Below, one piece after another: positions 1 to 64,000 of a stretch of 64,000 nucleotides of DNA. The DNA comes from Squalus acanthias. Lineage: Eukaryota. The stretch's first letter is position 1. The number at the start of each line of letters is the position of its first letter. The notes below the pieces were generated by a model. That model ran no database searches, was not told the origin of the DNA, and saw only the letters and a program-made list of their open reading frames with translations. The DNA is taken from positions 125,676,001 through 125,740,000 of the forward strand of contig CM059431.1 of the NCBI GenBank assembly GCA_030390025.1. The letters run 5' to 3'. Position numbers and translations under genes: made by a program.

Positions 1-381
1 TAAAACGTTAAAATGCTTTTCTTCAAGTGATAAAGACATTAAAGTATTGATTGCTTTGAAGATGTAGAAATGAATGATGAAGGTGTTTGGAACATTGTAT
101 CATTTTGGCATACAGGTACGAGAAATTATTTCAATTGGACACAGAGAGCTGTAAATTGAGATTAGTTTTCTCATAACTGAACATTTTATGCCAATATAAA
201 CATTGAATTACAGAACCTTTGCCTTTTATGAAGAAGTATGCTTCTAAATGAAGTATGCTTCCAAATGTAGTACTTTATTAAATAAGTAGTCTTTCATTGA
301 ATAATTGTTCACGATGGTTCACAAATATTGTTTGTTTTATTTTAATACTGTAAAAATATCTCCATGAAGATGCATTTGTAC

Positions 382-738
382 CTGATTGTATAAACAAAAT
401 GGCGGTAAATACCAACAGTCTGTTCTTGGGCCATATTTTGTGTTTCAGGCCTTTTACTTGCTTGCGGAGGTTTATCTTGTGACATGTAGTCTCTATGTGA
501 ATAAAAGCACCCTGTTCAGATTCCATTATTGAAAAGTCTACTCAGCAGAATATTCTCTAAATTAGTTTATGGGTAAGCCTGAAGGATGATTTTGATTGGG
601 TGAGACTATTATAAGACCCATGACAGACACTCAATCTCAGAACATTTTATTGTTCAGAGGTGCTGCTGTTAAATGAGCTGAATCACAAACAGTAGAAAAC
701 GCATTTAAAAATGGAGCCAATATAAACATGCCTGGATC
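382..738 (-). pseudogene. Candidate decayed exon of an RGS22/RGSL1-like multi-RGS-domain gene
   Basis: Minus-strand acceptor ttttcattgcctttag|G at 738 and donor CAG|gtacaa at 382. Protein-like fragments across frames (PFLNAFSTV..., EIECL, RKQVKGLKHKIWPK) are broken by stops. Family assignment is by recalled similarity only. Confidence 0.35.
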
Positions 739-1198
739 CTAAAGGCAATGAAAAGTTATAAAATTTGTACTTGTACAGCTCAGTTCATGCTATAAATATC
801 CCTGGTGTATAAAACTTATGGATTAAATTATTGCACAATGCAATTTCAATGTGAAATTTTGCTCTCTGCTATATTAAACAAAGGCATTAACCTGTTTAAA
901 ACAACTGGCTTTACATCTTCATTAAAACAGCACAAAATAAAGTCATGCAAGTGTGTTAATGTGTTTGTCAGCAATATCATATAACACAATTTTACCCCAA
1001 AAGAATCAAGCATCCCTTCTTATTGTTATCTGAATGCAAAAAAACAATGTAACACTGCCATAGACAAGCATTTAGCAATATATACTCATGCAGCAATCAA
1101 TATCCCAATGTGAGCAGAACAAGAGTTAGATTATGCCATATAGACACTTCCTTTTCACTCCTGATTATGACGATAATTAGATTATTTTATTAAAATAC

Positions 1199-1603
1199 CA
1201 TTCAGTTACTTCAGAATCTTCTCTTTTATTGTTACACAAAATATATTAAGCATTGCAGTGACATACACTCAAGTCCTTGAAAACATTTGCAAATATGATT
1301 GGCCAATAATCAATGTTTTAAATTTTCTCTAAGTTTAATGGAGTGAGTCTTTGTGTTCAAAATCCCTGCTGCCCTTATTGTGAGATATTCCTCTGGGACT
1401 TTGCCAACACTCATAACTGTGTCAACTATTGATTCGCACTTTTGATGCACATGATTCACTGGGATAGCAGGAAGAGACAGAGATAAATAAATCTTTATTT
1501 CTCCCTTTATTCTGATGAATTGCAAGCATTTAAAACAATAAGGCAAAATCAATGAATAGATAGCAGAATGGAGAGTATTGGAAATGCTGTTTTTGGTACA
1601 CAA
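1199..1603 (-). pseudogene. Candidate decayed exon, RGS-like domain (RGSL1/RGS22-like)
   Basis: ORF 1310-1603 CLQF...QKCESIVDTVMSVGKVPEEYLTIRAAGI resembles my recollection of an RGSL1 RGS-like segment. In-frame stop at 1310, with a possible donor ATG|gtattt at 1199. Confidence 0.4.
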
Positions 1604-2141
1604 ATAGCTGAGCAGTAATCTGTTGACAATTACGTAAAAGTCTTGTCATTATGAGGCCTACTTTTAGTGGATGCAAAAATCATTTAATGAATCCATTACC
1701 GCCAAGATAATTTCATCCCAGTTACACTCCTCCCATTTTATTAACATTGTCAATGGAAATTTCAGTCATCTAATCAAATGTTAACTGAATTTATACAAAT
1801 GTAATATGTAAGTGGGTCACTTGGCCAATGGAAATGACATAACTTATGACTGGTGGCAAGAAACATGCAAAAGTGGATGTAGAAATGACACGAGAGACCT
1901 GTTTCTTTCAGATGGTAATTGCACACATATGAAACAGAGCAATAGATGTTTTTCCTTGCACCAAAGGTATTCAATCCACAACCGTTAAAAAGTTGCTCTT
2001 AAGTTTGTAGCACTGTCCACGAGTTCAACAAGTGAATCAATGAGATTGCTTTTCACTTTTTGACGGCCAACCAGCAGAGTGTGCCACAATTCGTTGTTGT
2101 TGAAGTAAATAATTTAACTATTTGCTTTCTTCCTTCTACTA

Positions 2142-2672
2142 TTAAGAACATACGAAATAGGAGCAGGAGTAGGCCATTTGGCCCCTCGAGCCTGCTCTGC
2201 CATTTAATGAGATCATGGCTGATCTGATCTTGGGCTCAGCTCCATTTCCCTGCCTGCTCCCCATAGCCCATCACTCCCTTATTGTTCAAAAATCTGTCTA
2301 TCTCCACCTTAAATATATTCAATGACCCAGCCTCCACGGCTCTCTGGGGCAGAGAATTCCACAGATTACGACCCTCTGAGAGAAGAAATTCCTCCTCATC
2401 TCAGTTTTAAATGGGCGACCCCTTATTCTGAAACTATGCCCCCTAGTTCTAGATTATCCCATGAGGGGAAACATCTTCTCTGCATCTACCTTGTCGAGCC
2501 CCCTCAGTATCTTGTATGTTTGAATAAGATCACCTCTCATTCTTCTAAACTCCAATGAGTACAGGCACAACCTGCTCAAACTTTCTTCATAAGTCAACCC
2601 CTTCATCTCAAGAATCAACCTCGTGAAGCTTCTCTAAACAGCCTCCAATGCAAGTATATCCCTCCTTAAATA
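2142..2672 (-). mobile_element. CR1 LINE, 3' fragment
   Basis: Reverse complement of the CR1 ORF2 end and 3' UTR (...ggcctactcctgctcctatttcgtatgttctta). The same tail occurs at about 22672-22755. Confidence 0.85.
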
Positions 2673-4450
2673 AGCTCAAAGCTCTGCAGTCCTGCCACAT
2701 CCAGTCGTGAATAGTGGTGGACCATTAAACAACTAACAGTAGGAGGAGGCTCCATGAATATCCCCATCCTCAATGATGGTGGAGCCCAGCACGTGAGTGC
2801 AAAAGACAAGGTTGAAGCGTTTTCAGCCATCTTCAGCCAGAAGTGCCGAGTGGATGATCCATATCGGCATCCTCCTGAGGTCCCCACCATCACATAAGTC
2901 AGTCTTCAGCCAATTCGATTCACTCCACGTGATATCGAGAAACGGCTGAGCGCACTGGATACAGCAAAGGCTATGGGCCCTGACAACATCCCAGCTATCA
3001 TGCTGAAGACTTGTGCTCCAAAACAAGCCGTGCCTCTAGCCAAGCTGTTCCAGTACAGCTACAACACGGCATCTATCCGACAATGTGGAAAACTGCCCAG
3101 GTGTGTCCTGTCCACAAAAAACAGGACAAATCCAATCCGGCCAATTACCGCCCCATCAGTCTACTCTCAATCATCAGCAAAGTGATGGAAGATGTCATCA
3201 ACAGTGCTATTAAGCGGCACTTACTCACCAATAACCTGCTCACTGATGCTCAGTTTGGGTTCCGCCAAGACCACTCAGCTGCCGACCTCATTACAGCCTT
3301 GGTCCAAACATGGACAAAGGAGCTGAATTCCAGAGGTGAGGTGAGAGTGACTGCCCTTGACATCAAGGCAGCATTTGACCGAGTATGGCATGAAGGAGCC
3401 CGAGTAAAACTGAAGTCAATGGGAATCGGGGGGGAAAACTCTCCACTGGCTGGAGTCATACCTAGCACAAAGGAAGATGGTTGTGGTGATTGAAGGTCAA
3501 TCATCACAGCCCCAGGATATCGCTGCAGGAGTTCCACAGGGCAGTGTCCTCGGCCCAACCATCTTCAGCTGCTTCATCAATTACCTTCCCTCCAACATAA
3601 GGTCAGAAATGGGGATGTTCGCTGATGACTGCACAGTGTTCAGTGCCATTCACAACTCCTCAGATAATGAAGCAGTCCATGCCCGCATGCAACAAGACCT
3701 GGACGATGTTCAGGCTTGGCCTGATAAGTGGCAGGTAACATTTGCACCACACAAGTGCCAAGCAATGACTATCTCCAAGAAACGAGAGTCTAAACACCAC
3801 CCCTTGACATTCAATGGCATTACCATCACCGAATCCCCCACCATCAACATCCTGGGGGTCACCATTGACCAGAAACTTAACTAGACCAGCCACATAAATA
3901 ATGTGGCAACAAGAGCAGGTCAGAGGCTAGGTATTCTGCAGTGAGTGTCTCACCTCCTGACTCCCCAAAGCCTTTCCACCATCTACAAGGCACAAGTCAG
4001 GAGTGTGATGGAATACTCTCCACTTGCCTGCATGAGTGCAGCTCCAACAACACTCAAGAAGCTTGACACCATCCAGGACAAAGCAGCCCGCTTGATTGGC
4101 ACCCCTTCTACCACCTTAAACATTCACTTTCTCCACCACCGGCGTACCGTGGCAGCAGTGTGTACCATCTACAAGATGCACTGCAGCAACTCACCACGGC
4201 TTCTTCGGCAGCACCTCCCAAACCCGCGACCTCTTCCACCTAGAAGGACAAGGGCAGCAGACGCATGGGAACACCACCACCTCCAAGTTCCCCTCCAAGT
4301 CACACACCATCCTGACTTAGAAGTATATCACCAGGGACTGCAGCAGTTCAAGAAGGCGGCTCACCACCACCTTCTCAAGGGCAATTAGGGATGGGCAATA
4401 AATGCTGGCCTTGCCAGCGACGTCCACATCCCATAAACAAATAAAAAAAA
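2673..4450 (+). mobile_element. CR1-group LINE (second family), 5'-truncated, frameshifted RT
   Basis: RT motifs GPDNIP, NYRPISLLS, QFGFR, LDIKAAFDRVWH, GVPQGSVLGP, FADD over ORFs 2973-4388. AATAAA and an A-rich tail at about 4398-4450. Confidence 0.93.
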
Positions 4451-4959
4451 CATATAGACACACACATAGACGCAATAGCGAATCTGCCACAGTATTGCTC
4501 ACAGTGAGTCAGGAGAGAATGTTCTTTCCTATGTAATGTATATTATATTATACAGACCTTTGATTTAAGGTGATTGAATTAGTCACTGCACATGTAAACA
4601 CGCACAACCTGGCAGGAATTATGTGAGACCAGCAGGAGGGAGCAGGAAATCGCATGGCAGCAGGCAGACACCAAGCACCCAAAGAAACAGTCCACAGCTG
4701 TCAGGTAAGTGTATTTTTGGGGGTATGGGTGGATTGACAGGTGATCGTACATGGGGGAAGAGAGGAAGCCCCGGGGCAGGGAAGGCCCACGGTTTCCTTG
4801 TGGTACATGAACAAACACTTAGGTTCTTTCTGGCTGACAAGCGAATGTTAAAAAATGTAATTTACTTACCTTCTTGCTTCTCTTCTGGGCCTGCTCCTGC
4901 AGGGCACCAGGTTTCCCTGGCGAGACCGACACCTGGTGCCAAATGTACAACTGTGCATT

Positions 4960-5340
4960 GAAATCGTGTCGGGTTCTGAATGACTTCATGAAAATCCATA
5001 TAAACCACATCTGTTGCATTTCCTTCATCTATTCATTGTATTTCTCCAAAGAATTCTAGAAAGTTGGTCAAGAGCAACCTGCCTTTTAAAAAAATCCATG
5101 CTGACTGGCCCTGATTAGCTCATGTTTCTCCAAGTGTTAAGTAATTTATTTAGATTTTTTCTCTATCTCCTTTTAAGGAAAGTGGTTTCACATTTGTCAT
5201 CCTCCAGTACTCTGGTACAACTTTCCTCTCCACAGATTTTTGGAAAATTATTCCCCATCTTCCCTTAGGATCCTCGCATATAAATGAGCAGGTCACGGTG
5301 AATTGTCTACCTTAAGTTTGAGTAACTTATTTAGCACCAT
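4960..5340 (-). mobile_element. Old CR1 RT relic
   Basis: Reverse complement contains cagcatggattt...ggcaggttgctcttgaccaac (QHGF..GRxxLTN) and gatgtggtttatatggatttt (DVVYMDF). Confidence 0.6.
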
Positions 5341-5792
5341 TTGTCTTTTAATAATAACATTCACTAATTGTTCAACATCCACCACTGGTAGTTCCACAAT
5401 CCTAATATCCACATCTACTGTCCATCTGTACAATTTCCCATCTAAAGTGGCGGGTAATTTACAATGCTTCTGGCTATATATGAGAGGAGGGTTTTTAAAC
5501 TTTAGAGGGCCAAAAAGCCCATGCAGCCATACATTGCATGCACTAAGGTGCCTTTCTTATGTTTTTCAGCTTTTAAAGTCAGTACAAAAGCCACTTACTA
5601 AGTGATACTGTAGAGCCATCTGAGGCCTGCTGTAATCAGTCCTCGGACCCCCTTCCAGGCACAGTCCCTAGCCAACCCCCTAATGAATCTGACCCTGGAA
5701 ACTTGGCTGGGGTCGAGAGCACATACGTCTGCCAGGAGGAAGTTCCACCCTGCTGTACTTCTGAAGGAGTTATGGCCAAATGGAAGAACTAG

Positions 5793-7679
5793 ATGGTGAA
5801 ATTGGGGTGCTACGCGGCCCCTTAGTGTTTCAAAATGGCGTCCGCAGCACACGCGCACACTTCTGATGCGAAGTGTGCCGGACACCATATTGGTAAAGAG
5901 GTTAGCGCGTACACACCTAACATCCGCCGGAAGCATGCAGAGTAGGCAGATCATGGCATCAATCAGTGTGCAACACTGATATGATGCCAGCACTGCCATT
6001 TTGGAGCTCCAGGCTCCAGCCTACCTCAGCAGTCTGAGCTTCCATTGCAGCACTCAGGCGTTGGATGTCTGTTGCTTGTGCTGCAATGGAAGCTGAAACA
6101 TCGCCCATCAGATGCTGCTGTATGTTGATGGAGTTGGCCACGAGTTCCATGCTGGAAAGGATGGGCTCCTAGCACTGCGTAAAGCCCTGTGCCAAGTTGG
6201 TGCCGGACTTCTCCATGCTCCTTGATATTGAACGCAGGCTTTCTGATAGGCTTTCCAATGCACCAAGCATTTCGGAGTGTATACCCATCAGACTTTTTCA
6301 GTAACCTGGTCCATTGAAGTCCTCATTTGAGTCCTCTGCAGCTAGAACTTATGTGCGACCTCTCCCTCCAGCGAGCTGGCACCTATGCTATCCTTGCCAC
6401 CTGTCCTGGCTACAGCACACTTGTGCCCAATGCCTCACCACCTGTAGATCCTGCCTCTGTGCTATCCTCTAAAATACGCGTGTCAGTGTCAGTATCTGAG
6501 CTGATGGCTGCGAGTGTGAAATCGAGTGACCGTGTGTCTTCATGATCACTGTCTTCCAGCTCTTCCACCTCTGCCAGGACAGGTTGCAGGTCTTGGGTAT
6601 CTGAAATGAAAAAGGAACAAGGGTTAGGTTGTGGTGAGGGGAGAAGCGAAAGTAAGAAATGCATGCTTAAACCATCTGCAGCTTGTAAGTCAGAAAAGAG
6701 TTAGGGATGAAGGAGACATGGGATGTGAGAAGGCGGATTAATTATGAGGATACCATCATCTTCAATGGATTCAGCCCTGCCGGTGGCCACGGCCAAAGCG
6801 ATGGTCCTTTCTATAATGGCTAGCACCGTCTTTTCTATGGGGTTTAGATCATGCAGGCGTGTCTCTCCCCCTCTGGTTAGTTCTTGCTGCCTCCGGTTAT
6901 GCGCCACCTTCTCCTGCAAGAGAAAGGGAAGTGTGTCAGTGAGTGTTGTGTAATATGTTTGAGTGATGTGGCTGTCATGGTTGAATAGCTGGCAGTGCGT
7001 GCAAGCTGTGAGATGTGGATGTGAGGCTCGCAACAGTGCTAAATGTGTGAAGGTGAAGTGAAGCACATGAATGTTAGGCATGAGTCCTGATTGATAGAGA
7101 ATGTTGGTAGTTGAGTGATTGGGGTGTGGTAAATTGTTTAGTGGCTGAGGCTAGTGGTGCAATTGGTAAGATATTGCATCAGAAGATGCATTCTTGGACC
7201 TTGCCCACTCGTGTGAGGTCATTAAACTTCTTGCGGCACTGCATCCAGGTCCTCGGGGCTAAACTCCTGGCATTGACCTCCGTGGCTCGTTCCTGAGGAT
7301 ACGGGACATTTCTGCTCCTTTTCACCTCCTCCACCAAGACCTCCATTGCAGCGTCTGAAAACCTTTGTGCCCGCTCTCTCAAATGGTCAGCCATTCTTCA
7401 CTGTTTCCCAGGTCAGATTCAGCTGCAAAACGACCCTCAGCACCTGCTCTAGCCATAATGCACCTCACCTTTAAGATTTGCAGGTTAGCTTTAAGTGGTG
7501 AATGCTAGCTTTAAGCAGTGCAAGTTACCAGCGATATTGGGCCCCCTGCTGATGCGTGCAGCTAATGAACAGCGTGGGTAGTACTGGAGTGCTGCCTGCA
7601 TTACACTGAACAGGTGCGGGTTAATTGCGCATAGCACTCCCTGTGCCTGTTTTCAGGGGCTAACCAATTCAAACCCCCC
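5793..7679 (-). mobile_element. Non-autonomous PIF/Harbinger derivative carrying a Myb/SANT gene, no transposase
   Basis: Contains the spliced Myb/SANT gene below. GC-rich ends with weak terminal similarity; boundaries approximate. Confidence 0.65.
5960..7394 (-). pseudogene. Harbinger Myb/SANT-like (NAIF1/MSANTD-type) gene, 3 exons: 7394-7200, 6913-6754, 6600-~5960
   Basis: RERAQRFSDAAMEVLVEEV...RTWMQCRKKFNDL in exon 1. Canonical GT-AG sites (aag|gtcc, cttgcag|gag, gatg|gtat, atttcag|ata). Exon 3 has a stop at 6410. Confidence 0.8.
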
Positions 7680-8755
7680 AGGCTCCTATTTAGTATCTCT
7701 GCCATTTGCTCACTCTCCACTCCAAGCTTTCCTCCTTCATCTCTTAGAGGCCCTATTCCTTCCGTGACAATCCTCTTACTATTAATGTGCCTATAAAAAG
7801 CCTTTCTATAAGTGGACTATGTACCAATTTTCATGAAACTGATACCAGTTCAAGGCCACAAGTGAACTGGTAAGAGTAGCAAATTAATTAAAGTGCCTTG
7901 TATTTATCCTTTAACAATATAAATTTATTATAAAACAGTTACATTTTTATAAAACCTGCTTCAACAAGTAAAAAGATAAAATTTTCTTGTATCTGTTATA
8001 TTTCCACGGGCTGAGAACTACATTACATTTGATGAAAAGCACATATATTCTAGGTCTTCTAGAAGAGCATCAAAACTTTAATTAGCATTTCATACAAAAT
8101 TTACTTTCTCAAGCAATTTAAATGCAAATATCTCTTAATATGCAATTGTTTAAAAAAGACTGAAAGGTAAATTAGTCTTGACGAAGGGATATGATAAAAT
8201 AATTTTCAGTGAATAAACCATTTTAATTATGCTTGTTGAAATGTATGGTAGTTTTTTCTTTAATTTAATAAACTACTGTTTAACTTCAATTTAAACTTAG
8301 TTTAATTAAATCATTTCAGATAATTATATTTTACATTGAGTATTCACAAAGCATGCAAAGCAAAAGTTATCCTTCCTGTTCATGAGAAGGCATATCATTT
8401 AAATATTATACTTTAGCCCTCTTGGAGGGAGCATGGACATGCGTCAGTGGATTTGTGACCTCATAACATTATTTCACATGTAGAGATGGATCGTACTTGT
8501 AAGTTTCATTTTAAACACCCATGCTCAGCAAATTAGTCATTTATTAGGAAATCGTATCCAATTACCTTTAACCATGCTGTAGTTTTCAATTAGTTATGTA
8601 GTGGCACTGAAAAGATTGACAATGCTTTAATTGATAGATGTGGAAACATCATGCCCAGATGAGTGGAAAATATGCTTCTGAACATTGCTATATGTGGAAC
8701 AAAACTCTTTGGACACCACTTTAAGACGATGTAAGTTCATAATCTGTATACACAT

Positions 8756-9096
8756 TGGGGTTGCCAACCTTCCAGGAATTGAAGATTAATCTCCACAATA
8801 CTGCTGTGAGCAACCCAGGAGAAAAATCATAGGAGCATTAAACAAAATTGTGTTCTTTGAATACTTTCATTTTTTAGTCATAAAAGTATTGGAGATGGGG
8901 AAAAAAAGGCTGTTTTACTAATTGTCAAGATTCATCCAATTGGGTAACAAAGAGTCTGCTCCTTTCCAATTGGCCGTGGGAAGGCAGTGCACTTGGAGGA
9001 TGGACCAATGGCAGGAGTTTGGGGCAGGATGGATCACGGTGGTAGGACATGTAATGAAACCTCCAGGAATACACCCAACCAGTGTTGGCAACCCTA
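8756..9096. mobile_element. MITE with TAGGGTTGCCAAC-type TIRs (hAT-like)
   Basis: tggggttgccaac ... gttggcaacccta inverted termini. Flanks only half match (atacacat / ataccttc). Confidence 0.7.
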
Positions 9097-9554
9097 ATAC
9101 CTTCAAAATGGATACTTGTAAAACTTTTACATGGAGCAAATATATGATTTGCAATGGGCATCAGCCAACCTCCTCATGAATGCTGCATATTAATGTCATC
9201 AGGATCTGCAGAAAAAGAAGAAACCTAATCAGTCTGAATGTGCCAGAAATAATTGCAGTTCCAGCCAAAAGGGCGACCAGCATAGCTCCCCCTCCAAACA
9301 AAGACTACATCAAATCCTAAAATGGTTCTGAAATTTCAGTTTGTTACATATAGTCAAATAGGTCAGAGGTGAGATTTACATTGATCTTTTATCTTATTTA
9401 TGTATTTTAACTGTATGTAGATTTTGCTTATAACACCGTCAAATTTCAGGATTCTTAACTCTTTAGCCTTTTAGGAATTTTGGGTTAATTTGTATTATGA
9501 TATTCCTTAATTCAGCACATAAGGGATTAAATCCACACACTGCATAAGGGAGTA

Positions 9555-9736
9555 GGGGGTAATATTAACTATTATTGCCAAGTGAAAGAATAGGCGACAA
9601 TGAATCGGCTGTATATTTTACACGCCGCCCGATTTTATTTTCCATGGAAGTCAATAGAAAAGAAAATCGGACAGGGTGTAAAATGGCCACCTGATTTGCT
9701 ATTTTTCGCCCAGTAATAAAAGTCAAAATTGCCTCC
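9555..9736. repeat. Palindromic hairpin MITE
   Basis: Inverted arms (ttttacac...ccgatttt / aaaatcgg...gtgtaaaa) around the centre ttccatggaagtcaatagaa. Confidence 0.65.
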
Positions 9737-9832
9737 AAGCTGTCTGAAATAGCATATACGACCCAGCAGCTGAGACCAGATGAAATGTCTGTCAGAAAGG
9801 TGTTTCTTGCATATCAATCAGTTTGAGACAAT

Positions 9833-10612
9833 GGGCTGGATTTCTCTGCAGGGTGGTTTTGCCACCAGAGGTGGTTGGCGCTGATTAAAAATCTAGGATG
9901 TGCTCCTAACAATATCGCTGCCACACAGTCGCAGACCACCACTGCAGGGAGAAAAATGCAGTGGTACTCCAGTAAGATACTTGCTGCAGCACTTGAATAG
10001 CAGCATTAAAGGGTCAAAAGTGCCTGAATGATTTTTTTTTAATTTTAGAAAAGTCTATGACTGAGACAGAACCCCTTCCAGATCAGATATGTGGGTAGAA
10101 GAGAGAAAGAGGTGGCCAATTCTAGGCCTTCTGCCTCCAACATGGCCATCATGTACCACCACCCTTCTTCTACCACTAGCTGAGATTGGTGGTGCTTCAG
10201 TCAGGCGGCAGGGAATTTGGCTGACTTACCTTGCCTTGCTACACTGCCATCATTTAAGTGGCCATGATGCGGAGATGCCGGTGTTGGACTGGTGTTGGAC
10301 TGGGGTGGACAAAAGTGAGAAGTCGCACAACACCAGGTTAAAGTCCAACAGTTTTATTTGAAATCACTAATTTCAAATAAAACTGTTGGACCTGGTGTTG
10401 TGCGACTTCTCACTTTTATCATTTAAGTGGATTAGGGTAGTCATAGGTCGGGCAGTTCCATTCTCTGCTGTGGTGGGAGGGTTGCGGGGGTGCAAGTACT
10501 GGCAGCAGTTTGAGAGGCAGGAGTCCGGTGGTAGGATCTCTTGCCCATTTTCCTTCTTCTTCCACCTCTTCACCACCTGATATTGGGTGGTGTGGTAGAG
10601 GAAAATCCATCC
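9833..10612. mobile_element. Non-autonomous Harbinger-type MITE hosting a Penelope fold-back insert
   Basis: Termini gggctggattt / aaaatccatcc, with AAT on both flanks. Confidence 0.6.
10262..10417. mobile_element. Penelope 3'-terminal fold-back mini-insertion
   Basis: Matches the Penelope end at 49231-49320, followed by its own inverted copy. 13-bp TSD atcatttaagtgg (10249-10261, 10418-10430). Confidence 0.85.
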
Positions 10613-10706
10613 AATGGGTTTGTTAATATATCCTAGGAGCAGTCACACACTATGCTGCAGTGGCCTAATTCCTTTGAACACAGCGAGGGCGTGGAGTGGT
10701 GGGGGT

Positions 10707-12148
10707 TGTAAAATTCGCAATTATCGCGATTCGAAATAACGAGATAAAGCAGATTTGTTTCATCAGTTTTATTTCAACGAAATGCTGTCATGATTAAACA
10801 GGACACAGAAGCCTGTAAAATGGCCGCCGCGCCTCATGGCAGAAGCTTCCAGAATTTTCAGTGGGCAGACAAGATGGCGTTCGAATAAACCTTTCAGTAT
10901 AAGATTGGATAATACTCAGCAAACACTGATAAAGACAGGATGCAACCTGTCTGCATTCGACACAATAGCAAAAAGATATAAGTGCTGGAATCGTTTTCCA
11001 TGCACAAGTAAGGACCATTGTACTGGGCAATCGAAGGCCCATCCAGATACATCAATACGCAAATTCCCCCACGGCTCTACAATGAGAGAGCCATTCTCGG
11101 GTGATTAAGTCAGTATTCGAGGAGGCCCCAAAACCAGTCAGGGAGACTCCTAGCCGGTTCGACAATGGGGAAAACATTAACGGATAGTTGGCCAGTTTAA
11201 GGTGCTACCGAAACCCATTAAAGGAAAGAATCGCCCCATGCTGGGAGTTTTGTGCACCAGTATTACACAAAGGACAAACATCAAGATTTGAGCGGGAGAT
11301 AAGGGAACACAGCACTATAACTATAGTGAACAAATGTCCATCGGTCTCTTGACTGTTTTATCTCGCTGATGACTGCTGAACTTTTATTCTCCTATTCTGA
11401 TCCTCGGGTATCGCTCTGCTGGACGAGCAGCTTTCTGTTTTTCTCTGGACTCTGTTGACTATGTTGGGTGGAGCTCGAACGGAACGAGCCGCCTCGACGA
11501 AGGCCAGTGACCGGGTGCACCATCCCGAGAGTCGGTAAACGGTGTCTGGACCCGAAGGCCCGAAGAGACGAGACGAGATGAGACGAGAAGAAGAGGAGAA
11601 GAATCCACGTACCGCCACGGTCAGTAAACCCCGACCGCGCCCGAAAATACAAGAAAGAACTGCAGCGAAACGAGCCGAGTGCCTTACTTTAAAATTCTCC
11701 GAAGTATCACGAGTGGTGAGCATGTTTCCCGATCCTACAAATCTAGATTAGTGTAGGTATTGATAGGGGAGGGTGGTTTTTATTAAGGATAAATATAATG
11801 TGTTCCCCTTTTTACGATGTGCCGTGCGTTCCTCATTACCCTAGACCAAGTTTTATGAATGTATGTATACTTGTACTGTCATTAATTTGTGCCTATGACA
11901 TGTACTTCATGATTTTGGACGTTATGCAATAAAGATTTCCATTTCGTACTATTCAACCGGGTCTATTTGAGTTTTTCTCTGCATTACTGCTCTCGCACCT
12001 AAGTCCAGTGTTAGAACCGTAAGGGCGAGTGGGTCGAACCACTCACAGGTGCTTATTGCAACAAGGCTGGCCGGAGACCAGAGCAAGCAATAGTATTAGG
12101 CAACGAAGGCCTAACCCCGCACAAGCACCCTGAACCGAACCCCTTACA
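10707..12148 (+). mobile_element. Solo LTR (1442 bp), ERV- or Gypsy-type
   Basis: TGTAA...TTACA termini, 4-bp TSD GGGT, TATA-like cactataa near 11313, AATAAA near 11928. Homologous to 61237-62953. Confidence 0.88.
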
Positions 12149-12256
12149 GGGTGGGTGGGGTGGAGAGAGGGGGATGGAGAGGGGTCACATTCCTAGAAAG
12201 GTGAAAAATGAGAAGTCGCACAACACCAGGTTATAGTCCAACAGTTTTATTTGAAA

Positions 12257-12293
12257 TCACGAGCTTTCGGAGCGCTGCTCCTTCGTCAGGTAA
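12257..12293 (-). ncRNA. Minimal type I hammerhead ribozyme motif
   Basis: Minus strand reads ttac-CTGACGA-a-ggagc-agc-gctcc-GAAA-gc-TC-gtga. Confidence 0.75.
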
Positions 12294-12306
12294 CCTTTAC
12301 CTGACT

Positions 12307-12343
12307 TTACCTGACGAAGGAGCAGCGCTCCGAAAGCTCGTGA
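12307..12343 (+). ncRNA. Minimal type I hammerhead ribozyme motif
   Basis: ttac-CTGACGA-a-ggagc-agc-gctcc-GAAA-gc-TC-gtga: core boxes, stem II, stem I ttac/gtga, and palindromic AGCT in place of stem III. Confidence 0.75.
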
Positions 12344-12721
12344 TTTCAAATAAAACTGTTGGACTATAACCTGGTGTTGTGCGACTTCTCATTTTTGTCC
12401 ACCCCAGTCCAACACCGGCATCTCCGCATCCTAGAAAGGTGGTAGCAAGTTTGATTGGCAGCTTAACTTGCCAATTCCCATCCCCGAGAGCTCAGGGAGT
12501 TTCGCAAGTCACAGACCTCAATTGCTCTCGGAGTTCTTCCGATAATCCATTTTAACTTCAGCAGAAGAGTCATGGAAACACAGGAAAATGGACCTGCTGA
12601 GATTTCTGTGGGGTACCCGCCACGGGAGCCAGTGTCACGCACAGGCCAGTTATCGGAGTGGAAGAGAGGACACTTCAAATTAATTAAAAAATAAACATTT
12701 GAATTTAATTAAAACATCTAG

Positions 12722-15438
12722 GGGGCGATTTTCCCCAGATACTTTAGGCTCTAAAGAGTCTCCGAGAAGGCCAAGATGTGGTAATGTGCTGAACCGCCGG
12801 TTTAGCCCGTATTTATTGCAAGATGCCATCCTGGTAAAGGAGTTGAAGCGCTCGCCAGGTATGGCTGCCTGGAGGATCATTACTTAAACTGCCTGCTAGC
12901 GCGCAGTAAAGAGGTTGCATGGCATTTTGGTGGATAGCGCTTGGCCTAACCCCTCTCCTAGCAGCAACCAGCTGAATAGAAGTAAACAGGTTGTTACTGA
13001 GGATTTCGAGCGTTACTTCAAGTCATACTCAGCTTTCACTGTTCACTTGCTGCTGGAGGTTTGAAGTGGACTTTTGAGACACATCGGGAGACTTTCTGGG
13101 ACACTTTATGTCAGGGAGGAGGAGTGTGAAATATTAGATGAAATAAACATAGTGAGAGAGGAAGCATTAAGAGGTTTAACAGCTTTAAAAGTGGATAAAT
13201 CCCCAGGCCCGGATGAAATGTATCCCAGGCTGTTAAGCGAAGCAAAAGAGGAAATAGCAGAGGCCCTGACCATCATTTTCCAATCCTCTCTGTCTTCAGG
13301 TATGGTGCTGGAGGACTGGAGGACTGCTAATGTGGTACACTTGTTTAAAAAGGGAGCAAAGGATAGACCGAGTAATTTCAGGCCAGTCAGCCTAACCTCG
13401 GTGGTGGGAAAATTATTGGAAAGAATTCTGAAGGACAGGATAAATCTTCATTTAGAAAGACAAGGATTAATCAAGGATAGTCAGCACGGAATTGTTAAGG
13501 GAAGGTCGTGTCTGACAAACTTGATTGAATTTTTTGAGGAGGTAACAAGGAGGGTAGATGAGGGTAGTGCTTTTGATGTAGTGTATATGGACTTTAGCAA
13601 GGCTTTTGATAAGGTTCCACATGGCAGACTGGTCACAAAGTTAAAAGCCCATGGGATCCAGGGCAAAGTGTCAAGTTGGATTCAAAACTGGCTCGGAGGC
13701 AGTAAGCAGAGGGTAATGGTTGATGGGTGTGTTTGTGACTGGAAGGCTGTTTCCAGTGGGGTTCCGCAGGGCTCAGTACTAGGTCCCTTGCTTTTTGTGG
13801 TATATATCAATGATCTAGACTTGAAAATAGGGGTATGATTAAGAAGTTTGCAGATGATACTAAAATCGGCTGTGTGGTTGATACTGAAGAAGGAAGCTGT
13901 AGACTGCAGGAAGATATCAATAAATTGGTCAGGTGGGCAGAACAGTGGCAAATGGAATTCAATCTGGAGAAGTGTGAGGTAATGCATTTGGGGAGGGCTA
14001 ACAAGGAAAGGGAATACACATTAAATGGTAGGACACTGAGTAGTGTAGAGGAACAAAGGGACCTTGGAGTGCATGTCCACAGATCCCTGAAGGTAGCAGG
14101 CCAGGCAGATAAGGTGGTTAAGAAGGCATACGGAATGCTTGCCTTTATTAGCCATTGCATAGAATACAAGAGCAGGGGGGTTATGCTTCAACTGTATAAA
14201 ACACTAGTTAGGCCTCAGCTAGAGTACTGCGTGCAGTTCTGGTCACCACATTACAGGAAAGATGTGATTGCACTAGAGAGGGTACAGAGGAGATTTACAA
14301 GGATGTCGCCGGGAGTAGAGAATTTTAGCTATGAGGAAAGACTGGATAGGCTGGGTTTGTTTTCCTTGGAACAGAGGAGGCTGAGGGGAGACCTTATTGA
14401 GGTGTATAAAATTATGAGGGGCCGAGATAAAGTGGATAGAAAGGACCTATTTTCCTTAGCAGAGGGGTCAACAGCCAGGGGGCACAGATTTAAAGTAATC
14501 GGCGGAAGGTTTAGAGGGGATTTGAGGGAAAATTTCTTCACCCAGAGGGTTGTGGGGCTCTGGAACTCACTGCCTGAAAGGGTGGTAGAGGCAGAAACCC
14601 TAACCACATTTAAAAGTGCTTGGATGTGCACTTGCGATGCTGTAACCTGCAGGGCTACGGACCAAGAGCTGGGAAGTGGGATTAGGCTGGATAGGTCTTT
14701 GTTGGCCGGCGCGGACACGATGGCCCGAAATGGCCTACTTCCATGCTGTAACTTTCTATGATTCTATGATTCTATGATTTATCAAGACTTCACCAACACT
14801 CTATCAACAGTTATTCCGAAAATTCTCCGAGGACTTCACCTAAAAAGGGTAAATGTTTTGCTACTCTACCTTATTGGACACCTTATAAGAGTCACCAGGA
14901 GAAGGGAATGCTTGGTCACGGGCATCCTGCTGGTGGTCTCCCTGGGACCCCTTGGTCTGTAGGAGGAATGGGAGGAGGCGATGAGGCCAGGCAGAGCAGC
15001 ACCAGCTGATGTCGGAGAGAGGGACAGGAGGACGAGGGCAAGGTGGACGCCTTCCCCCCTGTGAGTAGAGGACATCCCTCCTCCTCTGGACATCCTCCAG
15101 CAAGACCTTGCATGCCACGTCCGAGAACTTGTACGCCCTCTCCCTCAGTCCCTGAGCCATCCTGAAACGTGCTGTCGTGTGTCAACCAGCGCACTCCACA
15201 CCTTCTGTGGAAGTGGGTGCGTGGAGCCCATATATACCGCTCCATGAAAATTACTTCTAATCAGCACGTGAGTGCTAAACCTGCAGGTGTCTGTTTTGGT
15301 GCCTTCAGGCAAGTTCAAATTATGGTAATCACCAATGAGGCCCAGAATTGCAGCTATAACCAGACTTTCACTCAGGTGTGTCTTATTTGCACAGCACTCA
15401 CTTAGTGCCTGTTTTTACCCTTTCACCAAAATGACCCC
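12722..15438 (-). mobile_element. Non-autonomous Harbinger derivative with a Myb exon-1 remnant (~15160-15050), interrupted by a CR1
   Basis: Termini ggggcgatttt / aaaatgacccc. MAQGLRERAYKFSDVACKVLLEDVQRRRDVLY in ORF 14861-15160. Confidence 0.65.
13105..14780 (+). mobile_element. CR1 LINE, 5'-truncated, RT domain
   Basis: KSPGPD, NFRPVSLTS, DFSKAFDKVPH, GVPQGSVLGP, YINDL / FADD with a frameshift near 13835. 3' tail (TTCTATGA)n. Confidence 0.95.
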
Positions 15439-15806
15439 GAGGATATTTTGAAGAGAACCATGGAATCTAAGCTGTGATGGCCACCTTGGGAGTCAGGGTT
15501 CAGATTGCATTCAACACTGGGAATAACTATAATAAGAGGTGGCGAGGTGATTTTGGTTGCACCGGGAGCCAGTGGTGGCAAGTAGGAATATTAAAAACAC
15601 CTTTAAGAGGCAGAAATAAGTTGTGTATTACATTTAAAAATGATAGCTTTCTAACAAAGACACTTGTTTCATTCCTGTGTGGGAGTCCAAAACTAGAGGT
15701 TATAAATATAAGATAACCTTATTTTTCTCAAATTAAAGAAAAAACACCTTTAGGCCACTAGAGGCAGTGGGAGAGATATAAATTCCATGTTACATTTAAA
15801 CATTAT

Positions 15807-16685
15807 GGGGGAGAAATTCAGTATCGCCCCATTTGGGGCGCAATTATCGACCAGGCGCAAAGTTTAGCGCCTGGCGCTAATTATCGCCTCCGACTGCAAA
15901 CTTGGCTTTTATCGCCCCTGGAGGTGATTTGAGCGCTAAATCAGGCGCTACACACCTGTCTTAAGGCGCAAAGGCCGAGGAGCGAGGCGCTAACTCAGAG
16001 CGCTGGCGAAGCTCATGTGATGTCAGTCAGCAATGGAACACAGACACACTGGCGCTGGCCAGTTCTTAAAGGGGAGGGTTAATCTTGCTCTCCATCCACA
16101 TCCTGCGCATTGCAGCCTTGAATCTCGGTCTGGAGAGACCTGTACATCAAATCTGCTGGAAAGAACAATGGAGAGGCCCAGGGAAAGAGCTCAGAGTGCA
16201 GCTACCACAGTCTCTTCTAAATCGATACAAGGAAGGGCAAATCAAAATGAACCTGCAAAGTGCTGCTCAGTACCCAAAACTGCTTCACACAGCGTTGCAT
16301 CTCTCCAGAAGTCTCTCTCTCTCTCTCAGAATGTGTGGTGCAAAAATGTCACCAACAAAAGAAAGGCAGGAAGCGGTCGCCTTTAAATAGCGCTCCCCCA
16401 GTCTCTTCCTGACTGCAAAACACTCCCCTCCCTGTCGTTGCTAGCGGCAGGCAGTAAGGCAGGGGGCACCACTCAATATCGGGTCCGGGGTGCTACCGGG
16501 GCATTGCGCACTCGACTGACGTCACGATCTGCCGGCGCAGGAGATCGTGGCGGTAGTGTTTAGCGCCGCCGCAAAATGTCTAGTTAATTTCGTGAGCAGC
16601 GCAAACATCACCACGCACGGGTGCTAATTGCTTTGCGCCCCATTAGTGCCCTCTTAAGGCGCAAACAAACTGAATTTTTGCCCCC
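15807..16685 (+). mobile_element. Harbinger-derived MITE, family A, copy 1
   Basis: TIR ggggagaaattcagt / actgaatttttgcccc, TAT flanks. Homologous to 31080-31822 and 39600-40492. Retains a Myb-like start MERPRERA. Confidence 0.85.
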
Positions 16686-16714
16686 TATGACTTTTCAGCA
16701 AGGACATGCGTTTT

Positions 16715-17030
16715 CACTTATGGGGGAGTCCAAAACTAGAGGTCATCAATATAAGATAGTCACTAATAAATCCAATAGGGAATTCAGGATAAGCTTCTTT
16801 AACCAAAGAGTGGTAAGAATGTAGAACTCGCTACCTCAGGAGTAGTTAGGGCAAATAGCATGGATGCATTTAAGGGGAAGTTAGATAAACACATGAGGAG
16901 AAAGGAACAGAAGGATATGCTGATAGGGTTAGATGAAGATGGGTGGGAGGAGGCTTGTGTGGAGCATAAATGCTGGCATGGACCAGTTGAGCCGAATGGC
17001 CTGTTTCTGTGATGTAGACTCAATGTAACT
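16715..17030 (+). mobile_element. CR1 LINE 3' fragment
   Basis: GESKTRGH...FFNQRVVRM, then 3' UTR gccgaatggcctgtttctgtg. Confidence 0.8.
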
Positions 17031-17239
17031 GGATGTAACAGTGCCTAAAGCCACAGGAGTGGATGAAGAGGAGGTAGAGGGAGCAGTCAGCAACACAATA
17101 TTTTATGTTTCATATATGAGCAGATACTTGGAAAGCAGCGAGAACCTAAAAAAGAAGAAATTAAATTTAAAATTTTCCTTTGAAAAGATTGTTTAAAGAA
17201 AAGGATAAAACTTAAAAGTAAAATGCATCTAAAGAAAAG

Positions 17240-17590
17240 CCAAGTTGGTGGTCGAGGTGGCTCCAACAGCACAGGGACTTGCTCTAGAGCCATCCTGTTG
17301 CGCAATAACCGTGACATGCTTACATAGGCAGATGTAGGAAGTTACGCTGGGAAACAGGCTCTTGCTGCTTTACAAGTTCCTATTTCTGCTCAAAAATTAG
17401 AACAAAATTGGGTTCCTGCCTGATCCCTTTATCTCCGCTTTCCCACTCCTGTGATTCTAGGCAGTCTTTGTGACAAAATGGACAATAGGAAGCAAGGTGG
17501 AGCAAACAGGAAATGTGCAAAGATGTAAGATTTTTAATAATACTAGTCAACTTCCATGGTGTTGCACATGGCAAGTCAGAGAATGACACT
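17240..17590 (-). pseudogene. Candidate decayed exon/linker of the RGS22/RGSL1-like gene
   Basis: Non-repeat, protein-like fragments (LPCATPWKLTSIIKNL..., SRLLRNRMALEQVPVLLEPPRPPT) with stops. Weak recalled similarity. Confidence 0.25.
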
Positions 17591-17654
17591 CCCTCACCTC
17601 TCTCGGATGTTGCTGTTTCTCTATCTCTTCTCTCCTCTTCTGCTTCTATTTCTC

Positions 17655-17900
17655 GCAAGGGATTGAAAACAAGGCTGACAGAGTTAAGTTCGAGGCATTG
17701 TGGACCTGAGAACCAAAGTAGGTCAGTGAGCACAGGTGTGATGAGTAAATGGGACTTGCTGCGAGTTCGGATATGGGCAGCAGAGTTTTTGGATGAGCTC
17801 AAGTTTACGAAGGATGCAAGGTGGGAGGCCAGCCAGGAGAGCATTGGAATAGTCGAATCTGGAAGTAACAAAGGCATGGATGCAAATACATGCAAATTGG
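17655..17900 (-). mobile_element. L2 LINE fragment
   Basis: IHAFVTSRFDYSNALLAGLP...KLELIQ, typical of the L2 ORF2 C-terminal region. Confidence 0.8.
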
Positions 17901-18077
17901 GATCCTATGTGGTCATTTGGACCCCAATGACAGTTCATTGAGTGGGGTTCCCATCCACCCCGCTCAGGTGAAAACTGGTCTCCAAGAAGAAGAGATCCTG
18001 CAGGGTAAGTATTGAACTTTCCTTTGTGGAGCCAGAAAAAGCAGGAGTCCTCCTCTGGGCTTCATAAGGAAAGTCTA

Positions 18078-19846
18078 GGGCCGCAAATTTAATAGCACTC
18101 AGAGGACGGGTTTGGAGGCGGGTCCGCTGTCAAAATAGCAAAGATTGACAGCGGGTAGGAAACCCGGTCAACCCGCCTCCACACGAGTCTCCCAGGTGTC
18201 GGGTCTGTCAGCGGAGAACTGACCCGACACCAAGCGGCGGGGGATACAATTCAGCTTGTTAAATGGCTTGTTAAGAGCCAATTTAAGACTATTTTGAGGC
18301 TTCCTTCAAATTTTATGTTCTCCACCACGGGTTACCCGCTGTTTGAGGAACACGTCAGCTCAACCTAGCGTGTTTTGAGTCTGCTCTGATGTTTCTGATA
18401 AGCTGACAGCTGCAGAAATGATGTGAAGGATGCCATGCTGCAGATAGTGAGTTTCAGAGCGCAGAAAATGTTGGTTACTGCATTTATTATACATATAGAG
18501 ATTTCTTTAGCTTACAAGTTTTTAGATCCAAATGTATGTCCAGTGCCACCTCATTGGAACAACCTCTTTCACCATTGACAGATCGCTTCTGTCATCCTGT
18601 CATCGCACCTGCAGCTGCCATCTATTGCAGAAAAATCGGTAACCTTGAAAAAATCAGACCTTGGTCCTCTGAATCCTTCCACGATCAGCCCCAACACCAA
18701 CATCACCAACAACATCACCAACCTTCTCCGCCATCACCTGATGCTGCACTGGGCACAGGGCATCATCCCCTGACAACATTGTTGCCCGGGAGGCCAGCGA
18801 TGGCATCACCATGGCCAGATTTTCTTTACTTGACACTGTAAACCTTGGCTGCCACATGATGTGCCAGGTTGACACAATCCCAGACCAGCACCGTGAAGCA
18901 TCCCTTTAATGTCCAAGCCATTCCATGCACATTCATCACTATAGCAGGGCAGGTGGGGGTGGGGGGGGGGAAGTTATGTCTCAACATTCACTGGAACTCA
19001 GTAAGACACTTCTCAAGGTGCGCACTGATCTGTCCAATAAGGGGCAGTGTAGGAAAAATAGATTGTACTGTATGACAACACATTACCAGAAACTTCACAT
19101 GGACATTGGCTAAACCTCTCAAGTGCCTACCCTTGCGTGCTGTTAGTTGCTATGCTTGCAGTAGGATGAGGGTGAGTGTGAGGGGTGGCTAGTGAGATGG
19201 GGAAGTGATAAAGTAGATAGAGAGGGTTGGGTGGAGTTGCAAGGTAAGTTGGTGTGAGTAAGGATGTGCAGGAGAAGGGTATGGAAGGCAGAGTGATGGG
19301 GATATGTTGAGTGGCACAGCAGGGTGAGTTTGAGTGTGGATTTGCAGTAACATTTTGTGATCCACTGAGATCATTGAAAGGTTGGCACCACTGCAGCCAG
19401 GGACTCCTGATGACATCCCTACTTTTGCCCTCCTGTGCAATGTGCAACCAGGCTGTGTTGGTGTCCTGAGGAGGTCTCGTCTGCCATTGGAAGGGAAGAG
19501 AACCTCCCTGCGTGCTGTGACTCCCTCCATAAGCATATGGAGGGAGTCATTGGAGAGCCTGGGTGCAAGTGTTCACCTTTGTGCAGTGCTTGTCAGTGTT
19601 TGCAGCACCTCAATGCTGTCAAACACTGACAGAACAACTGTCAAACTCCATGTGGATGTGGTCCCTTTAAGGAAACCGGCTGATGATGCGTCATCAAATG
19701 ACGTCATCAGACCCACTGCCTGTTAATTGGCTGGGAAGCCCACAAGGCCAATCAAGGGAAAATCCCATTTACAGAGCAGATGCAGCTGGGAGCGGGAAAC
19801 CAGCTCATCCGCCACCATCCCGCCTCCTCCATTAAATTTGCGGCCT
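18078..19846. mobile_element. Non-autonomous Harbinger (transposase core and Myb exons 2-3 deleted)
   Basis: TIR gggccgcaaatttaat / attaaatttgcggcct. Q/H-rich transposase N-terminus fused to its C-terminal tail (~18680-18830). Myb exon 1 on minus (MLMEGVTARREVLFPSNGRR). Confidence 0.85.
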
Positions 19847-21235
19847 CAGTCTCTGCTGCTCCAGGCTCTTCCCTTCTCACCCACAAGACCCTGTTAACTC
19901 CCTTTGAAACGTACCAGCGGGAAACCTCTGGGCCACCTGATCTTCGCCTGCTGGCCAGCTGCCTCTTTCTGCCCATTTCAGGGATGTAATCGAGGCCTAA
20001 ATAGCCCGGGGAGCAAATTGATGACATCAAGGGGGTTCGATACTCGTCTTGCACCCCACCTACCCAAAAACCCACTTCCAATTAACATCCCTCCCCCAAT
20101 ATCTCCAGATCATTGTCGTAGCACTAATGGTAATTTGAGTCATTTATTATTATTTCAAATAAATTTACAAATAATTCTGAAGGCCTACATGAAGGCTAAT
20201 GTTCTGTTCAAGAGTTAATGAATTAAATCCTTTTAACAGCTATTAAACTAACCAACAGAAGTGCCTGCTGATCTATAAATTGATGACTTTACATGTTTGA
20301 GTTGAACAGTATCTTATAATAACAATGTAATTACTTAGGGAGTTCAGTTATCATTAGCAAGCTGTTGACAGCAGGCTGGAATGCATTCATCATATGGGCC
20401 ACTCGTGTTAAAGGACACAAGTATTGAAGAGCCACCCTGAATACTGCAGAGTGACTCAAGAGGAAAATCAGGAGGATCAATTAAAAAGATGAAGTAACCA
20501 AGGAGCCATGGGTTGAATTATCAGGCCTCCCACTTGATCGGGGGTGGGGGGGGAATGAGTTACCGCCACGCTGCCGCCATGGCTTGGCATTGGCAATGTT
20601 CCGCCAGGCCTACCACTGGGTAGCCAGCTCTGCCCCCTGAGTCAGGCAGTAGGCCCATTTAAAATGCTAATCGAGGTCCTACGGTGTACATAGGTCTCCG
20701 ATTGACATTTTTGTTCTGAGCTGGGCGAAGCATGCATCATTCACATGCCGGGCAATATCAGCTGGTGGCCCAAACAAAGAGGATCCCAAAGGTAAGTTGC
20801 TCTTCATTTTTGGCATGCTGGAAGGAGCGGGATTGCTCCTCCAGTCTGCATAAAACCAGCCTGGGCCGCTGCCGCTCCAGCTACCCCTTCAGAGATCGGG
20901 GCCCCTCCCTTCTTACTTACCTTCGTGTGGCTCGGAGTCTGGCCAGGTGGCCTGATATTATGGAGGACTGAAGCCGGTGGGCTGCCTTGGCGGGTGCCTG
21001 AACTCTGGCCGCAGTCTGCTGACTCAATGCTAATGAGGCCCGCCCCTCAAAATGGACCGGGCATCGCAGCAGGGACCAGCGGGTGGCCGGCCAGTGTGTT
21101 CTCTCGACCAGCCACTTGAAGCCTGTTTGGGGGGAAACATCCGCCCCCATGTGTCTAAATTAAACATTCTTGCGTAACACACAGTTAACTGGCACTGAGT
21201 CGTGCTAAATGTCAGGAGCAGAGGAGAAACTATCT

Positions 21236-22060
21236 ATAGAATCAGAGAATCAGAGCAATTTACAGCACAGAAGGAGGCCATTCGGCCCATTTTGTCCATG
21301 CCGGCCGACAAAGAGCTATCCAGCCTAATCCCACTTTCCAGCTCTTGGTCCGTAGCCCTGTAGGTTACGGCACTTCCAAGTGCATATCCAAGTACTTTTT
21401 AAATGTGATGAGGATTTCTGCCTCTACCCCCTATCCTCTGGGTGAAAAACTTTCTCCTCAACTCCCCTCTAATCCTTCCACCAATTACTTTAAATCTATG
21501 CCTCCTGGTTATTGACCTCTCTGCTAAGGGAAATAGGTCCCTCCTATCTGCTCTATCTAGGCCCCTCATAATTTTATACACCTCAATTAAATCTCCCCTC
21601 AGCCTCCTCTGTTCCAAAGAAAACAACCACAGCCTGATCAATCTTTCCTCATAGCTAAAATTCTCCAGTCCTGGCAACATCCTCGTAAATCTCCTTTGTA
21701 CCCTCTCCAGTGCAATTGCATCTTTCCTGTAATGTGGTGACCAGAACTGTACACAGTACTCTAGCTGTGGCCTAACTGGTGTTTTATACGGTTCTAGCAT
21801 AACCTCCCTGCTCTTATATTCTATGTCTCGGCTAATAAAGGAAAGTATCTCGTATGCCTTCCTAACCACCTTATCTACCTGTCCTGCTACCTTCAGGGAT
21901 CTGTGGACATGCACTCCAAGGTCCCTCTGCTTCACTACACTTCTCAGTGTCGTACCATTTATTGTGTATTCTCTTGCCTTGGTAGCCCTCCACAAATGCA
22001 CTACCTCACACTTCTCTGGATTGAATTTCATTTGCTACGTTTCTGCCCACCTGACCAGGT
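21236..22060 (-). mobile_element. CR1 LINE 3' fragment (same family as 13105-14780)
   Basis: ORF 21399-22031 FNPEKCEVVH...RPQLEYCVQFWSP...RRLRGDLIEVYK, followed by a CR1 tail. Confidence 0.93.
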
Positions 22061-23729
22061 TTTATTAAGTTTTAGCTACAGTTAATAGGAATACACCATT
22101 GATTAATATTGCAAGCATCTACATATTACAGTGTTAAATCAACCCATTAGTCAGAATAATTCTACCACTTTTCCAATGAAAAAGAACTAGATGTTACCAG
22201 GAAGCTCATTAACTTTCTTAATGATTACATTACATTACAAAAATGACAGAAATCAATACCAGTTAAAGACAAAAATGTTCATTTCTAATGCTGAGAATCG
22301 GAGACCATTAATGGAACATGATATAATTCATTAAAAGGAGCATTTCTTTACTAAATTGTGTCCAAATAAGTATCCCTTCTATTTTCTCATCAATTCACCA
22401 GAAAACCTTGTATTTGATTGGCATTAATGGTGTACTTTATTAGTTTTGTACCTTGCCTTCTATTGCATCATTAATTGAAATGTACAACATTTATCATGTG
22501 AACAGCGTACTGAACCACACAGTGAAAACACTTCACATAGGAAATACAAAAAGGAGCTTCTTAGTACACGTGGCGCTTCCTGCTCGGTGGAAATGGGGTG
22601 GTTGCGCCCCGAAAGGCAGGCAATGACCCTACGACTCTCTTGTTGCCGTCAATGTGGCAGCGGCAATGTTATAAGAACATAAGAAATAGGAGCAGGAGTA
22701 GACCAATTGGCCCCTCGAGCCTGCTCCGCCATTCAATAAGATCATGGCTGATCTGTTCCCCTGGGTCTATCGCTTAGTTAGGCGGTAGCCCCATTTAAAA
22801 TGCAAATTGGACTGAATGGTGGAACATGCTCCTTATTCGCCAGTATCAGCATGCAGCCTAGTCACAGAGGATCCTAAAGGTTAATTCTTCAATCTTTCAC
22901 ATAGAATTTACAGCACTTCATCTAACGCTATCAGCATATCCTTCTATTCCTTTCTCCCTCATGTGTTTATCCAGCTGCCCCTTAAATGCATCTATATTAT
23001 TCGCCTCAAATATTCCATGTGGTAGCAAGTTCCACATTCTAACCATTAATGACTATCTTATATTAATGATCCCCTACTTTGGGATTCCACACAATGGAAA
23101 CATCTTCTCTATATCAACCTTATTGAACCGCATCATAATTACAAAGATCTCTATTAGGTCACCTTCAGCTTTTTTGGGTCAAGAGGAACAGGACAAGCCT
23201 GGGCTGCTGACGCTCCAGCTCCCCCCACTCCACCACGTTCAGAAATCAGGCCACCCCCCATTGACCTACCGTCTGAAATTGTGACGACCGTAGGCTGCCC
23301 CAGGGTGCTCGATCTCCAGCGGCAGCCCACCGCCCGAATGTTAATGAGGCTCAGCCAGCGTGTTACATCAGTCAGCTGCCCGAAGTCCACTCAGTGGAAA
23401 ATCCACCTCATGAAGTCAGCCTGCCTTTCTGACCGAATGTGAAGAAAGAAGACTTGCATTTATATCGCGTCTTTCACAACCCAATGTGCTTTTCAAGCAA
23501 TGAAGTACTTTTGAAGTATGGTCACTGTTTTAATGTAGGAATGTAATGTAACTTCTCATAAATACGAACATATGAAAATGAAGAACAGAAAACGACAAAC
23601 TGGTCCATGAAGCCTGTTCTACAGGCTTTCGGTGCAACTTAAGCATACCCTGCACTGCCCTGATATCCAGTATTGGATGATACAATTTCCTCCAGTTAAG
23701 CATTGCAAATATCAAAATCACCATTTTCG

Positions 23730-24332
23730 GCCCCCACCATCCACCTCCATAACATTGCCTGCCTCAAATCCTACCTCACCCCATCTCCTGTTAAAACCCT
23801 CTTTCATGCTTTGTCACCTCCAGACTCGACTATTCTAATGATCTCCTTGCTGACCTTCCATCCTCTGTAGCTTCAGCTCATCCAAAATCTTACTGCCCGT
23901 ATCCTATCCTACACCAACTGCCATTCACCTGTCACTCCTGTCCTCGCTGACATGCATTGGCTCCCAGTCTCCTAACGCTTCCAATTTATAATTCCCATTT
24001 TCATATTTAAATCCCTCATGGAATTGCACTTCCCTATCTCTGTAACCTCCTCCAGTCTCCTCTGACTCTGGCTTCATTTGCATTCCCCCCATCCCTGGCT
24101 CCACCATTGGAAGCCGTGGCATCAGCCATCTAGGCCTTCTGCTTTTCGATTCACTCCTGAAACTTCTCCGCCTCTCCACTTACCTCCCTTCATAAAACCA
24201 ACCTCTTTGACTAAGCTTTTGTTCACACCTCATAATTTCTCCTTCTTTGGCTTGGACATTTTTGTCTCTCTGAAACGCCTTGGGATTTTTTCACCATTAA
24301 ATGTGCTATATAAATGCAAGATATTGCTGTTG
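23730..24332 (+). mobile_element. L2 LINE 3' fragment
   Basis: catgctttgtcacctccagactcgactattctaat (HAFVTSRLDYSN, frameshifted) and 3' end gtgctatataaatgcaag. Confidence 0.75.
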
Positions 24333-24577
24333 TAAAAATGTTATGGTAGTTGCTGCGGTGGGTACTCCATCTTTGGAGGATCCTGCCACTGATAGCTTTG
24401 AAGGTGTGAGCTTGACACAGGTCATTCTTGCATTGAGATATGCTTGTAATAATGCAAGGGTCCACTAGTCTCATGCTAATTCGGCATCCTTCTGTTGACC
24501 CCACTTACTCCAGTGGGGTCAATGCAGGAAGGTCCCAGCAGATGAAAACCCAGCATAAATGTTGGGATCAGGTACAT

Positions 24578-25960
24578 TGTAGGGGGTGGTGGTTTGTGTC
24601 AGCTTCACCTCTGACTTCTGAGCGGTTCGAATCGCTCCCACTCCCTTGGTTCTAGACCCTGGACTTATTTGGGGGTTGTGATGAAAAGTGCAGCAGACAA
24701 CTGGTTTTGATGCAAGAACTTTGATCTTTATTTAAGAAAGTAAAACACAACACAAACACTCGTAACACTCTAAAAGTGGGGAACACTTCGGTACAAGCGA
24801 AGGAAATAACATTAGAAGAATACTTCGCCCCTCCCAATCCCACTTCACTAGCTAGGTTGGGCTCTGGAGAACCAGGGATAATGCTCACCAAATGAATCCT
24901 TGATAGTTGAGAGTTAGGGTTTAGAGTCTTTTGAGTAAAAAGTTTCATAAGGCCCTTGTTGCTGTGAGCTGTCCGATGGTCACTGGAACTGTTGCTCTGG
25001 TTTCTTCTTGCGAGTCGGCCTGCTTCTGGAGCTGTTGGCCTTCTTGTTGAACTGTCCTCTTCAGAGCTGTGGAATTGCCTTCTTGCAGAACTGTGGAACT
25101 GCCTTCTGCAGAACTGCTTGCTGAACTACGTGCTGCTGTGTAACTCTACTGGAGAACTCAAACTTGAACTGTTGTGCTGGAGAACTGGAGAACTCCCTTC
25201 TTACTGAACTGTCTTCTTTAACTGCCCAACTTGCTTCTCCTGAACTCTGTAATTCCAGCACTGACTTCTGCTGAAAACAGGCTTTCAATTGAACTCGAAA
25301 CTGCAGAACTGCCTTCTGTTGAACTTGAACTGTTTTACTGGAGAACTGGCTTCTTGAGAAAACAGCCTTTCAATTATACTAATCGAAGCTTCCTTATCAA
25401 AACCAAATCAAATCCCGGTCATTGTAATATTTTTGGAGGCCTCGTTAACAGTAACGACTTTACTAGTGTGTTAACTGGTTTTGTAAATGTGTGAAGTGGT
25501 TTCAGGATAGCTCCATCCTGACGATCTGTTGTTTAATCGGAGTTTGAATTGTCCTCATGTTTTGGGTTTCTTGACTGGGCCTGGGACTTCTATAGAGTAT
25601 CTGTTTTATGCATGTCTTTAATGGGTTCTGTAAACGGTTTTGATGGGGCCTGTATTTTGGGTGGGACTGTCTTCTCCCAGAGTCTATTGTTCAAATGTTA
25701 ATGTCTGCTGGGGCTTGAGTGGGGTCATCCCGGTTCCCCAGACAGTGTAATTAACTGCAATAGCCAAACTGCTTTTACAGAGGTCGAACCCACCTCCTTG
25801 TCCATTTACAGGCCCAGACATGTTTTTAAAATGCCAAAACTTGTTTTTTTTGGTCTTAAATTCCTTAGGTTAGGCCCAAATGCAGTTTTATCACTCTGAG
25901 GTAGTTCCAATGTCCTTTTTCCTTAGGTTTTGGGGATCTGCAAATTTTGGAAACCTTACA
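24578..25960 (-). mobile_element. Solo LTR (~1383 bp), distant relative of the 10707 and 61237 LTRs
   Basis: TGTA...TACA termini. Minus strand has AATAAA, tggtgagcat and taagtccag.gtctagaacc...gattcgaacc shared with the other two LTRs. No direct TSD. Confidence 0.75.
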
Positions 25961-26639
25961 ATGTGGAATTTTGGCCCCAAGGATATTCTTTGATATGTAA
26001 GATGTACTAAAGCACAAAGTTGGGCAATGGAGAGATTCAGCATGAATTCTGCAGATCAGAAGGAGTAATGTAGAATTATTTAATGGAATGATAATGAGGA
26101 AAGTTTGAAAGAGAAATGAAAAGGCAAAATAAATTCAAATAGCCCATTGCACATGGACTCTTGGTTCTAAGTCCAATGGCTTGTCAGCCACAAGGTGGCA
26201 AAATCCTGAGGACTACTATACTTTTCATACCTGGCCTTTTACATTGTCAACTACACTAGCATTTAAATAATTATAGCTACCTACTGGGTCATTAGGTTTG
26301 TTTTGACAATGTCATTCAAGCAAATAGTAAGTGAATTTTAAATGCCAATGGAAAAAAAAACATTTCCTACACTCTTCACAAAAGTGTCATACACTTTCTA
26401 ATTGTGTGATTAATTGAATAGTCATTGCACCTCTAACAAGTACAAATAACTGAAGTGATAAAGTAATGAGCATATTACTGTATGCAATTTGCATTTTATT
26501 TGCATGAATTTGATAACAAGTGTCATAAATGACTTTTTTATTTAGGTGAGGGGGCATAAATCAACAGAATCGTTAGATAAAGAAAGCACTTTATTACTAA
26601 ATAATAGAAAACTACACACAAACCAGCTGCCCTGGTTTT

Positions 26640-27230
26640 TATTGTTCTATGTTTATATAACTTCTAAATTTGGTTGACATTAAATTATCTAAAATAAATG
26701 CATCATCAGCTTCAAAATCTATTTGCAGGAGTTCAGCTTGTATATGTATCAAGCATTTGTTAGATATCTCAGCTGGTTGCTCAGCAAACAGTCCTCGTGT
26801 TGAATTATTAATTCTTCTTTGGAGCAAAGGGTGGGTTGAGGGAGGTAGTGGATTGTCTCTTGCCAACAGGCACATATATCCGGTTAGCTGCTTGAAGCTT
26901 TACATTTCCTTACAAAAAATCCGACAGGATTTTCAAATTGCCCGATAGGATTAGAAGACAAATGGATATGTGGGAAGAATAGGAGATGTTGGAAGCTGGA
27001 GTAATGCATAGTCACCATAAGTGAATACTAACTATTTGTGGCGCTACCTGTAACATTCCAATTATTATCACTGTTGCGTAAGAATATTCTGAGAAAATTA
27101 CTTCTTGTTGAGCTGTTACATGGGTACTGCTCATTCTCTGCTTAAATATACAACAATGAAGTACAGGCTCCAAAGAATCATACAGTGGGTGAGAGAAGCA
27201 GAAAGTAAAAGAACCAGCCTCCAAAACTTG
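26640..27230 (-). pseudogene. Candidate decayed exon containing an RGS-like domain
   Basis: Frameshift-joined reading QHLLFF..IGQFE / QAANRIY / CLLARDNPLPPSTHPLLQRRI...CLIHIQAELLQIDFEADDAFIL follows RGS-domain motif order. Confidence 0.45.
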
Positions 27231-27247
27231 CTGCCTCTGTGTAATTT

Positions 27248-28640
27248 GGGGGTGAAATTGGACCTTGTATAATTTTTTTTAAATGATAATGCACAGAAGG
27301 AAGCCATTTGGCCCATCATTCCTGTGTCGTAGATCTATCCAATTAATCCCGCTCCCCTATTCTTTCCCCATAGCCCTGTAAATGTCTTTCCCTTCAAGTA
27401 TTTATCCAATTCTAGTTTGAATGTTAAATAAATCTGCTGCCACCAGCTTTTCAGGCAGTATTCCAGATCACAACAACTCGCTGGGTAAAAAAATGTTTCC
27501 TCATGTTGCGTCTGGTTCTTTTGCCAATCATTTTAAATTGGTGTGCTCTGGTTACCCAGAATTCTCCCACTGGAAAGATTTTCTCTTTGTTTACTCTAAC
27601 AAAACCATTCATGATTTTGAACACCTCTATCAAATCTCCTCTTAATCTTCTGTGCTCTAAGGAGAACAAACCCAGCTTCTCCATTCTCTCCACATAACTG
27701 AAGTCCCTCATTCCTGGTACAATTCTAGTAAATCTCTTCTGCACCCTTTCCTTGTTGCACCCGTTTGACCGGCAGAAAAATGGGTATAAAGAGTTCCGAT
27801 TTAAGTGGCTAACCGCCCGTGCCCAATATCATCAAAAACACGTCTAACGCCATATTGGTTCTGGCCGCTGGTAATAAACAAATTTGTCGTGGTCCTACTG
27901 CCAGCCTCTTTAGGCCAGGCCGGATCACACCCCCAATTCGGGCGCGATCCAATTTCTAGGCCAATGAGGCCTTGACCGTGAAGTCTCTCCACAAGGCCGA
28001 AGCCTACGACAACAGGTAGATGTATCGGGGGAGTGAGAGAGATCGTGGGGGGGGGGGTGCGGGTGGTGGGTACAGATTGCGGAGGGGGTGTGTGCTGATG
28101 GTTGCTAGTGGGGGTCTCGATTGTAGGGGAGTTCCCGATTGCGCAGGGGGTCCTAATGGTGGTCGGGGGGGTCCCGGTTTCGGGGGGGGGTTCCGATGGT
28201 GGTCGGGGTGGGAAGATGGTGATTGGGAGGGTTCCGATGGTGATCGGGGTTCCGATGGTTGGGGGGTTGGCAGACAAATCACGGCATGCGGGGAGTGGAC
28301 GGGTTTTAATGGATAACTTGTTGGGCCTGGAGGAAACACTCCTGCTCCTCCTGGCCCACAAGCAGTACTGTAAAGGCACTTACCTTATGGATTCAGCTCT
28401 TCTCAACTCCCTGCAGCTGCCGGGAATTACGGTTAAAATGATGGCAGGCAGCCTCATTATAATATTTAAATGACCAACCTGCTTCCCGCGAGCAGATTGG
28501 TCAGCCGCCCCTCGTCCCACTTCCGTTAAATCCAGAAGTGGGCGTGTTTGAGGCACGTTGGGTTCCTGTTTCAGAGTTTTTGTATTTTAACCTTGGACAT
28601 GACCCCAACCCACCTCTTTTTGGGAGTTAAGATTCTGCCC
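27248..28640. mobile_element. GC-rich non-autonomous DNA element with a G-rich tandem core, CR1 inserted near its left end
   Basis: Its right part is homologous, in reverse, to 55810-56652 (gtaagtgcctttacag, ...gggtgggttgggg). ggttccgatggt repeats at ~28190-28260. Confidence 0.55.
27285..27750 (-). mobile_element. CR1 LINE 3' fragment
   Basis: ORF 27451-27744 QKRFTR...RRLRGDLIEVFKIM...FFTQRVV. Confidence 0.88.
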
Positions 28641-28744
28641 TTTGCCTCCAGCATTTTTCATCTTGCTGTTCCAACATATTTTTGTTGTGGCTTGTAATGT
28701 TTAGGTAATCATCACCAGCTATTTCACTAATTATTTTAAACAAT

Positions 28745-29498
28745 GGCCTGTATTTTCCGATGCCTATGGGTGTGTACGCGCCGTAGGGACATCGGAAATG
28801 CCGGTTTCAGACATGTGAAGCGGATGCACTGAAAACCGGTATTTCCAATCTGTCAAGAATGCTCTTGACAGATCGGACACCTGCCCTGGATAAGGGCCTA
28901 TGCAGGGGGAGAGTTCCACTTTCTGCAGAACCTCCGCCCGCTGAAAACCCTTAGAAATCTTACGCCTGGTAAAAGCAGGCGTAAGGCCTGCTTTTACCAG
29001 AATAAGAGCTGAAAAAAAGTGTTAAAAAATAATTTTTTTTCACTCATTTATAATTTAAAAATACTTTTAAAAAAGGTAAGTTTATTTTTAGCCCCATAAA
29101 AAAACTTTAATTTGATTTTTCAAAAAATTAATTTTTTGATAAAAATATTTAAATTAATGTAATTTTAACTCATTTTAAAAACGTGATTTTTTTTTTTACA
29201 TTTATTTAATGTTTTAGTGTCTTTTTGGGGTGATCTCCATTCATATATTTGACAGGTCTATCTGTCAAAAGTATGAAGGGAGATTCCCTTCTCCTATTGG
29301 TTGGCCTGGCCCACGTGATCCCAGGATCGCTTGCGAATCGCATGCGCCCCTGGGATACGTGGGCCCTGCGTATTTCGACTGTGGAGAGGCCCAGGATCGG
29401 AAGTGTCCGGACCTCGGGAGCCCTCAGGTAAGTTCGTAGATTTTTTTCTGATAGGAGGCCTCCGCACGCAGGAAGCCTCCTGTCGGAAATTACGGGCC
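28745..29498. mobile_element. Harbinger-type MITE related to the 35814 element
   Basis: TIR ggcctgtattttccga / tcggaaattacgggcc, flanks AAT/ATT. Subterminal ccggtttc...gaaaaccgg palindrome and AT-rich core. Confidence 0.75.
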
Positions 29499-31079
29499 AT
29501 TATATTTTCAAGTAATCTCCAGTGGAAGCATAAAAGTGAAAGTAAATATTATTGCAGAACAGAAACAGGCAATTATTCTGGACTCTGCTTTGTATGCGAA
29601 GAAATTCCATTTTTTAAATTCGGGGTTTTGAGACGGTTACACATTTTTACTCAAATATATCCTGCCTAAATCATGGCACTCATGATCTATCTATGATTCT
29701 ATGGGAGATTTTCCTAGATATGCACCCAGACACTCTAAATTGCCTGGATGCAGTGAATATTGGAAAGCTGTGTGGTTTAAAGTGCATGGCTATAAAGGGA
29801 CCCATTTGATTTTCCTCCCATTCAAATTCCTTCCTAAATTTATTCCATTTAATGCTTTGCTGTGCATGTGGTCTGACTCATTAAACCTTCCAATATCTGT
29901 TGCACCCAAACAATCTAGTGCTCCTGGGCACAGAGATAGCATGCAGAAGGAAGAAAGGGAATAGAGGAGAAAAATCAAATTGATAAGTTATAAGCAGCGA
30001 AAAGGCTGAGATTGCAGAACAAAAGTCAATGGAAAAGAAGTACCAAGAAGAGAAAGTGAATGTATTTCAATGCTCAGATTGTGAGAAATAAACTGGGTGA
30101 ATTAGAGACAATCATGTCACAGGAAGGAATAGATTTAATAGCACTAACAGAAACGTTGCAAACTGAACACAAATGGAAAATAATCATATTGGGAAAAATT
30201 TAATTTTAGAAGATAAAGATAAGCTAGCTGAGGTGAACTCAAAAGAGAAATTGGCACATAGGATTGTAGATCAACAATGGGATATTTTTAAAAAAGGAGA
30301 TTGCTTAGTTGCAGAATATACATATTCCAATAAAAAAATGAGACGACTTCAAATTTCAGAATGCTGTGGTTAAATAAAGAGGTTAGAAACAAACTAAAAT
30401 TGAGGAAGATGGAATATGAGACCTATACCTGTGATAAAAAAAGAGAATTCAAGAGAATAAGAAAAGAGGTTAAGAATGGGGTAAGGATAGCAAGGCGGGA
30501 ACATGAGGAGAAACTCTCAAAAAATATTACAGATAACAGTAAATTATTCTGTAAATATATCAGTAAAAGAACAATTGTTAAATGTGAGGTGGGACCTTAG
30601 AGATGAGAAAATAGCAAGTTATTAGAAGATAAGCAGAAGTTGGCAGGGATATTCAACAAGAACTCAGCTACAGTGTCTGCAGAGACGAATATTAAGGAAG
30701 AAGTAAATCCTGAATTGGTTAAAAGCAAGATGAAAGTTATTATAATAAATTAAAGGAAAACTTTAGAGAAGTTAGTTAAGCTAAAGGAGGACAAGTGTTG
30801 GGTCCTGATGGAATACATCCAAGCATCCTGAGGGAATTAGGAAAAGAAATAGCAGAGGGCCTAATAATTACATTTCAGGGTTCTACTGAGAGTGGATTTG
30901 TGTTCAAGGACTGGATTTTATAAAAGAGAGATCATGCTTGACAAACCTGAGAGAGCTCTTTGGGGAGGTGACAGATATGGCGGATGGGGATAATGATGTG
31001 CGGGTGGTGTAGATAGATTTTCAGTAAATCTTTGACAAGGTACCACATATCAGACTATTGGAGAAGATTAAAAGATATG

Positions 31080-31822
31080 GGGGGAAAAATTAGGTCGCGC
31101 CCCGTTTGGGGCGCAAATATCGTCTGGACGCAAATATTAGCGCCTGGCGCTAATTATCGCCACTGACTGGAAACTTCACTTTTACCGCCCCGGGAGGTGA
31201 GTGGAGCGCTAAATCAGGCGCTGCACACCTGTCTTAAGGCGCAAAGGCCGAGCAGTGAGGCGCTAACTCAGCGGGCGAGCGCAGCGCAGGTGCTGCCAGT
31301 TAGCGAGGGAACACAGACACACTGGCGCCGGCCAGTTCTTAAAGCGGGGGGGGGTCAACTGTTAGGATCAGTAGGCAAAACTACCTCACAAAGCGTTGAC
31401 TCAATGCAGAAGTCTCTCTTTCTCTCTCTCCGAATCTCTCTCTCTCTCTCAGAACGAGTGGTGCAAAAATGTCAACCACAGAAAAAGACAGGAAGAGGCC
31501 CCCTTTAAATAGCGCCCCCCCCCCAGCCCCACAGCGATTGATAGCGTTCCAGTCTTCCGGTCGTTGGATGCGCCAGGCGGTAAGGCAGGGGGCGCCACTC
31601 AATTTCCGCTCCGGGGCGCCACAAGGGCGTTGCACCATGGAATGACGTCACAATCTGCGCGCGCAGGTGGTCGCAGCGGTAAAGTTTAGCGCCGCCGCAC
31701 AATGTCTAGTTAAGTTCCGGAGCGGCGCAAACATCGCTGCGCCCGGGCGTTAGCGGCTTTGCGCCCCATTAGCGCCCTCTTAAGGCGCTAACGGGAGGCG
31801 CAACCAACTGAATTTTTACCCC
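31080..31822 (+). mobile_element. Harbinger-derived MITE, family A, copy 2 (internally deleted)
   Basis: TIRs as in copy 3, TSD ATG. Removing it restores the host CR1 sequence (aaagatATGgaatt). Confidence 0.9.
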
Positions 31823-32601
31823 ATGGAATTTGTGGGAAGGTAACAAATTGGATTAAAAATTGATTAGAAAGAGGAAACAGAGAGTAGGAGTTTAGGGCAG
31901 TTTCTCAGATGGATGGAAGTGGATAGCAGTGTCACATAGAGTTCTGTTGTGGGATTGCTTCTGTTCACTGTGTACATCAATTACTTGGATATAGGGCTAG
32001 AGAGAGTGGTGTCCAAATTTGCAACAAAACTAAAACAGGAGGCATAGTAAATAATTGTGAGGAACAAAGCAAGCTGCAATGGGGGTATGGATAAGATGGT
32101 GGAATGGGCAAATGGAATTTAATGATTGTAAATGTGAGATTTTTTTCAGTTAAACAAAAATAAAAGTAATACCTATATTTTGAGTGGAGGAAAACTGGGT
32201 GATGTGAAAGAGCAGAGGGAGTTGGTGGTTTAATTTCATAAAACATTAAGTGGATGAGGTCATAATAAAGCCAATGGAATACTAGGTAGTATGGCAAGAG
32301 GCATAGAATATAAATGTACAGATGTAATGGTGAGTCTATATAAAACCTTAGTAACATCACAGTTAGAGTACTATGTACAGATATGGAGTCAATAGAAAGG
32401 AAACAGAATAGATTAATTGGGATGTCGGCTGGTATGAGGATATACAAATACAAAGAAGACTTGGAAAATTGTGGCTATTTTCATTGGAACCAGAAGATTA
32501 ATGGGTAATTTTATGAAGAGATGAGGAAGAATAGAATAAAGCAGACTGTTTACAGTGATTTAGGTATCTAGAACAAGGGGACATAGTTAGAAGATTAAAT
32601 G

Positions 32602-34250
32602 TAAGAACATAGAAACATAGGAATGGGAGTAGGCCATTCAGCCGCACGACCCTGTTCCAGCATTCAATGAGATCAAGGCTAATCTGTATCCTAAGTCCAT
32701 CCACCTACCTTAGCTCCCTATCCATTAATACCCTTGGCTAGCAAAAATCTATCAATCTCAGATTTAAAATTATTGATTGAGGTAGCATCTACTGCTTTTT
32801 GTGAGAGAGAACTCCACACTTCTACCACCCTTTGCATGAAGAAGTGTTTCCTAACTTCTTTTCTGAATAGCCTGGCTCTGATTTTAAGGTTATGACACCT
32901 TGTCCTAGACTTGCCCACTAGCGGAGAAAGTTTCTCTCTACCTACCCTATCAATTCCTTTCAAAATCCTAAAAACCTCAATCAAATCCCCCCCTTAACCT
33001 TCTATATTCCAGGGAATACAAGCCTAGTTTGTGTAATCTCTCCTCATAATCTAACCCTTTGAGCCGGTAACATTCTGGTGAATCTGCACTGCACTCCTTC
33101 AAAGGCCAATGGCCCAGAAATTAAACATCGATGGTTCCCGCGGGGGTAAGGATTCCCCGCGATATCGCATTCCGCGCCTACCTTTTTGTTTGGGGCCCAC
33201 ATGAACTTTAGTTTCAGGGTCTCTCCCTGTTGCAACTGTGCAGTGCTTGCGTGACCCAGAGGCGCAATTAGTTTGTGCGAGCTCTGGGATCACGTGATTC
33301 AGTCAGAGCCAATGGCAGCACACCATCTTTCATTCATAGTTTTGACAGCAAGGGCTGTCAAAGCTAGGAATACTACAAGCCCCCAAAAGAACAGCTAAAC
33401 CTCAATTAAATATTAAAAAAGCCATCACATTAATAAAATAACTATAGTTAAATAAATTAACCACTTTAAACAAAAAATTAAATTATTGAAAAAATTTAAA
33501 ATCTTTTTAAAAGTTATAAAAATAAACTTACCTTTCTTTAAAGTCTGTAAAAAAGATAAACCTGTTGAAAAAAATTTAAAATAACACTTAATTAACTACT
33601 TACCTTGTTAAAAGGGGGTCCTACGCCTGCTTTCTTTATGTGTAAAATCTTCACCACTTACCTGCGCGCTCAAACCTGAAAAAAAACTAAGTGCACTGCG
33701 TGCGCACAACCTGTAGTGCGCACGCGGTTCACTTAGGAACCGCCCCCTTTGCAATACACGAAGTGCCGGTTTCCCGCGCATGCGCAGTGCATGCAGGAAA
33801 CCGGCAATTCGGGACCTAATACGCGAGAATACACAGTGCGTACTCTCGCGTATTAGGTCTAATTTTCGGGCCATTATATCCTTTCTAAGGTGCTGTGCCC
33901 AGAACTGTACACAGTACTCCAGATGTGGTCTAATCAGGGCTTTGTATAACTTCCTCCCCTTTATGTTCTAGCCCTCTAGTTATAAAGGCTAACATTTCAT
34001 TCACCCTTTTGATTATTTTTGTATATTTTAGTGATTTGTGTATGTGGATCCTTAAATCTCTTTGGATCGACACTGTTCCTAGCCTTTTACCATATAATCT
34101 GTCCTTTTTTTGAGGCAAAAAGGATGAGCTCACACTTACCTGCGTTGAAATCCATCTGCCACAGATTTGTCCACTCACTTAATCTATCAATATCTCTTTG
34201 TAATTTTATCATCCCATTTACACTACTTACTATGCAACCAATCTTTGTGA
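32602..34250 (-). mobile_element. CR1 LINE 3' fragment nested in the older CR1
   Basis: IEVFRILKG...FFMQRVVEVW (ORF 32718-32984) with a CR1 tail. Interrupted by the MITE at 33111-33872. Confidence 0.88.
33111..33872 (-). mobile_element. MITE related to the 35814-39537 Harbinger, opposite orientation
   Basis: Both ends match the ends of the 35814 element (ggcccagaaat..., ...tactctcgcgtatt...aattttcgggcc). Flanks AAT/ATT. Confidence 0.88.
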
Positions 34251-34689
34251 TTTAAGAGAGAGAGTAGGAGAAGCTTTTTATACCAAGGTTTGTTAGGCTG
34301 TGGAATGAGCTACCAGAGTTGAAGCAGAGGCCATGTTAACAGTTAGAAAAGTGGTTGAAAGAAATGGGAATAAATGGCTATGGGAATAAAGTGGGCACAT
34401 GGCATTAGGATTATTGCTTATATAGTTGATGAACATCAACATGGACTGGTTGGCCCAAATGGTTTGTCTCCATTAGGAATTTCTATGTAAGACCCAAGAA
34501 AATCTCATCGTTATCCTAGGATATTTAAGGCTTATTACAAACAAAGCATTATTATTGGCTCAGTAAGTTCCTTTCTAATTTACTTTAGTGACAAAATGTA
34601 CTTACCTGATAAATTATTTATAACCAACAAGCAATGTTACCTGAAAATGAAATTCATCACAATTTTTTCTTTCTACCATGCTTGTGGTA

Positions 34690-35065
34690 AATTTGATTTC
34701 CTCCTCTTTTCTTCCTTCCCTGAAGGTGATGGTTCATTCGGAGGTCTGTTGGCTCTGTGGTAAGTTGACCCAAGGTCAATTTCATTGGTGAGCCAGGAAA
34801 GTAGTGCCCGGCACTATTTGACTTTAGATATCATTACAATTAGGATAATTCTGATATGTGTATAGTTATACATGTGCACAGCAGAGCGGTTAGAATCTAA
34901 AGCCTTATTCATCCCCAGCCCCATAATATTGAAAGCAATTGCAATACCATTGCTGCTGGTCTTGGGAGATTTACTAACACAGCACAAACAAGGGTTTTTG
35001 AACCTGGGACCTTTCTGGTCTGCATGGCTCTCATGATATATTTTCCACTGAGTCAGCAGAGAAGC
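34690..35065 (-). mobile_element. Ancient tRNA-derived SINE (LF-SINE/Deu-SINE-like)
   Basis: Minus strand gccatgcagaccagaaaggtcccaggttcaa...tgtgctgtgttag: B-box-like head. Family similarity is recalled, not searched. Confidence 0.45.
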
Positions 35066-35078
35066 TCAATGATCTTAC

Positions 35079-35677
35079 CCATTTACTTCAGTATTGATAG
35101 CATTATTTAAATGCTTGCTTTTGAAATACTTTGTTGTTTTACTTATTACTTCTAAATAAATCCTTATCATTGGACCAAACTTTCCTATAGTATATTCATA
35201 CAATCATCCTCCCATTTTTCACAGGTCAGAAACAGGTCAGGATTAATTTTCTTCATTATAACTACCACTGTCATATATATTCCGTGAAATAATAAAAAGT
35301 GGGTGAAAGTGACGACGTAAATATAGTTTCATCTCAAGATTCAAATGACAACAAACCACTCAAGCTTTCTTCTTACAATTTATGGCATCATCTGAACTTG
35401 TCAAGGAGATTATTACCTTGTCATCACTAACACCTACATATTGTTCTCCATTCTTTAATATTTTTGAAAGAGTGCTCTCTATTTTTTTACAATTAGTAAC
35501 TGTCAACCTCCAGGCAGAGAGAAGAGATGGCTGAGAATAGCTCTGAACACCTTGTATACCTCCACATGTCAACTTTGTGCTTTTCTGTAGTGTGATGTTA
35601 GTGGTCTTTAGAAATATAATAATAGAACAAAGAACATTGAAGGGAGAAGAGATATTTTCTGGATTTGGAATGATCAT
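35079..35677 (-). pseudogene. Candidate decayed exon with RGS-like segments, abutting the Gypsy insertion
   Basis: LLSAWRLTVTNCKKI...LKNGEQYVGVSDD...KKA*VVCCHL, then (frameshifted) NPDLFLTCEKWEDDCMNIL*ESLVQ. Donor TGG|gtaaga at 35079. Confidence 0.4.
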
Positions 35678-36591
35678 ACTTGTAATGTATTATCACATGG
35701 TTTGTCACATGGTTTTGTATGAGCATGCTCAGTTTGCTCTGGCCTAATAAACAAGCACAAGGACTGGCAACTCATCCTGTCTCTGTCCTTCATTTGTTCT
35801 GCCCACATATATTGGCCCAAAAATTAGTCTCAGTATGCGAGAGTACGCACTGTGTACTCTCGCGTATTCTGTCTCCAATTGCCGGTTTTCTGCATGCACT
35901 GCGCATGCGCTGAAAACCGGCACTTCATGTTGGTTCACCTGCAGGTATCTCCGTGGAATCGCGTGGGCCGGAGATTCTGCGCGTGCGTCCTGAACTTTAA
36001 TATTTTTCTGTATGAAAGTAGTGTTTGTAAGCTCCTAGCAGTTACACATGTAAAAAGCAGGAGTAAGAGCCATTTTTGAAGATCCGGAGACAGCAGGAGG
36101 AATAAATCCTTTTGCAGTGGGGCTACTGAAGTGAGTTTTTTTAAATCTGAAAGCCACCAAAGTTTATTTAATTAAGTCTTAGGTAAGTTTGCAATTTTAA
36201 AAAAAGTTTAAAAACGGGTTTTGACCATTTGGAGTAGTATAGCAACTGTGGGTGTGTGCAAGGCATATTTAGGTATCTATCATAAATGTGAAAATGAAAG
36301 TTTAAAAATGAACTATTTACATTTCAAAAAGTTTTAAAGATGAAAATGAGTAAGTAAGTATGTATGTATGTATGTATGCATGTATGCATTAATTTATGAA
36401 AATGTTACAGTTCTGGAAAATCAACTAGGGCCGTGTGGCGGGTAGATGTGTTCCCAATCCGATAGCGCACATTTCCCACCATAGCCCGACCTGATTTTAT
36501 AGCCACTCACTTTACTAAAGTTACTTTAACAACTATTTCCATTTTTTCATTACAACTTTCTGTTTGAAGAGGAAGCCTGTGAGGGAGAAAG

Positions 36592-37740
36592 ATGCCCTTT
36601 CACAATCAATTCCTGTTCCTCTGTGGGATTGTGTATCAGATAATTTTTGACGGCAGACAACAAATCAGACGGAGGAACCAAGCCCGTCTCCTCCAGAGAA
36701 GGAGAAACTACTACCCACCAAATAGAGTGTACAGGCAGAGGCTGTCATTTGAGATGCTGTCGGAGGAGTTGTGTGTGAGGAGGCTGCGCTTCAGTAAAGA
36801 GTCAATTGGCCGAATCTGTGACATGTTAAAGGAGGACCTTCAAACACGCTCGAAGAGCCGCACTGCATTGTCAGTGAGCATGAAGGTAACCACAGCACTG
36901 AACTTCTTTGCAAGTGGGACTTTTCAGGCAAGCACCGGTGACATTTCCAACATATCCAAGAATGCTGCGAGGGCCTGCATTCAATAGGTCACAGAAGCCA
37001 TTTTCCGTAGGGCTTCTGAGTTCATTAACTATGACTTGTCCGCTCGCCATCAAAAGGAGATGGCGCTTGCATTTCATAACATTGCTGGATTCCTCAAAGT
37101 GATTGGGGCCGTCGATGGAACCCATGTAGCATTGAAGGCACCAGGGGTTGCACCTGTGACATTTATCAACAGGAAGGGGTTTCATTCATTGAATGTCCAG
37201 ATTGTCTGTGATGCGCATCTCAGGATCTTAAATGTGAATGCAAGTAACCGTGGAAGTAATCATGACTCCTTCGTCCTCCGTAACTCTAACTTATATGGTG
37301 CCCTCAACGCATTGCCTCCAGGATCCGCATGGATATTGGGCAACAAGGGCTACCCGCTAAGACCATGGCTGATGACTCCCTACCGCAAGACCAATAATGA
37401 GGCTCAGGAGAGATACAACCAGGCAAACGTGTCCACACGGCAAGTGGTGGAGAGGACAATCGGAGTTCTGAAATCACGCTTCCGGTGCCTGGACAGGTCA
37501 GGGGGGACCTTGCAGTATTCTCCTCTGAAAGTGACAAAGATTGTGGTGGTCTGTTGTGCTTTGCATAACTTTGCCCTGCGGGAAGGACTGACCCTTAACG
37601 CTGCAGATGAACTACCTGCAGAAAGGGAGGACGTGGACAATGCCAATGTGCCTGTGGGAAGGCATGATGGGGAAGAGCCAACTGCTGCTCAAAGTAAGGC
37701 TGTTCGGGAGCAGCTGGTAGCCAACACCTTCACGAGGTAG
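36592..37740 (+). pseudogene. Harbinger DDE transposase (HARBI1-like), one in-frame stop at 36985-36987
   Basis: ORFs 36592 and 37036 are in the same frame. GAVDGTH, NRKGFHSLNVQ, HDS, LGNKGY (expected catalytic D is N), VVERTIGVLKSRFRCL, CCALHNF. Confidence 0.92.
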
Positions 37741-38291
37741 TGTCGCCTTGTACCTCCCCCTCCCCCTCCCCCTCCCTCTCCCTCTCCCGCAGCAAGGCAA
37801 ATAAAGGTACAGACACAATTTAAAGTGAAACAGTGCTCTTTTATTGCAGCATTATAGACTTCTGAGGTTCATTGTTGATGTACATAGTTTATAACTTTTC
37901 AATGTTAACTAGCTACTTTTCAACTTTGTAAACAATCATAAACAGAAATAGGTTAGAAAAAAAATTGTAAACAGTTCTGACTTACTTTTTTGCTTCGTTA
38001 ATGCAATAAAGACATTCAAGATGGAAAATAACTCTTTCCTAAATGTAAAACAGTTTTAATGTTCAATTTTTTTGTGCAAATAAACAATTTGAATTTTTAA
38101 AAAGTGAATAGAGGCTGTACTTTTTCAATGAAAAGCTTACTTACAGTTTCAGTGTCAAATATATATTTAAATTTAAAAAAATGAAAACATGTAACTTTTG
38201 AATAAAACGAAAAATTAAACAATTGAAAAATTTACCCACTCGAAACTATTCCTGAGGGTCAATGGATGTGCATTGTGGAACATGCAACACC

Positions 38292-39066
38292 CTACTGTCT
38301 CTTGCGCTTTCCCGCTCCCCTTGACCGGTGCCCTGTGCTGCGACTTGAAACGGCCCTGCTTGCCGTCTCTTGCCCTTCAGCAATTGCCTCCTGACAGGGT
38401 TGTTGCTGCTGCTGCTGCTGCTGCAAGGCAATGTTTGCTTGCATCATCATAGGCGGAGCAGGTGGCTCTTGGACCTGCACTGATTCTGCGCTGGGAGCAG
38501 GTAAGGTTGGTTCTGAGGGAGTCACAGTAATGGCAGCAGAAATTATTTGCATGAGTCCAACAAGAGACTCATTTATTTTCTTAAGATCCATTCCCAAATC
38601 GGGTTTCTGCAACAGTCCAACAAGAGACTCATTTATTTTCTTAAGCTCCATTCCCAGATTTTGAGCAATGATAGACTCTTTCATTTCATTAAATGACATG
38701 CACAGACATTCCACTACCTGCTTGACCGAGGCAAGACAATCAACTTCTTTCTCTGTAAAAGAAGACATCGATTGCCTCAACCCTTCAAGATGGTGGATGT
38801 GACCCTGTACAAACCTTGAGTGTTCGCAATAAATCACTGAATTTTTTGCGACATTGCTCAGCTGTACGAGGAATGGTCGAGGTTGCGGTCACACTTTGAG
38901 CAACCTCTTTCCACGCTGCCATTTGGCCTTTTCGAGGCGGTTTGGACTTCTCAGTTCCAATTATCCTTAATCGCTTCGCTTCTACCTCGTCGAGAAGTGT
39001 GCGGAGATCATCATCACTGAAATTCTGTGTTCTTTTGATAAATTGGATAGTGCTGATAGCAGCCAT
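38292..39066 (-). pseudogene. Harbinger Myb/SANT-like protein, frame break near 38810
   Basis: KRTQNFSDDDLRTLLDEV...AWKEVA...RTAEQCRKKFSDL, then in another frame a duplicated helical segment, polyQ and basic end KRKRQ. Confidence 0.88.
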
Positions 39067-39599
39067 TTCCGTTTGCTGATTATAAACAGTAAAATCAATG
39101 AAAAAAATGATTTCTGGGCTTTTAAAACTATTTAAATTACTTTAAATCTCTTTGCAACTGTTTAAAATTACTCCAATTCAACTAAAAATCTTTAAAAGTT
39201 TTCAAAACATGCATTTAAATCCAACTTACTTTAACTGCCACGTCTACCACTGTTAGAATTGTGCCTTCAGCTCCTGTGTAACTGCATTCAATTGAAAAAA
39301 AAAATGGGGGCGTGGCCTATGGTAAAGAGACCTTAATGGGCGTGTCTTCACTCGACATCGCACGCGATGAAACGCGCACGCTGCGCTGCAGGGCGGTGTG
39401 ATGTCATATGCTGCCCTGCACTCCAGCTCCAAAAAGATGACGTTCCTCCGTGGAAAAATGGAAACGGCAGACGCGGTATGTATTACCGCGCCGGCTCCTT
39501 ACCCCCGCGTGAAGAGACAGAGATTCATTTCTGGGCCATTACATTTTGGCAACAAGGATGGGATTTAAAAGCCATTTTTGAGGATCATGGAAGGACATA

Positions 39600-40492
39600 G
39601 GGGTAGAAATTAGGTCGCGCCCCATTTGGGGCGCAAATATCGTCCGGACGCAAATATTAGCGCCTGGCGCTAATTATCGGCACTGACGGGAAACTTCACT
39701 TTTACCGCCCCGGGAGGTGAGTGGAGCACTAAAGCAGGCGCTGCACACCTCTCTTAAGGCGCAAAGGCCGAGCAGTGAGGCGCTAACTCGGAGCGCTGGC
39801 GAAGCTCATGTAATGTCAGTCAGCATTGGAACACACACACAATGGCACGGGCCAGTTCTTAAAGGGGATGGTTAATCTTGCTTTCCATCCACATCCTGTT
39901 CATTGCTGCCTTGAATCTCGGCCTGGAGAGACTTGCACATCAAATGTGCTGGAAAGAACAATGGAGAGCACCAGGCAAAGAGCTCAGAGTGCAGCTCCCA
40001 CGGTCTCTGCTAAATCGATACAAGGAATGGCAAATCAAAATGAACCTGCAAAGTGCTGCTCAGTACCCAAAACTCCTTCACACAACGTTGAATCTCTCCA
40101 GAAGTCTCTCCCTCTCTCTCTCAGAATGCGTAGTTCAAAAATGCCACCAACAATAAAAGACAGGAAGAGGCCCCCTTTAAATAGCGCCCCCCCCAGCCCC
40201 ACAGCGATTGATAGCGTTCCAGTCTTCTGGTCGTTGGAAGCGCCAGGCGGTAAGGCAGGGGGCGCCACTCAATTTCCGCTACGGGGCGCCCCAAGGGCGT
40301 TGCACCATGGAATGACGTCACAATCTGCGCGTGCAGGTGGTCGCAGCGGTAAGTTTTAGCGCCGCCGCACAATCTCAAGTTAAGTTCTCGAGCGGCGCAA
40401 ACATCGCTGCGCCCGGGCGTTAGCGGCTTTGCGCCCCATTAGCGCCCTCTTAAGGCGCTAACGGGTGGCGCAACCAAGTGAATTTTTACCCC
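39600..40492 (+). mobile_element. Harbinger-derived MITE, family A, copy 3
   Basis: TIR ggggtagaaatt / aatttttacccc, TSD ATA. Confidence 0.9.
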
Positions 40493-40533
40493 ATAGTGTT
40501 CAACCTTCGAGTGGACAAGTTTAAGGTGAATTT

Positions 40534-41610
40534 GTGACACCAAAACTGAATTTTCGCAATGTTTTACCGTTAATGCTCATGCAGAATCATCTGAAAGTTG
40601 ATGCAAATTGCTTGCAACCAGTTAAGGAAAAGGTTGATGCTGTCATCAATGCTCCAAAGCTACAGAATGTGGCTGAGTTAAGATCTTTCCTTGGAATGGT
40701 CCAGTACTATGCATGTTTCTTACCTGAGTTAGCGACCATGTTAGCTCTATTGCACGAGCTCCTCAAGAAGGATGTCCAGTGGAAGTGGACGAAAGCACAA
40801 CAGGAAGCTTACGATGCTTGTAAGAGAAGTCTCTCTGGGGATGCTCTAATTGTGCACTATGACACAGAGGGTGAGCTTAAATTAGCGTGTGATGCTTCCA
40901 GCTACGGTGTGGCAGCTGTCATAAGCCACGTAATGGATGACGGCCCAGAGAAACCAGTCGCGTTCGCATCACAAACTCTCAGAAAGACCGAAAGAAACTA
41001 CATGCAAATTGAAAAGGAAGCACTCGCCATAGTGTTTGGAATCAAGAAATTCCAACAGTTCTCGATCAGCAGAAAGTTTATCCTCTGAACCGATCACAAA
41101 CCGCTCCTAGCAATATTGGGGCCTAAATCTGCCATCCCTGCAATGGCCGCATCAAGAATGCAACATTGGGCAGTGTTGTTGTCACAATATGACTACACGA
41201 TTGAATATCGCACTTCAAAGCAAAATGCAATCGCAGATGCCTTGTCCAGGTTGCCACATGAGGACTCATGTCTTCGAAGTGAAGGTGCGATTTTTCCCGC
41301 TAGGTGCAGTTGACATAGACTTTCCCATGATTGCAACTGAGATTGCAAATGAGGCACAAAAAGACTCAGTACTGAAAAGAGTGTCTGAAAACACCTTGAC
41401 TGGATGGACTGATCAGTGTATGGACACAGAATTTAAACCATTCCATAACCGTCGTACTGAATTGTCTTGTGAGCAAGGTTGTATCAAGTGGGGAAACAGT
41501 ACCTTCTTCTTTGAGAGATAGAATTCTGGCTGAACTTCATACTGAACATCCAGGGATCATCAGTATGAAATCAATTGCAAGAAGCTTTGTTTACTGGCCT
41601 GAATTGGACA
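40534..41610 (+). pseudogene. Gypsy pol remnant (RT thumb, RNase H, integrase N-terminus)
   Basis: LRSFLGMVQYY, LACDASSYGV, QIEKEALAIVFGIKKF, TDHKPL, ADALSRLP, LHTEHPGI, with stops and frameshifts. Confidence 0.9.
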
Positions 41611-42101
41611 GTGATCTTGAATCACTTGTCAGCAAAGTGGATTGAAGTGAAACATGTAAGTTCAAACAAGTCTGAGACTAGAAACAGGATCATCGTTGAG
41701 TTCGGAACCAAAACAAAACAGCCCGAAAATTGGTTCAACACCAAAACCTTCTGTGAGGTGATCAGGAAGGCTCCTCAAACCTGTTATTAAACTGTATTTG
41801 TAGTTCATTTAAAAAAAAAAGCCAGGAGTTATTGTTATGTGGTACATGTAATGCTGGGAAAGGTGGGACCATAGTTTTGTTGTATTTGAGAGGGGAATAC
41901 ATACATTTTCTTTAAGGGGAAAGCTGTATACTGTATTATCACATGATTTGTCACATGGTTTAGTATGAGCATGCTCAGTTCGCTCTGGCCTAATAAACAA
42001 GCCCATGGACTAGCAACTCATCCTGTCTCTGTCCTTCATTTGTTCTACCCACATATATTACAATACTCTCCAAGTAAAGTAAGTAAACACTCCATTTCCC
42101 A

Positions 42102-42138
42102 AGTTCTGACGAAGGGTCATCGACCTGAAACGTTAACT
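42102..42138 (+). ncRNA. Minimal hammerhead motif in a short Penelope-type terminal fragment (~42090-42200)
   Basis: agtt-CTGACGA-agggtc-atc-gacct-GAAA-cg-TT-aact. Near-identical copy at 63659. Confidence 0.75.
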
Positions 42139-42601
42139 CTGTTTCTCTCTCCACGATGCTCCCTGACCTGCTGAGTGTTTCCAACATTTTCTGTTGTTAC
42201 TCCATTTTCCTTCACTGGCTCTTCGCTAATCATTTTTTACATTTTTATAGTAGTCGAATTTAAGAGATTTCAATTCGAATGGTCGGAAACATTCTTGAGA
42301 TGATAATGTTTAATAAAACTTCCTGGAGGATGTTTCACCTGAAATGTCCTCATCTAGAGCTGTAGATTGATTGTGTCGCGCCTATTAATAATATTTTAGG
42401 ATTTTCAAATGAGTGCTTGGCAAAGGTCCAAAACAATCCTTATACCAATCTACTCAGGAAACTGCCAAACCATATTTCAACTTACTCTTGAGTTTAAAAA
42501 CGTAATATATCTTTGCAAAAATAGAAGTGAGATTAATATGGATCAATCTACTTGTAAATGGAACGGGCAGAGACTGAGACAGGGTTCCCAACTCTGACAC
42601 T

Positions 42602-45213
42602 GGCCGGAATTTTCCGGGGTGTCCACGGGCGGGATCAGTCGCGGGTTGGGTGGGAAAGTGTTTTTTTTTTACAGCGCCTTTTCCAATGTCAGGTCTGTCA
42701 GCGCTGAGCCGACCAGACAGGCAGTGGCGGGTGACCCAATTAAACTAATTATAATGTACTTACCAGATTCTTAACAGGCTTTTTTTACCTTACTTTTTAA
42801 CTTTAACTTCATGGCCATGGGAACCACGCTGTTCGGTGACAACGTGTGTCAACCTGAGGCGGGAGGTCAGTGGCCATTGCTCCAGCTGATTACCTGACAG
42901 CTTCAAATGTAAAGTAAAAGCTCCCACCTGACAGAGATCACTTTCCTCAGCCACAGTTTTTCCTCACTGCATTTCCACAACAGATTCAGCATGCTGCAAG
43001 TCTTTTCACAAGTCTCCATCCAGTCTCACCTCATTACCTCTCTCACCATTCTGTCATCTGTACTTCACCTGCCATCTATTGCATCAGCATGGGTGCCGTT
43101 TATACTTTCGCACCTTGGTCCTCAGAATCGGACCAAAATCAGCCCCAACACCAGCAGTGGCAGGCACACCAGCAGCACCAACAACAACAACTTCTCTGCA
43201 ATCAACATAAGGTCAGAAATGGGGATGTTCGCTGATGACTGCACAGTGTTCAGCGCCATTCACAACTCCTCAGATAATGAAGCAGTCCATGCCCGCATGC
43301 AACAAGACCTGGATGACGTTCAGGCTTGGGCTGATAAGTGGCAGGTAACATTCGCGCCACAGAAGTGCCAGGCAATGACTATCTCCAACAAGCGAGAGTC
43401 TAACCACCTCCCCTTGACATTCAATGGCATTACCATCGTCGAATCCCCCACCACCAACATCCTGGGGGTCACCATTGACCAGAAACTTAACTGGACCAGC
43501 CACATAAATACTGTGGCAACAAGAGCAGGTCAGACACTAGGTATTCTGCGGCGAGTGTCTCACCTCCTGACTCCCCAAAGCCTTTCCACCATCTACAAGG
43601 CACAAGTCAGGAGTGTAATGGAATACTCTCCACTTACCTGGATGAGTGCAGCTGCAATACCACTCAAGAAGCTCGACACCATCCAGGACAAAGCAGCCCA
43701 CTTGATTGGCACCCCATCCACCACCTTAAACATTCACTCCCTCCACCACCGGTGTACCGTGGCTGCAGTGTGCACCATCTACAAGATGCACTGCAGCAAC
43801 TCGCCAAGGCTTCTTTAGCAGCAGCTCCCAAACCCCCAACCTCTTCCACCTAGAAGGACAAGGGCAGCAGGCGCATGGAAACACCACCACCTCCAAGTTC
43901 CCCTCCAAGTCATACACCATCCTGACTTAGAAGTATATCGCCGATCATTCATCGTCGCTGGGTCAAAATCCTGGAACTCCCTACCAACAGCACTGTGGGA
44001 GTACCTTCACCACATGGACTGCAGCGGTTCAAGAGGCGGCTCACCACCACCTTCTCAAGGGCAACTAGGGATGGGCAATAAATGCTGGTCTTGCCAGCGA
44101 TGCCCAGATCCCATAAGCGAATAAAAAAAAACTGATGTTGCACAGGACACAGGGCATCAGCACCCGACCACATTGCTGCCTGGGAGGCCAGGGATGGTCT
44201 CATCATGGCCAGATTTACTTAATTTTTCACTGTAAACCCTGGCTGCCACATGATGCACCAGGTTGGCACCCCCCCACACCAACAACATAAAGCATCCCTA
44301 CAATGCCCAAGCTATTCCTTTCACACTCATCACCATTGCGGGGGGTACCGTTATGTCTCACCATTCACTGCAACTCACTAAGCCACTTCCAAAGGTGCAC
44401 ACAAATCTCTCGAAGGCCAGAAAGTGCTGAAAATAAAGGTTTTAATGTTTGACACTACATTAATAGAAACTTTACATAAACATTGGATAAAACACCCAAG
44501 TGGCTACCCTTGTGTATTGTTAGTTGATATGATTGCACTAGGATGAGGGTAAATGTGAGGGGTGGCTACTGAGATAGGGAAGTGATAATGTAGATAGAGT
44601 GGGATGGGTGGAGGTGCAAGGTAAGTGGTGTGACTAAGGATGTGCAGGAGTATGATAGGGAAGGCAGTTGGGGATGGGATGAGAGGCACAACAGGATGAG
44701 GTTGAGGGTGGCTTTGTACTAATGTTTTGTCATCTAATGAGATCATTGAAAGGTTTGTGCCATTGCACCCAGGTCCTCCTGACGACATCCCTGCTTGTGC
44801 CCTGCTGTGCAATATGCAACCAGGCTGTTTTGGTCTCCTGGGGAGGTGTCTTCCGCCCATGGGAAGGGAAGAGGACCACTCTTCATGCACTGACTCCCTC
44901 CATAGCATATGGAGGGAGTCATGGGAGAATCTGGGTACAGCCCTCTGCCTCTGTGCAGTCATTGTCAGTGTTTGCAGCACTTCAATGCTGTAGAACACTG
45001 ACAGCACAAATGTCAAAATAAAGTTGGCCATGGTCTCTTTAAGGAAACCAGCTGATGACGCGTCATGAATGATGTCATCAGACCTGCTTCCTCTAATTGG
45101 CCGGCAAATGCGCTGGGTGGGCTTAACAAGCCCAATCAATGTAAATTCATTTTAGACAGCAGGGCCCTGACCCACCACCGATATCGTCCACCGAGTTGAG
45201 CAAAATCCCGGCC
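42602..45213. mobile_element. Non-autonomous Harbinger, same architecture as 18078-19846, with a LINE insert
   Basis: TIR ggccggaatttt / aaaatcccggcc. Myb exon 1 on minus (MTAQRQRAVPRFSHDSLHML). Fused transposase termini. Confidence 0.85.
43203..44130 (+). mobile_element. CR1-group LINE 3' fragment (same family as 2673-4450)
   Basis: Highly similar to 3593-4450, FADD motif, A tail. Confidence 0.93.
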
Positions 45214-45282
45214 ATAGAACCAGTCAAGATTAACTGCATGTCTGTCAGAAGGTGAGATTACCGAGTCCACCATTTCAATGTT

Positions 45283-45762
45283 ATGGTGTCGATTTTAACA
45301 CTATCCAGCTTGTGGAAACTAGGAAGGTGGGCAGTTACAACCAAGCAGATTAAGTATTCGATTGGAACTTACTCACCCCTTCCTACCACCTAGGTTCTGG
45401 AGCCTGCTGAGTCACCCCACCAAAAGTAGATGGGGGCCTCATGAATTTAGGCAAATAAAGCTCATATTACATCTAAGGGTGAAAGCAGGTTGGCAGCTGT
45501 TGGGAAGGAGGAAGGAGTGCCTCTCCGGACCCTGCAAGGAATGTCACATCCTCCTCTGTCCTAGACTTCCCACCTTCCACCCCTCTGAAAGCTCCCTCCC
45601 TGACACTTACCTAGAAGCTGGCGGGCGGCCAAGCCGAGCAGGAAGTGGATCATCAGCATTTAAATGAGTCCCGACATTAAAATTACCAAAGGCTTCCTGC
45701 TGCCACTGGTGGGAGGGAAATTAACTCGCCACCAGAAGCCCACTCTGAGTTAAAATCACCCC
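45283..45762. mobile_element. Non-autonomous MITE
   Basis: Termini ggtgtcgattttaac / gttaaaatcacccc, with internal motifs shared with other GC-rich MITEs here. Confidence 0.5.
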
Positions 45763-46067
45763 CTTTATTAGGAATTTAAGAGTTTGAATCTCCATTCATC
45801 CACGTAAAACATATTGGTTCATCAGATGAAAAGATATTGTTGTGTCTGTATGGAAGATATCTGACGAATGCTCATGCTTGGATAAGTTGGTACTAGCCAT
45901 CTTACAAATTGAATAACAACAACATCGACAGCAACTTTCATTTTTATAGCACGTATAAGCTAGTAAAACATCCCAAGGTGGTTCACAGGAGCGTTATCAG
46001 ACAAAATTTGACAATGTGCTACATAAGGAGATATTAGGACAGGTGACTAAAATCTTGGCCAGAGATA

Positions 46068-46770
46068 GGGGGCGAAATTCAGTTACGCCCCGTTTGGTGA
46101 CCAAATTATCGCCGGAGATTTAGTGCCCAGCACGGAAGTACTGCCACGGCTGCTAAATTCGGCTTACCGCCCCGGCGAGGAAGCGGGGCGCTATCTCGGG
46201 CGCTCCATTTCCTCTCGGGTCGGTGTCGGGGGCGCAAAGCGCGGTAGCGCTGGAGCATTACGCAGCCGCTCCATGTAGCGCTGACGTGTTTCTGCGCCCC
46301 TCCACTTCCGTTAAAGGGGAGGGATGCTGCGAGCTCTGCAGGGCCTCTGATGGCCCACACTAGCCCACCAGGGCGGCGTGTTACCATGGCTGCAGCCCAG
46401 CACCGAGACGCGGTGCCGGGCTGCGTGATGGCTGCCACGGACCACGCCAAGGGCCGCCACGGAGGTCGACCAAAAAAATTAAATGGGTGCGGGTCGCGGC
46501 CGCTCCTCCCTTTAATTGGCGCCCCGCTAGCGGAGGTTGGCCCAGCTCGCGACCTGCGAGGCTGGCGCTGACACCACCCACGGTAGCCTCATGGGGCGCA
46601 GCCGAATTTCTGCCGCGGGTTGGTAAGGGGTCGCAGCAGGGCACTAAGGGGTCGCGGCGCACGGCGATGACGTCATCGCCAGTGGCGCAGCGGCCCGGGG
46701 AGCTACCGGCGGGGGCATGGCGCTATCAACTAGCGCCTCAGTAGCGCCCCACCGAATTTCTCGGGAAGCG
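46068..46770 (+). mobile_element. GC-rich MITE distantly related to family A
   Basis: Left end ggggcgaaattcagtt.cgccccgtttgg resembles the 15807 terminus. Contains TGACGTCA; right end unclear. Confidence 0.6.
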
Positions 46771-49318
46771 CCACTACAAATCACTACAAATCCTACAGAA
46801 GAGGATGAAGCTGATTATGGGGGGTGGATTTCCGTGTTTTTCCAGGATTTCTGCCGATCTGCCACCGAAGTTACATCGGATGAGCAGGAAAAAGGGCAGG
46901 GGAATGGGACTAAAGGGATTGCTCATTCAAAGAGTTGACACAGGCACGATGGGCCGACCAGCCTCTTCCTGTGCTGTGTGATTCTATGAGCAGTTGAACC
47001 CCTGTGGAAATTTCCCGCCTGTGTGCTTTCAGTTGCAAGATTTTTGTGAAGGTTGCAGAGTGTGCCATAAGAAGTATTACGGGCTTTCTTGGCATTTTAC
47101 CTATTTTTCTACCATTTTTTACTTGAATTCCTCAAAGCAGCCTTCTAATAGAAAATGGCTTGCCGTCTCCTTTGAGGACTTGTAACCAAATGAAAATTGT
47201 GAGGCATGCTGCTTCATCGACTTTGCAATTGAAGTTTTTTGTCGATGTTGGTCTTGAAATTGCAGAAAATGCATAAGAAATCATTAATAATGATCTTTGG
47301 TTAAATTTTATGAGTTACAGCTCCAGGCATGGAGCCTCACGCAACAGGAGGTCAGATTGGAAAATTGGGCTCGGAGGTTAGTGTGCCTGATTCATGGCCC
47401 TCCTGATTTCTCTGGTCATTATAATTAACAAGCAGAAATTACAAAGGCTACAAGTCAGGCACACAGACCCGCTGCACCTGATTATTTAATGTGCCTGCTG
47501 ACTGAACCCAGTACTCTCCTGGTCTGTAAGACTCAGTTCCACGCTGGCAAGTACATTAATCAACTTAGCATTCAGCGTAGCTGCAGTGATACCATAAGTA
47601 GTTATTCAATGAAAAGCAGTGCACCTGAGGTGTAAACAAAATATAAGAATGCAAAATATCTCCGCAAGTAAGTGCAGCAAGCGTTTACATGACTCCCTCA
47701 ATTATATGACAGCAATTATTTTCATCTTTCTTCGGCCTTTGATTGGGATCCAAGCATCAACTTAATTTAAAGAATTGAAATATCTGAAGACCGAATGCAA
47801 ATAAAATGGAGTTCAAATATATGCTAGGTTAAGTTCTGTATGAGTAAAATTATGCTGCGCTTGAGAAGAACAAATTTACAACACAGCAACAGGAGTAATT
47901 TGATTTCCACAAAAGAGAAAAGTAAATAAGTGGAACAGGAGATGTGCCATCTGTTTGCATGCCATTTATTTTTGCTCGAAGGTGTTTTACAGATGTGCAA
48001 ACGTCTGTTTAACAGATTTAACAGATGAAATATTACAATGCATTGTGGGCCTTTTAAAATTACAATTCATTTCATTGTTTTTGTTTGCTTATTCTGCTTA
48101 TTTTACATGTTAGTTAATGACCTTTTCAAAACTGCCATTAATGGCCCATTCTTCAAAAACCCCACCCTTGGCCTGTCTGTACTTTCCAATGTACTTTCCA
48201 AACACCACCCCAAGTCTAACCTTCCCTTCCTTTCCATGGTCTTTGAATTTGCCATCACATCCATGGTCACCGCTCCCACAAATTCCTGTTCCAATCCCTC
48301 GGCCGGTATTTTCCGTACCTGGGCAGGTCGGGTGCGGGCGGTCACCGTGGTGGATAGTGACCCCGTTACTGATTCCGTGCCACTCCTCAGATCAACTTTG
48401 TGTTAATGGGGCCTATTAAGGCGGCCCTATTAAATGGTGCGGGTCTGATGACGTTCTCGATGACGTGTTTTCAGCCCGGATATTTAAATGAGCCACGGCC
48501 ACATTGCATTTGAAGGTTCATTTAGGGGTGGGCAGGCAGCACACTGCATAATTGGACCGCTGGAAAGAGTGCCAAATATGACAGCACTGAGACAGAGGGC
48601 TGCACCCAGGTTCACAGATGACTCCCTCCATATGCTTGTGGAGGGAGTGAGAGCACGCAGGGAGGTCCTCTTCCCTTCTAATGGGCGGAAGAGACTTCCC
48701 CATTAGACCAAAAGAGCCTGGCTCCAAATAGCAAAGGAGGTCAACAGCAGGGATGTGGTCAGGAGGACCTGGGCGCAGGGTCGCAAACATTTCAAAAATC
48801 TCATTAGATCAGGAAAGGTGAGTACAAAACCACATTGAACTTCATCCTGCTGTGCTTCTCATCACAACCCCATCACTCTGCCTTACCAACCCTGCTGCTG
48901 CCCATCCTTGCTCACACCAACATACCTTGCACGTCCACCCATCCCTCTCTCTCTATCTACATTATCACATCCCCATCTGACTAGCCACCCCTCACACTCA
49001 CCCTCATCTTAATGCAATCAAACCAACTAACAACACACAAGGAGGCCACTTGGCTTTGGCACCACACTTCACCATAGTCTCTCTCTAAAGATGTAACCCA
49101 TCCATTCCTTACACTCATTCCATCACTCTCACTCAACCTTCTCTTCTTTCCCTCCTTGCAGGAAAAGAGAACCCAAAATAAGAGGGAGAGAACCGGAGGT
49201 GGAATGCCATCATTGGCGATCCTAACATCATGATGCGGAGATGCCGGTGTTGGACTGGGGTGGACAAAATTGAGAGGTCGCACAACACCAGGTTATAGTC
49301 CAACAGTTTTATTTGAAA

Positions 49319-49360
49319 TCACAAGCTTTCGGAGCTATCGATCGCCCCTTCCTCAGGTGA
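49319..49360 (-). ncRNA. Minimal hammerhead motif in the Penelope terminal region
   Basis: tcac-CTGAGGA-a-ggggc-gatcgata-gctcc-GAAA-gc-TT-gtga. Confidence 0.7.
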
Positions 49361-49694
49361 AGTAGTAAAGAAATACAGACTCGACAAAGCATATATAGAT
49401 AGAGAACAATGCATGTGTACCTTACAATTGCAGACAACTAAATTAAATCATCCTGACTATCTGCCGAGGTGTGATAAAGTTAATCAGGTCAGCCAGGAAG
49501 GTACCACATCAAAGACATAGCAAGATACAACTGAGACAATGAGGTGGAGTCGCAGGGGGTCTAACGTGTCAAAAGCTGCCGTCTGTAAGTAAAACGATAA
49601 GCTGTAAATTTTTTTTACTTTTTTACTGGGAAAATTTTTACTTTTTTACTGGGAATCACATCTGTGAACAAGCCAACGACGACTCGAGTCCGGA

Positions 49695-51474
49695 TCACGT
49701 CATGTATCGTGACATAAACCCAAGATCCTGGTTGAGACCGTCTTCATGAGTGCGGAACTTGGCTATCAGTTTCTGCTCGATGATTTTGCGCTGTCGTGTG
49801 TTCCTAAGGTTGCCTTGGAGAACGCTTACCCGCAAATCCGACGCTGAATGTCCTTGACTGCTGAAGTGTTCCCCGACTGGGAGGTAACAATCCTGCCTGG
49901 TGATTGTTGCACGGTGCTCGTTCATACGTTGTCTCAGTGTCTGCATGGTCTCGCCGATGTACCATGCCACGGTGCATTCTTTCCTGCAACGTATGAGGTA
50001 GACAACGTTGGCCGAGTCATATGAGTATGTACCATGTACCTGGTGGGTAGTGTCCTCACGTGTGATGGTGGTATCTGTGTTGATGATCTGGCATGTCTTG
50101 CAGAGTTTGCCGTGGCAGGGTTGTGTGGTGTCGTGGTCGCTGTTATCCTGAAAGCTGGGTAATTTGCTGCGAACGATGGTACTTCTGAGGTTAGGCGGCT
50201 GTTTGAAGGCAAGTAGTGCAGGCGTGGGGATGGCCTTAGCGAGGTGTTTGTCATCATCGATGACATGTTGAAGGCTGCGAAGAACATGGCGTAGTTTCTC
50301 CGCTCCGGGGAAGTACTGGACGACGTAGGGTACCCTGTTGGTTGTGTCCCGTGTTTGCCTTCTGAGGAGGTCTATGCGATTTTTCGCTGTGGCCCGTCGG
50401 AACTGTCGATCGATGAGTCGAGCGTCATATCCCGTTCTTACGAGGGCGTTTTTCAGCGTCCGTAGGTGTCCATCGCATTCCTCCTCGTCTGAGCAGATCC
50501 TGTGTATTCGCAGGGCTTGTCCATAGGGGATGGCTTCTTTAACGTGGTTAGGGTGGAAGCTGGAGAAGTGGAGCATCGTGAGGTTGTCCGTGGGCTTGCG
50601 GTAGAGTGAAGTGCTGAGGTGTCCGTCTTTGATGGAGATTCGTGTGTCCAGGAATGAAACCGATTCTGAGGAGTGGTCCATGGTGAGTTTGATGGTGGGA
50701 TGGAACTTGTTGATGTTATCGTGTAGTCTTTTCAGTGATCCTTCGCCATGGGTCCAAAGGAAGAAAATGTCGTCGATGTATCTGGTGTACAGTGTTGGCT
50801 GGAGGTCCTGTGCAGCGAAGAAGTCTTGCTCGAACTTGTGCATGAAGATGTTGGCGTATTGGGGTGCGAATTTGGTCCCCATGGCTGTTCCGTGTGTTTG
50901 GGTAAAAAAATGGTTGTCGAAGGTGAAGACATTGTGATCAAGGATGAAGCGGATGAGTTGTAGGATGGCGTCTGGAGATTGGCTGTTGTTGGTGTTGAGT
51001 ACTGAGGCTGTCGCAGCGATGCCGTCATCGTGGGGGATACTGGTGTGGAGTGCCGATACGTCCATCGTGGCGAGGAGTGTTCCCGGTTCAACTGGTCCGT
51101 GGGTGCTGAGTTTCTGTAAGAAGTCTGTAGTGTCGCGACAGAAGCTGGGGGTTCCCTGTACGATGGGTTTCAGAATGCTCTCGACGTATCCAGAGAGGTT
51201 CTCACACAGGGTTCCATTGCTTGATACGATAGGACGTCCGGGTGTGTTGGCTTTGTGTATCTTTGGGAGGCAGTAGAAGTCTCCCACGCGGGGAGTACGT
51301 GGGATGAGAGCGCGTAGGATGTTTTGAAGGTCTGGATCGAAGGTCTTGATCAGTCTATTGAGTTGGCGGGTGTGTTCTTTGGTCGGATCTGCGGGTAGCT
51401 GTCTGTAGTGTTCCTGGTTGTCCAGTTGTCGGTATGCTTCTTTACAATAGTCCGTTCTGTTCTGTATGACGATG
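49695..51474 (-). CDS. Penelope reverse transcriptase + GIY-YIG endonuclease (N-terminally truncated, uninterrupted)
   Basis: FYCLPKIHK, GRPIVS, MDVSAL, GTAMG, RYIDD, YRKPT, NVVYLIRC...YIGET...QRMNEHR. Confidence 0.92.
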
Positions 51475-52999
51475 GATCCTAACATCAGCAGAGGAGACTG
51501 CCTTGGAAGTTTCTGGAGTTGCCGAGCAGCTGGAGGTGGGAGACGGAGTGAGGGGGACATCCCAGCAACCTGGTGACGGAATTACATATCATGCAGCTAC
51601 TTGGCATACATCAGTCACTCATATGGGGAATGATGTCATCAGCCACTGTATGGTCATCATGTGCATGATGGTATCTGTACCCATTCTTCATAGGACATAT
51701 CTAACTCATCTCTTTACTCTCCCACAGGTCCATCAAGAGCCCCCCGCCACCCCTCCCACACTGTCCAGGGGGAAGAGGAAGACGACTCCTCAAAGGAGCC
51801 TCCAGCCTCTGAGGGCACATCATCACCAGACATAAGTGCACCCAGCACCAGCGCAGATATGCACACCTCGGTGGGTGCCACGCGACATAGATTATTGTTG
51901 TCACCTGGTGTGTCACAAGTGAGCAAGAGGAGATGGTGGAGACAGAGACAGCAGTGGAGATTCCTCGCCGGAGGGCACAGGAAGCTCCCGGCTCTGCTCA
52001 GCTGCATGCAGACGCTGAGCCTCGGGGGCCATCGAGAAAGAGGGTGTTCCTGGTGGTGCTGCAAGAAGTGCAGGAGGCTTTGACAAGTTTTGCAACCGCG
52101 GTGTCTGCAAATGTGCAGAGAATAGAGGCGTGCATCTCCAACATGAGCACCACCGTGTCGCAAGTGATGGCGACTGTAGGCTCTTCCATGGAAAGGATGG
52201 CCATCTGCATGGAGCAGCTAATGTGCCAGTCACAGGAGCACATGGTCTCTTGGAGAATAGATGGCAGAGGCTCATAGACCTTCTCTCTTGGTGGGATGTC
52301 AATGTAGACATGGGTCCTCATGGCCCTACTGCTGTTCAGCAAGGTGCTCTCCAGCTCCTTGCTAGCAGGGAAGTGTGGGTGGCCCAAGAGAGGGATGATG
52401 GTGAGAGGGGACATGAAGTGGGGGCTCCTCTCAAAGCGCTCACACTTTTCCCCAGTTGTCACCCGCTCAATCAGAGCCCCAGATGCCTCCTCAAATAGCG
52501 ATGGATGAGTCTGCCCCTGAACAGTCGCAGGAGGAGCAGACTTTGGCGGGGCCATCAGAGTCTCGAAAACCCAGAGGATGTCCGCCAAAAGCGTCTAAGC
52601 AGTCACAGCAGTGAAGTGAGCAGGCTGCCTCTACCTCTGCTGAAGCCACAGGGGTAGCATCTTGTAGAAGCACGTGTAAGAGTAAGGTGGAACACAAACA
52701 GATTCACAAGGGTAGCCACTTGGGTGTTTTATTCAATGTTTCTGCAAAGTTTCCGTTACTGAAATGTCACACATAAAAATCTTTATTTTCACTAATTTCC
52801 AGTCATGGACAAATTTGTGTGCATTTTTGGAAATGGCTTAGTGAGTTGGAGTTAATGGTCAGACATAACGTTACCTCCAGCAATGGTGGACAGTGTGAAA
52901 GGAATGACTTGGTCATTGTAGGGATGCTTTATGGTGTTGCTGTGGTGTAGTGCCAACCTGGCACAGAATGTGGCAGCCATATGGTTGTTACATGTAAAG

Positions 53000-54233
53000 T
53001 TAAGTAAATCTGGCCATGATGAGGCCATCCCTGCCCTCCCGGGCAGCAACGTACTCAGGTGCTGGTGGCAACTAGACCGCAGGGTCCTCCTGCTCCTTCT
53101 CCTCCTCGTCTTCCAGCTGATGCTACTCCTCCACCTCCTCCTCCAAAGAGGCTGTGTGCTCAGTGCCTTGCTCCTCATGCAGCGCTAATCCTCGCTGCTG
53201 CGCTCTGTTGTGCAGGATGCAGCAGACCACGATGGTTCTGGAGACTCTGGCTGGTGCATACTGAAGGGCTCCTTCAGATCTGTCAAGGCATCTGAAGTGC
53301 ATTTTGAGCATGCCTATTGTCTGCTCTATGACACATCTGGTGGAAATATGGCTTTCATTATATCTCTCCTGGGCCTCTGTACTTGGCCTCCTCAAGGGTT
53401 TCATGAGCCACATCTTCAGTGGATAGCGCTTGTCTCCAAGCAGCCAGCCGGAAAGTCTGTTTGGAGGAGCGAAGAGCTGAGGGAGGGTGGACTGGCGCTG
53501 GACAAAAGACACATGACAACTGCCAGGGAATTTGGTGCTTCCATGCATGATGATCTTCCTATGGCTGCAGACCAGCTGCACATTGAGGGAGTGGTTAACA
53601 AAGACTCCTGGGTGATGATGGGGTGCCCTGATGGCCACAATGTGTGCAGTCAATGATGCCCTGCACATGTGGGAAGCCAGCCAGAGTGGCAACGCCGAAT
53701 GCCCGTTCAGTAACACTGGCTTTATCAGTGGCAAAGTTGATATAATTGGCTGACTTGTCAAACAGGGCATCGGTGACCTGTGTGATGCATCTGTGGGCGG
53801 CCGACTGCGAGATGCCGCAAATGTCTGTTGCAGATCCCTAGATGCAGCCTGAGGCGAAGATGTTGAGGGTGCTGGTGACTTTGACAGCCCCTGGTAAGGC
53901 ATGTCCACCCGTTCCTCTGGGCTGCAGGTCTTGTTCCAGCAATCTGCAAATGTCTGCAACGACCTGGCGCAATAGCCTGAGCCTCCTTTGGCACTGCTGC
54001 TCAGTCATGTAGAGGAAACTCATCCTCTGCCTGTATACCCTGTGTTGGGGGTATCGCCTCCGGCGCGGTGCAGCCCTGAGCTGATGCCCTCTGTCCTGTG
54101 CAGCATCAGGTGGCTCAGGAAAAGGTTGGTGGTGTTGTTGTTGGTGCTGCTGGTGTGCCTGGTTCTGCTGGTGTTGGGGCTCATCATGGTCCAATTCTGA
54201 GGACCAAGATGAGAGAGTATAAATGGCACTCAT
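53000..54233 (-). pseudogene. Harbinger DDE transposase, frameshifted
   Basis: Q/H-rich N-terminus, [47 protein letters not shown], acidic tail ending MARFT*. Confidence 0.9.
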
Positions 54234-55809
54234 GCTTGTGTAATAGATGGCAGGTCAAGTAGAGATGACAGAAGCAATTTGTCAATGATGTGACAGGTTC
54301 TAACAATGAGTTGACACTGGATGGTGACTTTGCTGGAAACACTTGCAGCCTGCAGAAAGCTAAAGCTCTGCTGGTAATGCAGTCAGCAACAGCTTCTGCC
54401 TGAGGAAAGTGATCAACTGTGTGGTGAGAGTTTTTTGGTACTGTGCACTAATCAGCTGGATCAATGGCCACTCAACTTCCGCCCCAGGTTCCCGAGCTGC
54501 GTGATTCCCGTGGTCATCCAGTGAAATTTGAAAGGTAGGGATGAAAAGACTCTTAAGGGTCTGACAAGTACCTAATAATGAGTTAAATTAGCTCGTCCGC
54601 CTCTGCCATGCGGGTCGCTTTCGCACCGGCAAACACGCCCAAGGAAAAGGCGCGTGGGAGCAGGATGACGGTGGTTTCCCAACCCGCTGCAAGATATTTC
54701 AAATTTCCCACCCGACTCGCCTCTGATCGCGCCCGCACGGACCCCAGAAAATTCCGGCCCTCCAGTTCAGTTTCTGCCCTGATCACAGAATCAAGATCAC
54801 TTTGGTCAAAGTCACCAATGATATCTTTTAGATTGTGATTACGGTGTATTGTCCCTCCTTGTTCTCCTGTGTATAACACAGTTTAACCACTCCATCTTCC
54901 TCCATCACCTCTCCTGTATTGTCTAGCTCAGTGTGACTCACCTTATATGGTTCCACTTCTACTGGTGCATCTCAAAATAACGGCTTCTAATTTCCCTCAT
55001 GCTCCCGCACAGTCATCTCCAAGAGTTCTCAAATTCTATCCTGGGCCCCCTCCTCTTCAGCTGCATGCTTCCCCACGGTAACATCATCTGCATGCAATGA
55101 TTCAGATTTGATATGTATGCCGATGACACCAAGTTCTCCACCACTGCCCTTAACCACATGACTACCACAGGACTGCCAGACTGCCCGTCTGATATTAAGT
55201 CATGGATGAGCCAAAATGTCCGCCAGTTGAAAGCTGGAAATATCAAAGCCGTTGTTTTCAGCCCCCCGACCCCACCATGAACTCTTGCCACTCAGTCAGG
55301 CTGAATCAGGCTTGAAATTTCAGCATCCTCTTCAATCCAGATCTGAGCTTCACATTCTATCCATCACCAAGACTGCCTACTTCCTACAACATCACCGGCC
55401 ACACCATATCTCACCCCACTGACGCTTATTCACATTTTTTTGATCTCAGTCACCTCTCCTAACTCTCCGGCCATGGCCTGGCATCTCTTTTATTTTTGCA
55501 TTAAAGGTTCTATATAAAAGCAACTTATTGCTGTCACTGTAATCATTGGCATCAAAATTGCCATTCAACCTTTAGGGGCCAGCAAAGAATTCAGTGATGT
55601 CCTTTTGGAAGCTTGACTTCCCTTAAAACACTAAATAAAGGATAATCCAGAACTATGTGCTACTTAGTCCATCTGATGGGTCAAATTAATTTCTTTTAGT
55701 TCCACACTTTCTTATATTATTATCATGTGGCAGACACTGAGTACAGATTCCGCTAAAAAATTTAACATTTTTAATTAATAAAAATAATTTTTGCTTGTTA
55801 CCACACTTT

Positions 55810-56652
55810 GGCAGGAATTTTAACCTTAAAAAAAATGGGTGGGTTGGGGACGTGTGGGAAATTAAAGTGTTAAAAATCTGAAACCCGACCTGAACCTGCC
55901 TCCAACCCGCCCGCTCCCAGTTTTCACAGAGGCAGGACAAGGGGCGGCCAGCCAATCTACTGCCAGGAGGCGGGTCATCTTTTTAAATATTATAATGAGC
56001 TGGACGCCGCTGCTTTAACCTCCATTTTAAAGTTAACTTTAGTTGGTCAGGCTTTGCATGCCTCATGAAACCTGTCAGCTAATGCAAGGCAAGGACTGCT
56101 GGATCCAGGAGGTAAGTGCCTTTACAGTTACCTCCTGGATCCCCCCCTCCACCCACGAGGCCTCCCCGCCCAGGTCTCTGAACCTCCCACGAGGCCTCCC
56201 CCCATGCTCCTCCAGTGCCCCACCCCCCGCTCCTCAGACTGCCGATTTTTGCTGATACCCCGTCCCCCCACCCTGCTCCTCCAGCCCTCCCTGGGCTGCT
56301 CACAGCCCCCGATTCAGTGACCACCCCACCCCACCCCGTGCTACTCCCGGCCCACGATCTTCAGCGACCCCCTCCCTGATCCTCCGGCCACCCCCCGGCC
56401 CTGATCTTCTTCCGATGCCCCCCATCCCGCTCATCCGGCCTGCTTCTCTGGCCGCACCCCCCCGCACACGATCCCTCCCTCCCTCCTCTCTGCGGCCTAG
56501 TGCCGCAGGCCTACGCGCCCAGAGCCAGCCAGCTTCTCAAAATGGTTGCCTGCGGGTGGGAAACAGAGGCTTCCCATGCAAATCAGACCATGCCCGTTAA
56601 ATTCGGCAGGGCCTGCAAACGCCCCACCACCTTCCCTATTAAAATTCAGCCC
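55810..56652. mobile_element. GC-rich non-autonomous DNA element with a C-rich core
   Basis: Termini ggcaggaattttaa / ttaaaattcagccc. Reverse homologue of 27248-28640. Confidence 0.6.
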
Positions 56653-57413
56653 TTTCGCTTGGAAAATAATAAACAGGTTAGATTCAGCTGATAGCATGCA
56701 AATTGCAAAATCTAGCAAGCATAACAAAAAAATCAAGAGGTATTTCCTTAGAATTTTAATTTTGCTAATCTGTTAAGACACTCAATTAGGGATAATCTAG
56801 AGAGTCTGATAAGTGAGCAGTGAACCTTGCCATTTCAAAGATTTGCTTCCATGCTGCCCATGATTTCCCTACGATAATCTTTATGAACGTAACTCATAAA
56901 TCATCGCCATGTCAGAGAGCACACGCACCAATGTTCAACTAAGTCAAGAAACAAGTCAGGTTATAACTCAACTGAACTTGTGGTTGCCTTTAAGATGTCT
57001 AATGAGGAGACTGAGAAGCTGTCCACTTTTGGATAAATTAAGTATGGTGTGCTTAAATAATTGCAACTCAACTTTTATCACCTTTGTCTAATAAAATACA
57101 TTTGAATGCTAAACATGTTAAATGATGGACTCAGCAGGAGTTTCAATTTTAATATGGAGAGACACTTATTAAATGCTACTGACAGGTGAGAAGGGCTACA
57201 CTTAAATCATTCCATTTAGTCATTGAGCTCAGGAAAAATAATGATTACAAAATGGCTGAAATAAATCAGAAGCAATGAACTGGTTAGAGCCCTTGGCTAA
57301 TGTAGCATAAAAGACTGAGGAATGTGTGCATAACCATAGTCAGGATAGTTGTCTGCAGTCACTTTTACACAGTACTGGGAGAGACATGCAAAAAAGTATG
57401 AAGAAATATGTCA

Positions 57414-57608
57414 TTAGTTCTTGAAAATTAGGGACAGGCAGAATTTAGGCTGGATGAATCTTGCATAGAAATCTTTGCCATGATAAATTTCTCTTCCCTC
57501 GAGCCCACTGAATATAGACAAAATACAGCTCATGACCTCAGCAAGATTATAATTATAGCACATAAGAAAAACTTTACAAAGGGGAACTGATACCACAGTT
57601 TGTCTCAT
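57414..57608 (-). pseudogene. Candidate N-terminal exon of the RGS22/RGSL1-like gene
   Basis: VPLCKVFLMCYNYNLAEVMS resembles the recalled RGS22 N-terminal LP.FL...CY.EY.LA.LVS motif. Weak. Confidence 0.3.
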
Positions 57609-57901
57609 TTTTGTGACTGGGGTTTGAATCTAACCAATACTGATATGATGGTGGGTGGCGGGGTTACAATTCCTTCTCTGTCTCTGATGGTTAGAAAAGA
57701 ATATGAGCTTCACCCTGCATCACATCTGACCTGAGAGTGCCTGGTGCTGGCTTCAGGTGAAAGCTTTAGAAGAAATAGAGCCAATTCCCTGATGTCATAC
57801 TTGGGGAGCACGCTCCCACCCAGACTTCGTTAGCAGCATGGAATCGATCAGCGAGGCCCAAACGCACTTGCTGCTCAACTTCTGATTCTGCAGGAGATAA
57901 A

Positions 57902-60900
57902 GGGCTCGATTTTGCCAGGCCCGAGGAGGTGGGATTGGAGGCGTGTGAGGTGTTAAAATCGTGAAAAATGGCGGGCGGGCGGGCCCAATCCCGCCTCCAT
58001 CCCGCCTCCGCGCAATTTTCCCAAATGCATATTTTCTGTCCCCATCTCCATCCCGCCATTTTGAGCGGCCTTTCTGATTTTAACACTTTTCCCACGTGGT
58101 TCATGTCTGCTCTGAAACACGCCAGTGAAACCTGGCGTCAGCACAAGTGGATTGCTTACTAACAGCTGCAGCTCCAACATTAAAAAGGAGTTTTCAGCAA
58201 TCATCATTTGCAGATGGCAGAACTTTGTTGTCTCAGGTCTGGGGGAACTTTTAGCAGGCATACCCATTGTTGTGGAAGTTTGGAGCCTGACACCCATCTC
58301 CAGTGTGACCTCCTGGGAAACCCCTCTCGCCACCTTGAATGAGCGCTTCCTCAACTGAGGCATATACCAGAAGAATGGGTACCATTTATTTCCTTTCCTC
58401 CTGGACATCAGATTCGGACGAAGACCAGCCGTGGTAGCAACAGATCCATGAACAACAGCACCACTAACAGCAGCAGCAACAACAGGAGCGCCAAGCTGCT
58501 GCTCACCCACCTGAAGCTGCACAGGCTAGAAGGCGCCAGCGCGCGACCATATTGCTGCCCGAGATGCAAGGGACGCACTCCTCTTGGCCAGATTTGCTTA
58601 GCCTGCACAATCAAACACTTTTGCCTCGCACCTTCTTATCAGACCATCGACAATGGCCAAGAACCTGCGGATTGCTATCACTCTGACCACCATACTGACA
58701 ATTGCAAGTCATCCTAAGCCCTCAGTGTGGAAGTCCCATTAACGATATGACAGACGCCACAACTGCAACAGTTGCCATCAGAATGTTTTATTTACTATAA
58801 CCAACTGATGGCGTTTCAAAATTAAACATGACATTTCACCCAAGTGACTACCCTTGTGACTACTTGTGCATTATCTTCCTCTTATGCGTGCTCCTACGTG
58901 ATGCCTCCCCTGTGGCTTCAGCAGATGTGGAGGCCCCTTGCTCACTTTCTTGCTGCTCCTGTCTCGATACCTTTGGCGGGCGTCCTCTGGGGTAGCGAGC
59001 CTGTGAGGGCTCGGCACCAGTCTGCTGCTCCTGCGGCTGTGCAGGGGTTGAGACGCCGATCTCAGTTGGGTGGGGACACTGGTGGGGCTTTGACCGAGGA
59101 CATTGCAGTGGCATGGTCGTGTGAGCGCTTGGAGAGGAGCCCCCACTTCCTTGTTGTCTGCCGCCAACATCCCTCTCATGGGTCAGCCCCACTTCAGAGC
59201 TAGCAAGTGGATTGACTGCACCTTGCTGCGCTTAAGCGGGGCCATGAGGACCCGTTTCTGTACTGGAAGTCCTACTCCCAAGGACTTGCCTGAAGGTCTG
59301 GTTTGTTTGCTCAATAGCTAATCATCACTCCTCAAGAGATGTCAGTCTATTCTGTACAATGACCATGTTTTCCATACCCTGGCGACTAAGCTCATTGATG
59401 GACGTAGCCATCCTCTCCTCTACCGTAGCCATCCTCTCCTCTACGATAGCCAGCCTTACCATGGAGGTAGCCATCCTTTCCATGGAGGTTGCCTTCCTTT
59501 CCGTGGTGATACGTTCATGCGCCAACGCCTCCACAAAGGCTCTGCTCATGTTCGCGATGGACTCCTCCATTCGCTCCACACTCACAGTGACCCTGGAGAC
59601 AAAACCTGCCAGAGACTCCTGCACTTCTTCCTGGAGTTCCAGCACCGCTGTTCTTCTGGATGGACCCGGCGGCAGAGGGTCGACTTGCAGCTGAGCCGAG
59701 CTGGCAGAGTCCTGCGCCCTCTGATTAGGACTCTCCACTGCTGTCCCTGACTCCACCATCTGCTGATGCTCACTTGTGAGCTGTGATACACCAGCTGACA
59801 ACACTACTCTATCTCGCGAAGGTACCACCGAGGTGTGAGTGTCTGCGCTGGTGCTGGGTGCGCTGAATTCTGCTGACGCTGCGCCCTCAGAGGTTGCAGC
59901 TTCCTCTGAGGTGTCTGGAGGCTCAGGCTGTTCCTCCTGGATAGTGGGGATGGGGGCTGTCGATGGTCCTGTGGGGAAGTAAAGGAAAGAGTCAGAGATG
60001 TGAGGCCAAGGTTACATGCACATTGAATATTGCAGATGATCATAAGTCAATCTGTTATAGCATCAGAATCATTATCAGTGACTCATGCAATGTCAATGAG
60101 AGAGATGAAAAACTATTCTGTCACCAGCTTGCTCTGATGCACCCGTCTGTCCGTCCCCCACTTACGCATCGTCCTCCACTCCCACAATCTCCAAGGCCGC
60201 CTCCTCCCAGGGGGTGAGCTGGGCTACTGAGGGTGGCCCTCCTCCTGTCCTCGCTTTTTCCCTCTTATTGTGAGCTCTCTTTTCCTGCAATGAGGGAGAC
60301 AAGTGGAGTTTGAGTGAGAATGAAGGAGTGAGTGTAGAGAATCCATAGCATAGATGCCTAGAAGGAGACAAAGATTCAGTGAGGTGGCAAGACCAAGGGC
60401 CCTCCCTGTGTGTTATAAGTTGTTTTCATAACATCACAGCGATAGGGAGTGTGAGGGCTGCATAGTCGAATAGTTAAGTGAATGTGAACATACAGAGAGA
60501 GGGAATGGGTAAGGGTGCAGGGATGTCAGTGTCAAGTGGGATGTGGAGGAAGAGGTTGTCAAAGCAGAGTGATGGTGAGGAGAGGCAATGGGGATCAGAT
60601 TGAGGGTGATGGGAAAGTCATACTTACTTTTCCAGTGCGCAGAAGGTCATGAAACCTCTTCCTGCACAGCAGCCAGGTTCTGCGGCACATAGACAAGGAG
60701 TTGACCTCCTGGGCCACTTGCATCCACACAGCCTTCGTCTGCTGGGGAGGCTTCTTCCTCCCTGAAGAAGGGAAGAGCACCTCCTTATTCCCTCTTGCTC
60801 CCTCCACCAGAGCAAGCAGGGCGGTGTCATCAAACCTTGGTGCAGACTTAGGTCTACTGCTGGACATTTTGCCTGGAAGAAAGTATCAGAGCAAAGGCCA

Positions 60901-61147
60901 AAAGGTTTGCAGTCTGCAGAAGAAGCAAGGCTGCTTGCAGGCGTTAAATCCAGCAGCATTGATGACGTCATCGGAGGCGAGTTTCAGAATGGAAAGACTA
61001 ATTGGGCCAGGGGTTCCCACACGCTGGAAATCAATTGCCCAATTAGGGGAAAATCGCATATTTTTCCCACATCAAATTGGAGTCGGGTGGCTAACAGGAA
61101 AAGCAGATGACACGCCCCCAGCCCGCCCAAATGACAAAATCGAGCCC
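57902..61147 (-). mobile_element. Harbinger with a full-length Myb/SANT gene but deleted transposase core
   Basis: TIR gggctcgattttg / caaaatcgagccc, TSD AAA. Transposase N- and C-terminal stubs fused at ~58540. Confidence 0.9.
58860..60867 (-). pseudogene. Harbinger Myb/SANT gene, 3 exons: 60867-60628, 60284-60125, 59968-58860
   Basis: APRFDDTALLALVEG...VWMQVAQEVN...RRTWLLCRKRFHDL, GT-AG sites, (ERMATS)-type 21-nt heptad repeats. Premature stops at 60162 and 59325. Confidence 0.87.
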
Positions 61148-61236
61148 AAAGTATTTACATTTTCTGAGACTGTGCCCTTGATATTAAAGGAAGGTGCGGG
61201 GGAGACCGTAATCGGTCAAAGTGCCTGGTTAGGCCG

Positions 61237-62953
61237 TGTAGAATTCGCAATTATCGCGATTTGATTAATAAGGAGAAAACACAAAGTTTCGTTCAAACAG
61301 CTTTTATTTCAGCAGAATGCTGTCAGGTTTAAATTGGACACAAGCAGCCTGTAAAATGGCCGCCGCACCTCGTGACAGAACATTCTAGACTTTTCAACAG
61401 GCAGACAAGATGGCGTTCCATTAAACATTTTTGCAAGATCGATAACGATTCAGCACAGTGAAGATAATACACGGGACATTATGGGTTTGCAGTATAAACA
61501 TAGATACTGGAATCGGTCTCCCAGGTGCAAAGGAAAGCCATTGTACCAAGTACTTAAGGGCCCATCCAAAGGACATTAATATGTAAACTCCCAACGGCTC
61601 TACGATGAGAGAGCCGTTAGCAGGTAGTTATACAGGACACTTGGAAGCCCCAAACCCCTCCAGGGAGAACACCGACCGATTTAACAATGGGAGAAATATT
61701 AACAGGTACTCAAACATTCATGAGTAGCCCCGAAACCCATTAAGGACGGAGATCACCCATACAAGACATTTGGGCGCCAAACCCTAAACAAAAGAATGGA
61801 CATTATAGTTGGGCGGGAAACGGAAGATTTTTGCACTATAATTGCAGGCCCCAAACCGTCCATTCGCTCTCTTGCCGCTCTTGCTCGCTTGCTGCTTTTA
61901 TCATCGTGGCTGCTCCTGTGTTTTATCCGGTCGATTCGTAACCTCGTGGCTGCTCCTGTGTGCTCGTAGTTGGGCTTCTGCGTGCCTGTTGCCTCTTCTG
62001 AAAAGACTGTTGAACTTTCTGATCCGTACGGATCTACCTCGTGTCGCGTAACGAAGACCTATGTTGGTAACTGGCAGCGGAACCAAAGGCCCGAGATGAG
62101 ATGAGATGAGATGAGATGAGAGGAGAAGAGAAGAAGACCATATCCATCGCCACGGTCAGTAAATCCCGACCGCGCCTGTAGGTCGATCAGCCAAGTCTTC
62201 TCGACAGGAAGTTTTCTTCTTTAAACTTCTAACAAAACATATTGCATCAATGATAACTGGACTGTGCAAACACATCGTATCAATGATATTGACAACGGTG
62301 CTCCTCGACTAAACTGTGAAGTCCACCAACAGAGGTCTTCACTACAGCAGACGGTCCAGCCTACTAGCCCGAGCAGCAGAAGCCAGTAAACAAGTGGGAC
62401 CAGGAGATCTCCTGACCGACACGTGGGTGCTGCGGTGAAAAACATCCGATCAGCTATTCGGAATTTCTCCGAGTTATTACGAGTGGTGAGCATGAGTCTC
62501 GAGATCCTACGAAGCTAGTTTAGGATAGATATTGATAGGGGAGGGTTTAAAGATTAAGGATATTTGTAATGTGTGCCCTATTTACGTTGTGCCGTTCGTT
62601 CCTCGTTTCCCTAAGATTGATTATAACCGTTTGTAAGATTGTACTGTCATTAATCTGTGCGTATGACATGTATTTCATAATTTTAAGTATCATGCAATAA
62701 AGATTTTCCATTTCGTACCATTCAAACCAAGTCTACATGAGTTTTATCTCCATTACTGCTCTCGCATCTAAGTCCAGTGTCTAGAACCGTAAGGGAGAGT
62801 GATTCGAACCACTCACAGGTGTGTCTAGTGTTCCCAGACTGGCTGGAGACCAGAACAGGCAACCAGGCCTAGACCCGCACTGACATACAGGCTGCACAGA
62901 GCCGCGTGAATCTCACAGGCTACGAGACACGCAGGGCAGGAGAATCCCTTACA
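61237..62953 (+). mobile_element. Solo LTR (1717 bp), inserted in a GC-rich MITE (~61175-63420)
   Basis: TGTA...TTACA termini, 4-bp TSD GCCG, cactataa near 61834, AATAAA near 62696. Homologous to 10707-12148. Confidence 0.88.
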
Positions 62954-63552
62954 GCCGGGGACCTGGAGGCCCTGCCGATCTGAACGGCAGGTCCTTATTT
63001 AAATAAAATGCTGCAGTCTCCTGCCCGACAGCCTGGCTGGCGGGTGGGAGCACAAGCAAGTGGAAGGAGGCCACAACCAGGGACTGTGGGGGCGGTCCAC
63101 GGCAATCCGTGGGGTTTTGAAGATCGGAGCCGTGATCAAGAGTGGCGGCAGGGGGCTGAGAGGTCTTGCCATGATTGGAGGGAGGGGGGCTAATCCTGTT
63201 CAAGGGAGGCCCAAGGCTTCTTCGTGAAGCCCGGAGGAACACTCCTGCTCATTTTGACCCAAAAGAAAACCTGAAAAATAAATTTGAAACTTGCTGCTGT
63301 GCCTCTTCTGGCCCAGGATCCAGCTCCCGAAAGGTTTTGCCTGGTGGGAGAGCCGACACTGCCCCTCATCCTGCACCCCCCCCCCCTCTCACCAATCAAG
63401 CCTCTGGTTGAAGTTACAGATTGGGTCTTGATGACAACATCTGACCCAATCCGCTGTAGTCCTTGTGGTGATGGTTCTCACATGGTATGTTAGATAGGGA
63501 ATTCCAGGATTTTGGCATCATATGTCCAAGTCAGGAGGTGTGGCTTGCAATT

Positions 63553-63795
63553 CTCAACACAACCTATCTCAGACCTTCCCTTTTGTTCTTTCAACCCCTC
63601 CCCCATTTCCCAGCTCCTACACTTGCTTAAAAATCTGTTCCATTTCCTGCTTTTTTCCAGTTCTGACGAAAGGTCATCGACCTGAAACGTTAACTCTGTT
63701 TCTCTCTTCACAGATGCTGCCTGACCTGCTGAGTATCTCCAGCATTTTCTGTTTTTATTTCAGATTTCCAGCATCTACAATATTTTCTTTTTGTA
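63553..63795 (+). mobile_element. Penelope-type 3' terminal fragment
   Basis: Longer copy of the 42090-42200 sequence, with a hammerhead motif. Confidence 0.7.
63659..63695 (+). ncRNA. Minimal hammerhead motif
   Basis: agtt-CTGACGA-a-aggtc-atc-gacct-GAAA-cg-TT-aact. Confidence 0.75.
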
Positions 63796-63824
63796 GAACC
63801 TTTTTCTTACTGCTTTAAGTAAAG

Positions 63825-63940
63825 TGCCAGGAGGAGCTCCAAGAACTGCTCCTTCATTGAACAGAGCCTGGAGGTTCTGCTGGATAAGGTGACGCTGAGA
63901 AAAGTGGCATATTTAGAGATGAGGTGAACCCTCCTCATAC
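63825..63940 (+). pseudogene. Myb/SANT exon-1 relic of another Harbinger
   Basis: EQSLEVLLDKVTLRKVAYL resembles the RFSDxxLEVLLxEVxxRR motif of the other Myb genes here. Confidence 0.4.
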
Positions 63941-64000
63941 AGCAAATGTGCAGCACACAAGAGAGGATGGGAGGCTGATCAGGAATTGATCTCTCTGGAT

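Follow-up and report, generated by a model that had tools for sequence, protein, structure and literature searches.

Does a deletion that several transposons share to the base mark a single line of descent, or can it arise more than once? This question is raised by a 64,000-nt stretch of the Squalus acanthias genome (hereafter, the window), in which three PIF/Harbinger elements lack the same part of the transposase gene and have different terminal inverted repeats (TIRs), a difference borne out by our TIR comparison. We find that the same-base deletion probably arose repeatedly or passed between families and that its carriers are probably not one lineage. The features expected of the PIF/Harbinger superfamily, namely a DDE_Tnp_4 (HARBI1-like) transposase, a Myb/SANT second gene, and short TIRs, are all present. 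The usual Harbinger target duplication is TWA. TIR pairs were found in the five elements E2 to E6, where the flanking 3-mers match in three (E4, E5, and E6), differ in E2 and E3, and are never TWA.

The element that retains the missing part is E4 (48301..54759, minus strand), which has a 3-bp target site duplication (TSD; GAG/GAG). E4 had been described as complete, and structurally this two-gene Harbinger is, but it is itself broken, with both genes decayed. Its transposase (53000..54233, minus strand) contains a frameshift and stops; the C-terminal half matches DDE_Tnp_4 (PF13359; E = 2.9e-26), and the closest proteins are gene models from sharks annotated as “putative nuclease HARBI1.” The three-exon Myb-like gene (48578..52700, plus strand; 3' end approximate) is interrupted in exon 2 by a retroelement (49229..51490, minus strand) with a 13-bp flanking duplication and 596 stop-free codons, which we take from its motifs to be Penelope-like. 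A complete element of another family, E6 (35814..39537, plus strand; TSD ATT/ATT), served as an outgroup.

Relative to E4, an identical 1,019-nt transposase core is absent from E2 (18079), E3 (42602), and E5 (57902). This core (53061..54079, minus strand) comprises the conserved N-terminal region, the DDE domain, and the acidic tail. In an alignment of the four elements with nested insertions removed, E2, E3, and E5 show one gap at one column with an identical joining register. The junction strings were found at 18758 (E2), 44152 (E3), and 58531 (E5), and the parent sites are on the minus strand of E4 at 54089 and 53069. The claim that three elements are joined at the same two transposase points is thus confirmed by both strings and alignment. 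The junctions themselves lie at 18764..18767 in E2, 44158..44161 in E3, and 58537..58540 in E5 (all plus strand), and a fourth junction copy, resembling the E2 type, is found inside the sawshark gene model P0005.

The core is bounded in E4 by a microhomology of 4 nt (54083-54080 and 53064-53061). The original prediction had given the joining motif as ca.cagc; the exact common stretch is cagc, whereas the longer form includes one mismatch and E2 reads catc. A long microhomology at the junction is absent in E4, although P0003 hints that the true one may have been longer. Between the two regions, E4 holds 627 maximal exact repeats of at least 4 nt (66 of at least 6 nt), but a single diagonal accounts for all three copies; chance is therefore not a credible source of the junction. 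At the same time, 184-260 of 749 diagonals match equally well or better. With 4 exact bases, one pair among 627, and this many diagonals as good, microhomology alone fails to explain why the site was reused. No stem was detected between the core ends. In all six folding tests the ends folded no better than shuffles, 117-182 of 200 of which folded equally well or better, and we rejected a hairpin or cryptic inverted ends on this ground.

Two of the junction carriers have more in common. E2 (18079..19845, plus strand), which has its own matching TIRs, and E3 (42602..45213, plus strand) are doubly deleted, as both have also lost Myb exons 2-3, a point absent from the original prediction. In E2, this second junction (19118..19138, plus strand) lies within an imperfect direct repeat of ~20 bp, and the site is the same in E3 (44495..44514, plus strand). 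The remaining Myb exon 1 has one frameshift in E2 (19346..19566, minus strand) and one frameshift plus stops in E3 (44718..44940, minus strand; ends approximate). The E3 transposase remnant also holds a putative LINE-like 3' fragment with poly(A) (43203..44131, plus strand), labeled so from its poly(A) and dispersal, which is 92-94% identical to 3593-4450. E2 and E3 sit at separate loci with two junctions in common, and P0005 has an E2-like junction copy, which supports a likely amplification of this group after deletion; E5 is single in the window. All three carriers have kept their ends, lost the transposase, and remained colinear with their complete relative E4.

E5 (57902..61147, plus strand; TSD AAA/AAA) belongs to a more distant subfamily. 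Its transposase is reduced to an N-terminal remnant with two stops (58375..58536, plus strand) and a C-terminal helix remnant (58542..58601, plus strand) that has its own stop codon in place and is out of frame with the former. The Myb-like gene (58860..60867, minus strand) comprises exon 1 (60867-60625), exon 2 (60284-60135), and exon 3 (about 59970-58860). Exon 1 matches Myb_DNA-bind_5 (PF13873; E = 3.2e-09, above the cutoff), and a homologous exon is present in E2, E3, and E4. The three exons predicted for E5 are therefore there, but the gene is not whole: it has four premature stops over about 500 codons, with no frameshift. An intact Myb was found in none of the transposase-less copies, given these stops in E5, the missing exons in E2 and E3, and decay in E1. 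The latter element (5793..7680, plus strand) had been noted as bearing Myb without transposase; we likewise find no transposase match, but junction 1 is absent and E1 belongs to a distant family, which rules it out as a member of the junction group.

No clear autonomous parent of E5 emerged among the transposase search matches (2 of 450 and 14 of 165 candidates). The tail fit to E5 was 50 for P0017, 49 for P0005, and 48 for P0003. At three tail positions P0017, which retains the core, has the state of E5 and not that of the E4 group, but its N-terminus is closer to E4. A junction-peptide profile searched against 1.84 billion representatives gave one match, again P0017, which aligned through its N-terminus and did not span the junction. 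The Myb exon 1 search yielded 0 of 152 candidates, and a 19-base tail motif had three matches in metagenome contigs, none of the three similar to the window.

To ask how E5 diverged, we compared its transposase remnants with those of the other elements. Over 144 nt, 20 of the 37 differences from the E2/E3/E4 majority state fall at third positions (p = 0.0075), and omega is 0.36, near the Myb exon 1 value of 0.31. These substitution patterns show what appears to be divergence of E5 from E2, E3, and E4 under transposase-frame selection. The bias is absent among E2, E3, and E4 themselves, and E3 versus E5 alone gives a weak signal (p = 0.049 at third positions and 0.07-0.2 for the tail alone; no significance in the synonymous-codon test); the signal could have built up solely on the autonomous E4 stem. 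In Myb exon 1, differences in E2 and E3 are neutral (omega 0.73-0.88, intervals including 1; E2-E3 0.73, interval 0.36-2.1). The E5-E4 Myb omega ranges from 0.29 to 0.72 by exon and covers autonomous time too, and nothing was seen in support of selection on Myb in the E5 subfamily after the transposase was lost.

The analysis of origin took in the four copies E2, E3, E4, and E5. As unrooted quartets are unable to test an E2+E3+E5 clade, we used Myb exon 1 trees (219 columns) rooted with E1 and E6, which are distant outgroups. The DNA tree rejects the clade (p-AU = 0.0027) and groups E4+E3+E2 apart from E5 (85/88), whereas in the protein tree the clade stands (p-AU = 0.128), a result that counts against independent deletions. 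Jukes-Cantor distances in Myb intron 1 are 0.20 for E3-E4 versus 0.55 for E3-E5, and in the 5' UTR 0.24 versus 0.83. In quartets, the 5' half groups E4+E3 (AU 0.99; alternatives <0.01) and Myb intron 1 plus exon 1 group E3+E2 (AU 0.97; alternatives 0.03; Fisher p = 2.6e-06 versus the 5' half), and E2 or E3 is of mosaic origin. The middle-segment and whole-element quartets favored no grouping.

The flanks of the junction give a more local view. The left flank of E3 is E4-like right up to the junction, with one difference from E4 and six from E5 in 12 nt, so there is no donor tract on this side. Over the 12 nt to the right, E3 has four differences from E4 and three from E5; that it is no nearer to E4 here speaks against independent deletions. 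The sawshark transposase models P0003 and P0005 combine a full core with E3/E4-type flanks, indicating that the flanks of E3 belong to a real autonomous family. We also considered the tail residues H-I, common to E3 and E5, as a mark of junction bearers, but they occur in core-bearing P0001, P0003, and P0005 as well and hence are ancestral.

Based on these data, we regard at least two independent deletions at a single site as the best reading and, on balance, a probable one. Its basis is the observed common junction, the second deletion, the non-monophyly of the carriers on Myb exon 1 DNA, and the family-specific flanks. E2, E3, and E5 would be dead non-autonomous deletion derivatives of one shark Harbinger clade. 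One loss of the 1,019-nt core would have occurred in the E4 subfamily and given rise to E3 and probably E2, followed by their common deletion of Myb exons 2-3; the other would have occurred in the E5 subfamily, which is more distant. Each loss may have begun with gap repair that was aborted once the element had excised, the break then being sealed through microhomology-mediated joining at a short motif whose coding role would have kept it similar in both subfamilies; internal transposon deletions at microhomologies provide a precedent (PMC3814204). The derivatives, having retained their TIRs, could have moved by means of proteins supplied in trans, with E2 and E3 needing both proteins and the E5 subfamily perhaps producing its own Myb for a while. 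Trans mobilization of derivatives is established for the Harbinger superfamily.

Base-identical junctions at an unremarkable site would also be accounted for by one ancient deletion whose junction persisted as an allele while its flanks were repeatedly overwritten from contemporary autonomous families, through recombination or template switching, until a donor tract of a few bases was left. We consider this possible but doubtful. The mosaicism described above fits it, as does the codon just right of the junction, which is Asp in E2, E3, and E5 and Glu or Lys in E4, P0005, and P0017; a single origin is also preferred by the authors of the Kodama study for a precise deletion (10.64898/2026.08.26.747230). 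However, the Asp state is seemingly missing from the sawshark junction copy (one site, read back from P0005). Such spread would moreover require crossovers within ~3 nt left of the junction, where 6 of 12 bases distinguish E3 from E5, between subfamilies that are about 60-65% identical and thus presumably a poor substrate for homologous exchange. In contrast, we judge it improbable that a single old transposase-less lineage diversified vertically with Myb under selection and transposase borrowed in trans. The same junction in E2, E3, E5, and the sawshark model, the three frameshift-free exons of E5, the protein tree, and a parallel in C. inopinata (PMC13668399) would be expected of such a lineage, but Myb exons 2-3 are missing from E2 and E3, the DNA tree rejects the clade, E5 would need to have evolved several-fold faster than E3 at non-coding sites, and the remnants bear signs of transposase-frame selection. 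The original prediction named separate nesting of junction-bearing copies with neutral Myb decay as grounds for refutation, and the data largely agree with that outcome for its one old Myb-keeping lineage; the deletion hotspot that it offered instead appears to be the better fit.

We give very little credence to the idea that the core was spliced out as an intron and the spliced form copied back into DNA: the core does end in CAG under one cut placement within the microhomology, but no placement on either strand of E4 yields GT-AG or GC-AG, purines predominate upstream of the right end, and E5 still has its Myb introns. Returning to independent deletions, a split system with its own Myb and a borrowed transposase is possible for the E5 subfamily alone, where post-insertion decay could hide a once-intact Myb subfamily. 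A more speculative and rather unlikely extension is that the core is a built-in deletable cassette, through either recurrent deletion or junction transfer. The satellite produced by each event would keep only Myb between TIRs of its own and would have amplified under selection on Myb, with transposase borrowed in trans. Loss of a second cassette bounded by repeats, Myb exons 2-3, would then give fully non-coding forms.

If the deletion was independent in distant subfamilies, a common junction does not prove that annotated transposons share an ancestor; if it spread by recombination, elements with no more than about 60-65% identity would be shown to exchange sequence. In both cases, the window would hold a vertebrate counterpart to nematode Myb-only Harbingers. 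The present copies are dead fossils, and the idea of a split system is already published: a Myb-only Harbinger that borrows transposase was proposed for Harbinger-1M_cIno of Caenorhabditis inopinata, likewise a PIF/Harbinger deletion derivative with the Myb/MADF gene kept and the DDE gene lost, although trans supply is called hypothetical by its authors (PMC13668399). According to the accessible part of that report, the MADF-only loci, 14 of 19 of them intact, all belong to one family and include several that are expressed and one recent insertion (PMC13668399), whereas here one decayed Myb-bearing junction copy is known, from sequence alone, and the junction crosses subfamilies. Our literature search, with most subscription journals, Repbase reports, and supplements outside its reach, turned up neither a junction shared across Harbinger subfamilies nor a shark Myb-only Harbinger.

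The question of single versus repeated origin is the same for Kodama/Nozomi Transib elements of Drosophila melanogaster, where all short copies share one precise deletion at a 5-bp microhomology (10.64898/2026.08.26.747230). Kodama is a one-gene Transib of one family, whereas intron 1 differs by ~0.5 substitutions per site between the shark carriers, which form no clade; if independent, they add a case whose flanks are diverged enough for testing. The Gnome, Elf, and Goblin MITEs derived from Ozma also have internal deletions at microhomologies (6-8 bp), ascribed to aborted gap repair and microhomology-mediated joining, but with separate breakpoints for each derivative, and the four mPing subtypes have breakpoints that are near each other yet different (PMC3814204). 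In rice, Ping, Pong, and mPing likewise illustrate deletion derivatives mobilized in trans, although mPing has no coding content (PMC2836001). There, ORF1 of one family functions with the transposase that the other encodes (PMC2836001). This lends plausibility to borrowing and, as mixed pairs work, would leave a satellite less in need of its own adaptor. For fish Harbingers, occasional recombination between the two genes has been suggested, and Myb-retaining deletion derivatives are not among the forms described in the accessible portions of these accounts (PMC9179366, PMC9392472). No Harbinger was found in the elephant shark, and checks of other cartilaginous fish were called for (PMC9179366). 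In the window, E4 and E6 resemble the Harbinger3_DR type in their TIRs, 3-bp TSD, and convergent DDE transposase and Myb-like genes (PMC9179366, PMC9392472).

At least six Harbinger-type elements (E1-E6) lie in the window. E4 (48301-54759, minus strand) carries both genes, each decayed, and the closest database relatives of its transposase are shark "putative nuclease HARBI1" models, four of them from Pristiophorus japonicus (71-74% identity), which makes a shark the most likely host. E6 (35814-39537), which also carries both genes, is a complete Harbinger of a different family; its transposase frame has about 380 codons with one stop and no frameshift, and is nearest to a Scyliorhinus torazame model (59%). 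E1 (5793-7680) has Myb without a transposase match, as the original prediction stated; it has no junction, however, shares only short DNA matches with E2-E5, and in the protein tree its exon 1 branches apart from the group of E2-E5. Another short piece of Myb exon 1, akin to E1, lies at 15059-15163 (minus).

Using four copies and 17 database proteins, we find that E2 (18079-19845), E3 (42602-45213) and E5 (57902-61147) indeed share one transposase deletion junction. Every quoted junction string is present in the window, and once nested insertions are removed each copy aligns to E4 with a single gap at the same column. The loss is 1,019 nt, starting just before the conserved N-terminal motif and ending at the end of the acidic tail; 4-nt direct repeats flank this core in E4 (54083-54080 and 53064-53061), and the join throws the C-terminal remnant out of frame. 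Among 16 database proteins searched for the junction, one was positive, the sawshark model P0005 (UniRef100_UPI00398E3549), giving a fourth junction copy outside the window: its residues 1-62 match an antisense reading across the junction in the same register (57% for E2, 60% for E3). The gene model appears to join a junction-bearing copy to a core-bearing copy by splicing and, given its antisense first 62 residues, is probably a chimeric prediction.

The junction carriers do not look like one lineage. By pairwise identity, seven of eight segments place E5 farthest from the other copies; in the remaining one, the 5' subterminal segment, it ties with E2. Intron 1 Jukes-Cantor (JC) distances are 0.17-0.20 among E2, E3 and E4 and 0.46-0.57 to E5. 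In trees of Myb exon 1 (about 73 codons, distant outgroups), the DNA tree rooted with E1 and E6 unites E2, E3 and E4 (85/88), and an E2+E3+E5 clade is rejected (p-AU 0.0027); the protein tree recovers the same grouping (80/83) without rejecting that clade (p-AU 0.128). In the 12 nt left of the junction E3 differs from E4 at one position and from E5 at six; in the 12 nt to the right the counts are four and three. Private changes in E4 on that side largely account for this even picture, since the core-bearing proteins P0001, P0003 and P0005 have the H-I residues of E3 and E5. P0003 and P0005 match the E3/E4 flanks on both the 5' and 3' sides, so the flanks of E3 are those of a real autonomous family.

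Retention of Myb is also mostly unsupported. A second deletion common to E2 and E3, absent from the original prediction, removes Myb exons 3 and 2 and runs exactly between the copies of a roughly 20-bp imperfect direct repeat that both E4 (52724 and 49054) and E5 (58839 and 60391) contain. Exon 1 is frameshifted at different positions in E2 and E3 and diverges neutrally between them (omega 0.73, interval 0.36-2.1); of the three junction copies, these two therefore do not encode Myb. E5 does have the three predicted exons without frameshift, but across roughly 500 codons it carries four premature stops. Its exon 3 contains in-frame 21-bp repeats (59390-59500, minus) that add heptad-like units not in E4. 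Together with the DNA tree, the lost exons make a single vertical Myb-keeping lineage very improbable.

At least two independent losses of the core fit best, and we lean modestly towards this explanation. Each loss would have begun with aborted gap repair and ended in microhomology-mediated joining, the route described for deletions in mosquito MITEs (PMC3814204). Its weak point is the choice of site: the two E4 regions share 627 exact repeats of at least 4 nt and 66 of at least 6 nt, and the diagonal used is equalled or bettered by 184-260 of 749. No stem was found between the core ends. Decayed E4 may understate the length of the family's true microhomology; one frameshifted protein model is the basis for this guess. 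Removal of the core by splicing is scarcely credible, canonical splice ends not being found there. If E5 and E3 split after transposase loss, their remnants are expected to differ neutrally. Compared with the majority state of E2/E3/E4, the E5 remnant has 20 of 37 differences at third codon positions (p 0.0075) and an omega of 0.36 (pN/pS interval 0.27-0.75), close to the Myb exon 1 value (0.31), and retains the terminal stop. No third-position bias appears when E2, E3 and E4 are compared with one another; E3 versus E5 alone gives p 0.049, the tail alone p 0.07-0.2, and a synonymous-codon count was significant in no pair. The signal could sit on the autonomous E4 stem. We did not find the parent of E5 among the database proteins compared. 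The core-bearing protein P0017 has three tail states in common with E5, but two others score almost the same over the whole tail, and the N-terminal part of P0017 is a closer fit to E4 than to E5.

A single deletion spread by recombination is less probable, though viable, because E2 or E3 is a recombinant. In the 5' half E3 pairs with E4 (AU 0.99), whereas in Myb intron 1 and exon 1 together it pairs with E2 (AU 0.97), a significant change (Fisher p 2.6e-06); the segment between the two junctions settles neither grouping. The two TIRs of E2 match each other and differ from those of E3. Over Myb intron 1 and exon 1, by contrast, E2 resembles E3 at 82-85%, so its interior has possibly been joined to the termini of another subfamily by end swapping.

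E2, E3 and E5 would behave like non-autonomous PIF/Harbinger derivatives moved in trans. Harbinger requires both proteins, with Myb binding the TIRs (PMC9392472, citing Sinzelle et al. 2008), and mixed Ping/Pong pairs are functional (PMC2836001). A Myb-only branch using transposase in trans is described for Harbinger-1M_cIno of C. inopinata by authors who regard it as a novelty in the superfamily and as hypothetical so far (PMC13668399); the shark copies, by contrast, lack an intact Myb. The Kodama/Nozomi Transib of Drosophila melanogaster has a precise shared deletion that raises the same question of origin (10.64898/2026.08.26.747230). In the literature covered, which excludes Repbase reports and most subscription journals, there was no report of one junction common to diverged Harbinger subfamilies. 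A base-precise junction in copies that form no clade is the real remaining puzzle, and is directly testable on shark assemblies.

Other repeats accompany these elements. A 5'-truncated retroelement, presumably Penelope-like, sits in E4 Myb exon 2 (49229-51490, minus); its 596 stop-free codons and 13-bp flanking duplication indicate that it is much younger than E4, and short repeats at 10263-10420 and 12204-12430 are similar to its 3' end. Related repeats at 10707-12090 and 61237-62862 (about 1.4-1.6 kb, 71-81% identical, TG...CA-like ends, GAGAT microsatellite) are possibly solo LTRs. Several MITE-like elements that end in GGG or GGCC (15807-16684, 31067-31824, 39591-40494; 28745-29498; 33111-33872) are likely Harbinger-related.
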